In this document: in pieces, positions 1 to 64,000 of the stretch
Position numbering within the stretch: position 1 is the first letter of the stretch
How the letters are laid out: each line of letters begins with the position of its first letter
Origin: Squalus acanthias
Taxonomy: Eukaryota
Direction of reading: 5' to 3'
Assembly: GCA_030390025.1 (NCBI GenBank)
Contig: CM059434.1
Coordinates: forward strand, 95,418,001-95,482,000
Length of the DNA: 64,000 nt
Position numbers and translations under genes: made by a program
Notes under the pieces: model-generated
Told to the model about the DNA's origin: nothing
Seen by the model: the letters and a program-made list of their open reading frames with translations, nothing else
Database searches by the model: none

Positions 1-946
1 TGTATCAGGTTTAAAAACTTACTTTTCTGCTGCATGAAGCCGAGCACAAAATTACGACACTGTAATCTATTCACTTCTATCTTAGTCTCCCAATAAAATT
101 ATTTCAGCAGAGAGAGAATACAACCATATAATGGCCCTTACATTCAGGACATCATTTCATCAAGGACAAGAGTGGCTGGAATTGTCACACAGATTTGATC
201 GTGCTGTTAATGGAGTTCCTGGAATTTCAGTTTTCAATGTCCAGAGGAAACTGCTTCCAATGGACAGATCCATATTGACCTCAGCTGTCCAGATAAACAG
301 TGGCTCTGAAAATACTCGGGCAGCAATCCTGGCGATTATACCAGGGTCACACCTCCCAGGGCCCTCCAGAGCTGACCTGACCAGAGTATGTAGGTCAGTG
401 GGAGGTCCTGTCATTTAAATATTATGGCAGGAACCTGCACCACAATATTCAGACACATGCCCTGCTGCTGTTTCTATTCAGAGGGAAGAGATATGAAATT
501 GCTGGCCATGCCCACTGATGCATCGGTCACTTTCTTGATATGTGTGTGGACAGCATATTGGCTTATAATGAAGAAGAGCCCGATGAAGGCATAAAAGTTG
601 AGGAAAGATTTAAAAGTGGGTGAAACAATATCATGCAACGAATTTGAAGGTATATTAATCATCATATCACTATCCACTTCTCTAATTGAGGCATTAGCCC
701 ATTTCCTTTACATGGATTAATGACTCAATTAAAATGGCAGACAGAAGAATGTCTTACGAATCTGTGCCGCTTTCGGGCTGACTATAATCACTGACTGTAA
801 TTTCTAATCTAAGATCTACTTCTTGCTTTCTCTGCTTGATGTACTGATCCATGTCGGATGTAGAATTTTCACTGCAATAGGACAATCTAGTTCTAAGTGC
901 TTTTGTACTGAAATATAATTTTCTTGCACATAAATGTCATAATTAC

Positions 947-1300
947 CAGGAATGGTGGTTGTAGAGGTCGTTATAGGCAGACTGGTTGTTGTCCATATTA
1001 TTTGTGGCTCACAGCAAACTCGAATGTGGTAGTCATAACATGACGTGTTCTCCTGCAAAGCACTTTCGGTGGCGATACAGACGAGCCCTGTGTCTTTGTC
1101 GCAGGTCACATTGTCTGTTGATTCCCTTACTGGCCACTCAGGGTAATCGACAAATTGGCACTGAATTTTATTAATTGCATCGGAAGAGGAAGGACACAAT
1201 TTATCACGAATGGGATCCAATAATTCAGAATCGCCCGGGCTTGACGGAGTAGGAGTATGTTCGTTAAACCACGGAGACCATTTGCCATTACACACCTCCT
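947..1300 (-). CDS. Mucin CysD (WxxW) exon, copy 5 in transcript order
   Basis: tttacag|AG GAG GTG TGT ... CCT G|gtaatt; 354 nt, phase 1-1; EEVCNGKWSPWFNEHTP...CYDYHIRVCCEP...TTTIP. Confidence 0.93.
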
Positions 1301-2235
1301 CTGTAAAATAAGAAGTCTGGGCTTAATTAATCTGATGTAAATAGCTAGTTAACAGGAAATAGAAGGAGCAAAATTGCAAAACAACTTTTGTAAATGTGAT
1401 GCCATTTCCATACAGTTGTGTGAGATACTTTATCACATTCTAGTTGTACAATTTCACCACAATGATGTAAAGAATATCAAGCCAGCACAACATTTGACTG
1501 TATGACTGATCGAGCATCAGGTTCTGTTTTAATACTAGTTTTACACTCAGCATTTGAAAGATCAAGGGGTGATTTTCATCTGCTTAGAAGGGGTGAGTGG
1601 CGGAGGGAAAGTAATTTTACAAAAGAACCTACTGCCCAGAGGCTGCACGACTCGATTTTCTAGCGGGCAACAAAACAAAAACTGCCGAGACCTGTACTTG
1701 GGCCCGGAACGCTGAGGAATTGTCCAATCGGGGTTTGCAGCTGAACCTGTACGATGGAGTGAGATGGATCGACTACGTCACTTTCCCATTCCGTGATATG
1801 GTTTTACAACCTCAGTACTGACATTGTGTGATAAATAATTTTGATAACTGAAAACATGTTATTCAATAAGTATATATATCATAATACACCCTTCTCGCTT
1901 GGAGCTTCGCTTGTCGGGGGCCCAGAACAGGAACATGGGCGTGTGAGTTAATGCACATCGCAAAATAATCCGTCAATTGGCGTTAAATTCCTGATTTGCA
2001 CCCGTTCCACTAAACGTTATGACAGGAGCACAATTTCCTAAAAGCTGCCCTATAAGTTACAACATAATGACCAGAGATACAAACATTTCCAAAGCAAACA
2101 ATTAGAATTGAAAATTTGAGGTGTAAAACTGAAAGCCGTGTTTTGTTACCTACTCAATGACAGACCACATGGAGTTAGAAACAATCCACTTGTGGAGACA
2201 GACTTGGTGCAAGGTATAAACCCGTTGTCACTTAC

Positions 2236-2295
2236 CAGTTGTGTAGCTGGTGGTAGACGTAGTGGTAATCGGTGTCACTTCTGGTGAGGTAGTTT
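2236..2295 (-). CDS. Mucin PTS 60-nt exon ETTSPEVTPITTTSTTSYTT
   Basis: ctctatag| ... |gtaagt; phase 1-1; Thr/Ser/Pro-rich. Confidence 0.9.
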
Positions 2296-3776
2296 CTATA
2301 GAGCAGGAAAAACATTTCAACCTGTTACACTGCACGCTGAGGCTCTGAGTCTGTATCAGGTTTAAAAACTTACTTTTCTGCTGAAGGTAGCCAGGCAAAA
2401 AAGTTGCGAAAATGAAATCTATTCTCTTCTAAGTCTACTCAATAAAACGATTTTAGCGGAGAGAAATTACAACCGTTTAATGGTCCTTACATTCAGGACA
2501 TCATTTCCACAATATAAGAGTGGCTGGAATTGTCACATAGATTTGATCGTGCTGTTAATGGAGTTCCTGGAATTTCAGTTTTCAATGTCCAGTGGAAACT
2601 GCTTACAATGGACAGATCCATATTGACCTGATTTCCCAGATCAACAGTGGCTCTGAAAATACTCGGGCAGCAATCCTGGCGATTATACCAGGGTCACAAC
2701 TCCCAGGATCCTCCACAGCTGACCTGACCAGAGTATGTAGGTCAGTGTGAGGTCCTGCCATTTAAATATTATGGCAGGGACCTTCACCACAATATTCAGC
2801 CACATGCCATGATGATGTTTCTATTCAGTGGGAAGAGATATGAAATTGCTGGCCATGCCGACCTCTGCATCAGTTACTTACTTGATATGTGCGTGGGCAG
2901 CATATTGGCTTATAATACAGAAGAGCCCCATTCTAGCCCGGAAGGAGGTTAACAAATAACAGCTATTCTACGTTTGATGGCTTTTCCATACAGACTTCTG
3001 AGAAACTTTATCACATTCTAGTTACGCAATTTCACGATTATAATGTTGACATTTGACTGCATGACTGATCTAGCATCAGGTTAATTTCTTCATGCTAGTA
3101 TTCCACTCATCATTTGAAAGATCGAGGGGAGATTTGCATCTGCCTACAATAGGGTGGGAGAGGGGAGATGACATTCTAAGAAAGAGGCTCCCAACTCGAT
3201 TTTCTAGCGGGCATTGAAACAAAAACTGGCGAGCCCTGTACTTGGGCTGGGAACGGTGAGGAATAGTGCGATAGGGTTTTGCAGCTGAACCTGTATGATG
3301 GAGTGAGATGGATCGGCTACATGACTTTCTCTCATTTCTTGATATGGTTTTACAACCTTAGTGTTGACATGGTGTGACAAATAATTTTGATAACTGAAAA
3401 CGTGTTATTAAATTCGAATATAAAATACATCCTTCTTGCTTGGAGCTTCGCTTGCCGGGGGCACAGAACAGGAACATGGGCGTGTGAGTTAATGCACATC
3501 GCAAAATAATCCTTCAATTAGCGTCAAATTCCTGATTTGCACCCATTCCACTAAATGTTATGACAGGAGCACAAGTTCCTAAAAGCTGCCCTATAAGTTA
3601 CAACATAATGACCAGAAATACAAACATTTCCAAAGTAAACAATTAGAATGGAAAATTTGAGGTGTAAAAATGAAAGCCGTGTTTTGTTACCTCCTCAATG
3701 ACAGACCACACGGAGTTAGAAACAATCCACTTGTGGAGACAGACTTGGTGCAAGGTATAAAACCGCTGTCACTTAC

Positions 3777-3836
3777 CAGTTGTGAAGCTGGTGGTAGACG
3801 TAGTGGTAATCGGTGTCACTTCTGGTGAGGTAGTTT
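3777..3836 (-). CDS. Mucin PTS 60-nt exon ETTSPEVTPITTTSTTSFTT
   Basis: Canonical splice sites; phase 1-1. Confidence 0.9.
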
Positions 3837-4085
3837 CTATAGAGCAGGAAAAACATTTCAACCTGTTACACTGCACGCTGAGGCTCTGAGTCTACATCAG
3901 CTTTAAAAACATACTTTTCTGCTGAATGTAGCACGGCAAAAAAGTTGTAAAAATGAAATCTATTCTCTTCTAAGTCTACTCAATAAAACTATTTTAGTGG
4001 AGAGAAATTACAACTATTTAATGGCCCTTACATTCAGGGCATAATTTCCACAAGTATAAGAGTTGCTGGAATTGTCACCTAGATT

Positions 4086-5016
4086 TTTTTTAGTCATTCC
4101 TGGGATGTGGGCGTCGCTGGCACAGCCAGCATTTATTGCCCATCCCTAATTGCACTCGAGAAGGCGGTGGTGTGTCGCCTTCTGGAACCGCTGCAGTCCG
4201 TGTGATGAAGTTACTCCCACAGTGCTGTTGGTGAGGGGGTTCAAGGATTTGGAGCCAGTGATGATGAAGAAACAGCAATATTTTTCCAAGTCAGGATGGT
4301 GTGTCACTTGGAGGGGAACTTACGGGTGATGGTGTTCCAGGCACCTACTGCCCTTGTCCTTCTAGCTGGAAGAGGTCGCGGGTTTGGGAGGTGCTGTCGA
4401 AGAAGCCCTGGCGAGTTGCTGCAGCGCATCTTGTGGATGGGACACACTGCAGCCATGGTACGCCGGTGGTGGAGGGAGTGAATGTTTAAGGTGGTGGATG
4501 GGGTACCAATCAGATGGGCTGCTTTGTCCTGGATGGTGTTGAGCTTCTTGAGTGTTGTTGGAGCTCCACTCATCCAGGCGAATGGACAGTATTCCATCAC
4601 ACTCCTGACTTGTGCCTTGTAGATGGTGGAAAGACTTTGGGAAGTCAGGAGGTGAGACACTTGCCACAGAATAACCCAGCCTCAGATCTGCTCTTGTAGC
4701 CACAGTATTTCTGTTGCTGGTCCAGATACGTTTCTGGTCAATGGTGACCCTGCCCCCCCCAGGATGTTGATGGTGGGGGATTCGGCGATGGTAATGCCGT
4801 TGCATGTCAAGGGGCGGTGGTTCAACTTTCGCTTGTTGGAGATAGTCATTGCCTGGCACTTGTGTGGCACGAATGTTACTTGCCACTTATCAACCCAAGC
4901 CTGAATGTCATCCAGGTTTTGCTGTATTCGGGCATGAACTGCTTCATTATCTGAGGAGTTGTGAATGGAACTGAACACTGTGCAATCATCATCGAACATC
5001 CCCATTTCTGACCTTA
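4086..5016 (-). mobile_element. 5'-truncated LINE (CR1/L2-group RT C-terminus and 3' end), copy A1
   Basis: Frameshifted ...DDCTVF...QQNLDDIQAWVDKWQVTF...YKAQVRSVMEYC...; interrupts the intron sequence agatt|tgatcgtg. Confidence 0.85.
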
Positions 5017-5768
5017 TGATCGTGCTGTTAATGGAGTTCCTGGAAATATGAGATTTCAATGGCCAGTGGAAGCTTCTTACAATAGACATATCCATATTGA
5101 CCTCAGCTGCCCAGAAAAACAATGGCTCTGAAAATACTAGGGTAGAAATCCTGGCAATTATACCAGGATCACATCTCCCAGGGCCCTCCAGCGCTGACCA
5201 GACCAGTGTATGCAGCTCAGTGGGAGATCCTGTCATTTAAATATTATGGCAGGGACCTGCACCACAATATTCAGACACATGCCCTGCTGCTGTTTCTATT
5301 CAGTGGGAAGAGATATGAAATTGCTGGCCATGCCCACTGATGCATCGGTCACTTTCTTGATATGTGTGTGGACAGCATATTGGCTTATAATGAAGAAGAG
5401 CCCGATGAAGGCATAAAAGTTGAGGCAAGATTTAAAAGTGGGTGAAACAATATCATGCAAAGAATTTGAAGGTATATTAATCATCATATCACTATCCACT
5501 TCTCTAATTGAGGCATTAGCCCATTTCCTTTATATGGATTAATAACTCAATTAAAATGGCAGACAGAAGAATGTCTTACGAATCTGTGCCGCTTTCGGGC
5601 TGACTATAATCACTGACTGTAATTTCTAATCTAAGATCTACTTCTTGCTTTCTCTGCTTGATGTACTGATCCATGTCGGATGTAGAATTTTCACTGCAAT
5701 AGGACAATCTAGTTCTAAGTGCTTTTGTACTGAAAGATAATTTTCTTGCACATAAATGTCATAATTAC

Positions 5769-6122
5769 CAGGAATCGTGATTGTAGAGGTCGTTATAGGC
5801 AGACTGGTTGTTGTCCATATTATTTGTGGCTCACAGCAAACTCGAATGTGGTAGTCATAACATGACGTGTTCTCCTGCAAAGCACTTTCGGTGGCGATAC
5901 AGACGAGCCCTGTGTCTTTGTCGCAGGTCACATTGTCTGTTGATTCACTTACTGGCCACTCAGGGTAATCGACAAATTGGCACTGAATTTTATTAATTGC
6001 ATCGGAAGAGGAAGGACACAATTTATCACGAATGGGATCCAATAATTCAGAATCGCCCGGGCTTGACGGAGTAGGAGTATGTTCGTTAAACCACGGAGAC
6101 CATTTGCCATTACACACCTCCT
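5769..6122 (-). CDS. Mucin CysD exon, copy 4
   Basis: 354 nt, phase 1-1; near-identical to the other CysD exons (PVSES, TTSTITIP variant). Confidence 0.93.
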
Positions 6123-7055
6123 CTGTAAAATAAGAAGTCTGGGCTTAATTAATCTGATGTAAATAGCTAGCTAACAGGAAATAGAAGGAGCAAAATTGCA
6201 AAACAACTTTTGTAAATGTGATGCCATTTCCATACAGTTGTGTGAGATACTTTATCACATTCTAGTTGTACAATTTCACCACAATGATGTATAGAATATC
6301 AAGCCAGTACAACATTTGACTGTATGACTGATCAAGCATCAGGTTCTGTTTTAATACTAGTTTTACACTCAGCATTTGAAAGATCAAAGGTAATTTTCAT
6401 CTGCTTAGAAGGGGTGAGTGGCGGAGGGAAGTAATTTTACAAAAGAACCTACTGCCCAGAGGCTGCACAACTCGATTTTCTAGCGGGCATCAAAACAAAA
6501 ACTGGCGAGCCCTGTACTTGGGCCCGGAACGCTGAGGAATTGTCCAATCGGGGTTTGCAGCTGAACCTGTACGATGGAGTGAGATGGATCGACTACGTCA
6601 CTTTCCCATTCCGTGATATGGTTTTACAACCTCAGCACTGACATTGTGTGATAAATAATTTTGATAACTGAAAACATGTTATTCAATAAGTATATATATC
6701 ATAATACACCCTTCTCGCTTGGAGCTTCGCTTGTCGGGGGCCCAGAACAGGAACATGGGCGTGTGAGTTAATGCACATCGCAAAATAATCCATCAATTGG
6801 CGTTAAATTCCTGATTTGCACCCGTTCCACTAAACGTTATGACAGGAGCACAATTTCCTAAAAGCTGCCCTATAAGTTACAACATAATGACCAGAGATAC
6901 AAACATTTCCAAAGCAAACAATTAGAATTGAAAATTTGAGGTGTAAAACTGAAAGCCATGTTTTGTTACCTACTCAGTGACAGACCACATGGAGTTAGAA
7001 ACAATCCATTTGTGGAGACAGACTTGGTGCAAGGTATAAAACCGCTGTCACTTAC

Positions 7056-7115
7056 CAGGTGTGAAGCTGGTGGTAGACGTAGTGGTAATCGGTGTCACTT
7101 CTGGTGAGGTAGTTT
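7056..7115 (-). CDS. Mucin PTS 60-nt exon ETTSPEVTPITTTSTTSFTP
   Basis: Canonical splice sites; phase 1-1. Confidence 0.9.
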
Positions 7116-8198
7116 CTATAGAGCAGGAAAAACATTTCAACCTGTTACACTGCACGCTGAGGCTCTGAGTCTGTATCAGGTTTAAAAACTTACTTTCTGC
7201 TGCAGGTAGCCAGACAAAAAAGTTGCGAAAATGAAATCTATTCACTTCTAAGTCTACTCAATAAAACTATTTTAGCGGAGAGAAATTACAACCGTTTAAT
7301 GGTCCTTACATTCAGGACATCATTTCCACAATATAAGAGTTGCTGGAATTGTCAGATAGATTTGATCGCACTGTTGATGGAGTTCCTGGGAATATTAGTT
7401 TTCAATGGCCAGTGGAATCTTCTTCCAATGGACAGATCCATATTGACCTCAGCTGTCCAGATAAACAGTGGCTCTGAAAATACTCGGGCAGCAATCCTGG
7501 CGATTATACCAGGGTCACATCGACCAGGGCCCTCCAGAGCTGACCTGACCAGAGTATGAAGGTCAGTGGGAGGTCCTGTCATTTAAATATTGGCCCGAAA
7601 ATTAGACCTAATACGCGAGAGTACGCACTGTGCACTCTCGCATTTTAGGTCTCCAATTGCCGGTTTCCTGCATGCACTGCGCATGCGCGGGAAACCGGCA
7701 CTTTGTGAATTCAAAAGGGGGCGGTTCCTAAGTGAACCGCGTGCGCGCTACAGGCTGTGCGCACGCAGTGCACTTAGTTATTTTTCAGCTTTGAACGCGC
7801 AGGTAAGTGGTGAACATTTTACACAAAAAAAAAGCAGGCGTAGGACCCCCTTTTTACAAGGTAAGTAGTTAATTAAGTGTTACTTTAAATTTTTTTCAAC
7901 AGGTTTATCTTTTTTAGAGACTTTAAAGAAAGGTAAGTTTATTTTTATAACTTTTAAAAAGATTTTAATTTTTTTCAAAAATTTAATTTTTTGTTTAAAG
8001 TGGTTAACTTATTTAACTATACTTATTTTATTAATGTGATGGCTTTTTTAAAAATTTAATTGAGGTTTAGCTGTTCTTTTGTGAGGGTATAGTATTCATA
8101 GCTTTGACAGGTCTTCCTGTCAAAACTATGAATGAAAGATAACAGAAAACGCTGGAAAAACTCAGCAGGCCAGGCAGCATCCGTAGAGAGAGAAAGAG

Positions 8199-8235
8199 AG
8201 TTGACGTTTCAGGTCGATGACCTTTCATCAGAACT
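8199..8235 (-). ncRNA. Minimal type I hammerhead ribozyme motif (inverted copy)
   Basis: Reverse complement reads AGTT CTGATGA A AGGTC ATC GACCT GAAAC GTC AACT. Confidence 0.75.
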
Positions 8236-8501
8236 GGGCGAAGAGAAGAGCAGAACTTCTTCAAGGTAGGCATTCCAAGAAGAGAGGTGGCAGTGAACCA
8301 AACACTAATACGATAGCAAAATACTGCAGATGCTGGAAATCCGAAATAACAACAGAAAACGCTGGAAAAACTCAGCGTTTTCTGTTGTTATTTCGGATTT
8401 CCAGCATCTGCAGTATTTTGCTATCGTATTAGTGTTTGGTTCACTGCCACCTCTCTTCTTGGAATGCCTACCTTGAAGAAGTTCTGCTCTTCTCTTCGCC
8501 C

Positions 8502-8538
8502 AGTTCTGATGAAAGGTCATCGACCTGAAACGTCAACT
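8502..8538 (+). ncRNA. Minimal type I hammerhead ribozyme motif
   Basis: Stem I AGTT/AACT; core CTGATGA; stem II AGGTC/GACCT; GAAA; loop-less palindromic stem III ACGT; GTC cleavage triplet at 8532-8534. Confidence 0.8.
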
Positions 8539-8711
8539 CTCTTTCTCTCTCTACGGATGCTGCCTGGCCTGCTGAGTTTTTCCAGCGTTTTCTGTTGTTA
8601 TTTCGGATTTCCAGCATCTGCAGTATTTTGCTATCGTATTAGTGTTTGGTTCACTGCCACCTCTCTTCTTGGAATGCCTACCTTGAAGAAGTTCTGCTCT
8701 TCTCTTCGCCC

Positions 8712-8748
8712 AGTTCTGATGAAAGGTCATCGACCTGAAACGTCAACT
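8712..8748 (+). ncRNA. Minimal type I hammerhead ribozyme motif (tandem copy)
   Basis: Identical to 8502-8538, 210 nt downstream. Confidence 0.8.
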
Positions 8749-9510
8749 CTCTTTCTCTCTCTACGGATGCTGCCTGGCCTGCTGAGTTTTTCCAGCGTTT
8801 TCTGTTGTTATTTCGGATTTCCAGCATCTGCAGTATTTTGCTATCGTATGAATGAAAGATGGTGTGCTGCCATTGGCTCTAACTGAATCACGTGATCCCA
8901 GAGCTCGCACGAACTAATTGCGTCTCTGGGTCATGCAAGTACTGCACAGCTGCATGTGGGACTGGCCTTGAAACTAAAGTTCGTGTGGGCCCGGAGGAAA
9001 AAGGTAGGCGCGCAGTGAGATATCGCGGGGAAGCCTTACCCCCGCGCGAACACTCACTGTTTAATTTCTGGGCCATTATGGCAGGAACCTTCACCACAAT
9101 ATTCAGACACATGCCCTGCTGCTGTTTCTATTCAGTGGGAAGAGATATGAAATTGCTGGCCATGCCCACTGATGCATCAGTTACTTTCTTGATATGTGTG
9201 TGAGCAGAATATTGTCTTGTAATGCAGAAGAGCCCGATGCTAGCCTGGAAGGAGATGAACACATAACAGCTATTCTAAGTTTGATGGCTTTTCCATACAG
9301 ATTGTGAAGTACTTTATAACATTCTAGTTGCACAATTTCACAATAATGGTACAAAGAATATCAAGCCAGCACAACATTTGACTGTATGACTGATCTAGCA
9401 TCAGGTTGTTTTATCATACTAGTTTTACACTCAGCATTTGAAAGCGCAAGGGGTAATTTTCATCTCCTTACGAGGGCGGGAGTGGCGGAGGGAAAGTAAT
9501 TCTACAAAAG

Positions 9511-9945
9511 GGTCGACTAGGCCTGTATTCACTAGAGTTTAGAAGAATGAGAGGGGATCTCATTGAAACGTATAAAATTCTGACAGGGCTAGACAGACTG
9601 GATGCAGGGAGGATGTTTCCCCTGGCTGGTGGGTCTAGAACGAGGGGTCACAGTCTCAGGATATGGGGTAGGACATTTAGGACTGAGATGAGGAGAAATT
9701 TCTTCACTCAGAGGGTGGTGAACCTGTGGAATTCTCTACCACAGAAGGCTGTGGAGACCATGTCACTGAATATATTTAAGAAGGAGATAGATATATTTCT
9801 GGACACAAAAGGCATCAAGGGGTATGGGGAGGGAACGGGAATATGTTATTGAGATAGAGGATCAGCCCTGATCATGTTGAATGGCGGAGCAGACTCGAGG
9901 GGCCGAATGGCCTACTCCTGCTCCTATTTTCTGTTCTATGTTTCT
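9511..9945 (+). mobile_element. CR1 LINE 3' fragment, copy B1
   Basis: MRGDLIETYKIL...RRNFFTQRVVNLWNSLP, then 3'UTR with ttctatg tail. Confidence 0.9.
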
Positions 9946-10543
9946 AGAACCTACTGCCAAGAGGCGGCAAGACTTGATTTTCTAGTGGGCATCGTAAAAA
10001 ATGTTGAGCCCGGTACTTGGGCTCGGAACGGTGAGAAATAGTCCAAAAGAGTTTTGCAGCTGAAGCTGTATGATGGGGTGAGATTGATCGGCTACATGAC
10101 TTTCTATCATTCCTTGATATTTCCTTGACATTGTGTGACAAATAATTTTGATAAGTGCAAACGTGTTATTTAATAAGATTATCTATTATAATACACCCTT
10201 CTCGCTTGGAGCTTCGCTTGTCGGGGTTACATAACAGGAATATGAGCGTGGAAATTAATGCACATCGCAAAATAATCCGTCAATTGGCGCCAAATTCCTG
10301 ATTTGCGCCCATTCCGCTAAACATTATGTCAAGAGCACAATTTCCTAAAAGCTGCACTATAAGTTACAACATAATGACCAGAGATTCAAAAATTTCCGAA
10401 GCAAACAATTTGAAAGGAAAATTTGTGATGTAAAAATGAAAGCCGTGTTTTGTTAACTACTCAATGACAGACCACATGGAGTTAGAAAACAATCCACCTC
10501 TGGAGACAGACTTGGTGCAAGGTATAAAACCGCTGTCACTTAC

Positions 10544-10603
10544 CAGTTGTGTAGCTGGTGGTAGACGTAGTGGTAATCGGTGCTTCTTCTGGTACTGTAG
10601 TTT
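10544..10603 (-). CDS. Mucin PTS 60-nt exon ETTVPEEAPITTTSTTSYTT
   Basis: Canonical splice sites; phase 1-1. Confidence 0.9.
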
Positions 10604-11603
10604 CTATAGAGCAGGAAATCATTTCAACCTGTTACACTGCACGCTGAGGCTCTGAGTCTGTATCAGTTTTAAAAACTTACTTTTCTGCTGCATGAAGCCG
10701 AGCACAAAATTACGAAAATTATATCTATTCACTTCTATCTTAGTCTCCCAATAAAATTATTTTATCAGAGAGAGAATACAACCACATAATGGCCCTTACA
10801 TTCAGGACATCATTTCATCAAGTATAAGAGTGGCTGGAATTGTCACATAGATTTGATCGTGCTGTTAATGGAGTTCCTGGAATTTCAGTTTTCAATGTCC
10901 AGTGGAAACTGCTTACAATGGACAGATCCATATTGACCTGATTTCCCAGATCAACAGTGGCTCTGAAAATACTCGGGCAGCAATCCTGGCGATTATACCA
11001 GGGTCACAACTCCCAGGATCCTCCACAGCTGACCTGACCAGAGTATGTATGTCAGTGGGAGGTCCTGTCATTTAAATATTATGGCAGCAACCTTCACCAC
11101 AATATTCAGCCACATGCCATGATGATGTTTCTATTCAGTGGGAAGAGATATGAAATTGCTGGCCATGCCCACTGATGCATCGGTCACTTTCTTGATATGT
11201 GTGTGGACAGCATATTGGCTTATAATGAAGAAGAGCCCGATGAAGGCATAAAAGTTGAGGCAAGATTTAAAAGTGGGTGAAACAATATCATGCAAAGAAT
11301 TTGAAGGTATATTAATCATCATATCACTATCCACTTCTCTAATTGAGGCATTAGCCCATTTCCTTTATATGGATTAATAACTCAATTAAAATGGCAGACA
11401 GAAGAATGTCTTACGAATCTGTGCCGCTTTCGGGCTGACTATAATCACTGACTGTAATTTCTAATCTAAGATCTACTTCTTGCTTTCTCTGCTTGATGTA
11501 CTGATCCATGTCGGATGTAGAATTTTCACTGCAATAGGACAATCTAGTTCTAAGTGCTTTTGTACTGAAAGATAATTTTCTTGCACATAAATGTCATAAT
11601 TAC

Positions 11604-11957
11604 CAGGAATCGTGATTGTAGAGGTCGTTATAGGCAGACTGGTTGTTGTCCATATTATTTGTGGCTCACAGCAAACTCGAATGTGGTAGTCATAACATGA
11701 CGTGTTCTCCTGCAAAGCACTTTCGGTGGCGATACAGACGAGCCCTGTGTCTTTGTCGCAGGTCACATTGTCTGTTGATTCACTTACTGGCCACTCAGGG
11801 TAATCGACAAATTGGCACTGAATTTTATTAATTGCATCGGAAGAGGAAGGACACAATTTATCACGAATGGGATCCAATAATTCAGAATCGCCCGGGCTTG
11901 ACGGAGTAGGAGTATGTTCGTTAAACCACGGAGACCATTTGCCATTACACACCTCCT
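11604..11957 (-). CDS. Mucin CysD exon, copy 3
   Basis: 354 nt, phase 1-1; WSPW motif, 8 Cys. Confidence 0.93.
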
Positions 11958-12891
11958 CTGTAAAATAAGAAGTCTGGGCTTAATTAATCTGATGTAAATA
12001 GCTAGTTAACAGGAAATAGAAGGAGCAAAATTGCAAAACAACTTTTGTAAATATGATGCCATTTCCATACAGTTGTGTGAGATACTTTATCACATTCTAG
12101 TTGTACAATTTCACCACAATGACGTATAGAATATCAAGCCAGCACAACATTTGACTGTATGACTGATCAAGCATCAGGTTCTGTTTTAATACTAGTTTTA
12201 CACTCAGCATTTGAAAGATCAAGGGGTGATTTTCATCTGCTTAGAAGGGGTGAGTGGCGGAGGGAAAGTAATTTTACAAAAGAACCTACTGCCCAGAGGC
12301 TGCACAACTTGATTTTTTAGCGGGCATCAAAACAAAAACTGGCAAGCCCTGTACTTGGGCCCGGAATGCTGAGGAATTGTCCAATCGGGGTTTGCAGCTG
12401 AACCTGTACGATGGAGTGAGATGGATCGACTACGTCACTTTCCCATTCCGTGATATGGTTTTACAACCTCAGCACTGACATTGTGTGATAAATAATTTTG
12501 ATAACTGAAAACATGTTATTCAATAAGTATATATATCATAATACACCCTTCTCGCTTGGAGCTTCGCTTGTAGGGGCCCAGAACAGGAACATGGGCGTGT
12601 GAGTTAATGCATATCGCAAAATAATCCGGCAACTGGCGTTAAATTCCTGATTTGCACCCGTTCCACTAAACGTTCTGACAGGAGCACAATTTCCTAAAAG
12701 CTGCCCTATAAGTTACAACATAATGACCAGAGATACAAACATTTCCAATTCAAACAATTAGAATTGAAAATTTGAGGTGTAAAACTGAAAGCCGTGTTTT
12801 GTTACCTACTCAATGACAGACCACATGGAGTTAGAAACAATCCATTTGTGGAGACAGACTTGGTGCAAGGTATAAACCCGCTGTCACTTAC

Positions 12892-12951
12892 CAGTTGTGT
12901 AGCTGGTGGTAGACGTAGTGGTAATCGGTGTCACTTCTGGTGAGGTAGTTT
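12892..12951 (-). CDS. Mucin PTS 60-nt exon ETTSPEVTPITTTSTTSYTT
   Basis: Canonical splice sites; phase 1-1. Confidence 0.9.
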
Positions 12952-13714
12952 CTATAGAGCAGGAAAAACATTTCAACCTGTTACACTGCACGCTGAGGCT
13001 CTGAGTCTGTATCAGGTTTAAAAACTTACTTTCCTGTTGCACATAGCCGAGCACAAAAATTGTGAAATGAAATCTTTCAGATCTATCGAAGTCTACCCAA
13101 TAAAGATATTTTAGTGGATAAACAAGACAATTAATATGCAGACATACATTCAGTACATCATTTCCACACTATAAGAGTAGGTGGAATTGTCAAGCAGATT
13201 TAATGGAGTTCCTGGAAATACAAGTTTTCAATGTCCACTGGAAACTTCTTCCAATGGACAGATCCATATTGACCTCAGCTGTCCAGATAAACAGTGGCTC
13301 TGAAAATACTCGGGCAGCAATCCTGGCGATTATACCAGGGTCACATCGACCTGGGCCCTTCACCACAATATTCAGACACATGCCATGCTGCTGTTTCTAT
13401 TCAGAGGGAAGAGATATGAAATTGCTGGTCATGCCGACCTCTGCATCAGTTACTTTCTTGATATGTGTGTGGACAGCATAGTGGCTTAAAATACAGAAGA
13501 GCCCGATGCTAGCCCGGAAGGAGGTTAACGCATAACAGCTATTCTAGGTTTGATGGCTTTTCCAAACTGACTTGTGCAATACTTTATCTCATTATGGTTA
13601 TAAAATTTCACGATTTTAGTGAAAAGAATATCAAGCCAGCATAACATTTGACTGCATGACTGGTCGAGCATCAGGTTGTTTTATCATACTCGTATTTCTT
13701 TCATCATTTGAAAG

Positions 13715-14403
13715 AACATAAGAACATAAGAAATAGGAGCAGGAGTAGGCCATTTGGCCCCTCGAACCTGCTCCGCCATTCAATAAGATCATGGCTGATT
13801 TTCTACCTCAACTCCACCTTCCTGTTCCTGCACAATCCCCATATTCCTTGATTCCCTTAATATCCAAAAATCAATTGATCTCTGTCTTGAATATAGTCAA
13901 CGACTGAGCCTCCACAGCCCTCTGGGGTAGAGAATTCCAAAGATTCACCACCCTCTGAGTGAAGAAATTTCTCCTCATCTCAGTCCTAAATGGCCGACCC
14001 CTTATTTTGAGACTGTGACCCCTGGTGCTAGACTCCCCAGCCAGGGGAAACATCCTCCCTGCATCTTCCCTGTCAAGCCCTGTAAGAATTTTGTATGTTT
14101 CAATGAGCTCACCGCTCATTCTTCTAAACTCTAGGGAATATAGGCCTTGTCTACTCAATCTCTCCTCATACGATAATCCCCCCATCCCAGGAATCAGTCT
14201 GGTGAAACTTCGTTACACTCCCTTTATGGCAAGTATATCCTTCCTTAGGTAAAGAGACCAAAACTGTACACAATACTCCAGGTGTGGTCTCACCAGGGCC
14301 CTATATAATTGCTGTAGATGTCTTTACTCTTATACTCAAATCCTCTTGTAATAAAGGCCAACATACCATTTGCATTACTAATTGCTTGCTGTACCTGCAT
14401 GTT
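13715..14403 (-). mobile_element. CR1 LINE 3' fragment, copy C1
   Basis: MGGLSYEERLSRQGLYSLEFRRM...FFTQRVVNLWNSLP; (aagaacat)n tail on the + strand. Confidence 0.9.
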
Positions 14404-15069
14404 AAGGAGATTAGGAAGTGATTTTTAGCTGCCTGTGAGGGGAGATGAAATTGTGAAAAAGAATCTACTACTCAGAGGCCGCCCGACTCAATTTTCCAGC
14501 AGGCATCGAAACAAAAACTGGCGAGTCCTGTACCTAGTCTCAGAACGGTGAGGAATAGTCCGATAGGGTTTTGCAGCTGAACCAGTAGCATGGAGAGAGA
14601 TGGATCGGCTACATGACTTTCTCTCATTCCTTGATATGCTTTACATACTCAGTTTAAATATTGTCTGACAAATCATTTTGATAACTGAAAATGTGTTATT
14701 TAGTAATATATATTTTAACACATCCTTCTCGCTTGGAGGACCGCACAGCAGGGGCACATCATAGGAATAGAAGCGTGGAAGTTAATGCACATCTCAAAAT
14801 AATCCTTCAATTGGCGTCAAATTCCTGATTTGCACCCATTCCACTAAACGTTATGTCAGGAGCACAAGTTCCTAAAAGCTGCCCTATAAGTTACAACATA
14901 ATGACCAGAGATACAAACATTTCCAAAGCAAACAATCAGAATTGAAAATTTGGGGTTTAAAACTGAAAGCCGTGTTTTGTTACCTCCTCAATGACAGACC
15001 ACATGGAGTTAGAAACAATCCACTTGTGGAGACAGACTTGGTGCAAGGTATAAAACCGCTGTCACTTAC

Positions 15070-15129
15070 CAGTTGTGTAGCTGGTGGTAGACGTAGTGGT
15101 AATCGGTGTCACTTCTGGTGAGGTGGTTT
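15070..15129 (-). CDS. Mucin PTS 60-nt exon ETTSPEVTPITTTSTTSYTT
   Basis: Canonical splice sites; phase 1-1. Confidence 0.9.
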
Positions 15130-15378
15130 CTATAGAGCAGGAAAAACATTTCAACCTGTTACACTGCACGCTGAGGCTCTGAGTCTGTATCAGCTTTAAA
15201 AACATACTTTTCTACTGAATGTAGCACGGCAAAAAAGTTGTAAAAATGAAATCTATTCTCTTCTAAGTCTACTCAATAAAACTATTTTAGTGGAGAGAAA
15301 TTACAACAATTTAATGGCCCTTACATTCAGGGCATAATTTCCACAAGTATAAGAGTTGCTGGAATTGTCACCTAGATT

Positions 15379-16305
15379 TTTTTTTATTCGTTCCTGGGAT
15401 GTGGGCGTCGCTGGCACAGCCAGCATTTATTGCCCATCCCTAACTGCACGCGAGAAGGCGGTAGTGAGTCGACTTCTTGAAACGCTACAGTCCGTGTGAT
15501 GAAGTTTCTCCCACAGTGCTGTTGGTGAGGGGGTTCAAGGATTTGGAGCCAGTGATGATGAAGAAACAGCAATAATTTTCCAAGTCAGGATGGTGTGTCA
15601 CTTGGAGGGGAACTTACGGGTGATGGTGTTCCAGGCACCTACTGCCCTTGTCCTTCTAGCTGGAAGAGGTCGCAAGTTTGGGAGGTGCTGTCGAAGAAGC
15701 CCTGGCGAGTTGCTGCAGTGCATCTTGTAGATGGGTCACACTGTAACCACGGTACGCCGGCGGTGGAGTGAGTGAATGTTTAAGGTGGTGGATGGGGTGC
15801 CTATCAGATGGGCTGCTTTGTCCTGGAAGGTGTCGAGCTTCTTGAGTGTTGTTGGAGCTCCACTCATCCAGGCGAATGGACAGTATTCCATCACACTCCT
15901 GACTTGTGCCTTGTAGATGGTGGAAAGACTTTGGGAAGTCAGGAGGTGAGACACTTGCCACAAAATACCCAGCCCCAAACCTGCTCTTGTAGCCACAATA
16001 TTTATGTGGCTGGTCCAGTTACGTTTCTGGTCAATGGTGACCCCCCACCAGGATGTTGATGGTGGGGGATTCGGCGATGGTAATGCCGTTGAATGTCATT
16101 GGGCGGTGGTTCGACTTTCGCTTGTTGGAGATAGTCATTGCCTGGCACTTGTGTGGAGCGAATGTTACTTGCCACTTATCAACCCAAGCCTGAATGTCAT
16201 CCAGGTCTTGCTGTATTCGGGCATGAACTGCTTCATTATCTGAGGAGTTGTGAATGGAACTGAACACTGTGCAATCATCATTGAACATCCCCATTTCTGA
16301 CCTTA
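15379..16305 (-). mobile_element. 5'-truncated LINE, copy A2
   Basis: Same sequence, junctions and truncation point as 4086-5016. Confidence 0.85.
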
Positions 16306-17057
16306 TGATCGTGCTGTTAATGGTGTTTCTGGAAATATGAGATTTCAATGGCCTGTGGAAGCTTCTTATAATAGACAGATCCATATTGCCCTCAGCTGCC
16401 CAGAAAAACAGTGGCTCTGAAAATACTAGGGTAGAAATCCTGGCAATTATACCAGGATCACATCTCCCAGGGCCCTCCAGTGCTGACCAGACCAGAGTAT
16501 GCAGCTCAGTGGGAGATCCTGTCATTTAAATATTATGGCAGGGACCTGCACCACAATATTCAGACACATGCGCTGCTGCTGTTTCTATTCAGTGGGAAGA
16601 GATATGAAATTGCTGGCCATGCCCACTGATGCATCGGTCACTTTCTTGATATGTGTGTGGACAGCATATTGGCTTATAATGAAGAAGAGCCCGATGAAGG
16701 CATAAAAGTTGAGGCAAGATTTAAAAGTGGGTGAAACAATATCATGCAAAGAATTTGAAGGTATATTAATCATCATATCACTATCCACTTCTCTAATTGA
16801 GGCATTAGCCCATTTCCTTTATGTGGATTAATGACTCAATTAAAATGGCAGACAGAAGAATGTCTTACGAATCTGTGCCGCTTTCGGGCTGACTATAATC
16901 ACTGACTGTAATTTCTAATCTAAGATCTACTTCTTGCTTTCTCTGCTTGATGTACTGATCCATGTCGGATGTAGAATTTTCACTGCAATAGGACAATCTA
17001 GTTCTAAGTGCTTTTGTACTGAAAGATAATTTTCTTGCACATAAATGTCATAATTAC

Positions 17058-17411
17058 CAGGAATCGTGGTTGTAGAGGTCGTTATAGGCAGACTGGTTGT
17101 TGTCCATATTATTTGTGGCTCACAGCAAACTCGAATGTGGTAGTCATAACATGACGTGTTCTCCTGCAAAGCACTTTCGGTGGCAATACAGACGAGCCCT
17201 GTGTCTTTGTCGCAGGTCACATTGTCTGTTGATTCACTTACTGGCCACTCAGGGTAATCGACAAATTGGCACTGAATTTTATTAATTGCATCGGAAGAGG
17301 AAGGACACAATTTATCACGAATGGGATCCAATAATTCAGAATCGCCCGGGCTTGACGGAGTAGGAGTATGTTCGTTAAACCACGGAGACCATTTGCCATT
17401 ACACACCTCCT
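17058..17411 (-). CDS. Mucin CysD exon, copy 2
   Basis: 354 nt, phase 1-1. Confidence 0.93.
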
Positions 17412-18345
17412 CTGTAAAATAAGAAGTCTGGGCTTAATTAATCTGATGTAAATAGCTAGTTAACAGGAAATAGAAGGAGCAAAATTGCAAAACAACTTTT
17501 GTAAATATGATGCCATTTCCATACAGTTGTGTGAGATACTTTATCACATTCTAGTTACACAATTTCACCACAATGATGTAAAGAATATCAAGCCAGCACA
17601 ACATTTGACTGTATGACTGATCTAGCATCAGGTTCTGTTTTAATACTAGTTTTACACTCAGCATTTGAAAGATCAAAGGTGATTTTCATCTGCTTAGAAG
17701 GAGTGAGTGGCGGAGGGAAAGTAATTTTACAAAAGAACCTACTGCCCAGAGGCTGCACAACTCGATTTTCTAGCGGGCATCAAAACAAAAACTGGCGAGC
17801 CCTGTACTTGGGCCCGGAACGCTGAGGAATTGTCCAATCGGGGTTTGCAGCTGAACCTGTACGATGGAGTGAGATGGATCGACTACGTCACTTTCCCATT
17901 CCGTGATATGGTTTTACAACCTCAGCACTGATATTGTGTGATAAATAATTTTGATAACTGAAAACATGTTATTCAATAAGTATATATATCATAATACACC
18001 CTTCTCGCTTGGAGCTTCGCTTGGCGGGGGCCCAGAACAGGAACATGGGCGTGTGAGTTAATGCACATCGCAAAATAAACCGTCAATTGGCGTTAAATTC
18101 CTGATTTGCACCCGTTCCACTAAACGTTATGACAGGAGCACAATTTCCTAAAAGCTGCCCTATAAGTTACAACATAATGAACAGAGATACAAACATTTCC
18201 AAAGCAAACAATTAGAATTGAAAATTTGGGGTTTAAAACTGAAAGCCGTGTTTTGTTACCTACTCAGTGACAGACCACACGGAGTTAGAAACAATCCACT
18301 TGTGGAGACAGACTTGGTGCAAGGTATAAAACCGCTGTCACTTAC

Positions 18346-18405
18346 CAGGTGTGTAGCTGGTGGTAGACGTAGTGGTAATCGGTGTCACTTCTGGTGAGGT
18401 AGTTT
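18346..18405 (-). CDS. Mucin PTS 60-nt exon ETTSPEVTPITTTSTTSYTP
   Basis: Canonical splice sites; phase 1-1. Confidence 0.9.
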
Positions 18406-19315
18406 CTATAGAGCAGGAAAAACATTTCAACCTGTTACACTGCACACTGAGGCTCTGAGTCTGTATCAGGTTGAAAAACTTACTTTTCTGCTGAAGGTAG
18501 CCAGGCAAAAAAGTTGCAAAAATGAAATCTATTCACTTCTAAGTCTACTCAATAAAACTATTTTAGCGGAGAGAAAATACAACCGTTTAATGGCCCTTAC
18601 ATTCAGGACATCATTTCCACAATATAAGAGTGGCTGGAATTGTCAGATAGATTTGATCGCACTGTTAATGGAGTTCCTGGAAATATGAGTTTTCAATGTC
18701 CAGTGGAATCTTCTTCCAATGGACAGATCCATATTGACCTCAGCTGTCCAGATAAACAGTGACTCTGAAAATACTCGGGCAACAATCCTGGCGATTATAC
18801 CAGGGTCACACCACCCAGGGCCCTCCAGAGCTGACCTGACCAGAGTATGTAGGTCAGTGGGAGATCCTGTCATTTAAATATTATGGCAGGGACCTTCACC
18901 ACAATATTCAGACACATGCCCTGCTGCTGTTTCTATTCAGTGGGAAGAGATATGAAATTGCTGGCCATGCCCACTGATACATCGGTCACTTTCTTGATAT
19001 GTGTGTGAGCAGAATATTGCCTTCTAATGCAGAAGAGCCCGATGGTAGCCCAGAAGGAGATGAACACATAACAGCTATTCTAAGTTTGATGGCTTTTCCA
19101 TACAGATTGTGAAGTACTTTATAACATTCTAGTTGCACAATTTCACAATAATGGTACAAAGAATATCAAGCCAGCACAACAATTGACTGTATGACTGATC
19201 TAGCATCAGGTTGTTTTATCATACTAGTTTTACACTCAGCATTTGAAAGCGCAAGGGGTGATTTTCATCTCCTTACGAGGGCGGGAGTGACGGAGGGAAA
19301 GTAATTCTACAAAAG

Positions 19316-19746
19316 GGTCGACTAGGCCTGTATTCACTAGAGTTTAGAAGAATGAGAGGGGATCTCATTGAAACGTATAAAATTCTGACAGGGCTAGACA
19401 GACTGGATGCAGGGAGGATGTTTCCCCTGGCTGGTGGGTCTAGAACGAGGGGTCACAGTCTCAGGATATGGGGTAGGACATTTAGGACTGAGATGAGGAG
19501 AAATTTCTTCACTCAGAGGGTGGTGAACCTGTGGAATTCTCTACCACAGAAGGCTGTGGCGGCCATGTCACTGAATATATTTAAGAAGGAGATAGATATA
19601 TTTCTAGACACAAAAGGCATCAAGGGGTATGGGGAGGGAATGGGAATATGTTATTGAGATAGAGGATCAGCCATGATCATGTTGAATGGCGGAGCAGACT
19701 CGAGGGGCCGAATGGCCTACTCCTGCTCCTATTTTTCTATGTTTCT
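19316..19746 (+). mobile_element. CR1 LINE 3' fragment, copy B2
   Basis: Same junctions as 9511-9945. Confidence 0.9.
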
Positions 19747-20344
19747 AGAACCTACTGCCAAGAGGCGGCAAGACTTGATTTTCTAGTGGGCATCGTAAAA
19801 AATGTTGAGCCCGGTACTTGGGCTCGGAACGGTGAGAAATAGTCCAAAAGAGTTTTGCAGCTGGAGCTGTATGATGGGGTGAGATTGATCGGCTACATGA
19901 CTTTCTATCATTCCTTGATATTTCCTTGACATTGTGTGACAAATAATTTTGATAAGTGCAAACATGTTATTTAATAAGATTATCTATTATAATACACCCT
20001 TCTCGCTTGGAGCTTCGCTTGCCGGGGTTACATAACAGGAATATGAGCGTGGAAATTAATGCACATCGCAAAATAATCCGTCAATTGGCGTCAAATTCCT
20101 GATTTGCGCCCATTCCGCGAAACGTTATGTCAAGAGCACAATTTCCTAAAAGCTGCCCTATAAGTTACAACATAATGACCAGAGATTCAAAAATTTCCGA
20201 AGCAAACAATCACAAAGGAAAATTTGTGATGTAAAAATGAAAGCCATGTTTTGTTACCTCCTCAATGACATACCACACGGAGATAGAAAACAATCCGCCT
20301 CTGGAGACAGACTTGGTGCAAGGTATAAAACCGCTGTCACTTAC

Positions 20345-20404
20345 CAGTTGTGTAGCTGGTGGTAGACGTAGTGGTAATCGGTGTCACTTCTGGTACTGTA
20401 GTTT
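20345..20404 (-). CDS. Mucin PTS 60-nt exon ETTVPEVTPITTTSTTSYTT
   Basis: Canonical splice sites; phase 1-1. Confidence 0.9.
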
Positions 20405-21230
20405 CTATAGAGCAGGAAAACATTTCAACCTGTTACACTGCACGCTGAGGCTCTGAGTCTATATCAGGTTTAAAAACTTACTTTCCTGTTGCACATAGCC
20501 GAGCACAAAAATTGTGAAATGAAATCTTTCAGATCTATCGAAGTCTACTCAATAAAATTATTTCAGTGGATAAACAAGACAATTAATATACGGCCATACT
20601 TTCAGTACATCATTTCCACACTATCAGAGTTGGTGGAATTGTCAAGCAGATTTAATGGAGTTCCTGGAAATACAAGTTTTCAATGTCCACTGGAAACTTC
20701 TTCCAATGGACAGATCCATATTGACCTCAGCTGTCCAGATAAACAGTGGCTCTGAAAATACTCGGGCAGCAATCCTGGCGATTATTCCAGGGTCACACCT
20801 CCCAGGGCCCTCCAGAGCTGAGCTGACCAGAGTATGTCGGTCAGTAGGAGGTCCTGTCATTTAAATATTATGGCAGGGCCCTTCACCACAATATTCAGAC
20901 ACATGCCCTGCTGCTGTTTCTATTCAGAGGGAAGAGATATGAAATTGCTGGTCATGCCGACCTCTGCATCAGTTACTTTCTTGATATGTCTGTGGTCAGC
21001 ATATTGGCTTATAATACACAAGAGTCCGATGCTAGCCCGGTTAACGCATAACAGCTATTCTAGGTTGGATGGCTTTTCCAAGCTGACTTGTGCAGTACTT
21101 TATCACATTATGGTTATAAAATTTCACGATGTTAGTGAAAAGAATATCAATCCAGCATAACATTTGACTGCATGACTGGTCGAGCGTCAGATTGTTTTAT
21201 CATACTCGTATTTCATTCATCATTTGAAAG

Positions 21231-21912
21231 AACATAAGAAATAAGAGCAGGAGTAGGCCATTTGGCCCCTTGAACCTGCTCCGCCATTCAATAAGATCAT
21301 GGCTGATTTTCTACCTCAACTGCACTTTCCTGTTCCTGCACTATCCCCATATTCCTTGATTCCCTTAATATCCAAAAAACAATTGATCTCTGTCTTGAAT
21401 ATAGTCAACGACTGAGCCTCCACAGCTCTCTGGGGTAGAGAATTCCAAAGATTCACCACCCTCTGAGTGAAGAAATTTCTCCTCATCTCAGTCCTAAATG
21501 GCCGACCCCTTATTTTGAGACTGTCACCCCTTGTTCTAGACTCCACAGCTAGGGGAAACATCCTCCCTGTATCTTCCCTGTCAAGCCCTGTAAGAATTTT
21601 GTATGTTTCAATGAGCTCATTGCCCATTCTTCTAAACTCTAGAGAATATAGGCCTAGTCTACTCAATCTCTCCTCATACGACAATCCCCCCATCCCAGGA
21701 ATCAGTCTGGTGAAACTTCGTTACACTCCCTTTATGGCAAGTATATCCTTCCTTAGGTAAAGAGACCAAAACTGTACACAATACTCCAGGTGTGGTCTCA
21801 CCAGGGCCCTATATAATTGCTGTAGATGTCTTTACTCTTATACTCAAATCCTCTTGTAATAAAGGCCAACATACCTTTTGCATTACTAATTGCTTGCTGT
21901 ACCTGCATGTTA
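21231..21912 (-). mobile_element. CR1 LINE 3' fragment, copy C2
   Basis: Same junctions as 13715-14403. Confidence 0.9.
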
Positions 21913-22563
21913 AGGAGATTAAGGAGGTGATTTTTAGCTGCCTGTGAGGGGAGATGAAATTGTGCAAAAGAATCTACTACCCAGAGACCGCCCGACTCAA
22001 TTTTCTAGCAGGCATCGAAACAAAAACTGGCGAGCCCTGTACCTAGTCTCAGAACGGTGAGGAATAGTCCGATAGGGTTTTGCAGCTGAACCTGTAGCAT
22101 GGAGAGAGATGCATCGGCTACATGACTTTCTCTCATTCCTTTACATACTCAGTTTAAATATTGTGTGACAAATCATTTTGATAACTGAAAACGTGTTATT
22201 TAATATTTTAATACATCCTTCTCGCTTGGAGGACCGCACAGCGGGGGCACATCACAGGAATAGAAGCGTGTGAGTTAATGCACATCTCAAAATAATCCAT
22301 CAATTGGCGTCAAATTCCTGATTTGCGCCCATTCCGCTAAACGTTATGTCAACAGCACAATTTCCTAAAAGCTGCCCTATAAGTTACAACATAATGACCA
22401 GAGATTCAAAAATTTCCGAAGTAAACAATTTGAAAGGAAAATTTGTGATGTAAAAATGAAAGCCGTGTTTTGTTACCTACTCAATGACAGACCACATGGA
22501 GTTAGAAAACAATCCACCTCTGGAGACAGACTTGGTGCAAGGTATAAAACCGCTGTCACTTAC

Positions 22564-22623
22564 CAGTTGTGTAGCTGGTGGTAGACGTAGTGGTGATCGG
22601 TGTTTCTTCTGGTACTGTAGTTT
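22564..22623 (-). CDS. Mucin PTS 60-nt exon ETTVPEETPITTTSTTSYTT
   Basis: Canonical splice sites; phase 1-1. Confidence 0.9.
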
Positions 22624-24106
22624 CTATAGAGCAGGAAAACATTTCAACCTGTTACACTGCACACTGAGGCTCTGAGTCTACATCAGTTTTAAAAACTTAC
22701 TTTTCTGCTGCATGAAGCCGAGCATAAAATTACGAAAATTATATCTATTCACTTCTATCTTAGTCTCCCAATAAAATTATTTTATCAGAGAGAGAATACA
22801 ACCACATAATGGCCCTTACATTCAGGACATCATTTCATCAAGTATAAGAGTGGCTGGAATTGTCACATAGATTTGATCGTGCTGTTAATGGAGTTCCTGG
22901 AATTTCAGTTTTCAATGTCCAGTGGAAACTGCTTACAATGGACAGATCCATATTGACCTGATTTCCCAGATCAACAGTGGCTCTGAAAATACTCGGGCAG
23001 CAATCCTGGCGATTATACCAGGGTCACAACTCCCAGGATCCTCCACAGCTGACCTGACCATAGTATGTAGGTCAGTGTGAGGTCCTGCCATTTAAATATT
23101 ATGGCAGGGACCTTCACCACAATATTCAGCCACATGCCATGATGATGTTTCTATTCAGTGGGAAGAGATATGAAATTGCTGGCCATGCCGACCTCTGCAT
23201 CAGTTACTTACTTGATATGTGCGTGGGCAGCATATTGGCTTATAATACAGAAGAGCCCCATTCTAGCCCGGAAGGAGGTTAACAAATAACAGCTATTCTA
23301 AGTTTGATGGCTTTTCCATACAGACTTCTGAGAAACTTTATCACATTCTAGTTACGCAATTTCACGATTATAATGTTGACATTTGACTGCATGACTGATC
23401 TAGCATCAGGTTAATTTCTTCATGCTAGTATTCCACTCATCATTTGAAAGATCGAGGGGAGATTTGCATCTGCCTACAATAGGATGGGAGAGGGGAGATG
23501 ACATTCTAAGAAAGAGGCTCCCAACTCGATTTTCTAGCGGGCATTGAAACAAAAACTGGCGAGCCCTGTACTTGGGCTGGGAACGGTGAGGAATAGTGCG
23601 ATAGGGTTTTGCAGCTGAACCTGTATGATGGAGTGAGATGGATCGGCTACATGACTTTATCTCATTTCTTGATATGGTTTTACAACCTTAGTGTTGACAT
23701 TGTGTGACAAATAATTTTGATAACTGAAAACGTGTTATTAAATTCGAATATAAAATACATCCTTCTTGCTTGGAGCTTCGCTTGCCGGGGGCACAGAACA
23801 GGAACATGGGCGTGTGAGTTAATGCACATCGCAAAATAATCCTTCAATTGGCGTCAAATTCCTGATTTGCACCCGTTCCACTAAATCTTATGTCAGGAGC
23901 ACAAGTTCCTAAAAGCTGCCCTATAAGTTACAACATAATGACCAGAAATACAAACATTTCCAAAGTAAACAATTTGAAAGGAAAATTTGAGGTGTAAAAA
24001 TGAAAGCCGTGTTTTGTTACCTACTCAATGACAGACCACACGGAGTTAGAAACAATCCACTTGTGGAGACAGACTTGGTGCAAGGTATAAAACCGCTGTC
24101 ACTTAC

Positions 24107-24166
24107 CAGGTGTGAAGCTGGTGGTAGACGTAGTGGTAATCGGTGTCACTTCTGGTGACGTAGCTT
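24107..24166 (-). CDS. Mucin PTS 60-nt exon EATSPEVTPITTTSTTSFTP
   Basis: Canonical splice sites; phase 1-1. Confidence 0.9.
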
Positions 24167-24415
24167 CTATAGAGCAGGAAAAACATTTCAACCTGTTACA
24201 CTGCACGCTGAGGCTCTGAGTCTACATCAGGTTTAAAAACATACTTTTCTGCTGAATGTAGCACGGCAAAAAAGTTGTAAAAATGAAATCTGTTCTCTTC
24301 TAAGTCTACTCAATAAAACTATTTTAGTGGAGAGAAATTATAACTATTTAATGGCCCTTACATTCAGGGCATAATTTCCACAAGTATAAGAGTTGCTGGA
24401 ATTGTCACCTAGATT

Positions 24416-25347
24416 TTTTTTTATTCATTCCTGGGATGTGGGCGTCGCTGGCACGGCCAGCATTTATTGCCCATCCCTAATTGCACTCGAGAAGGTGGTG
24501 GTGAGTCGCCTTCTGGAACCGCTGCAGTCCGTGTGATGAAGTTACTCCCACAGTGCTGTTGGTGAGGGGGTTCAAGGATTTGGAGCCAGTGATGATGAAG
24601 AAACAGCAATATTTTTCCAAGTCAGGATGGTGTGTCACTTGGAGGGGAACTTACAGGTGATGGTGTTCCAGGCACCTACTGCCCTTGTCCTTCTAGCTGG
24701 AAGAGGTCGCGGGTTTGGGAGGTGCTGTCGAAGAAGCCCTGGCGAGTTGCTGCAGTGCATCTTGTGGATGGGACACACTGCAGCCATGGTACGCCGGTGG
24801 TGGAGGGAGTGAATGTTTAAGGTGGTGGATGGGGTACCAATCAGATGGGCTGCTTTGTCCTGGATGGTGTTGAGCTTCTTGAGTGTTGTTGGAGCTCCAC
24901 TCATCCAGGCGAATGGACAGTATTCCATCACACTCCTGACTTGTGCCTTGTAGATGGTGGAAAGACTTTGGGAAGTCAGGAGGTGAGACACTTGCCACAG
25001 AATAACCCAGCCTCAGATCTGCTCTTGTAGCCACAGTATTTCTGTTGCTGGTCCAGATACGTTTCTGGTCAATGGTGACCCTGCCCCCCCCAGGATGTTG
25101 ATGGTGGGGGATTCGGCGATGGTAATGCCGTTGAATGTCAAGGGGCGGTGGTTCGACTTTCGCTTGTTGGAGATAGTCATTGCCTGGCACTTGTGTGGCA
25201 CGAATGTTACTTGCCACTTATCAACCCAAGCCTGAATGTCATCCAGGTCTTGCTGTATTCGGGCATGAACTGCTTCATTATCTGAGGAGTTGTGAATGGA
25301 ACTGAACACTGTGCAATCATCATTGAACATCCCCATTTCTGACCTTA
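24416..25347 (-). mobile_element. 5'-truncated LINE, copy A3
   Basis: Same junctions as 4086-5016. Confidence 0.85.
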
Positions 25348-26099
25348 TGATCGTGCTGTTAATGGAGTTCCTGGAAATATGAGATTTCAATGGCCAGTGG
25401 AAGCTTCTTACAATAGACATATCCATATTGCCCTCAGCTGCCCAGAAAAACAGTGGCTCTGAAAATACTAGGGTAGAAATCCCGGCAATTATACCAGGAT
25501 CACATCTCCCAGGGCCCTCCAGCGCTGACCAGACCAGAGTATGCAGCTCAGTGGGAGATCCTGTCATTTAAATATTATGGCAGGGACCTGCACCACAATA
25601 TTCAGACACATGCCCTGCTGCTGTTTCTATTCAGTGGGAAGAGATATGAAATTGCTGGCCATGCCCACTGATGCATCGGTCACTTTCTTGATATGTGTGT
25701 GGACAGCATATTGGCTTATAATGAAGAAGAGCCCAATGAAGGCATAAAAGTTGAGGCAAGATTTAAAAGTGGGTGAAACAATATCATGCAAAGAATTTGA
25801 AGGTATATTAATCATCATATCACTATCCACTTCTCTAATTGAGGCATTAGCCCATTTCCTTTATATGGATTAATACCTCAATTAAAATGGCAGACAGAAG
25901 AATGTCTTACGAATCTGTGCCGCTTTCGGGCTGACTATAATCACTGACTGTAATTTCTAATCTAAGATCTACTTCTTGCTTTCTCTGCTTGATGTACTGA
26001 TCCATGTTGGATGTAGAATTTTCACTGCAATAGGACAATCTAGTTCTAAGTGCTTTTGTACTGAAAGATAATTTTCTTGCACATAAATGTCATAATTAC

Positions 26100-26453
26100 C
26101 AGGAATGGTGGTTGTAGAGGTCGTTATAGGCAGACTGGTTGTTGTCCATATTATTTGTGGCTCACAGCAAACTCGAATGTGGTAGTCATAACATGACGTG
26201 TTCTCCTGCAAAGCACTTTCGGTGGCGATACAGACGAGCCCTGTGTCTTTGTCGCAGGTCACATTGTCTGTTGATTCCCTTACTGGCCACTCAGGGTAAT
26301 CGACAAATTGGCACTGAATTTTATTAATTGCATCGGAAGAAGAAGGACACAATTTATCACGAATGGGATCCAATAATTCAGAATCGCCCGGGCTTGACGG
26401 AGTAGGAGTATGTTCGTTAAACCACGGAGACCATTTGCCATTACACACCTCCT
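26100..26453 (-). CDS. Mucin CysD exon, copy 1 in transcript order
   Basis: 354 nt, phase 1-1; PVRES variant. Confidence 0.93.
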
Positions 26454-27388
26454 CTGTAAAATAAGAAGTCTGGGCTTAATTAATCTGATGTAAATAGCTA
26501 GTTAACAGGAAATAGAAGGAGCAAAATTGCAAAACAACTTTTGTAAATGTGATGCCATTTCCATACAGTTGTGTGAGATACTTTATCACATTCTAGTTGT
26601 ACAATTTCACCACAATGATGTAAAGAATATCAAGCCAGCACAACATTTGACTGTATGACTGATCAAGCATCAGGTTCTGTTTTAATACTAGTTTTACACT
26701 CAGCATTTGAAAGATCAAGGGGTGATTTTCCTCTGCTTAGAAGGGGTGAGTGGCGGTGGGAAAGTAATTTCACAAAAGAACCTACTGCTCAGAGGCTGCA
26801 CAACTTGATTTTTTAGCGGGCATCAAAACAAAAACTGGCAAGCCCTGTACTTGGGCCCGGAATGCTGAGGAATTGTCCAATCGGGGTTTGCAGCTGAACC
26901 TGTACGATGGAGTGAGATGGATCGACTACGTCACTTTCCCATTCCGTGATATGGTTTTACAACCTCAGCACTGACATTGTGTGATAAATAATTTTGATAA
27001 CTGAAAACATGTTATTCAATAAGTATATATATCATAATACACCCTTCTCGCTTGGAGCTTCGCTTGTCGGGGGCCCAGAACAGGAACATGGGCGTGTGAG
27101 TTAATGCACATCTCAAAATAATCCATCAATTGGCGTTAAATTCCTGATTTGCACCCGTTCCACTAAACGTTATCACAGGAGCACAATTTCCTAAAAGCTG
27201 CCCTATAAGTTACACCATAATGACCAGAGATACAAACATTTCTGATTCAAACAATTAGAATTGAAAATTTGGGGTTTAAAACTGAAAGCCGTGTTTTGTT
27301 ACCTCCTCAATGACAGACCACATGGAGTTAGAAACAATCCACTTGTGGAGACAGACTTGGTGCAAGGTATAAAACCGCTGTCACTTAC

Positions 27389-27448
27389 CAGGTGTGAAGC
27401 TGGTGGTAGACGTAGTGGTAATCGGTGTCACTTCTGGTGAGGTAGTTT
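27389..27448 (-). CDS. Mucin PTS 60-nt exon ETTSPEVTPITTTSTTSFTP
   Basis: Canonical splice sites; phase 1-1. Confidence 0.9.
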
Positions 27449-28357
27449 CTATAGAGCAGGAAAAACATTTCAACCTGTTACACTGCACGCTGAGGCTCTG
27501 AGTCTGTATCAGGTTTAAAAACTTACTTTTCTGCTGAAGGTAGCCAGGCAAAAAAGTTGCGAAAATGAAATCTATTCTCTTCTAAGTCTACTCAATAAAA
27601 CTATTTTAGCGGAGAGAAAATACAACCGTTTAATGGCCCTTACATTCAGGACATCATTTCCACAATATAAGAATGGCTGGAATTGTCAGATAGATTTGAT
27701 CGCACTGTTAATGGAGTTCCTGGGAATATTAGTTTTCAAGGCCAGTGGAATCTTTTTCCAATGGACAGATCCATATTGACCTCAGCTGTCCAGATAAACA
27801 GTGGCTCTGAAAATACTCGGGCAGCAATCCTGGCGATTATTCCAGGGTCACATCGACCAGGGCCCTCCAGCGCTGACCAGACCAGAGTGTGTAGGTCAGT
27901 GGGAGGTCCTGTCATTTAAATATTATGGCAGGAACCTTCACCACAATACTCAGACACATGCCCTGCTGCTGTTTCTATTCAGTGGGAAGAGATATGAAAT
28001 TGCTGGCCATGCCCACTGATGCATCAGTCACTTTCTTGATATGTGTGTGAGCAGAATATTGCCTTCTAATGCAGAAGAGCCCGATGCTAGCCTGGAAGGA
28101 GATGAACACATAACAGCTATTCTAAGTTTGATGGCTTTTCCATACAGATTGTGAAGTACTTTATAACATTCTAGTTGCACAATTTCACAATAATGGTACA
28201 AAGAATATCAAGCCAGCACAACATTTGACTGTATGACTGATCTAGCATCAGGTTGTTTTATCATACTAGTTTTACACTCAGCATTTGAAAGCGCAAGGGG
28301 TGATTTTCATCTCCTTATGAGGGCGGGAGTGGCGGAGGGAAAGTAATTCTACAAAAG

Positions 28358-28793
28358 GGTCGACTAGGCCTGTATTCACTAGAGTTTAGAAGAATGAGAG
28401 GGGATCTCATTGAAACGTATAAAATTCTGACAGGGCTCGACAGACTGGATGCGGGGAGGATGTTTCCCCTGGCTGGTGGGTCTAGAACGAGGGGTCACAG
28501 TCTCAGGATATGGGGTAGGACATTTAGGACTGAGATGAGGAGAAATTTCTTCACTCAGAGGGTGGTGAACCTGTGGAATTCTCTACCACAGAAGGCTGTG
28601 GCGGCCATGTCACTGAATATATTTAAGGAGATAGATATATTTCTAGAAACAAAAGGCATCAAGGGGTACGGGGAGGGAACGGGAATATGTTATTGGGATA
28701 GAGGATCAGCCATGATCATGTTGAATGGCGGAGCAGACTCGAGGGGCCGAATGGCCTTCTCCTGCTCCTATTTTTCTATGTTTCTATGTTTCT
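28358..28793 (+). mobile_element. CR1 LINE 3' fragment, copy B3
   Basis: Same junctions as 9511-9945. Confidence 0.9.
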
Positions 28794-29391
28794 AGAACCT
28801 ACTGCCAAGAGGCGGCAAGACTTGATTTTCTAGTGGGCATCGTAAAAAATGTTGAGCCCGGTACTTGGGCTCGGAACGGTGAGAAATAGTCCAAAAGAGT
28901 TTTGCAGCTGAAGCTGTATGATGGGGTGAGATTGATCGGCTACATGACTTTCTATATATCCTTGATATTTCCTTGACATTGTGTGACAAATAATTTTGAT
29001 AAGTGCAAACATGTTATTTAATAAGATTATCTATTATAATACACCCTTCTCGCTTGGAGCTTCGCTTGCCGGGGTTACATAACAGGAATATGAGCGTGGA
29101 AATTAATGCACATCGCAAAATAATCCGTCAATTGGCGTCAAATTCCTGATTTGCGCCCATTCCGCTAAACGTTATGTCAAGAGCACAATTTCCGAAATGC
29201 TGCCCTATAAGTTACAACATAATGACCAGAGATTCAAACATTTCCGAAGCAGACAATCACAAAGGAAAATTTGTGATGTAAAAATGAAAGCCGTGTTTTG
29301 TTACCTACTCAATGACAGACCACATGGAGTTAGAAAACAATCCACCTCTGGAGACAGACTTGGTGCAAGGTATAAAACCGCTGTCACTTAC

Positions 29392-29451
29392 CAGTTGTGT
29401 AGCTGGTGGTAGACGTAGTGGTAATCGGTGTTTCTTCTGGTACTGTAGTTT
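29392..29451 (-). CDS. Mucin PTS 60-nt exon ETTVPEETPITTTSTTSYTT
   Basis: Canonical splice sites; phase 1-1. Confidence 0.9.
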
Positions 29452-30284
29452 CTATAGAGCAGGAAAACATTTCAACCTGTTACACTGCACGCTGAGGCTC
29501 TGAGTCTATATCAGGTTCAAAAACTTACTTTCCTGTTGCACATAGCCGAGCACAAAAATTGTGAAATGAAATCTTTCAGATCTATCGAAGTCTACTCAAT
29601 AAAGTTATTTTAGTGCATAAACAAGACAATTAATATACGGCCATACATTCAGTACATCATTTCCACACTATAAGAGTTGGTGGAATTGTCAAGCAGATTT
29701 AATGGAGTTCCTGGAAATACAAGTTTTCAATGTCCACTGGAAACTTCTTCCAATGGACAGATCCATATTGACCTCAGCTGTCCAGATAAACAGTGACTCT
29801 GAAAATACTCGGGCAGCAATCCTGGCGATTATTCCAGGGTCACATCGACCAGGGCCCTCCAGAGCTGACCTGACCAGAGTGTGTAGGTCAGTGGGAGGTC
29901 CTGTCATTTAAATATTATGGCAGGGCCCTTCACCACAATATTCAGACACATGCCCTGCTGCTGTTTCTATTCAGAGGGAAGAGATATGAAATTGCTGGCC
30001 ATGCCGACCTCTGCATCAGTTACTTTCTTGATATGTGTGTGGACAGCATATTGGCTTATAATACACAAGAGCCTGATGCTAGCCCGGAAGGAGGTTAACG
30101 CATAACAGCTATTCTAGGTTTGATGGCTTTTCCAAACTGACTTGTGCAATACTTTATCACATTATGGTTATAAAATTTCATGATTTTAGTGAAAAGAATA
30201 TCAAGCCAGCATAACATTTGACTGCATGACTGGTCGAGCATCAGGTTGTTTTATCATACTCGTATTTCATTCATCATTTGAAAG

Positions 30285-30953
30285 AACGTAAGAACATAAG
30301 AAATAGGAGCAGGAGTAGGCCATTTGGCCCCGCGAGCCTGCTCCGCCATTCAATAAGATCATGGCTGATTTTCTACCTCAACTCCACCTTCCTGCACTAT
30401 CCCCATATTCCTTGATTCCCTTAATATCCAAAAATTAATTGATCTCTGTCTTGAATATAGTCAACGACTGAGCCTCCACAGCTCTCTGGGGTAGAGAATT
30501 CCAAAGATTCATCACCCTCTGAGTGAAGAAATTTCTCCTCATCTCAGTCCTAAATGGCCGACCCCTTATTTTGAGACTGTGACCCCTTGTTCTAGACTCC
30601 ACAGCCAGGGGAAACATCCTCCCTGCATCTACCCTGTCAAGCCCTGTAAGAATTTTGTGTTTCAATGAGCTCATTGCCCATTCTTCTAAACTCTAGAGAA
30701 TATAGGCCTAGTCTACTCAATCTCTCCTCATACGACAATCCCCCCATCCCAGGAATCAGTCGTTACACTCCCTTTATGGCAAGTATATCCTTCCTTAGGT
30801 AAGGAGACCAAAACTGTACACAGTACTCCAGGTGTGGTCTCACCAGGGCCCTATATAATTGCTGTAGATGTCTTTACTCTTATACTCAAATCCTCTTGTA
30901 ATAAAGGCCAACATACCATTTGCATTACTAATTGCTTGCTGTACCTGCATGTT
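30285..30953 (-). mobile_element. CR1 LINE 3' fragment, copy C3
   Basis: Same junctions as 13715-14403. Confidence 0.9.
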
Positions 30954-31613
30954 AAGGAGATTAAGGAGGTGATTTTTAGCTGCCTGTGCGGGGAGATGAA
31001 ATTTTATAAAAGAATCTACTACTCAGAGGCCGCCCAACTCTAGTGGACATCGAAACAAAAACTGGCGAGTCCTGTACCTAGTCTCAGAACGGTGAGGAAT
31101 AGTCCGATAGGGTTTTGCAGCTGAACCTGTAGCATGGAGAGAGATGGATCGGCTACATGACTTTCTCTCATTCCTTGATATGCTTTACATACTCAGTTTA
31201 AATATTGTGTGACAAATCATTTTGATAACTGAAAACGTGTTATTTAATAATATATATTTTAATACATCCTTCTCGCTTGGAGGACCACTCAGCGGGAGCA
31301 CATCACAGGAATAGAAGCGTGTGAGTTAATGCACATCTCAAAATAATCCATCAATTGGCGTCAAATTCCTGAATTGCATCACACACCGCTAAAATTTGTC
31401 AGGAGTAAAATTTCCTAAAAGCTGCCCTATAAGTTACAACATAATGACCAGAGATACAAACATTTCCAAAGCAAACAATTAGAAAGGAAAATTTGAGATG
31501 TAAAAATGAAAGCTGTGTTTTGTTACCTACTCAATGACAGACCACATGGAGTTAGAAAACAATCCACCTCTGGAGACAGACTTGGTGCAAGGTATAAAAC
31601 CGCTGTCACTTAC

Positions 31614-31673
31614 CAGGTGTGAAGCTGGTGGTAGACGTAGTGGTAATCGGTGTTTCTTCTGGTGACGTAGTTT
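31614..31673 (-). CDS. Mucin PTS 60-nt exon ETTSPEETPITTTSTTSFTP
   Basis: Canonical splice sites; phase 1-1. Confidence 0.9.
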
Positions 31674-33060
31674 CTATAGAGCAGGAAAAACATTTCAACC
31701 TGTTGTACTGCACGCTGAGGCTCTGAGTCTGTATCAGGTTTAAAAACTTACTTTTCTGCTGCATGAAGCCGAGCACAAAATTACGAAAATTGTATCTATT
31801 CAATTTTATCCTAGTTTCTCAATAAAATTATTTTAGCGGAGAGAGAATACAACCATATAATGGCCCTTAGATTCATAACATCATTTCATCAAGTATAAGA
31901 GTGGCTGGAATTGTCACATAGATTTGATCGTGCTGTTAATGGAGTTCCTGGAATTTCAGTTTTCAATGGCCAGTGGAATCTTCTTACAATGGACAGATCC
32001 ATATTGACCTGAGTTCCCAGATAAACAATGACTCTGAAAATACTCGGGCAGCAATCCTGGCGATTATTCCAGGGTCACACCTCCCAGGATCCTCCACAGC
32101 TGACCTGACCAGAGTATGTCGGTCAGTGGGAGGTCCTGTCAGTTAAATATTATGGCAGGGACCTTCACCACAATATTCAGACACATGCCCTGCTGCTGTT
32201 TCTATTCAGTGGGAAGAGATATGAAATTGCTGGCCATGCCGACTGATGCATCGGTCACTTTATTGATATGTGTGTGGGCAGCATATTGGCTTATAATGCA
32301 GAAGAGCCCGATGCTAGCCCGGAAGGAGATGAACACATAACAGCTATTCTAAGTTTGATGGCTTTTCCATACAGATTGTAAACTTCTTTATCACATTCTA
32401 GTTACACAATTTCACGATTATAATGTTGACATTTGACTGCATGACTGATCTAGCATCAGGTTATTTTCTTCATGCTAGTATTCCACTCATCATTTGAAAG
32501 ATCATGGGGAGATTTGCATCTGCCTACATTAGGGTGGGAGAGGGGAGATGACATTCTAAGAAAGAGGTTTCCAAACACGATTTTCTAGCGGGCATTGAAA
32601 CAAAAACTGGCGAGCCCTGTACTTGGGCTGGGAATGGAGAGGAATAGTGCGATAGGGTTTTTCAGCTGAACCTGTATGATGGAGTGAGATGGATCGGCTA
32701 CATGACTTGCTCTCATTTCTTGATATGGTTTTACAACCTTAGTGTTGACATTGTGTGACAAATAAATGAAAACATATTATTTAATAAGAATATATATTAT
32801 AATACACCTTTCTCACTTGGAGCTTCGCTTGCCGGGGACACAGAACAGGAACATGGGCGTGTGAGTTAATGCACATCGCAAAATAATCCTTCAATTGGCG
32901 TTAAATTCCTGATTTGCACCCATTCCACTAAACGTTATGACAGGAGCACAAGTTCCTATAAGCTGCCCTATAAGTTACAACATAATGACCAGAGATACGT
33001 TAGAAACAATCCACTTGTGGAGACAGACTTGGTGCAAGGTATAAACCCGCTGTCACTTAC

Positions 33061-33120
33061 CAGGTGTGAAGCTGGTGGTAGACGTAGTGGTAATCGGTGT
33101 CACTTCTGGTGAGGTGGTTT
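33061..33120 (-). CDS. Mucin PTS 60-nt exon ETTSPEVTPITTTSTTSFTP
   Basis: Canonical splice sites; phase 1-1. Confidence 0.9.
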
Positions 33121-34535
33121 CTATAGAGCAGGAAAAACATTTCAACCTGTTACACTGCACGCTGAGGCTCTGAGTCTGTATCAGGTTTAAAAACTTACTT
33201 TTCTGCTGCACATAGCCGAGCACAAAAATTGTGAAAATTAAATCTATTCACTTGTGTCTAAATCTACTCAATAAAATTATTTGAGCTGACAGAGAATACA
33301 ACAAGTTAATGGCCTTTACAGTAAGAACATCAGATAGATTTGATCGTGCTGTTAATGGAGTTCCTGGGAATATGAGTTTTCAATGTCCAGTGGAATCTTC
33401 TTCCAATGGACAGATCCATATTGACCTCAGCTGTCCAGATAAACAGTGGCTCTGAAAATACTCGGGCAGCAATCCTGGCGATTATTTCAGGGTCACATCG
33501 ACCAGGGCCCTCCAGAGCTGACCTGACCAGAGTGTGTAGGTCAGTGGGAGGTCCTGTCATTTGGCAGGGACCTTCACCACAATATTCAGACACATGCCCT
33601 GCTGCTGTTTCTATTCAGTGGAAATAGAAATTAACCTGCTGGCCATGCCGAATTCTGCATCGGTCACTTTCTTGATATGTGTGTGGACAGCATATTGGCT
33701 TATAATACACAAGAGCCCGATGCTAGCCCGGAAGGAGGTTAACGCATAACAGCTATTCTAAGTTTGCTGACTTTTCCAAACTGACTTGTGCAGTACTTTA
33801 TCACATTCTAGTTACACAATTTCACCACAATGATGTAAAGTATATCAGGCCAGCACAACATTTGATTGTATGACTGATCTAGCATCAACATGTTTTATCA
33901 TGTTAGTTTTACACTCAGCATTTGAAAGATCAAGGGGTGATTTTCATCTGCTTCCAAGGGCGGCAGTGGCGGAGGGAAAGTAATTCAAAAAAGAACCGAC
34001 TACCCCGAGGCCGCCTGACTCGATTTTCTACCAGGCATTGAAACAAAAGCTGGCGAGCCCTTGGGCTGGGAACGGTGAGGAATAGTGCGATAGGGTTTTG
34101 CAGCTGAACCTGTATGATGGGGTGAGATGGATCGGCTGCATGACTTTCTCTCATTCCTTGATATGGTTTTACAACCTCAGTGTTGACATTGTGTGACAAA
34201 TAAATGAAAACGTGTGTTTAATAAGAATATATATTATAATACACCCTTCTCGCTTGGAACTTCTCTTGCCGGGGGCACAGAACAGGAATAAGGGCGAGGA
34301 TGTTAATGCACATTGCAAAATAATATGTCAATTGGTGACAAATTCCTGATTTGTATAACACTATAATGACCAGAGATACAAACATTTCCAAAGCAAACAA
34401 TAAGAATGGAAAATTTGAGATGTAAAAATGAAAGCCGTGTTTTGTTACCTCCTCAATGACAGACCACACGGAGTTAGAAAACAATCCACTTGTGGAGACA
34501 GACTTGGTGCAAGGTATAAAACTGCTGTCACTTAC

Positions 34536-34595
34536 CAGTTGTGTAGCTGGTGGTAGACGTAGTGGTAATCGGTGTTTCTTCTGGTGACGTAGTTT
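34536..34595 (-). CDS. Mucin PTS 60-nt exon ETTSPEETPITTTSTTSYTT (first of the array)
   Basis: Canonical splice sites; phase 1-1. Confidence 0.9.
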
Positions 34596-34787
34596 CTATA
34601 GAGCAGGAAAACATTTCAACCTGTTACACTGCACGCTGAGGCTCTGAGTCTGTATCAGGTTTAAAAACTTACTTTTCTGCTGCACATAGCCAAGCACAAA
34701 AATTGTGAAAATGAAATCTATTCATTTCTAAGTCTACTCAATAAAAATGTTTTAGTGGAGAGATAATACAACTATTTAATGGCCCTT

Positions 34788-34962
34788 ACACACAAGGGTA
34801 GGCACTTGTGTGTTTTAGCTAATGTTCGTGTAAAGTTTCTGTTAATGTGTTGTCAAGCATTGAAATCTTTATTTTCGACACTTTACCTTCTTGGACAGAT
34901 TTGTGTGCACCTTTGAAAGTGTTTAGTGAGTTCCAGTGAATGGTGAGACATAACGTCCCCCC
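34788..34962 (+). mobile_element. Fragment of the Harbinger-derived element also present at ~56116-56293
   Basis: acacacaagggtaggcactt...gaatggtgagacataacg is shared with the element at 55421-57150. Confidence 0.75.
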
Positions 34963-34971
34963 CTCCGCCTT

Positions 34972-35156
34972 AGCCCTGACACACTCACACAGCCCTGACA
35001 CACTCACACAGCCCTGACACACTCACACAGCCCTGACACACTCACACAGCCCTGACACACTCACACAGCCCTGATACACTCACACAGCCCTGACACACTC
35101 ACACAGCCCTGACACACTCACACAGCCCTGATACACTCACACAGCCCTGACACACT
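34972..35156. repeat. 19-bp minisatellite (AGCCCTGACACACTCACAC) x ~9.7
   Basis: Unit starts at 34972, 34991, 35010 ... 35143. Confidence 0.95.
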
Positions 35157-35551
35157 ATCTTCAGATGGGCTGCTTGTTAATGCAGCAGTACAATCGATAA
35201 AACAGAAGGAATAAGCAATGCTATCAGAACATTTCTGTAGATTCTCCTTGTTGGAAATGCATGTATCACTCATCTGACTCCCACTAGCAGTTCTTACCCG
35301 TCTCCCAGTGTCAGCTTTCAGACTTAAATGAACAGATTGTATTTGCAACTGAGAAGTCTACAATGTTAATGAATGGATAATTCCATAAATTAATGAAGCT
35401 ATTAGCAGCTTAAAATAAAAAGATTAATGTTTGATAAATAGCGAATGTACAAAAGTACGAACATTTTGTTACTAATATTGCAGGACATAATTTCAAGGTA
35501 AATGTGTTGTAAGAATTTGTTTTTAAATGGAAAATCTAAGTCATCATTTAC

Positions 35552-35608
35552 CAATTCTGTAGGTTGAAGTAGATGTGGGTGTTGTCATCGCTGTTGTTTT
35601 AGATGGTG
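35552..35608 (-). CDS. Mucin Thr-rich linker exon APSKTTAMTTPTSTSTYRI
   Basis: tgtttag|CA CCA ... ATT G|gtaaat; 57 nt, phase 1-1. Confidence 0.8.
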
Positions 35609-36800
35609 CTAAACAGCAAAAAAAATCAACAAAATTATTAAAATACTGTCGACATTTTTATAGCAAGTACATACACCTTTGAAGTGAACAGATTATCTGA
35701 TTGCACGCCTGCACAGGGAATGTACCCTGGGCCATGCAAAATAGAGGGCACCTCTCCTGTCACAGGCGCAGCACACCTCCAGTACCAGCAGAGGCCCAGA
35801 GGGGGAAATGACCCCAATTTCTCCAAATATTGAAACCCATCATTTTGTTTTCTTTCTTCCTCCTTTATCCACCAATCTTTTCCCCTCTCCTGAAGGTGTT
35901 GATTCCTTGCTGGGGTACAATTCCACAAGTGGCACCCCTTCTAAAGAACCTTGCCCAAGAGACCATTCTTTATGTGGGAGCTCCAATAGTGAGTTGTGGC
36001 AGGCTATTTGACTGCAGGAGCCTAATCCTATCCTCACCTGATGTCCACAGGCACGCACTTCCAACAGGGGTCGTCAGATAGTGATCAGGAGCAGGAACCC
36101 TGGTCAATTTTCTCTTCCCTAACCCATTAGTTCTGAAATGTTGAATTACCTACAGTTGCCTAGCTGAGGTTAGCTAACTCAGTCTGGGTACGGGCACCCA
36201 CAATTTTTCAAGAAAGAAACCTAGCATTTCAGCTATCTAACTTTATCTAATAATAAGAGTTTGAAAGAACATGTTGTTCCGTTACTGTTGGTGTTGGTTC
36301 ATAGGAATGAAAATGATTAATTTCACAGACTGTTTGTTGCAAGCTGTACATCTCCTGTCATTTTATATAGTTCATTTCATAAAGGCACAAGAACTACCGC
36401 CATGCTTGATTATACACTAACAGCATTGACACTGTCCAATCATTAGTATGTAAGAATAAGATCTTTCTAACGCGCCATTGCATGAATCCAATTTTATTAT
36501 TCAAATGATGCAAAAATAGAAAGAACTCTGCATCTTCCCTGCACTGTACCTGTTCAGCAGATATGTGATGCTGAAACTGGGGGTCAAAAATGAAAAAATG
36601 TTCTACAGTCCAGTACATTATCACCTTGCTGAATACAAAAAAAAAATCACTTCAAAAATTATATCTTTAAAACTAAAAGTAATCATGTATAACACTTTGA
36701 AGCATAAAAAGAGGTAAAAGAATATTGTAAAAAAATAAGACTCGCTTACTTAAACTATTTTAGTTATTTTGTTCTATATCGCACAAGAGGAAGCCATTAC

Positions 36801-36851
36801 CTGTAGTGGTTGTTGCAGAAGTACTGGTTTCAGTAGTTGTACTTGTTATTA
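36801..36851 (-). CDS. Mucin Thr-rich linker exon VITSTTTETSTSATTTT
   Basis: aacag|TA ATA ... ACA G|gtaatg; 51 nt, phase 1-1. Confidence 0.8.
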
Positions 36852-37944
36852 CTGTTCCAAAAAATATAAAGTAAATTATATAAGTTACAATTCTTATATT
36901 TTAAAATGCCATTATTAATTTAAGCTAAGACAACAACTTTCTGTACTACACAATTATAAAGTCAGCTTTGAAAGATCTTAAATATGGAGGCCAAAAATCC
37001 AAAGTCTTTTGAGCGCATATCCCCAGGACACTGACATTCCCCAGTACTTTCTGCAGGGCCTTGTTGGGGGTGGCATCTATGCCCCCCACCCACAGCATGG
37101 CTAATGGCATAAGAGGGGGCATGGTTGGGTGTGGGGACATGGGCGCGAAATGGGTGGCACGACTGCAATGTACATCCTTCGAGATCGATCTGAGGATCTC
37201 CCATTATTAGTCCTTGGGCCTCATCTTAATAATCTCAGCGAGCTGCCGGCATCTGTCAGGCCTCCAGTGGCAGCTCGCCCTGTTGCCACGGGATCAATAT
37301 GGACTAGCTGCCACGCAAGCGCCGACCCTCAGGTAAGTCCTGTGGGGTGGGGTGGGTGTGGAGCGGGCTAGCACGGGTTGCTAGTGGCCCACAGTAGTGC
37401 TGTGGAGCTGGATTGAACACTCCTGCTTCCCCCAGCTCCACATAAAGGTCATTTTCAAAGATTGGCTTAGCTTTTTGGTGGCCACCGAGGGGTTTCTTTA
37501 AGGACCACTGGTTAGGCCGCATGACAGTTCAAAAGGCCTTGGGTGCCCTTGGGGATGGTACATTGCACTCCTAAATTGGTCCTTTTAGCCCCTGTTTGCC
37601 ATCTGGCAAACGGGCACAACATGGACCAATTTCCCCCTCCCCATACCCCAGCCGAGCAGAGTTTCAGGCCTAGACCCTGAAAGAAATTAAAAATTTAAGG
37701 GAGATTTTTGGGTCCCTTCATGTATCCCTAGTGGTACAGGTGGCCGCCAGGAATATTTTAACTAATTGACCTCCTCTAACCCTGCCAACTTTGGCAGGGT
37801 CAGCATCACGGGTCGTCCTGCCCCATGATCCTTTATGTACTACAGACAACCATTAATGACACCATTATGTAGTAATGTAACAATTGTGGCATAGCACCTA
37901 TTCATTTTAATGCACGTTAAATATTTACAGTAAGATTTACTAAC

Positions 37945-37976
37945 CTATACATGTGACTTTCCCATTCTTGCATTCA
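37945..37976 (-). CDS. Mucin exon, end of E3 module (C)ECKNGKVTCI
   Basis: ttttgcag|T GAA TGC ... ATA G|gttagt; 32 nt, phase 2-1, fits both neighbouring exons. Confidence 0.85.
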
Positions 37977-38408
37977 CTGCAAAAGATTGCAAAGTATATT
38001 TAGGCCATTGGGAGAATTGGATAATACATTTCTTGCCATTTCACCTGCTAATTGCCATTAGAAATATTTCTTGGGCAGATACTTTATTACTTTCTTGGCC
38101 ATGGATGTTGTCATAAAAAGAGACTTTAAATAAATTGTTATCTGCTGCATTGAAGGGACATTTTTTGGTGCTATTACGTCAAAATCTCTGAAGAAAAAGG
38201 TATATTGAACCATCCTGACATTTCAATACCCAGATGGCCTCCTTCCATTTCCTGATGCCTGCAGCTTTTCACAGAGAAATGGAACACTCACTCTACGCCA
38301 ACAAAGTGCCTCAGCTCCAAACTCACAAGAACACCCCGGCCCCATAACAAAGTGATATTTCCATCTCCGGCATATTTTCTTTCTAAGTGGCAGATATTGC
38401 TGACCATT

Positions 38409-39672
38409 TAGAATCATAGAAATTTATGGTACAGAAGGAGGCCATTCGTCTGTGCTGGCCGAAAAAGAGCTATCCAGCCTAATCCCACTTTCCAGCTCTT
38501 GGTCCGAAGCCTGTCGGTTACAGCACTTCAAGTGAATATTCAAGTACTTTTTAAATGTGATGAGGGTTTCTGCCTCTACCACCCTTTCAGGCAGTGAGTT
38601 TCAAACCCCCACCACCGTCTGGGTGAAAAAAGTTCTCCTTAACTTCCCTCTAATCTTTCTACCCATTACTTTAAATCTATGCTCCCTGGTTATTGACCTC
38701 TTTGCTAGGGGAAATAGGTCCTTCCTATCCACTCTGAGGCCCCTCATAATTTTATACACCTCAATCAAGTCTCCCCTCAGCCTTCTCTGTTCCAAAGAAA
38801 ACAACCCCAGCCTGTCCAATCTTTCCTCATAGCTAAAATTCTCCAGTCCTGGCAACATCCTCGTAAATCTCCTCTGTACCCCCTCTAGTGCAATCACATC
38901 TTTCCTGTAATGTGGTGACCAGAACTGCACGCAGTACTCTAGCTGTGGCCTAACTAGTGTTTTATACAGTTCAAGCATAATCTCCCTGCTCTTATATTCT
39001 ATGAGAAGTCGCACAACACCAGGTTATAGTCCAACAGCTTTATTTGAAATCACAAGCTTTCGGAGCGCTGCTCCTTCGTCAGGCAGCGTTCCGAAAGCTT
39101 GTGATTTCAAATAAAGCTGTTGGACTATAACCTGACGTTGTGCGACTTCTCACTTTTGTCAACCAAAGTCCAACACCGGCATCTCCGCATCATGACTTAT
39201 ATTCTATGCCTTGGCTAATAAAGAAAAGTATCCCGTATGCCTTCTTTACCACCTGTCCTGCTACTTTCAGGATCTGTGGACATGCACTCCAAGGTCCCTC
39301 TGTTCCTATACACTTTTCAGTATCCTACTATTTATTGTTTATTCCCTTGCCTTGTTAGCCCTCCCCAAATGCATTACCTCACACTTCTCTGGATTGAATT
39401 CCATTTGCCACTTTTCTGCCCACCTGACCAGTCCACTGATATCTTCCTGCAGTCTACAGCTTTCTTCCTCACTATCAACCACATGGCCAATTTTTGTATC
39501 ATCTGCAAACTTCTTAATCATGCCCCCTACATTAAAGTCTAAATCATTGATATATACCACAAAAAGCAAGGGACCCAGTACTGAGTCCTGTGGAACCCAA
39601 GTGGAAACAGCCTTCCAGTCACAAAAACATCCGCCGACCAGTACCCTTTGCTTCCTGCCACTGGGCCAATTT
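38409..39672 (-). mobile_element. CR1 LINE 3' fragment (RT) interrupted by a Penelope-like insert
   Basis: YINDLD...KFADDTKIG...WQMEFNPEKCEVMHLG; [19 protein letters not shown]...RRLRGDLIEVYKI. Confidence 0.92.
39004..39195. mobile_element. Second Penelope-like terminal-repeat insertion: fold-back with hammerhead core
   Basis: 13-bp TSD CTTATATTCTATG (38991-39003 and 39196-39208); inverted arms across 39002-39152; minus strand CTGACGA A GGAGC AGC GCTCC GAAA GCTT at 39051-39082. Confidence 0.75.
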
Positions 39673-39979
39673 CTTCAAGTTACCAGAGACCTCACAGAAT
39701 TGAGCCTCATAAAGGATCAGTGACCTTGTCAAATTCTTTCACCTTTTCCTTCCTTCATTCTTATAAGAAAGGAAGTTAACTCTTGAAATGGATTTCAGAT
39801 CTCCAGGTAATTCTTTACAGTAGCAGCATCGAATTGTATATTTAAACAAACATTCCCTTGTAATATTTTTTATAGGTAACTGTTTTAATAGGAAAAAAGC
39901 AGAAAATTATATTCATTAGTTCAAACTTTTTCATTCATCGCTAATAAGAACAAAAAATTGAAGGCATTTTTATAGATAC

Positions 39980-40121
39980 CATTCTTCACAGTCGTTCCTT
40001 GTTCTTTTGCCTGGTTGCAGTATTTTCCCATTATAATAACAAGTGCATTCAGATAAGTTCACACACTTCATTTTGTTTTCGTCCAGATAAGGAGCACTCT
40101 CTGGGCATCTTGCATAACAAC
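39980..40121 (-). CDS. Mucin exon TIL3/E3 [48 protein letters not shown]
   Basis: 142 nt, phase 1-2; mucin D3 cysteine pattern. Confidence 0.93.
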
Positions 40122-40506
40122 CTATATTTAACAGAAAGTGATAATATGAGTGTGGGGCATTGATCATACCTGATTAAGATGGTCACATTTAGTTATATAA
40201 CTGTTTGCCAACAGTTTCATAATTTGTTAGTATAACTCATGAAGACATTTCATATTCTTTTGTCTTGTCATTTTTCCATCAGTATTTAAAATGACAAAAT
40301 CTTAAGTATCTCAAATCCCACCAGAAATCAAATTTAAAAAAAATCTATGCTCTTTTGTTATATAAATTATTAAAAATTTCACATTTGTTAAAACTGTATA
40401 AACACTAAGTTGGCATGATTATCATTCACAAATGACCTTATCATTCATTAATCTTAGAATTTACAAAACATGAATAAAGAACTAAAAAGCAATGTTCAAA
40501 CACAAC

Positions 40507-40632
40507 CTTCAAGAACTGCAGAGAACTTCTTTCCAATGTAATGGTCCGAGCATGTTTTTGTTGTTAATGTTCCACATGGTTGATAGTGCCAGCTGCATTC
40601 ATTGGGGCTGTTATAATAGTCACAATATACCG
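40507..40632 (-). CDS. Mucin exon TIL3 [42 protein letters not shown]
   Basis: 126 nt, phase 1-1; CDYYN...CxWHYxPC hallmark. Confidence 0.95.
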
Positions 40633-41137
40633 CTGCAATGTAAAATGGAAACAGTGATTGGTTTCATTTTTATAAATCCATGTCATTTGTTGTACATGAT
40701 TAGTGGATTTCCCATGGCATTGCTCATGACAAGTCAGCGGCCACACGGGCCAGGATTTTGCAGTAAGAATAACAGTGAGGCTATCAGCACTCACCGTTAT
40801 TAAAGTGTAAATCGGACAGCAAGTTCCAGCGTCCACACATGTGTAGTTAAAAGCAGAAATCAGAAAGTTCCTGTCCGAGTTGCCCTGCTTTTCCAGGAGC
40901 TTTGCTCTAACACTATCTCACCGTGACTTCGCATTGAAATATACGACGAGCGTGAAGTTTCAGTACTTGCCTACTAAATACCCGCTAAACACACCAGAAA
41001 AAGTTAAGGCTTGTCCATTCAAGTGTAAGTGTATTCTTAACACCATGATAAGTCTTAATTACTGCCAAAAAACCTCGCTGGCACTGAAAATTAAATTAAA
41101 GTGCGGAGTCTCCTTCCATCAGATTTTAATTATTGTT

Positions 41138-41682
41138 TGAAAGGGGGAAAGAAGATGTCTGGGGGTTGGTGTGGAGTGCTGGTGCATGGTGGGGATGTGG
41201 CTCTGTGGAGGGGGTGGTCGGGAGAGGCGGTGCACAGCATTACCTCACATAATCACGTGACTGGGTTGGCTACAAGATTTAATCAAGAACATAGAAATGC
41301 AAATGTTGCAAGACAAAGGGGATGCTCAAGATGTGTAGAAACCAGACGGCCTAACAATATCCCAAGGACATTAAGTAGATCAGGAAGCAGACACAAAGTC
41401 AACAATTTGTGGGACTAGGACAAAGGGCCAGTAAACAAATGCTGATAAGAGATAAAACTGAGGTTATAACGCAGAACATTCTAGAAGGTAGGCGGGAACA
41501 ATGTATTGCACATCAAACTGTATGTATAAATATCTACTAACTGCTGTAACAATTGGGAGAAGCTTGACGAAGGCAGAAGCAGGCTGTCTCCCCACCGGTG
41601 GCCGCCTCACCCGTGCGAATAAAGGCTGTTTGGAGCCTCGATCTCGGACTTGTGTTGAGTAATTTCAAATTACACCACAACA
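41138..41682 (+). repeat. 5' LTR of element 1
   Basis: TGAAAGGGGG...CACAACA; TATAAA near 41526; AATAAA near 41618. Confidence 0.92.
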
Positions 41683-41684
41683 AT

Positions 41685-41702
41685 TGGCGTAGTCGGCAGG
41701 AT
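41685..41702 (+). promoter_or_regulatory. Primer-binding site for tRNA-Ser
   Basis: TGGCGTAGTCGGCAGGAT is complementary to the vertebrate tRNA-Ser 3' end (...ATCCTGCCGACTACGCCA). Confidence 0.9.
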
Positions 41703-42783
41703 CTCGCAGCGGACAGCAGACACCGGCAGACAGAAGCATGTCAACCGCGTGAGTACGTTTAAAATTACCAGGCATAGTTAGGACAAAGTAGAAGTCTGCT
41801 ACATGTCGGCTACCCGAGAGATCCGAATCTGCAGGTCTGAACGAGACTCCACGCAGATTACGGATCACAACCCCGGGTGAAGTGACTCGACTCTTACTAA
41901 TACTGCGTTATCTAGATTGAATCGGTAACGTAGCGTAACGTTGCGAAAGTCAGTATAAGTTGCAAGTGTCCGTCTCACTCGGGAGGAGTCTTGGAAAAAG
42001 AGAGATACCTCTGACAACAAATAACCATGGGGGAATGTTATCTAGATTGAATCAGTAACATAGAGTAACGTTGCGTAAGTCGGTATAAGTTGCAAGTATC
42101 TGTCTCACTCGGGAAGAGTCTTGAAAAATAAAGGGAAGATACCTCTGACAACAAATAACCATTGAGGGATAGAGAGATGGATTGGGGACCAGAAGGGTCC
42201 CTGACTGAATATGTGGCCAAAAAGAATAAGAAAAAGAATAAGCCAGAATGCTAGCAAGTAATTGGGATCCCAACACTGTCCCCGCCAAACAAAAGAATGG
42301 TGGGAAAGCGAAAAGAAAAACAAAGAGAAAACAGTGATAATAATAACCCGATCGTATTGCGAATAAAGTAAGAGAACTAATGAATTCACAATAGCCCAGA
42401 AAAAGGAAAAATAATAAGGATGGCGAAGGATTAGTACGAGCAAAAATGCCAGAAGATAAATGGGGGTAACACAGAACAAAGGAGAATCGGCTAGTGAACA
42501 TTGGGAAAGGAAATTCCAGAGCTTCCAAGCACATTCAGGAATAGTGGCAGGCCTTACCAGAGTCTTTCTAAAAATGTTTAAGGACGGGTTCGTCCCGCGG
42601 TGGACAGGACCCTATGAAGTGACCAGTGATACGTGTGCATGTGTGGACATGAATGGTAAATGACGGTGGAAACACTGGTCCCAGCTTAAAAAATATACTG
42701 CATAAGAAACTGCTTTAATAGATGGCCACTAACTCTTGGTGATGACCAAGACCACGTTATGTTCCCACAGGTAAACCAGCACG

Positions 42784-44772
42784 ATGGAGTTACTACTGAT
42801 ATTCGCTGTAGCTTTAACTTTAACCGGCAAAACAGAGGGAGGCACGGACACGCGCTGGTGTAACAATGGGACGCTCGCACACCAAACACCAATGTGCATT
42901 CCCTGCACAGAGGGGAAATCGGTCTGCCTCGAGGGCTGGAACGAGACCGAATGCCAGAGGTTGGCCTGCTGGAAGAGGGGTGATACCACACTAGTGCTGG
43001 CTCCACCTGAAAAACCTGAAAACGAGCAGACACCCTGCAGGGGTGGAGCAGGAGAAAATCCCTGGTGGAAGGTCTGCAAACCAAACACAACTACCCCAGC
43101 GCCTACAGCATCATCTACAACAAGACCAACGATGCTACCAACCACAGCCACCATGACACCAAAACCCCTGGATGTCCAGAGGCACCCCCAGCACCAAAAG
43201 GAGGACTGGTATTAGTGGACAATGGCAGAATATTATATGATAACGTGCGTCATGAGCTTGTACCGGTGGTATTGAATGTGTCAACAATATATCCCCCAGC
43301 GTGGTGTAGCCCACAAGCCCAGTGGTTATATAAAAAAAACCTAATACAAAATGGCGTTGGGAACCTGGAGAAGGAGGGTTAGAAGGAAAAGAAGTATGCT
43401 AGGAGATGCAGGAGCAGTATTTAACACAGGGACATCACTAGTTAATGCCTTAGACATTGAGGCAGTAGACAGGGAACTCGAAAGTCTGAGTGAGAAACTG
43501 AAACCGGTATTGAAGCAGACAAACACTGAGGCTCAACAAGAGAGTCAGCTAGGGACCCACACGGTGGAAACCCTATTGGGAATTACCCATATCCTAGAAG
43601 CCCACGCAAAAACCACGAACCGTCTAATAAATGCCATTGAGTATAATGAAGGGCAAACTAAGGTGGAAATGTTGTGTCACGCTTATGGGTCATGGATAAC
43701 AGGCCAAGACCGTGCCAACATGAACCAGTTACATCAGGGGGAGGTCCCCAGCTGGATAAGCAACAAGAAATTGAAAGACGTGGCCAGTAGCTCAGGCAAC
43801 ATGATGGCATGTCAATTACGAGGCCTGATCCGAGTATATCCTACGGACACAAACTGTATAACTAACCTCCCACAATACCTCGGGGTGGTTATGGTGATAC
43901 CGGTAATGACCAACGACCAAGCATCCTATCCCCCGTACCAAGTAGAAAATATAGGGGTGAATCAGGGAAAGGCCCATGTAAGGTATTACCCAACCCGTAG
44001 CTATGCCACAAAAAAGGAACCAAAGTCTGGCGTCGGAGAGATACTGGTAGGGATAACTCTGACAAGGTGCAAAGAATATGAAAACACAGTAATGTGCCCG
44101 CAGCCAGTAGGGACTGGAGAACAGGCATGATGTGGATTCAATAAGACGACAAATTGGACTGTAGAAATCACACAGGCCCGATACGAGCCAACTCGTGTTG
44201 CATAGCGGGGCAGAGGGGAATACTGTGTGACCACAAAAGAGAAACAGTACAGTTATGGGCCTCTCATGTGCCTAATCGACAATGCAAGCTTCTGCTTCTA
44301 CCCCCGAACTCATGTGACAATTGGGCTCCAGCATTTAGTGGCAATATATAAGAGACCACAAGTATCCCTCAATGCCACGGAAAACATTAACGGGGAATTG
44401 CGAAATTAGATAATACCTGAAGGACCTAAAATCCCAGAACTCCCAGAGCACTTAACTGAGATTAACCACAAACCAGACAATATGGTTAAGCAGTACCACA
44501 AGTTACAGTGGGAAATCAAGAAAACTGAGAGGGAGATCAAAAACTTGGACAACGCTCCATGGTATGAAACAATCTGGAATTGAGGCCTAAATGTGCAGGT
44601 ACACCCTTGGATAAGATGAATATCACACATACTGGTATGCCTACAAGTGATAGTCATGATATACTTGTTATTGAACTGCTGTCGCAGATGTAGAAAGCAA
44701 AAGGTAGAGAGACTAGTAAGAGCCATGAAAAAGGCGGAAAATGGGGAACTTGAGAATCTATATCAGTTGTAA
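42784..44772 (+). pseudogene. env: env (class I fusion glycoprotein) with two frameshifts and several stops
   Basis: Signal peptide MELLLIFAVALTLTG; furin site RVRRKR|SMLGDAGAVFNTGTSLVN; heptad repeat; Cys-rich ectodomain; TM ISHILVCLQVIVMIYLLL. Confidence 0.85.
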
Positions 44773-44812
44773 GTACCCGTATGGCCACCTTGGGCCAGCG
44801 TGGCCAAGGGCC

Positions 44813-44822
44813 AAAAGGGGGA
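44813..44822 (+). promoter_or_regulatory. Polypurine tract of element 1
   Basis: AAAAGGGGGA immediately 5' of the 3' LTR. Confidence 0.85.
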
Positions 44823-44823
44823 T

Positions 44824-45347
44824 TGAAAGGGGGAAAGAAGATGTCTGGGGGTTGGTGTGGAGTGCTGGTGCATGATGGGGATTTGGCTCTATACAAAAAT
44901 GGTCAGGAAAGGCAGTGCATAGCATTACCTCACATAATCACGTAACTGGGCTGGCTACAAGATTTAATCAAGGATATAGAAATGTAAATGTTGCAAGACA
45001 AAGGGGATGCTCAAGATGTGTAACCGCCCTAGAAACCAGACGGCCTAACAATATCCCAAGGACATTAAGTAGATCAGGAAGCAGACACGAAGTCAACAAT
45101 TCGTGGGACTAGGACAAAGGGCCAGTAAACAAATGCTGATAAGAGATAAAACTGAGGTTATAACGCAGAACATTCTAGAAGGTAGGCGGGAACAATGTAT
45201 TGCACATCAAACTGTATGTATAAATATCTACTAACTGCTGTAACAATTGGGAGAAACTTGACGAAGGCGGAAGCAGGCTGTCTATAAAGGCTGTTTGGAG
45301 CCTCGATCTCGGACTTTTGTTGAGTGATTTGAAATTACTCCACAACA
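44824..45347 (+). repeat. 3' LTR of element 1
   Basis: Direct repeat of 41138-41682 with substitutions and indels. Confidence 0.92.
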
Positions 45348-47961
45348 TTGTTGGAGATTTTTAAAAATGTTTAAATTGATTTTTTTACTTTTTCTTTCTG
45401 TCTCTTTTATCACTCTCTTAATCCCATCTTGATTTCCATCTCTTTATTTTGTTTTCTGTGCATGATTTGTAACTGAATTAAATATTCTAACTTACACTTC
45501 CTGGTTTATACTCTGCAGCCCCGATATCAGCTCGGAGGCAGACAGCGAGCGGGCGGGGGCTGTTTTGCAGAAGAATGGGTTTCCCTCAGGTCCTGCTGAA
45601 TTCAACGGCAGGACTTGATTAACATTTTTTGTCTCCATTTCCCGGCTGGCTGGCTGTCGGGCAGGTAAGCCTTCGGCACTAGGCCACAGTCAGGGATCGG
45701 AGAGGAGGGAGGAATTGGAAAGGCCGGAGGTGCGGAGGTGGGATGGGGAGATCGGAGTCTGGTGTCGGGTGGCGATCGGATGTCAAAGGGGAGATCGGAG
45801 GCCTCGGTGGGGAGAGCGGAAGGGTCGTGGCGGGGGGGAGGGGTGGGGGGTGGAGTGGGGGAGATCGGAGGCCACAGCCAGGAAGCGCAGTGGAGGGGGT
45901 GAGGAATTGTAAAGACTGGGCGGGGAGGTGGGAGATCGTGGCTCAGGGGGACTTCGTGGTCGGGGGGAGGTGTCCGATCATGAGGGGGTGGGGGGGGGAG
46001 ATGGAAGCAGGTAAGCTGGCTCTAGCAGGTAAGTGGAAAGACACTGAACTACTGGATCCAGCAGTCCTCGTGTCCTTTTAGCTGCCGGTTTTTCCGATGC
46101 CCGGAAACCTGGCTGGCCAGGGTTAAATTTACATTGGTGATTGAATCTGTGGCATGCAGCCTCATTATAATATTTAAATAACCAACCCGCCTCCTGGGAT
46201 CTAGTTGGTTGCCTGTCCCCTCCCCTCACCACCCCCCCTAACTGGGGGGCGCTAACCAACTGAATTTCGCCCCACCCCCGTTGCTTGCTCTGTTCACACA
46301 GGTCCCGGATTCCCTGTAGAAGGCGCTGTGATGAAAAGGCTCGCTAATCACCACAAGTCGCAGTGAAAAAGCCCACAGAAAATCGGTGGGCAGGCGTAAG
46401 TGTAATGAACGGCTGGCATCGTCCATTCACCGCTGATTGCATGATCCGGGCCACTGTTTTATGGTGACTGAATTACTGAACTTTTGGCAGTGTTAGCAAT
46501 CATTTCAGGTTCAAATTATGTCATTATATCCACATTCTCATGAAATTGTAAATCAGTTGCCTCGATTATTATTATATGTTTGTTTAGCTCCATACTAAAT
46601 TTTATGTCTTGTCTTTTTTAAATTCTGGGGATCTAGAGGAAGATGGTAAAGAAAGATGCTCCAGACTAAAGGTAGGTTATAGGTGTGTAGAATTATGATG
46701 TTGAGGTTTGGGATGAAGAGGGTGCGTGAGTGAATCATGGAATATCTAGAGCGGATCTGAAGTTTGTAGCGTGCACACTGTATGCAAGACGGAATTGTAA
46801 GATTCTAAAAAACGTAATAAAACTGCTGCTACCGTGTGGAGATCGAAAATGTAAAATGATAACGGACGGATTTAAAATGGAGGAAGTCAGCATGTGTTCC
46901 TTTGTCTGTGAGGACTCAAAAATGGAGATGGTCAGCAGGGGGTCCTTTGTTTGTGAGACCACATAGACAGGAAGGAGAAACACTGGATGAAGAGGAAGTC
47001 CCGCCCACACACACATCACAGGAACATAAACGTGTCATGCAGAAGGAACTCCAATCAGGGAAGGTTGGGAGTGAAGCTGACCTATCAGAGGGAGGCAGAT
47101 GAAAAAATATGAGGGGGGCCGGCAGGAAGGCACTATAAAGGAATGACCCAGAAGCAGGAAATTTAGAAGAAGAGAAGAGACAAAGAGGGCTGTTTGAAAT
47201 GGCAGTTGACGTTTGCAGTCTACTACTTTTTCCGGACTGATCACCCAGGATAAGTGTATGTATGAAAATCAGACATAAAGCGTAGATATTGTTAAAGAAT
47301 ACTTTTATGTACAGTTGACTTGGGATATGAATCGCTAGGAATTAGCATAAAAGTTGCTGGGAAGTACTTTTATGTACAAAACTGTGGGCATATTTATTGC
47401 CAAAGCGAATTAATAAACTGTGGGCACAGGCATTGCTGTGAGTGCTTCTATGTACGCTTGAATTTTAAACTGTAGTGTGAATAAAGATCATTTTATTTAT
47501 AACAAACTTATCTGTCATTGTTACGCTTATTCGTAATTCTCGAGGTCCGAACAGTAGTAGGAGAAAGTCCGACAGAAATGGTGACCAGAAGGGACCGTGA
47601 GGGGGAAAAGTTTTTTTATAACAATGGCTGATAAGCAAGGGCGAAATGTAAATGATGACCCTGTAAAACAAGCAAAGGAATGGCCAGAAGGTCTGTTAGG
47701 AAAGGGGGCATGGTATAAGGCGATATGGCTGTTAGCCTATCAAAGGCAATCAATTCAAAATGAGAGAGAGATTGGGAGATAAAGAGGGAAAATGATCTCA
47801 GTTGCAAAATGAAAACTCAGCAAAGGAAGGAAAAAAACAGGGTTTTGGGAAGCAGGGAAAAGCTGCTGGGACAAAGTTTTAAGAGAGGGAAAAAAAGGGG
47901 AAACTTAAAGTTTTACCGACATGAAGCTATTAGTGTCTGTGCTGAGACAAATAAAACACAA

Positions 47962-48807
47962 GGGGGACGATTTTGCCAGCCCTGGGGAGGCGGGTATGGA
48001 GGCAGGACTGCCGGGAAAATGGCAGAAACTGGGAGCGGGTACCGACCCCGCCCCCAACCCGCCTCCGTGCCATCTTCCCAGGAGGCGGGTCCCTGACTCA
48101 CGCTGGGACCCGTCTCCTCGAGGCAGGAAGGAGATTACAGCCACTTAACTGCCTGTTAACAGGTAGTTAGCAGACAGTTAAGAGGATTATCCCCATTTTT
48201 CCAACACAAGTGCGGGCTTCCCGATGTCGGGAAACCCCGTCAGGGTCAGCGAGGCGAGCAGTGGGTCTGCGGGGGTTGGAGGGGTCGAAAAGTGCGCTGT
48301 GGAGGCGAGTGATGGGTGCAAGTGTGAAGAGGTAAGTATGTGAGGTGAGTGAAAAGTCTTAGAAAAAGTTTCCTTGCCTTTGTTTCTTCCTGCAGGCTTC
48401 AATTGTTGGGGATCCGGAGGCTCCGGCATCTCCACGGCAGAGATGACAGAATGGCTGCTGCATTCTCCGATTCAACAGCCATCTGCTTTCTGCTCAGGAA
48501 ATAGGTTTGGTGAGTCTTGAATACAAGGACTCACCAAACAACAGAGAATGTCAGTGTTTGACAGCTTCACAGAGCTGTCAAACGATGACAATTCATCTGT
48601 CAAAAATCTTTGACAGATGAAACATCATACGCTGACGTTCTCTGTCACTGGCTTTCCCTTAATTGGCCTGCTAAACCCGCTGGGCGGGCTTAACAAGGTA
48701 AATCAAAGGAAAATAGCATGGGTTGGCCAGACGTCGATGGAGGCAGGACTAAAACCCGACAAGCAGCAGTCCCGCCTCCAACGTGCCCCCATTGGCAAAA
48801 TCACCCC
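47962..48807. mobile_element. Harbinger-type MITE nested in LTR element 2
   Basis: Imperfect TIR GGGGGACGATTTTGCCA...TGGCAAAATCACCCC; 3-bp TSD CAA. Confidence 0.7.
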
Positions 48808-49889
48808 CAAGGTTTGCTGAGTGAAGGGAACGTTAAAGGATGCTGGAATTTCAGTGTGTGTTAAAGTGTGGAAGTTTTCCTCACTATGTGTTTTAAGAAG
48901 TCACAGTATTCCTTTTGTCTGCAAGTCTGTTTCTTGAAAGAAAGTGTCTGGTGTGTTTGTTTCAGCTCCACCCACTTTTCTGTACAGAGAGCTAAAAGCT
49001 GTTTAACCCTTTGTAGTCTTGTCTTGAATGATGAACAAGCATGTGCTGTTTTAAGTTTGTTAACTGATTTCAATTTAAGTTTGTTAATTGTTTTACAAAA
49101 GATAAACTTCAGCCTTGAAGTTACAGTTGCCAATGTGGTGGAAGAAAATGAATTTGAATGTTTACAAAGCATGTGTGAATGTTTCTTTGTTAGTGTGGCT
49201 GTGGCTTCTTCCTTTTCCTTTTCAAGTGGTACTGCTTAGTTTAAAATATTGGTTTGAATTGAATTGGAGTTTTTGAGGTTAATTAACCTATTAAAACCAG
49301 ACTTTTATTGTGGCCACGGTGAAATTCTGGTTGGTGTAAATTGTGTGAAAGCCTCTAGTTCCGGACATGAGGCAATCACATCAACAATTTTTGAAATTTC
49401 TGATCAATTGCAAGTATGGGTGACCAGAAAAAAAAAGGAAATGCTATTGTGTGGAGTTGCTTCACAGAATGTTTAGGATGCCTCATGTTTTTTTTTTACC
49501 TGCTGAAGTGAATTGATCAAGAGCTTAACAAAGATTTTAAAGGTACAAAGACTTTGCAAAAGTAAAGATTTACTTGAAAGCTGTGAGAAGTTGTGTGACA
49601 GAACCTGACAGTGATTGATGTCTGTGTTTGTCTTCTTTTGAAATGCAAAAGAAAGAAGTTAACTCTTTTCACAAGCAGCTGTGAACTCTGTTTTAACCCC
49701 ACGACCAACTGTGGGTTTTGCAAACATTTTGAGCATTGTTAAATTTTTAAGTTTTTAAATTTGAGTGGATGTTTCCCCACATTGAACGAAGGGGATTGGG
49801 AATTGATGAATTACCCATTGGGCTGCTGAGGAACGCCACAATGGTTTGTCTGTTTTTCCTTTTAAGCAGGGGGCCAGATGAGTGTTAAC

Positions 49890-50600
49890 AGTGCAAGATT
49901 ACCAGGTGGGTAGAAGTCTTCCCGTGCAAGTCGGCCACAGCCTCATGGATGGCCAAGACCCTAGTTAAAGGGGTATTCTCCAGATGGGGACTTTCTCCGT
50001 GGTAGGGTCAGGCCAGGGAAGTTATTTTACAGGCCAGGTTATGCAAGCCACTCGGAAATTGCTAGGAATTGAAGGGAAATGGCATGTAACCCACTACCCA
50101 CAATCATCGGGGATTGGGGAAAGAATGAACCGTACGTTGAAGTCGGCCCTGCGAAAAGAATTAAATGAAACGTGCACTAAGTGGGATGAGGTACTTCCCT
50201 TAATCCTTATGGGGATACGTAGTAACAGATCCAAAGGAACGGGTCACTTCCCTCGTGAATTGGTAACGGGGAGACCCATGCGAACCCCCACACACCTGTT
50301 GGTCCCCACTCTAACTGATAAACAAATTAAGGAGGTGACTCAGGACAAATTCCTGAGAGACCTGTGGGGAACTTTAAAGGAATTGAACTTTAGGGCCGCC
50401 CACAACATTGGGAAGGCACACCAACACAACCGATTACACCTGGCTCTGAGTAAACCCCAGGATGGGGAAGTAGGGAGCCAGGTAATGGTATGAAACTACG
50501 CGAGAGTAGGAGTTTTTGAACCCCTCTACAAGGGGCCGTATAACATTATTGATAAAGCTAGTCCAATGGTATATGCGGTTCAGTTACCTAAGAGGATTAA
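49890..50600 (+). pseudogene. pol: Integrase (pol 3' part) of LTR element 2
   Basis: WVEVFP...QGSYFTGQVM...HYPQSSGIGERMNRTLK...WDEVLPLILMGIRS...PLYKGPYNII (rve core plus GPY/F). Confidence 0.88.
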
Positions 50601-50954
50601 GCTGGGGAGGAAAAAGGATGATGGAAGTGTTTTGAGCCTCAGGACCCTGAGTGAAGGGTTGGACATGAGTGTGATGTGGTGGGATGATGGTCCAGGGATG
50701 CCAAGGGTCCTGCTCTTGGAGCAGCAGGAATGCAGCAACCTGCAGCAGTGTCCATGCCTTTGCAGGGTCAGGGACCACAATCCACTCTGAGGCGGAGTAG
50801 TCGCCAGTTGAAAATCACCCCAATATGGACCCAGCTGGGAACAACATCGGCACCCTCCGGAGGAGGTGGGAATAAACCGAAAAGGAAATGATGTTGAATG
50901 TGTGAATAAGAGTATGTGAATATTAACTGTGTTATGTGTTACAGAAGCTCCAGG

Positions 50955-53141
50955 ATGGGGAAACTCCAATAGACATTGAGCGCTTTGATGCTCGTGGTGG
51001 ATTGAACTATATCAGGAATCACAGCAGCTCGGAAACAGCACCAATGGAACCATAACCTCACTGGATACAGGGTTTTCTGTTGTAAATGAGATGAATGTAA
51101 CAATTAAAAATCAAACTATAATAACATGTTATAATTGGACAGTTAGGGTAATGGAACAGAGGGTGCATGAGGGGCAAAGGATTTGTTTAAAATGCTCAGA
51201 TGAGACCACTCCAAACGGGATGATCCTAGAACTTCGGTTTGCACCGGGTCAGACCATGAATAACTTGAGATTGAGGAAGGCAAGAGGAATCGTAGCTACC
51301 CCGTTAATTGATGGGACAAGTTACTGTTGGACAAATTTCTGGTTAAGTAATCACACAGGAGTATATATGTGTGTAAACAGAAATTCCTCCAATGATGATC
51401 CTCAAATTGAAAATCGTTATGATAATATTCAATGTTTTGATCAATCCAAAGAAGCCATTCAATTAAAGGCGAAAGAGAAACCAGTGCCACCCGATGAAGG
51501 GAGTGAAAAGTGCCCCACCCCATTCCCTGCTCCAATTAACGAATTGGTGTTGGTTCCGAGTGAGTTGTCAATGTTACATGATGTTGTATTAGATGCGAGG
51601 GAGATTATTATCAATATGTCTAGTCTTGCCTTGCCGACATGGTGCAGTGAACCCACTAGAAACTGGTTAAGAGATAGGAAAATGCAGTTAATTAAAAACT
51701 TTTTGGAAGGAAAATAGCGATCAAGTGACCATAGGGGAGGAGCCTCAAGCCCCAAAATCCCCTGTACAGAGGAGAAAGCGCAGTATGCTCAATAATGTAG
51801 CATATCTAATGTGGAATACCACATTAGGATGGGTAAATACAGGGGATATTATGAGCTTGAACTATCAATTAGGAAAATTGAGAGAAAAGGTACAGCAGGC
51901 ATTAAGAAACCAGAATAGCATAGATAAAGTACAATTAGAAGCAGAATAGGCCTTGACAATTCACATGCAAGGGTTGGTCAAATTGTTGGAAAATCAGACA
52001 CAGGCCATAAACAATTTGACAAAGGGAAGGATAGAAACGCCTCTGATCAGGCAACACAAAATGATGCATGCGCAATGATGAGTTCTTGGATTCTACAGAA
52101 CATAGGGAGGAATTTGAATAGAACAGCTGAGGGAAGGGTTCCATCTTGGATGGAAGATAAACACCTTAAGGCAGTGGAAAGGTATCAGTCAAATTTGACA
52201 GTGTGTCAGTTGCGAAGTCTTACTGTGGTACACGTCGCGCCACACAAATGTAATCAGACTAGCAATGATAGCTTGATAGGAATCATATTAAGAATGCCTG
52301 TAATGTCCAAACCTTGAGCACCACTGCGGGTGTATAAGGTGGCCAATATGGGTTTCCTGAAAGATGGTGTTTTATATAAATATGCATCATCGCCCAGATA
52401 TGTTGTTAAATATAACCAATCTCTCTGTGAGATAAAATTACATCTATGTAAGACCCAAGGAAGAACTACAATGTGTATGTATAATGTTTTGGATGATGAA
52501 GAGCCGTTATGCGGATTTAACTTGACAAGGATGTCCAGGTATCAGTGTCAGGTCACTGCTGTAAGGTCAACACAATATACCACCGATGTTTATAAGGAAC
52601 AGGGTGTCTATTGTATAAATATGTGCAAAAGAATGCTATAATATGTCTGGTATCTAACAGTACTAGGTGTATTAAACCTAAAAGGATGGTAAAAATCGGG
52701 AACAGGACTATTCTGCCTTTGGTAAATCAGAATCCCATGCATGTTAAGGCATCAACCGTGGTAGAAGATTTGGAGAAATACGTGTCCATCTTTGGAAATG
52801 GGTTACCTTGGATAAATGAAAATCCCACTGAGTTTGTGAAATGAATTGGAGAAGTGGGAAGGACATTCTCAATATTGAAAGGGAGAAATTATGCTAATGA
52901 TGCTAATGACAGAATAACAACCTCGTTAATGGACGAGGCGACTTCGTGGTGGGATTTGGGATTTAATCGTATAGACTTAGCTCCATGGGTAAGACTGTGC
53001 TCACAAGCTCGGCTATGGTTACAGCTAATGTGTGTGATCGTGTTTATGTGGGAGTGGGGAATGTGGGCAAGACGTGAACAAAGAAAGAACAAGGGAAGAA
53101 AACTTAAGCGTGCGATGGAACTGTTACGGGATCAGCTTTAA
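50955..53141 (+). pseudogene. env: env of LTR element 2, disrupted
   Basis: Furin site QRRKR|SMLNNVAYL; EGRVPSWM, CQLRSL and LCGFN motifs; TM LWLQLMCVIVFMW; collinear with env of element 1. Confidence 0.82.
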
Positions 53142-53776
53142 TAATGTGAAATGGGGGTATAGATATTGTAATGTAGGGGATAAAAGGGGACTATGTCTGG
53201 TCGGAATACATGCTTCTCCAACTCTGGTGAAATGTCTGCACATGAATCGCCAGGGATGTACGGTTGACTTGGGATATGAATCGCCAGGAATTAGCATATA
53301 AGTTGTTGGGAAGTACTGTTATGTATGAAACTGTGGGCATATTTATTGGCGGAGTGAATTAATAAACTGTGGGCATATTTATTGATATTTATTGCCAGAG
53401 AAATTAATAAACTGTGGGCACAGACATTGCCGCGAGTGCTTCTATGTATGCTTGAATTTTAAACTGTAGTGTGAATAAAGATCATTTTATTTATAACAAA
53501 CTTATCTGTCATTGTTACTCTTATTCATAATTCTCGAGGTCCAAACAGTAGTAGGAGAAAGTCCTACAGAATATATTATAGATTAATGTAAAATGAATTA
53601 CAATAGAAAACAAATTTCCTTTGTTACTCTACATATTATTGTCAATCCTCGTTGATGTTCTGGAGCTTAATTTGTAATGAGTATTGAATAAATATAGACG
53701 CCTATTCATTCACCTATATTTATCTAATAATCATTACAAATACTTAGCAGTTATTAAAGTTATACTTAATACTTAC

Positions 53777-53933
53777 GACACAAGTCTGGGGTTCTCCAGC
53801 GAATACAAACATTAGCTTTATTACAAGCTTCTGCATACACTGCTACAGCGGTACAGAAACCCAGATATTTCCCTTCCAAGTCACAGGCACAAGCTTCTTG
53901 GATACAAGCGTCGTAGTACGGAGTTGGGTCAAC
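53777..53933 (-). CDS. Mucin exon C8-3 [52 protein letters not shown]
   Basis: 157 nt, phase 0-1; C8 domain ending WRTPxLC. Confidence 0.95.
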
Positions 53934-54027
53934 CTGATAAAGTGCATCACCACGAGATTAGAAAGCAGACTTTGCAAGCAGCTTTACAATCATTTAAGTT
54001 AATTTGTTTCAAAAGATGCTATCTCAC

Positions 54028-54267
54028 CTTTTTATGGCATTTTTGAAACACAACATCCTTCATTATGCTACACTTCCTCTGAGCCCATGTTAAACAGTAT
54101 GGGTTTCTGTCACAAGGGAATGTTTGATTCAGTGTATCAGAACAAGACAGCGATGATTTCCAGCTGTTTCCAAATTTCACAGCATTGGTCACCAAAGAGT
54201 TCCCTTTAGTTGTTAGATCATCTGCAACATCATCATTGAAATTTCCACACAGACCACATACTTTTTT
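54028..54267 (-). CDS. Mucin exon VWD3/C8 KKVCGLCGNFNDDVADDLTT...FGNSWK...CHKK
   Basis: 240 nt, phase 0-0; CGLCGNF motif. Confidence 0.96.
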
Positions 54268-54424
54268 CTGTAATAGAAAACGCATCTATGTATTATTAAA
54301 AAATCTTGGCTCGGAAATTCCATAGGGGAGTTCTCTTGATCTCTCGCTGTAACTCTGGCAGGAGACCAATGAAACCCCCCCAAGGCGAACGATGGAGACT
54401 GGTTTCTCTGCCATTTCCTTGGGA

Positions 54425-54924
54425 GTTCCTAACTCACACCAAGTCCCGTTCGCCCATCACCCCTGTGCTCGCTGACCTACATTGGCTCCCAGTTAAGCAA
54501 CGCCTCGATTTCAAAATTCTCATCCTTGTTTTCAAATCCCTCCATGGCCTCGCCCCTCCCTATCTCTGTAATCTCCTCCAGCCCCACAACATCCCCGAGA
54601 TATCTGCGCTCATCTAATTCTGCCCTCTTGAGCATCCCTGAGTATAATCGCTCAACCATTGGTGGCCATGCCTTCTGTTGCCTAGGCCCTAAGCTCTGGA
54701 ATTCCCTGTCTAAACCTCTCCGCCTCTCTACCTCTCTTTCCTCCTTTAAGACGTTCGTTAAAACCTACCTCTTTGACCAAGCTTTTGGTCACCTGCCGGA
54801 ATTTCTCTTTATGTGGTTTGGTGTCAAATTTTTTGTCTTATAATCCTCCTGTGAAGCGCCATGGGACATTTTACTATGTTAAAGGTGCTACATAAATACA
54901 AGTTGTTGTTGTTGTTGTTGTTGT
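54425..54924 (+). mobile_element. L2 LINE 3' fragment
   Basis: SPITPVLADLHWLPVKQRLDFKILILVFKSLHGLAPPYL; (TTG)n tail. Confidence 0.9.
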
Positions 54925-55420
54925 TCCACCAGTGCCCCGTTGGATTTAGAGCTAGAGACCAGGAGAACACCTGTGGATTTCAGTGCCCTTACATCAGCGA
55001 GCACTTCCTGTCAACAAAACATTACTTCATGTTGTCGCACTTTCCCATTATAAATTCCTTTATCCCACCAGATGGCCCTGTATCACTTCAGTTTTGCCTC
55101 TGCCAGCTCCTCGGCCTGTACTACAGAGAACCGCCTATGCTCCAACCAATTCTACTTCTCTGCTTCCTAAATTCCATAACTTTGGCTCTCTAACCAGGAA
55201 TAATAATATAAAATAATATTATTTAAAATAAAGGCAGAATGTCAGGGTCACCGGACAGTGGTCTGAAGTGAAAATCTGATGAAACCCCTCCATTGTTCAG
55301 GTGCATCAATTGTAGTCTCCACTTGAGGTTGGCTAATTCAGCACAGACTGGGGATTGAACCTAAAACTGTACTTGCTTAAAACCTGTTATAGCTCTAACT
55401 TCTTCCAGTTCTGAAATGTA

Positions 55421-57150
55421 GGCCGCGATTTCACCTACCGAGGCGTGTCTGGGGTGGCCGGGGTCAGTGGCGGGGTGTGACCGCGCTGCTGGCTCCAGCC
55501 CGCTCTGTAGAGTGATCTTACGTTGATTGGGCTTGTTAAGCCCGCCCAGCGCATTTCCCGACCAATTGAAGGAAGTGGGTCTGATGATGTCACTTGATGA
55601 CGCGTCATCAGCCGATTTCCTTAAAGGGACCATGCACAAATTGATTTTGACAGTTCTGCTGTCAGTGTTCTGCAGCATTGAGGTGCAGAGGTGCACGGCT
55701 GCACCCAGGCTCTCCCTTGACTCCATCCATATGCTTATGGAGGGAGTTACAGCACGCAGGGATGTCCCCGTCCTTTCCCATGGGCAGAAGAGACCTCCCC
55801 AGGAGATCAACGCAGCCTGGTTGAACATTACACAGGAGGACACAAGCAGGGATGTCATCAGGAGAACCAGGCTGCAGTGGCGCAAACCTTTCAATGATCT
55901 CAGTAGATCACGAAACGTTACTGCAAAGCCACACTCAACCTCATCCTGCTGTGCCTCTTATCACTCTGCCTTCCCTACCCTACTCCTGCACATCTTTACT
56001 CACACCAACTTACCTTGCACCTCCACCCATCCCTCTCTCTCTACATTATCACTTCCCCATCTCACTAGCCATCTCTCACACTCACCCTCATCCTAGTCCA
56101 ATCATACCAACTAACAACACACAAGGGTAGGCACTTGGGTGTTTTAGCCAATGTTCATGTGAAGTTTCTGTTAATGTGTTGTCAAACATTGAAATCTTTA
56201 TGTTCAACACTTTGCGTTCTTGGACAGATTTGTGTGCACCTTTGGAAGTGGCTTAGTGAATTGCAGTGAATGGTGAGACATAACGGTACCCCCTGCAATG
56301 GCGATGAGTGTGAAAGGAATGGCTTGGGTATTGTAGGGATGCTTTATGGTGCTGGTGTGGGGTGGTGCCAACCTGGCGCATCATGTGGCAGCCAGGGTGT
56401 ATAGCGTCAAGTGAAGTAAATCTGGCCATGGTGAGGCCATCCCTGGCCTCCCGGGCAGCAATGTGGTTGGGTACTGATGCCCCGTGTCCTGTGCAGCATC
56501 AGTTGATTGCGGAGAAGGTTGGTGTTGTTGTTGGTGCTGCTGGTGTGCCTGGTTCTGCTGGTGTTGGGGCTGATCGTGGTGGGATTCTGAGGACCAAGGT
56601 GAGATAGTTTCAAGGGCACCGATGATGATGTAATAGATGGCAGGTGAAGTTGAGATGACAGAAGCAAATCTGTTGATGGTCAGAGAGGTTGTTCCAATGA
56701 GGTGGCAGTGGATGGAGAGTTGGCTCCAAACACTTGCAAGCTGCATAAAGCTCAATCTGTCTTCCAAATGCAGTAAGCAACAGTTTCTGAGCTTGGAAAG
56801 TGAACAGCTGTGAGATGAGAGCTTTTATACCACATTTGCAACTGTCAAGTAATCAGATAATTCAATGGTGAATCCACTCATGATCTGCTGATCCCCGAGC
56901 AGTGTATAACCCGTGGGGGAACTCGTAAAATTGAAATACTGTTTAAGTGCCTCTTAACAATCTCTTAATGATCTAAATTGCCTCCCCTGCCGCTTGGTGT
57001 TGGGTCTGTTCAACGCTGACAGACCCAACATCTAGGAGACTAGCGTGGAGGCAGGTTGACAGCGGGTTCCCTACCCGCTGTCAAAAAAAACATTTCCCAC
57101 CCGACCCACCACCGATCATGCCCACTGACCCCCTGAAAAGTTTCCCCCCC
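55421..57150. mobile_element. Harbinger-derived element with a decayed Myb/SANT-like ORF
   Basis: AAPRLS...MEGVTARRDV...NAAWLNI...RRTRLQWRKPFNDL resembles the Harbinger Myb/SANT protein; GG..GATTT-type terminus; boundaries approximate. Confidence 0.65.
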
Positions 57151-57156
57151 TCCCCA

Positions 57157-57259
57157 TTAACACTGTTTCTCTCTCCACAGATGCTGCCTGGCCTGCTGAG
57201 TAATTCCAGCATTTTCTGTTTTTATTTCAGATTTCCAGCTTCTGCAGTATTTTGCTTCT
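57157..57259 (+). mobile_element. Older fragment of the same Penelope-like family as 8141-8846, lacking the hammerhead core
   Basis: tttctctctccacagatgctgcctggcctgctgagt...ttccagcttctgcagtattttgct. Confidence 0.75.
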
Positions 57260-57998
57260 GAAACTATTTCTGTTCTGTATGGTTCAGTTTTACATTGGGC
57301 AGTGAAAGTTTTTCTGTCAGGGTGCTTTCATACTTGAACTATAGCACGGGAGCTTCCCTTCACACTGACTCTGCAGTTGTAGCTTGAATCCAGAGTCAGG
57401 GCCTGAACTGACACTACAGCAAAGAGGTGCCCTGGAGAGGTTGGTTTCACTCAACTTCACTTCAGAATTTGTTCAGTCCTTGACGTTTCATTACTCTCCA
57501 ATTTGTCGGAGAAATTGCTTTTGTATTTTCTTGGCTTTGAGGTTAAAATATTCCCTGTGCAATAAGGGAGTCAAATGGATTCTTGCAGCTATTTTCAATA
57601 TATAATAACAATGAAATAATGAGTCAATATAAGATGATCTTAAATTGTTTCAGTGTCAACTGCACAATATGATCAAGAATATTTGTAATTAAGAATACCA
57701 GATATATTTACACACACAAACACATAGATATACAGTAAAAAGAAAACATACTAAATGTTCACCTTGATATTAGTGTATGGAAGCTTAACACGTTTGTAAT
57801 GAAACTCTTTTGTCTATTATTTTAGCAAAGGCATTAACCATTTATGATTGTACATAATAATGTGGAATGCAACATATATTTATTTCTCCAAGTGATTAAG
57901 TCCTTAATTCCAAATATGGTTCATTCATATTTACTAATTTTTATCCACATTAATAAATTAATACAAGCATGAATATCTAATTTTCAAATCCTACTTAC

Positions 57999-58187
57999 CT
58001 TCCATCTTGTATCCAGTGTGATTGAAAGCCTTGTACGTTTGTCCCATATCACAGTGATCCCATTGGAAAATGTAAGGATTAAATAGAGCCCAACAGTGTG
58101 AAGTGAATAGGAATTATCTGTGCACTGGGTTTGATCAGATTTATCGGCTTTAATCACTCTGCCATCCGTTAGGATGAATTCTTTACC
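57999..58187 (-). CDS. Mucin exon VWD3 GKEFILTDGRV...YSLHTVGLYLILTFSNGITVIWDKRTRLSITLDTRWK
   Basis: 189 nt, phase 0-0. Confidence 0.95.
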
Positions 58188-59324
58188 CTAAAAATAAAAA
58201 GTTGCCATGAGTTCTAATCATGTTTGTAATATTTGTATGATTCCAGTTGGGCATTGCAAATAGACATTTTAAAATATAATGCTGGTTAATCTGTTGTCAT
58301 ACTGCTTATTGACACAAATGTAAAAAAAACTGTCCCCCATCTTCCTGTAATGATGTCTCTCCCCATCTCACACTGTCTAATTCGTTCTGTCTTCCTCTCT
58401 TAATCTTTGTGTATTTTCGACTATTTTTCCCTGTCTCTTTCTTTCTCTCCTGTATGCCTCATTGTTGTCCTTCATCTCTCCATTTATCTCAGCATTTATA
58501 AAAAATTTATTCCTTTTATCTTTTTTATCTGATACTCAAGAAAGTACATTGACATATTGTAGCTTTAACCTTTTTTCAAAGTCCAGAGCATGCAGCAAGA
58601 TGGCAGCCAATATGTATCGGGTAGATGTCGACATTGTGGCCAGCCGGGGCAAGCTGTCCTTGAGCCGTTAACATGTGTGGGTGGGAGAGGGAGAGAAGGA
58701 CTCAAGTTGGCACAAAGCAAGAGGTGGCGGCTGGAGTCTGGGGGGGATTCACCAGGCAGCATATTCCTCGTGAATTCCTCTACTCTATAGCAGAGCAGGG
58801 GGTTACAGAAAGTCATGGCACGCTCTGTGAATGACCCATTTTGCTGTCAATCATAATAAAACCTGGTGTTTCACCCCTCTCAAATGTGTTCTATGAATCG
58901 GGAACAAAAAAAGTTTATAAATCAAGTTCGGGATATTTTTCAGATTGGCAGCAAGCTGGTCATTCACAGAGTAAGCGATGGCTCCTGTTCAGAAGCGTTG
59001 CTCCTTGTTCAACTCAACACAGCAGCCTTAGCTTCTGGGACTTTTAGTCCTCGGCAGTGTACATGTGGAGTGACAGTGCCGCGTCTGGGTGTTGTCTGGG
59101 AAATTTCTTGGAGGCATTTCTAATGTAAAATGGTTAACTTTGTTTTTTGGGGGGGATTTATGTTACTATACTTATTATGGGTGTAGAAATAGTGGATTGT
59201 ATTGGGAAGCAACAGGCTGCTAAAATAACATTTTCAGCGTTGTGATTTGGAATTGTTTGAGGGACGTGATTGATAGAGGGGTTTGTTTACTGATGGCAAC
59301 CTTTTGCCCTTTAAGAAAGAAAAA

Positions 59325-59759
59325 GAAAGACTTGCATTTATATAGCGCCCTTCACAACCACCGGACGTCTCAAAGCGCTTTACAGCCAATGAAGTACTTT
59401 TTGGAGTGTAGTCACTGTTGTAATGTGGGAAACGTAGCAGCCAATTTGCGCACAGCAAGGTCCCACAAACAGCAATGTGATAATGACCAGATAATCTGTT
59501 TTTGTGATGTTGATTGAGGGATAAATATTGGCCAGGACACCGGGGATAACTCCCCTGCTCTTCTTCGAAATAGTGCCATGGGATCTTTTACGTCCACCTG
59601 AGAGAGCAGACGGGGCCTCAGTTTAACGTCTCATCCGAAAGACAGCACCTCCAACAGTGCAGCACTCCCTCAGCACTGCACTGGAGTGTCAGCCTAGATT
59701 TATGTGCTCAAGTCCCTGACTCAGAGGCGAGTGTGCTACCCACTGAGCCACAGCTGACA
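59325..59759 (-). mobile_element. tRNA-headed SINE with L2-type tail (Deu/SacSINE1-like)
   Basis: Minus-strand head tgtcagctgtggctcagtgggtagcac (A box); tail gcgctatataaatgcaagtcttt. Confidence 0.75.
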
Positions 59760-59988
59760 TGAATGGAATTCTTATTAATTTTGCCACAGTTGCACTGAGT
59801 CGATGTGGGTAATGTGGCTGGGTGAGCAGAGCTGGTCTTGAGCTTCTGTCACATTTGAGCCAACTAGAAAGCTTTGTACCCAATCAACCTACAGACATGT
59901 CATTTCCCCACACCATACGGATAAGCAGATTCAAGTAAAATATATACAGTGTGTCAGTGGTTCAAAATCAATATATAAAAATACAGAC

Positions 59989-60093
59989 CGCAAGCAAAAT
60001 TTTGATATTTCTTGAGCATGTCACACCATTTTCACAACACGGAACACTTTCTGTTAATATTTGGAATGTGCCATCTCCTTGATTGCAGTGGTC
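59989..60093 (-). CDS. Mucin exon VWD3 [35 protein letters not shown]
   Basis: 105 nt, phase 0-0; ctctttag| ... |gtctgt. Confidence 0.93.
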
Positions 60094-60942
60094 CTAAAGA
60101 GAAAGATAAAAGTAAGAATGTAAGAAAGTATGGAACAAACAAAGGCCTTCACCCCTTTCTACCAGGGGTCAAAAAAGGATGGCAACATGAGAGTATGGGG
60201 CAAAGTGGATGGCAAGGGTGGAAGTGGATGGGGAAGTGAGGAGGGAGTGGGTGGCAATGAAAGAGGGGGCATTGGACAGTAGTGAGGAGAAAAGGAAAGG
60301 TAGTAAATGAAGGGGAGATGGAAAGGGAAATCAATGGCAATGAAAGGGTAAGTAAATGGATGGCAATAGTAGGAATGAAAATGGAGGTTAATGAAGGGGA
60401 GAGGGAAGGAGCAGGAGATGGGATTCATGTTTTGGGGGGAAATATAGGAGCAACCAAACACATATAAAAACTCTTTTTTTGTACAATCAAAATGTATTCC
60501 CTTCGGTACTACACTATTGCCATTTATTTTGGATTGCTCTGGCAAAGAGTCGGCATAAACCGGATAAACAGGATGTGCTGTAAACTTCTATTTTGTCCCA
60601 ATCCTATACACATGTTTAATCCTTCGCCCATACCCCAAATTCAAAAAGGAAAAGGGGGGAAATGTTCTGCATGAAGTGAAGGATGAGAAAATATAACCAA
60701 TAAATGAAATAATTTGAAGAAGTAAGAAATAATACAATTTGTTGCCACTAGGATTCAAAGCATAGGGATATCGGTGTACACCTGCGATATGTTACTACCT
60801 GGTAACACACGTGAGCCTACAGGTAATCCTCTGTGAAATCTATGTCAACACAGTTTACAAGAAATATATAAATACAGCCTTACTGGATGTAGTTAACTGT
60901 GAGAACAGCATTTTAGGTCATCGTTTATTCTTATTCAGTTAC

Positions 60943-61081
60943 CTCAGCAAAAATATATTCACAGTTGCCATCAAACATGTATCTCTTTCCATCAAAAGTT
61001 ACATATTGGCCATCTCCATGAACCTGGCATGTCTTCGGACATGGATTTGTAGCACAATGCCATACTCCAGCTTTGCATGTG
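60943..61081 (-). CDS. Mucin exon E'/VWD3 start CTCKAGVWHCATNPCPKTCQVHGDGQYVTFDGKRYMFDGNCEYIFAE
   Basis: 139 nt, phase 2-0; GDxxYxTFDG motif. Confidence 0.95.
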
Positions 61082-61169
61082 CTGCAATATAAAAAAAACC
61101 ACAATGTAGTAGTGTTCCATAATGCCATTCAAATGTGAATACACAGGGTACTGCCACATTCTGTCTGAT

Positions 61170-61410
61170 AACACTCCTGTGAAGCACCTTGGCACATTTT
61201 ACTACGTTAGAGGCGCTATATAAATGCAAGCTGTTGTTGTTATAGTCATCAACAACAACAACTGGCATTTATATAGTGCTTTTAGCGTAGTAAAAAGTCC
61301 CAAGGCGCAGTGGAAATAGGGAATCTAGAATTCATCCTAGTAAGCGCCTTGGGACGTTTTACTACGTTAAAGGCGCTATATAAATGCAAGTTGTTGTTGC
61401 TGTTGTTGTT
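61170..61410. repeat. Three short L2/SINE 3' tails in alternating orientation (+,-,+)
   Basis: gcgctatataaatgcaag(ttg)n, then its reverse complement, then again forward. Confidence 0.7.
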
Positions 61411-61536
61411 GGGTGAGGGAAGACCAAATTACTCATGAGCAACATCACTTTAGACTCTCCTCACAAGACAAATCATTTTCATATTCAATAGCTTCCTAAT
61501 AAATATTCTGCTAGTGCTGTAAATGTGATATACAAT

Positions 61537-62278
61537 GGCCCAAAAATTAGTGCCGCTACGCGAGAGTACGCACTGCGTACTCTCGCGTATTCTGTCTCCA
61601 ATTGCCGGTTTTCTGCATGCACCGCGCATGCGCTGAAAACCGGCACTTGGTGAATGGAAAAGGGGGCGGTTCCTAGGTGAACCGCGTGCGCGCTACAGGC
61701 TGCGCGCACGCAGTGCACTTAGTGGTTTCAACGCGCAGGTAAGTATGGAAGATTTTACACATAAAAAAAGGAGGAGTAAGACCCACTTTTAACAAGGTAA
61801 GTAGTGAATTAAGTATTATTTTGAATTTTTTTAAACAGGTATATCTTTTTTAGAGACTTTAAAGACAGGTAAGTTTATTTTTATAACTTTTTAAAAGATT
61901 TTAAATTTTTTCAAAAATTTAATTTTTTATTTAAAATGGTTAATTTATTTAACTATACTTATTTTATTAATGTGATGGTTTTTTTTTAATTTAATTGAGG
62001 TTTAGCTGTTATTTTGGGGGGCTATAGTATTCATAGCTTTCACAGCACTTATGTGAAAGTTATGAATGGAAGATGGTGTGCTGCCATTGGCTCTAACTGA
62101 GTCACGTGATCCCACAGCTCGCACGAATTAACTACGCCTGTGGGATACGCAAGCCCAGCACAGCAGCTGTCCAGAACATCAAGTTCGTGCGAGCTGGAAC
62201 TGAAAAAGCCAACGCGCAGTGAGAGATCGCGGGGAAGCCTTACCCTCGCACGAAGGCTTCCTCACGAATTTTTGGGCC
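61537..62278. mobile_element. PIF/Harbinger-type MITE, uninterrupted sister of 7592-9074
   Basis: TIR GGCCCAAAAATT...AATTTTTGGGCC; 3-bp TSD AAT. Confidence 0.9.
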
Positions 62279-63069
62279 AATATGATGCAAGAAACATATT
62301 TTATTACAACCAATGTTATTTTTGTCTTGGCTATTGTAACCACAGAGGACATTTCTGTCAGTTGACAATACTTCTGGAGACTGCTTCATCCCAATGGTCT
62401 AGATTTCTTTCATTATTTTGAAAATCCCATTATTTGGAATCATAATTTTCAACCTGTTAAATGTACAGTACTCAGCACAGGTGATAGTTGACCAAACGTG
62501 TATGATATGTTTTTTATGCTGTGCTTGTTTTTCCAGGACTGCATTGCCAAATGGTGACAGAAATAACAAAAGAAACAAAAAGCTCGTTCCTTTTTTCAGT
62601 TTGTAGATAAATGGCTGAGGATTTACTTCTCAAAGCATGCCGCTCTATATTAATAAGAAATACAGTAACAAATGTGCATGAAAATCCTTAGTCTGCTGTT
62701 TTAATGAAGGTGTTACTCTGTTTATTTTAACGGTGTAAAGTGCAATTTCAACCCACATAAATCCCAAGAAATGAAAGAAAATCCTGAGCAATGCTCCACA
62801 AAATTTGTACGGCTTGAAGGACACGGCTCAGAGTGAAGGTAGAAATTAGGGACAAGGAGCCCCAAAATCTATTACATTTAATAAACGTAATGACATTTGT
62901 TTACATTCCTAGTAGTGCCAGTATGTCACCTCAGCTCTAACTGGTAACAACGATTCACTTCTGTTCCTCTCCAAACAGCTGACTTCAGACACCCACATTT
63001 AAAATATATATATATATATGTACCAGATTCATAAGAATATTGTGTAAATCCACCTGTCTTGCTGTCCTG

Positions 63070-63300
63070 GTGGGAGGCACCATAGCATCCAAATATTCCT
63101 GTAAATATAAAGTTACCCCTCCTCCCCTTCTACCACCGCTAGCTTTCTTCAGCAGGCTGTACCTCTGAATATTGAATCCTGGAGTAAACCATTCCACAAT
63201 CCCATCTTTTCTGCTCCATATACTCCCATTCCAGTATTTTGTTATGCTTCGAACAATCAAGTAAAGGCACTTGATTGTGTACTTCAAGTTAGTCTTAGGT
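63070..63300 (-). mobile_element. Decayed CR1-type AP endonuclease fragment
   Basis: IKCLYLIVRSITK...FNIQRYSLLKK...GRRGGGVTLYL. Confidence 0.65.
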
Positions 63301-63667
63301 ATTTTGGCCTCTTTAAGTTTATGCCAAAATGTATATCCTACTTCATCTTCTCCTTCCCCATGACCACCAAGTTGTTTTTCCATAGTTACATTTCAGCTCC
63401 CTGCCCTTTTTAAAAGTATTTTAACCATCTATGAGTATAAATAAAGTACCAACAGAGGGCCTCATGTGAAAAGTTAGTTTTGCTTGTGATAAGCAATTCT
63501 ATTTAGATCATTGACAGAGGCAGTTCTGTAGACTGAATGGAATATAGGAAAGTGGGCATAGGCCCATTCCTTAGTAGGTCATTGGACAATTGCAACATTC
63601 GCAATGGTCCAAACCCTACAAGAGTGGTATAACTTTCCTTTTAATTTTTCTAATTATTTAATCTCAC

Positions 63668-63819
63668 CATTTATTGCAGTCCCTTTGGATTGTACTTCCA
63701 GCAGCGTGACTGTCTCCTCCAAATAAACAGGGGCACTGTTCAGGAGCGATACATCTTCCACTGTCATCTTCCACAAGATCATCAGGACAGACACAGCCAG
63801 GTACACACCGACTATTTGA
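63668..63819 (-). CDS. Mucin exon TIL'/E' SNSRCVPGCVCPDDLVEDDSGRCIAPEQCPCLFGGDSHAAGSTIQRDCNKC
   Basis: 152 nt, phase 0-2; CxxGCxCP...C...CPC pattern. Confidence 0.93.
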
Positions 63820-64000
63820 CTTTATCAAAGAAAACAAAAATCATTTTTTTCAACTCAGTGTTAAATCCATTCAGAAGTAAACAATGCAGATTTGCATGAC
63901 TTCATAACTATTGATTTTACACAATCATTATTATTCCTAGGCCAAATATTACATCATTTTTTTCAGCAAAAAGAAAAAAAACCCCGCAATCTATATACAG

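What the first reader, a model, noticed from the sequence alone, without database searches (positions are those of the whole stretch)
947..34595. Modular mucin: each 20-aa PTS repeat and each CysD domain is its own frame-symmetric exon
Seen: fifteen 60-nt exons and five 354-nt CysD exons, all phase 1-1 with intact AG/GT sites. Transcript order is 5-C-4-C-2-C-2-C-2-C, continuing past base 1. Known: human MUC2, MUC5AC and MUC5B encode most of the PTS/CysD region in one very large central exon, although multi-exon PTS regions do occur (e.g. MUC19, frog integumentary mucins). Inference: any subset of cassettes can be skipped, duplicated or lost without a frameshift. CysD spacing (2 versus 4 repeats between domains) and hence gel cross-link density could therefore be tuned by alternative splicing and by allelic copy number.
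Basis: partly seen in the sequence, partly recalled or inferred. Interest (0 to 1): 0.8.

Follow-up and report, generated by a model that had tools for sequence, protein, structure and literature searches.

The report
Shark mucin built from exon cassettes
A shark mucus gene of the MUC19 branch builds its repetitive middle from small in-frame exons, one sugar-carrying repeat or one CysD domain each, so its length and domain number likely vary by duplication and possibly by splicing, a design already seen in bird and frog mucins.

Summary
Observation confirmed. There are 15 exons of 60 nt and 5 CysD exons of 354 nt, all phase 1-1, in the order 5-C-4-C-2-C-2-C-2-C on the minus strand. The array runs on past base 1 to 21 + 6 in all. 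Splice signals are conserved beyond chance, and public contigs join the exons at the predicted sites.

The gene is a complete shark gel-forming mucin. Its D3 region groups with MUC19, not MUC2/5, yet it has CysD domains and a fourth VWD. It sits in a cluster of about 9 paralogues. One neighbour has the same design (97 + 10 exons); another has a single 3.2-kb PTS exon. A seventh, terminal CysD is not symmetric.

The array most likely grew by duplication of exon-plus-intron units. Regulated tuning is unshown: 3 of 3 assignable junctions fit adjacent exons. Automatic orthologue models and one paralogue junction do hint at in-frame variation.

One repeat per exon, with the same splicing idea, is published for chicken Muc13, and multi-exon repeats for frog MucXS. 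The scan earlier noted a similar exon array in another gene of this genome. Verdict: new variant of a known kind, moderate interest.

The parts
63668..63819 (-). TIL'/E' exon of the D' region (the gene's 5' exons lie beyond the window, ATG at about +98347)
60943..61081 (-). D3 exon (start of VWD3)
59989..60093 (-). D3 exon
57999..58187 (-). D3 exon
54028..54267 (-). D3 exon (end of VWD3, start of C8); Pfam VWD; 94% to a sevengill-shark model
53777..53933 (-). D3 exon (C8-3)
40507..40632 (-). D3 exon (TIL3); weak donor, boundary set by best fit to the orthologue
39980..40121 (-). D3 exon (TIL3/E3)
37945..37976 (-). last D3 exon, ends in phase 1 and sets the frame of the array
36801..36851 (-). 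unique 51-nt phase 1-1 PTS exon (predicted)
35552..35608 (-). unique 57-nt phase 1-1 PTS exon (predicted; similar peptide in a catshark model)
27389..34595 (-). five 60-nt PTS exons: 34595-34536, 33120-33061, 31673-31614, 29451-29392, 27448-27389
26100..26453 (-). CysD exon 1 (354 nt, phase 1-1)
18346..24166 (-). four 60-nt PTS exons: 24166-24107, 22623-22564, 20404-20345, 18405-18346
17058..17411 (-). CysD exon 2
12892..15129 (-). two 60-nt PTS exons: 15129-15070, 12951-12892
11604..11957 (-). CysD exon 3
7056..10603 (-). two 60-nt PTS exons: 10603-10544, 7115-7056
5769..6122 (-). CysD exon 4 (identical to exon 3)
2236..3836 (-). two 60-nt PTS exons: 3836-3777, 2295-2236
947..1300 (-). CysD exon 5; Pfam Mucin2_WxxW 1-88/88, E=1e-16; spliced joints at both ends in public contigs. 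Beyond base 1 follow 6 more 60-nt exons, CysD exon 6, two 30-nt and one 54-nt exon, the terminal CysD exon, a fourth VWD and cystine-knot-type exons (to about -45435)

Best explanation
This is the central domain of a spliced shark gel-forming mucin gene of the MUC19 branch, written as 21 one-repeat exons and 6 one-CysD exons that all share phase 1-1 and that likely multiplied by unequal crossing-over and gene conversion of exon-plus-intron units. Shown: the exons, their frame, conserved splice signals, splicing at the predicted sites, duplicated exon-plus-intron blocks, and the D1-D2-D'D3 head and fourth-VWD/cystine-knot-type tail exons. Inferred: phase symmetry is the filter that lets any gain, loss or skip leave a full-length, polymer-competent protein. 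The usual transcript likely includes all exons, giving seven CysD domains, the first six spaced by 64 or 104 aa of O-glycosylatable linker. Most variation in CysD number is likely allelic and between species, with in-frame skipping as a by-product. By analogy with human MUC2, the CysD domains would add non-covalent contacts to the gel.
For: Exon anatomy and controls. Spliced joints at the predicted sites, with 3 of 3 organism-A contigs fitting adjacent pairs. Duplicated blocks of 2-9.5 kb at 89-97% identity that include introns. Small-exon units whose flanks are only 78-98% alike still keep the same donor in 21 of 21. CysD variants are shared in mosaic fashion among copies. The head is stop-free over 20 + 9 exons and the tail exons are located in order. 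D3 identity is 61-62% to two mammalian MUC19 versus 46-47% to one MUC2 and one MUC5AC. Trees put shark rows with MUC19 at 99/100 and SH-aLRT 100 with the window row. Orthologue models of other sharks have similar 19-20-aa repeats and 1-3 copies of the repeated CysD, so number differs between species. The neighbouring paralogue has homogenised its own array separately: 97 small + 10 CysD exons, CysD diversity 0.0006.
Against: No second haplotype or individual of this gene was available, so allelic variation of this gene is not shown. Only four junction contigs cover the array, so frequent skipping cannot be excluded. Automatic models of orthologues list many in-frame isoforms, some lacking CysD, which fits a larger role for splicing. 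No true MUC6 row was in the trees, and synteny with LRRK2 could not be established. The shark CysD has 8 cysteines where human CysD has five disulfides (PMC3195396 abstract), and 26-31% identity, so its self-association may differ.
Confidence: 0.65

Rival explanations
1. One reading: the cassettes are a regulated splicing device. Cells choose how many repeats and CysD domains to include, and so set the cross-link density of mucus by tissue or condition.
For: All 1024 junction codons are stop-free. The 13 sawshark isoform models compared with X1 each differ by a single in-frame deletion (20 to 494 aa); 6 of 13 lack one or more CysD, two of them a non-repeated CysD. Fifteen of 35 listed catshark models differ in steps of about 19 aa, and 3 of 6 epaulette-shark models lack a CysD. 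In paralogue B, one run joins a 48-nt exon found once in the fetched gene to a unique exon 11.5 kb downstream. Precedent: frog FIM-C.1 is called polymorphic through alternative splicing (PMC7177656, passage), and chicken MUC2 has one in-frame event in its PTS region (PMC3549977, passages).
Against: 3 of 3 assignable junctions of this gene fit adjacent exons. Donors are the consensus GTAAGT in 21 of 21, with no weak sites that would mark optional exons. The paralogue-B junction appears in 1 of 4 runs at about 40% of the downstream contig's depth, as a heterozygous allele would. Among the 15 joints shown (43 not shown), none skips B's unique exons or terminal CysD. The isoforms are automatic models whose read support I could not see, and repeats invite mis-mapping. 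The chicken MUC2 study found no splicing change on infection (PMC3549977, passage).
Confidence: 0.22
2. The array is a frozen by-product: it arose by duplication but is now fixed, invariant between individuals and always fully spliced, so modularity has no present effect.
For: Many units have old flanks (78-90% identity) and carry separate insertions. No variant junction of this gene was seen in organism-A runs.
Against: CysD exons differ at only 5 of 354 sites and two are identical, which points to recent exchange. The organism-B contig pairs variants found in no adjacent pair of the assembly. Paralogue B shows a junction absent from the assembly order.
Confidence: 0.1
3. The array is an assembly artefact or a set of unspliced pseudo-exons.
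For: Tandem repeats are error-prone in assemblies, and exact copy number rests on one assembly.
Against: Copies differ by 3-11% over kilobases, the stretch has no N, splice signals are selectively conserved, spliced joints exist in 4 of 4 runs from 2 studies, and orthologue models show the same modules.
Confidence: 0.03

Closest known systems
MUC19 / spiggin clade of gel-forming mucins (Lang et al. 2016, PMC4948705; passages read)
   Same: D3 groups with mammalian MUC19. The paper reports three Muc19 paralogues in the elephant shark and a fourth VWD in some spiggins. Tandem expansion as in stickleback spiggin (PMC4989455; passages).
   Different: Has seven CysD domains and a fourth VWD. The paper names CysD as the mark of MUC2/MUC5 types and says mammalian Muc19 lacks the fourth VWD. 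No Mucin2_WxxW match in the mouse and reedfish Muc19-like models scanned (2 of 2; these models may be incomplete).
Chicken Muc13 (Lang et al. 2006, PMC1552070; passages read)
   Same: One 20-aa PTS repeat per exon, nearly identical exons, and the same proposal that splicing could vary the length within an individual.
   Different: Membrane-bound SEA mucin with no CysD and no gel-forming domains.
Xenopus tropicalis MucXS/Otogl (Dubaissi et al. 2018, PMC5789918; section 5, passages, one supplement searched)
   Same: Gel-forming skin mucin with a multi-exon central domain that alternates PTS repeats (34) and Cys-rich modules (39).
   Different: Its Cys-rich modules are stated not to be typical CysD. 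Exon phase and one module per exon are not given in what I read.
Human MUC2, MUC5AC, MUC5B (PDB 8oer, 8ov0, 6tm6; PMC3195396 abstract; PMC11912381 passages)
   Same: Same overall domain order with CysD inside PTS and a fourth VWD. CysD sequence and fold match. MUC5AC H3 alleles already vary in PTS and CysD number.
   Different: The mammalian central domain is typically one long exon (PMC5789918); D3 is only 46-47% identical; human CysD has 10 cysteines, this one 8.
Chicken MUC2 (Jiang et al. 2013, PMC3549977; section 13 and passages)
   Same: PTS region with four CysD spread over many exons; one in-frame splice variant reported.
   Different: MUC2 clade; 69-aa repeat; exon structure there is unresolved because of assembly gaps.
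Automatic RefSeq/UniRef models of sharks and rays named mucin-2-like, mucin-19-like, mucin-6-like or mucin-5AC-like (P0001, P0037, P0038, P0039)
   Same: Orthologues at 90-92% in D3 (P0037, P0001), with the same modules and multiple predicted isoforms.
   Different: Names are inconsistent, and I found no paper describing their exon design.

Membership tests
Gel-forming mucin | Signal peptide plus three N-terminal VWD-C8-TIL units | tested here: met
   Stop-free spliced model from a hydrophobic N-terminus through D3, aligned exon by exon to P0037, which has Pfam VWD x4, C8 x4, TIL x3. No signal-peptide predictor was run.
Gel-forming mucin | Central PTS domain (Thr+Ser at least 40%, Pro above 5%) | tested here: met
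   Small exons are 65-75% P/T/S; total PTS is short, about 700 aa.
Gel-forming mucin | C-terminal cystine knot | tested here: inconclusive
   Terminal Cys-rich exons match the orthologue's last 100 aa, but Pfam gave no cystine-knot match for P0037 at E<=0.01.
Gel-forming mucin | O-glycosylation, secretion, disulfide polymers and gel formation | not testable with these tools
   Needs protein work.
MUC19 clade | N-terminal VWD region groups with MUC19 against MUC2 and MUC5 | tested here: met
   D3 only: 99/100 on a long branch, SH-aLRT 100 with the window row. No true MUC6, ovomucin or otogelin row was included.
MUC19 clade | No CysD and no fourth VWD (mammalian MUC19) | tested here: not met
   Seven CysD domains and fourth-VWD exons are present. 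It is therefore a MUC19-clade paralogue, not a mammalian-type MUC19.
MUC19 clade | Neighbour of LRRK2 and CNTN1 (recalled for mammals) | tested here: inconclusive
   The best COR hit is LRRK1 on another contig, and LRRK2 was not located. The nearest gene found upstream is laminin-beta-like, from the 150 longest of 592 frames scanned after dropping satellite frames.
MUC2/MUC5 clade | D3 groups with MUC2 or MUC5 | tested here: not met
   better MUC2/5-like D3 exons lie on contig C658.
CysD domain (Pfam PF13330) | Profile match, WxxW motif and fold | tested here: met
   61.6 bits against a cut-off of 22.4, full length; PDB hits are only mucin CysD chains; model pLDDT 70, top 8 fold hits all mucin CysD-containing, TM 0.39-0.52.
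CysD domain (Pfam PF13330) | Ten cysteines in five disulfides | tested here: not met
   Eight invariant cysteines in 5 of 5 shark CysD types aligned.
CysD domain (Pfam PF13330) | Non-covalent self-association | not tested
   The complex predictor was not available.
Alternatively spliced cassette-exon array | Exons symmetric in phase and length | tested here: met
   32 of 32 central exons; the terminal CysD exon is not symmetric.
Alternatively spliced cassette-exon array | Skipped isoforms exist in RNA of one individual | tested here: inconclusive
   0 of 3 assignable junctions need a skip; the paralogue-B junction may be a skip or an allele.

The most novel reading that the evidence does not exclude
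Sharks and rays have an expanded MUC19-branch family that keeps the full MUC2/MUC5 domain set (CysD and fourth VWD). In some members the folded CysD module is itself a splice cassette, so a single gene sets the number and spacing of gel cross-linking domains transcript by transcript and tissue by tissue. Paralogues side by side with one giant PTS exon or one repeat per exon would show how the two designs interconvert from one CysD-plus-PTS exon.
Probability: 0.25. Interest if true: 0.72.

Novelty: new variant of a known kind. Interest (0 to 1): 0.45.

Why it matters
It corrects the family placement of a set of inconsistently named shark mucins and shows CysD and a fourth VWD inside the MUC19 branch. 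That bears on the ancestral gel-forming mucin of jawed vertebrates. One cluster holds both ways of growing a mucin domain: repeats inside one exon (gene C, and the terminal exon of this gene) and duplication of whole exons (this gene and gene B). It is a natural comparison for how mucin gene architecture evolves. The array is short (central coding region about 4.4 kb) and its exons carry variants, so one long-read cDNA run could test the proposal made in 2006 for chicken Muc13 that splicing varies mucin length within an individual, here extended to a cross-linking domain.

Tried and rejected
No RNA holder on record was listed (four runs guessed to be RNA, shares 0.05-0.07); I used them only after laying them. 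Contig depths were not used to rank genes. The 1300/3777 joint looks like a skip of exon 2295, but its letters fit adjacent pairs elsewhere in the array (12951 to 11957, or 7115 to 6122), so it was rejected as skip evidence. The 461/3507 joint is explained by identical exon ends. The organism-B CysD-to-small-exon contig matches no adjacent pair and has a base seen in none of the 6 copies, so it could not be assigned.

A homologue search with the CysD alone among 55-175-aa proteins found nothing (uninformative). My first guess that the D3 hits at C10:73.5 and 74.2 Mb are MUC2/5/6 was not borne out: they are ambiguous. The LRRK2 synteny test failed to locate LRRK2.

A candidate 57-nt exon at -22095 was left out of the model because P0037 has no counterpart; a catshark model has a similar peptide, so it may be real. 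The degenerate first CysD of the sawshark model has no separate copy in this gene. First-pass D3 boundaries were wrong, so the window row is absent from that tree and was added (24 rows, 20 of the 43 left out for speed). The human MUC19 cloning paper was not held, and a phrase search for the frog FIM-B.1 splicing paper found no text; both are recalled only.


Full report
OBSERVATION. The window is part of a 134.5-Mb contig of a 3.7-Gb genome. The nearest D3 relatives are sawshark (92%) and sevengill-shark (90%) models, so the organism is a shark; I did not determine it further. On the minus strand lie fifteen 60-nt exons and five 354-nt exons at the stated coordinates and in the stated order, all phase 1-1. 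With neighbouring DNA the central region reads u-u-5S-C-4S-C-2S-C-2S-C-2S-C-2S-C-S-m-2S-m-S-u. That is 21 small exons (S), 6 CysD exons (C), two 30-nt exons (m) and three unique exons (u); joined in order they give 1202 codons without a stop, and 0 of 1024 possible junction codons is a stop. Linkers between the six repeated CysD domains are 104, 64, 64, 64 and 64 aa. The pattern is not chance: 15 matches in the window against 0 in 100 of 100 shuffles. Splice signals are more conserved than the exon or the intron around them: diversity 0.006 in the 30 nt before the small exon, 0.058 in the exon, 0.08-0.10 in nearby intron; 2 of 33 versus 67 of 155 variable columns.

SPLICING. Four public runs, guessed to be RNA, from two studies were laid on window 900-4000. 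Cover fell only on the exons. Three contigs join a small exon to CysD across GT..AG, and one joins CysD to a small exon, all at the predicted bases. Using the variant letters, the three organism-A contigs each fit an adjacent pair of the assembly. The organism-B contig fits none and carries a base absent from all six copies, so it cannot be assigned. The exons are therefore real, and no skip in this gene is shown. The test is weak: four contigs, and contigs drop rare forms.

THE GENE. Exon-by-exon alignment to orthologue models gives a stop-free head from the ATG (about +98347) through D1, D2, D' and D3. After the array comes a divergent seventh CysD in a 755-nt exon of phase 1-0 that also holds about 20 copies of a 6-aa repeat, then fourth-VWD and terminal Cys-rich exons to about -45435. 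The tail exons were located but not joined. The repeated domain is a CysD by Pfam, by PDB sequence hits and by a moderate-confidence model whose top eight fold hits are mucin CysD-containing chains. It has 8 cysteines, where human MUC2 CysD has five disulfides (PMC3195396, abstract).

FAMILY. D3 is 61-62% identical to mammalian MUC19 and 46-47% to MUC2 and MUC5AC. Shark and ray rows join MUC19 at 99/100 in a 43-row tree and at SH-aLRT 100 in a 24-row tree with the window row; no true MUC6 row was available. The gene thus belongs to the MUC19 branch but has the domain set of MUC2/5. Lang et al. 2016 (PMC4948705, passages) report three Muc19 paralogues in the elephant shark and a fourth VWD in some spiggins, and tie CysD to MUC2/MUC5 types. 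I did not see their supplement or online domain tables, which may already show CysD in shark Muc19. Synteny was inconclusive.

SURROUNDINGS. Nine D3 exons at 60-100% identity lie on C10 between 92.1 and 95.5 Mb. I examined 6 of the 9: this gene, genes B and C, and three whose best hits are the shark orthologue or MUC19. Gene B (plus strand, about 270-420 kb downstream) has the same design with different repeats: 97 exons of 48-63 nt, 10 nearly identical 342-nt CysD exons and a divergent terminal CysD. Gene C, tail to tail with the window's gene, has CysD plus about 935 aa of PTS in one exon of about 3.2 kb. All these CysD exons begin at a phase-1 acceptor. The simplest reading (inference) is one ancestral CysD-plus-PTS exon that grew either by repeats inside the exon or by duplication of exons with their introns.

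MECHANISM. Shown: exon-plus-intron blocks of 2-9.5 kb are duplicated at 89-97% identity, and CysD variants are shared in mosaic fashion. Inferred: unequal crossing-over and gene conversion drive the array, and phase symmetry lets every product keep the tail needed for polymers. This predicts allelic and species differences in CysD number; orthologue models do differ, with 1-3 copies of the repeated CysD. Evidence for in-frame variation is indirect. All 13 sawshark isoform models differ from the longest by one in-frame deletion, and 6 of 13 lack a CysD. Catshark models (15 of 35 listed) differ in steps of about 19 aa. These are automatic models whose read support I could not see. In gene B, run X2 alone joins a 48-nt exon that occurs once in the fetched gene to a unique exon 11.5 kb downstream, at depth 51 against 124 for the downstream contig; this is either a skip or a heterozygous allele. 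Against regulated splicing: uniformly strong donors, adjacent-pair junctions, and no skip of B's unique exons among the 15 joints shown (43 were not shown). The step from CysD number to gel mesh rests on human MUC2 CysD dimers (PMC3195396, abstract). A 2025 paper notes that CysD functions are largely unexplored and that MUC5AC CysD1 was not seen in its filaments (PMC11912381, passages).

PRIOR WORK. Chicken Muc13 has one 20-aa repeat per exon, and its authors proposed length control by splicing (PMC1552070, passages). Frog MucXS is a gel-forming mucin with a multi-exon centre alternating PTS and Cys-rich repeats that are not typical CysD (PMC5789918; section 5, passages, one supplement). Chicken MUC2 spreads PTS and four CysD over many exons with one in-frame variant (PMC3549977; section 13, passages). 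Frog FIM-C.1 is called polymorphic by alternative splicing (PMC7177656, passages). Human MUC5AC alleles vary in CysD number (PMC11912381, passage). Shark skin mucus holds mucin-2-like and mucin-5B-like proteins by mass spectrometry (PMC10707392, passages); I did not link them to this gene. PMC11765562 and PMC4989455 were read as passages. The many-exon structure of human MUC19 and a paper on splicing of FIM-B.1 repeats are recalled, not seen. Searches found no description of CysD as a symmetric exon or of this shark cluster; the library lacks most subscription papers.

VERDICT. The feature is real and well read. The principle and the splicing idea are known. What is new is a MUC19-branch mucin with CysD as a frame-symmetric exon, in a cluster that holds both gene designs. 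New variant of a known kind; interest 0.45; regulated tuning remains an open, directly testable possibility.

Noticed in passing
G000:C10:95082000-95179500 (gene B; L024-L034, L041): Paralogous MUC19-branch mucin with 97 small phase 1-1 exons and 10 near-identical CysD exons. Its 3' unique exons are bridged in contigs of 3 of 4 runs. Run X2 shows a junction not in the assembly order (skip or allele).
   Followed up: partly
G000:C10:95316808-95320000 (gene C; L048, L010): Neighbouring paralogue whose CysD and about 935-aa PTS lie in one exon of about 3.2 kb, the mammal-like design, tail to tail with the window's gene.
   Followed up: partly
G000:C10:92.1-95.5 Mb: At least nine MUC19-like D3 exons, a larger cluster than the three paralogues reported for the elephant shark; PTS design of six members not examined.
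   Followed up: partly
G000:C10:95394124-95394878 (L003): The terminal CysD exon holds about 20 copies of an 18-nt repeat inside the exon, so the gene uses both exon duplication and an in-exon repeat.
   Followed up: yes
window:947-1300 and paralogues: All five shark CysD types aligned have 8 cysteines rather than the 10 of human CysD.
   Followed up: partly
window:41700-53450 (13-kb intron inside D3): Interrupted plus-strand open frames that look by eye like envelope and integrase pieces of two LTR-type elements; no Pfam match at E<=0.01 for the six frames scanned. Described only.
   Followed up: partly
window:8373-8849 and 8140-8370: A perfect 210-bp tandem (2.3 copies) of a short interspersed-repeat-like piece, next to an inverted copy, in the intron between small exons 10603 and 7115.
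   Followed up: no
window:34972-35156: A 19-bp minisatellite, 9.7 copies, just upstream of the first small exon.
   Followed up: no
G000:C10:95541500-95556700 (L016-L018): A satellite of an 11-bp unit, about 15 kb long, 25 kb upstream of the start codon; it gives very long open frames on both strands without being a gene as far as seen.
   Followed up: partly
G000:C10:95.69-95.76 Mb (L069-L075): The nearest upstream gene found is a laminin beta-type gene on the plus strand (Laminin_N, laminin EGF, Laminin IV type B).
   Followed up: partly
P0138 (sawshark orthologue model): Has an extra, degenerate CysD exon right after D3 that the window's gene lacks, a sign of gain or loss of CysD cassettes between species.
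   Followed up: partly

Follow-up and report, generated by a model that had tools for sequence, protein, structure and literature searches.

A single-locus tandem of hammerhead units in Squalus acanthias, derived from a Penelope-like element and probably built by template jumping

An insert in the window analysed here, 64,000 nt of Squalus acanthias contig CM059434.1, carries three identical hammerhead units of 210 nt (2.3 copies direct, 1.1 inverted) within a 14-bp target duplication. It is a single-locus, non-coding derivative of a Penelope-like element and not a family. Its identity to the parent, its private joint, and its family-typical ends and duplication are directly observed, and the tandem units were, we think, probably made in one insertion by the Penelope reverse transcriptase (RT) jumping back repeatedly on a short stretch of parent RNA. 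How Penelope elements rebuild their tandem ends, the role of the hammerhead and the origin of retrozymes are open questions, with limited life-cycle evidence according to the available part of a 2026 preprint (bioRxiv 10.64898/2026.07.22.740005). That there is a class of retrozymes derived from Penelope elements is already known; the route of origin is the new part, and the insert may show the birth of animal 'retrozyme' repeats. The intact parent differs very little from dozens of mini-tandems, which makes their joints legible base by base; these joints suggest that the unit is made by the reverse transcriptase rather than by the ribozyme.

Results

Architecture of the Insert

The initial annotation described identical 210-nt hammerhead units, tandem and inverted, bracketed by a 14-bp target-site duplication, and recomputed repeats confirm this layout between 8127 and 8860 (Table 1). 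The direct arm has a TRF period of 210 with 100% matches, its copies being 100% identical, and the inverted arm (236 nt) pairs with 8571-8806 at 100% complementarity. The first 3 bases of the duplication also match the unit, so that the right end of the insert falls at 8846-8849. With parent positions counted from the ribozyme cut (+1 after the cut, -1 before it), the joint links +174 to -36, skips about 2,990 nt of the parent's ORF and 3′ region, and shows no microhomology. The GC content of the insert is 46%. The joint is in frame, which turns the unit into an endless 70-codon frame (8509-8846, plus strand) holding the first 66 codons of the parent protein; this is probably chance, since 19 of 59 distinct joints yield units divisible by three. 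Splicing is an improbable origin of the joint, as the skipped part has no initial GT and the insert still has the acceptor-like bases that precede stem I. A pyrimidine run ending in AG (8495-8503) abuts stem I; an intron end at helix I of Drosophila Penelope, described in the accessible part of PMC4209133, resembles this run.

Table 1. Coordinates of the insert, its host locus and the related tandems (window positions unless a locus or contig is named)
Feature	Position	Strand	Remarks
Left target-site duplication, 14 bp	8127..8140	.	single copy in sister MITE near 62061
Right target-site duplication, 14 bp	8847..8860	.	paired with 8127-8140
Direct arm, 2.26 copies of the 210-nt unit	8373..8846	+	ends at parent +102 (to +105)
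Inverted arm	8141..8376	-	parent +37..+174, joint, -36..-1, +1..+62; 3′ end faces outward
Head-to-head meeting point of the arms, 4-nt overlap	8373..8376	.	from repeat comparison
Joint, parent +174 to -36	8498..8499	+	again at 8708/8709; inverted at 8239/8238
Minimal type I hammerhead 1	8502..8538	+	predicted cut after 8534
Minimal type I hammerhead 2	8712..8748	+	hammerhead 1 +210; predicted cut after 8744
Hammerhead core of the inverted arm	8203..8231	-	the only one sense to the host gene
Host MITE (non-autonomous DNA element, short terminal inverted repeats)	7591..9074	.	absent from sister array units
Host array, mucin-like gene	1..34790	-	repeated WxxW (CysD) exons, short Thr/Ser/Pro exons
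Candidate short Thr/Ser/Pro exons	7056-7115; 10544-10603	-	flank the insertion
Longest mini-tandems among the loci parsed	L193 C11:31458.7-31460.6 kb; L194 C12:29347.4-29348.9 kb		7 and 6 joints
35-nt minisatellite	L093:3574-5501 with L164:1-1110; contig 1 about 60171070-60173110

A Penelope-like Parent

When the genome was searched with the unit, two separate stretches of the unit gave many matches at 100%. As the unit joins parent +1..+174 to -36..-1, it consists of the parent's two ends without the middle. A retroelement origin and a neighboring RT/GIY-YIG frame, both anticipated by the initial annotation, are borne out: the unit, which lacks the middle, has no mismatch to a 3.2-kb Penelope-like element, and the search located it in an element with such a frame. 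The same 1004-codon open frame is present in 10 of 20 fetched loci and gives 971 aa from an ATG within the ribozyme core (8509-8511 in hammerhead 1). This single ORF combines an RT (RVT_1, E 2e-5) with a C-terminal GIY-YIG domain (E 4e-4), both below the Pfam cut-offs, as in endonuclease-bearing Penelope-like elements; the atlas neighbors of the protein are RT/GIY-YIG proteins of Penelope-like type at 0.98, and a PDB sequence search with the protein gave 0 matches. It also has a C-X4-C-X2-C linker. A CX2-5CxxC linker before the endonuclease is a mark of Neptune and Nematis in the available part of PMC8557442, and the parent is apparently of Neptune type, by its motifs rather than by a tree. 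The partial tandem, the inverted truncated arm and a 30-40-nt tail are likewise those of endonuclease-bearing Penelope elements.

The 11 full-length 3.2-kb units are 1-17 substitutions apart (mean 8.5), and the window unit has 0 mismatches to 2 of them and 1 mismatch to the other 9. The parent element is apparently young and still active. At 57159-57256 the window also has a solo 3′ end from this Penelope group that is older (90%); it is truncated before reaching the ribozyme and ends near +98.

Copy Number and Insertion Ends

Genome-wide, the 41-nt ribozyme is matched exactly 2,907 times and its reversed control 0 times, so the motif is not due to chance. The exact +174/-36 joint, by comparison, has 3 matches in the assembly, all within the window. 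Two parts of the initial annotation consequently lack support: the unit was said to be defined by the ribozyme, whereas the joint sits 36 nt upstream of the cut site, and the 210-nt unit was taken for a spreading element, whereas its joint occurs at one locus only in this assembly. At least 80 mini-element loci are present in the genome, their joints being mostly private.

An unselected sample, the first 100 exact-ribozyme matches on contig 1, comprises 85 insertions, among them 3 full-length copies and 4 mini-elements. Of 101 3′ ends, 95 lie in two clusters, 54 at +66..71 and 41 at +100..108; another two values come from parser artefacts. Each of the 16 two-armed insertions combines one short with one long 3′ end, a pairing suggestive of priming by a protein dimer at two sites of the same RNA. 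The commonest duplication is 14 bp (15/85; for about a quarter of the insertions the finder gave no value or a short one). Measured against this sample, the ends of the window insert (+62 and +102..105), its duplication and its head-to-head arms are ordinary. These features bear on whether the insert arose by change at the DNA level after insertion (internal deletion of a full copy followed by local duplication and inversion) or as an assembly artefact. Growth of minisatellites from Penelope ends has been proposed (bioRxiv 10.64898/2026.07.22.740005, in the part available), and perfect inverted repeats can arise as read artefacts; such an origin is nevertheless very improbable here, as a single duplication brackets the whole insert, the two arms terminate at the pair of RT start sites used by the family, and the layout is common to dozens of loci, each with its own duplication.

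Origin of the Tandem Joints

Junction searches scored 40 candidates each, so that the numbers are lower bounds biased to the query and joint hot spots are partly query-made. They yielded at least 91 candidate loci, of which 80 were parsed into 73 distinct joints, landing at +144..+269 and leaving from -14..-428; 10 of the 73 are common to 2-5 loci each. A transcription start at about -130 to -141 was considered as the cause of the joint hot spot in that region, and simple 5′ ends there number about 2 in 85 insertions, with no pile-up. At 60 clean joints, the mean microhomology is 1.67 against 0.87 by chance (0 of 20,000 resamples), an excess that would favor template switching over RNA ligation.

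We find that four shared joints occur on different sequence variants. The +18 marker, for instance, occurs in both its variants with the +255/-132 joint, and a private change at +108 is likewise informative; the +84/85 marker is a CpG and is weak. In each of the two longest arrays (contigs 11 and 12), one odd 257-nt unit is present, with the same joint in both, which is found nowhere else among the 40 scored candidates. Since these odd units carry the variants of their own array, the odd joint was made twice, with the array itself as template in both cases. Two joints that differ by 2 nt occur at a locus on contig 24. Furthermore, 58 perfect 35-nt copies (ORF about 649-683) form the 5′ end of one contig 1 insertion, inside a 13-bp duplication. 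This minisatellite was apparently born with its insertion; it fits reiteration without any ribozyme and in that respect supports jumping, although it could have grown after insertion.

Together, the near-identical parent, the unique joint, the ends and duplication of the family, the microhomology and the odd joints arising de novo make repeated template jumping likely. In such a mechanism, the endonuclease would nick both strands about 14 nt apart, and two reverse transcriptions would begin, one per nick, from the internal start sites (+66..71 and +100..108). In both, the RT would copy back through the ribozyme to -36, jump to +174 of RNA yet to be copied and repeat the cycle, and the two 5′-truncated arms would then be fused head to head at their 4-nt overlap. 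Neither ribozyme cleavage nor a circular RNA would be necessary for making the tandem.

Several observations weigh against jumping. The three window joints are identical and have no microhomology, and one of them lies in the other arm, which would be simplest if the template, as a circle or a tandem RNA, already held the joint. Joints are uniform in 31 of 35 multi-joint loci (L205, L217 and L247 were dropped as parser artefacts), and the four odd joints are all readable as deletions of a longer form, possibly made while copying a circle. At the multi-joint loci (L201 unparsed), parent sequence past the main joint amounts to at most 2 nt in any odd unit. The odd joint of L211 is a 10-nt repeat slip, and a similar slip lies away from the joint in L022; multi-base changes occur at joints in 4 loci and also away from joints in 2 (L201 unparsed). 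Some shared joints share variants too, such as +170/-37 on contigs 4 and 14, as descent from mother to daughter predicts, and a mother may be missing from one assembly.

Two kinds of circular template have to be weighed against jumping on this evidence. In the classical retrozyme cycle, proposed as a model in PMC4209133 and PMC7229834 (in the parts available), a first template switch gives a two-hammerhead mother, whose transcript is cut twice by the dimeric ribozyme and ligated into a 210-nt circle that the Penelope RT rolling-copies into the locus, the mother having since been lost or not assembled. This cycle would explain why joints are identical across both arms of the insert and within other loci, why 10 joints recur at several loci, some with the same variants, and why no copy extends upstream past its own joint. 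The upstream repeats of full-length copies are also very variable in length, as if copied from a circle. We nonetheless consider the classical cycle unlikely, because no mother was found (the joint occurs only in the window in this assembly), the same joints lie on different variants, odd joints arise inside arrays and, as described below, dimer cleavage appears poor. The 5′ ends show no pile-up where the ribozyme would cut: of about 26 mini-element loci, as judged on fetched loci, 1 starts there, a count that is neutral for circles as such.

Alternatively, a closed template or one with fixed ends may have formed independently of the ribozyme, as a nuclease-trimmed -36..+174 RNA ligated to a circle, or as a cDNA circle, and been copied in one event. 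Such a circle would account for joints that are private yet exactly repeated, including the microhomology-free +174/-36. It is rather improbable, as RNA ligation would give no excess of microhomology, and the recurrent odd joints and the 35-nt array are less simply explained by it. If repeated jumping is instead the general route, Penelope RTs may have a telomerase- or DRT2-like capacity for repeat addition on linear RNA, producing tandems and minisatellites de novo at scores of loci with neither cleavage nor circles, and the insert would be a freshly made case; we advance this broader claim tentatively.

The Hammerheads and Their Predicted Folds

The initial annotation recognized a minimal hammerhead of Penelope type. 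We find the parts of the motif in place, in a parent that is itself Penelope-like, and the predicted cuts, after 8534 and 8744, are 210 nt apart as it had proposed. In hammerhead 1, stem I (8502-8505/8535-8538) encloses the core (8506-8512), an extra A (8513), stem II (8514-8518/8522-8526), GAAA (8527-8530) and the palindromic 8530-8533. The core CUGANGA ... GAAA ... UH with stems I and II agrees with the Penelope-type minimal hammerhead (min-HHR) in the accessible part of PMC4209133, and the extra base between 9 and 10.1, the palindromic 15.2-16.2 without loop 3 and the short stem I are all present. The G10.1-C11.1 pair is replaced by A-U in the insert, and by G-U in some older copies. Rfam gave no match at gathering score in the 64-kb window, and its 17 weak matches in 8100-8900 include no hammerhead family and reflect the fold-back hairpin; the ribozyme call is based on the motif, on published features of Penelope min-HHRs and on the position within the parent element. 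Fetched loci contain 26 ribozyme variants, most commonly changed at N7, at position 17 (C/U) and in loop 2, with no compensatory pair changes and with the core also broken in decayed copies. Position 17 is mostly U in contigs of related genomes.

Folding predicts a stem II pairing probability of about 0.9 and a dimer stem III probability of 0.0. The forced dimer, at -43.3 kcal/mol, lies about 15 above the minimum of -58.1, in a model that takes in neither non-canonical core contacts nor help from protein; within that model the dimer is not favored, which argues against the classical cycle. Penelope hammerheads reportedly cleave as dimers in one study. In the available parts of the literature, min-HHR dimers show low cleavage (PMC4209133) and 1 of 9 Xenopus dimers was active (bioRxiv 10.64898/2026.07.22.740005), and an Anolis element needed its protein in vitro with ribozyme cleavage dispensable and no reads at the cut site (PMC11167929); these reports also stand against that cycle.

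The 210-nt RNA that the initial annotation proposed would have to come from the plus strand, which holds two sense ribozymes 210 nt apart. In a plus transcript that includes the inverted arm, one ribozyme would be masked by a predicted hairpin of 236 bp. The host pre-mRNA, from the minus strand, would contain a single ribozyme, fully paired in the predicted fold. A promoter at the insert is doubtful, as just 36 nt of the parent upstream region are left. The insert is probably inert at its locus. Once completed, its tandem is arranged like a non-LTR retrozyme, and plus-strand transcription could allow it to give rise to one. When RNA-labelled contigs were compared with a full-length Penelope copy, the +174/-36 joint was not among the 15 of 40 joints listed. 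These contigs, whose RNA origin is a guess, show fixed differences and probably come from other species.

The Host Locus

The insert lies in a MITE that DNA contigs of two runs skip, passing from 7588 to 9075. The initial annotation had called the insertion recent, and this holds, the unit having 0-1 mismatches to full-length parents and a sister MITE (61536-62284) having the target sequence once. Its dating by sister copies stands for that MITE but not for the sister array units, which lack the whole MITE and so cannot date an insertion inside it. No contig bridging the empty inner site is among the 15 of 572 joints listed for DNA contigs against the window. We liken the host MITE to DDE_Tnp_4 elements by the 3-bp duplication and GGC ends. 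A DDE_Tnp_4 transposase frame (E 1.5e-35) adjoins a Penelope copy elsewhere in the genome (L031:4762-5523, minus strand), and such elements may mobilise the MITE.

The surrounding mucin-like array, recognised by its WxxW exons (Pfam PF13330, E 3e-16), is encoded on the minus strand and so runs opposite to the ribozymes of the direct arm. As the insert lies between two candidate Thr/Ser/Pro exons, it is likely intronic. The WxxW exons of the array (1-34790) are near-identical, with a higher-order period of about 9 kb, and a 19-nt tandem (34972-35156; 9.7 copies, 97% matches) marks the array's end. Farther along, an 88% direct repeat (41137-41682 / 44823-45347) lies in a region, 41137-52317, whose open frames have no Pfam match at E 0.01; we take them to resemble envelope and integrase pieces, possibly of a decayed provirus-like element.

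Discussion

The closest known systems are compared here as far as the available parts of the cited papers describe them. Neptune/Nematis-type Penelope-like elements share with the insert the loop-less palindromic stem III, the extra base after the core and the short stem I of their min-HHRs (PMC4209133; PMC8557442; PMC3846280), the motif in a terminal repeat and, in the parent, the CX2-5CxxC linker (PMC8557442), as well as the partial tandem with an inverted truncated arm and a 30-40-nt tail on one arm only (PMC3846280). The insert differs from them in the A-U pair at 10.1-11.1, a 5-bp stem II, the loss of the ORF and the repetition of a new joint. Anolis Poseidon PAc resembles the parent in having two internal RT starts about 35 nt apart near the ORF start, a start codon at the ribozyme and cleavage of both strands (PMC11167929); it belongs to another clade, and the accessible part of that paper reports no making of tandems by repeated jumps.

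Telomerase and bacterial DRT2 make tandem DNA from one linear RNA by template jumping (PMC12039810), much as the Penelope RT would in the route that we propose. The likeness is functional only: telomerase and DRT2 rely on a dedicated non-coding RNA whose template limits are fixed, whereas the limits in Penelope would change from event to event and the tandem would be a by-product of a transposon. If the proposal is true, telomerase's sister group keeps a repeat-addition behavior. In the literature covered, which takes in subscription papers and older Drosophila Penelope work thinly, we came across no description of a Penelope RT copying reiteratively, or of joints specific to each insertion.

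Metazoan non-LTR retrozymes (PMC7229834; bioRxiv 10.64898/2026.07.22.740005) are, like the insert, short non-coding tandems with a type I hammerhead per copy, a duplication of >4 bp, GC <50% and an origin in the Penelope pLTR region. The units of the insert fall in their size range (about 150-450 bp) and each has a type I hammerhead; the insert has a long duplication and neither an LTR nor a full ORF, and its two or more consecutive motif-bearing units agree with the working definition of the preprint (bioRxiv 10.64898/2026.07.22.740005). It differs in that retrozymes form self-spreading, multi-copy families with a canonical hammerhead, whereas its joint is found at one locus, its hammerhead is minimal and it is known here from DNA. 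In the part of the preprint available, which samples one cartilaginous fish, animal retrozymes are non-autonomous Penelope derivatives whose repeats may stem from later local amplification or rolling circle; its families are linked to Penelope-like elements by tree and co-occurrence, whereas the insert displays its exact parent and joint. A different mini-element joint (+242 to about -99, with 2 extra bases; L040:1501 to 4361) appears in three runs from two studies and two organisms, and perhaps belongs to an established retrozyme-like family in relatives.
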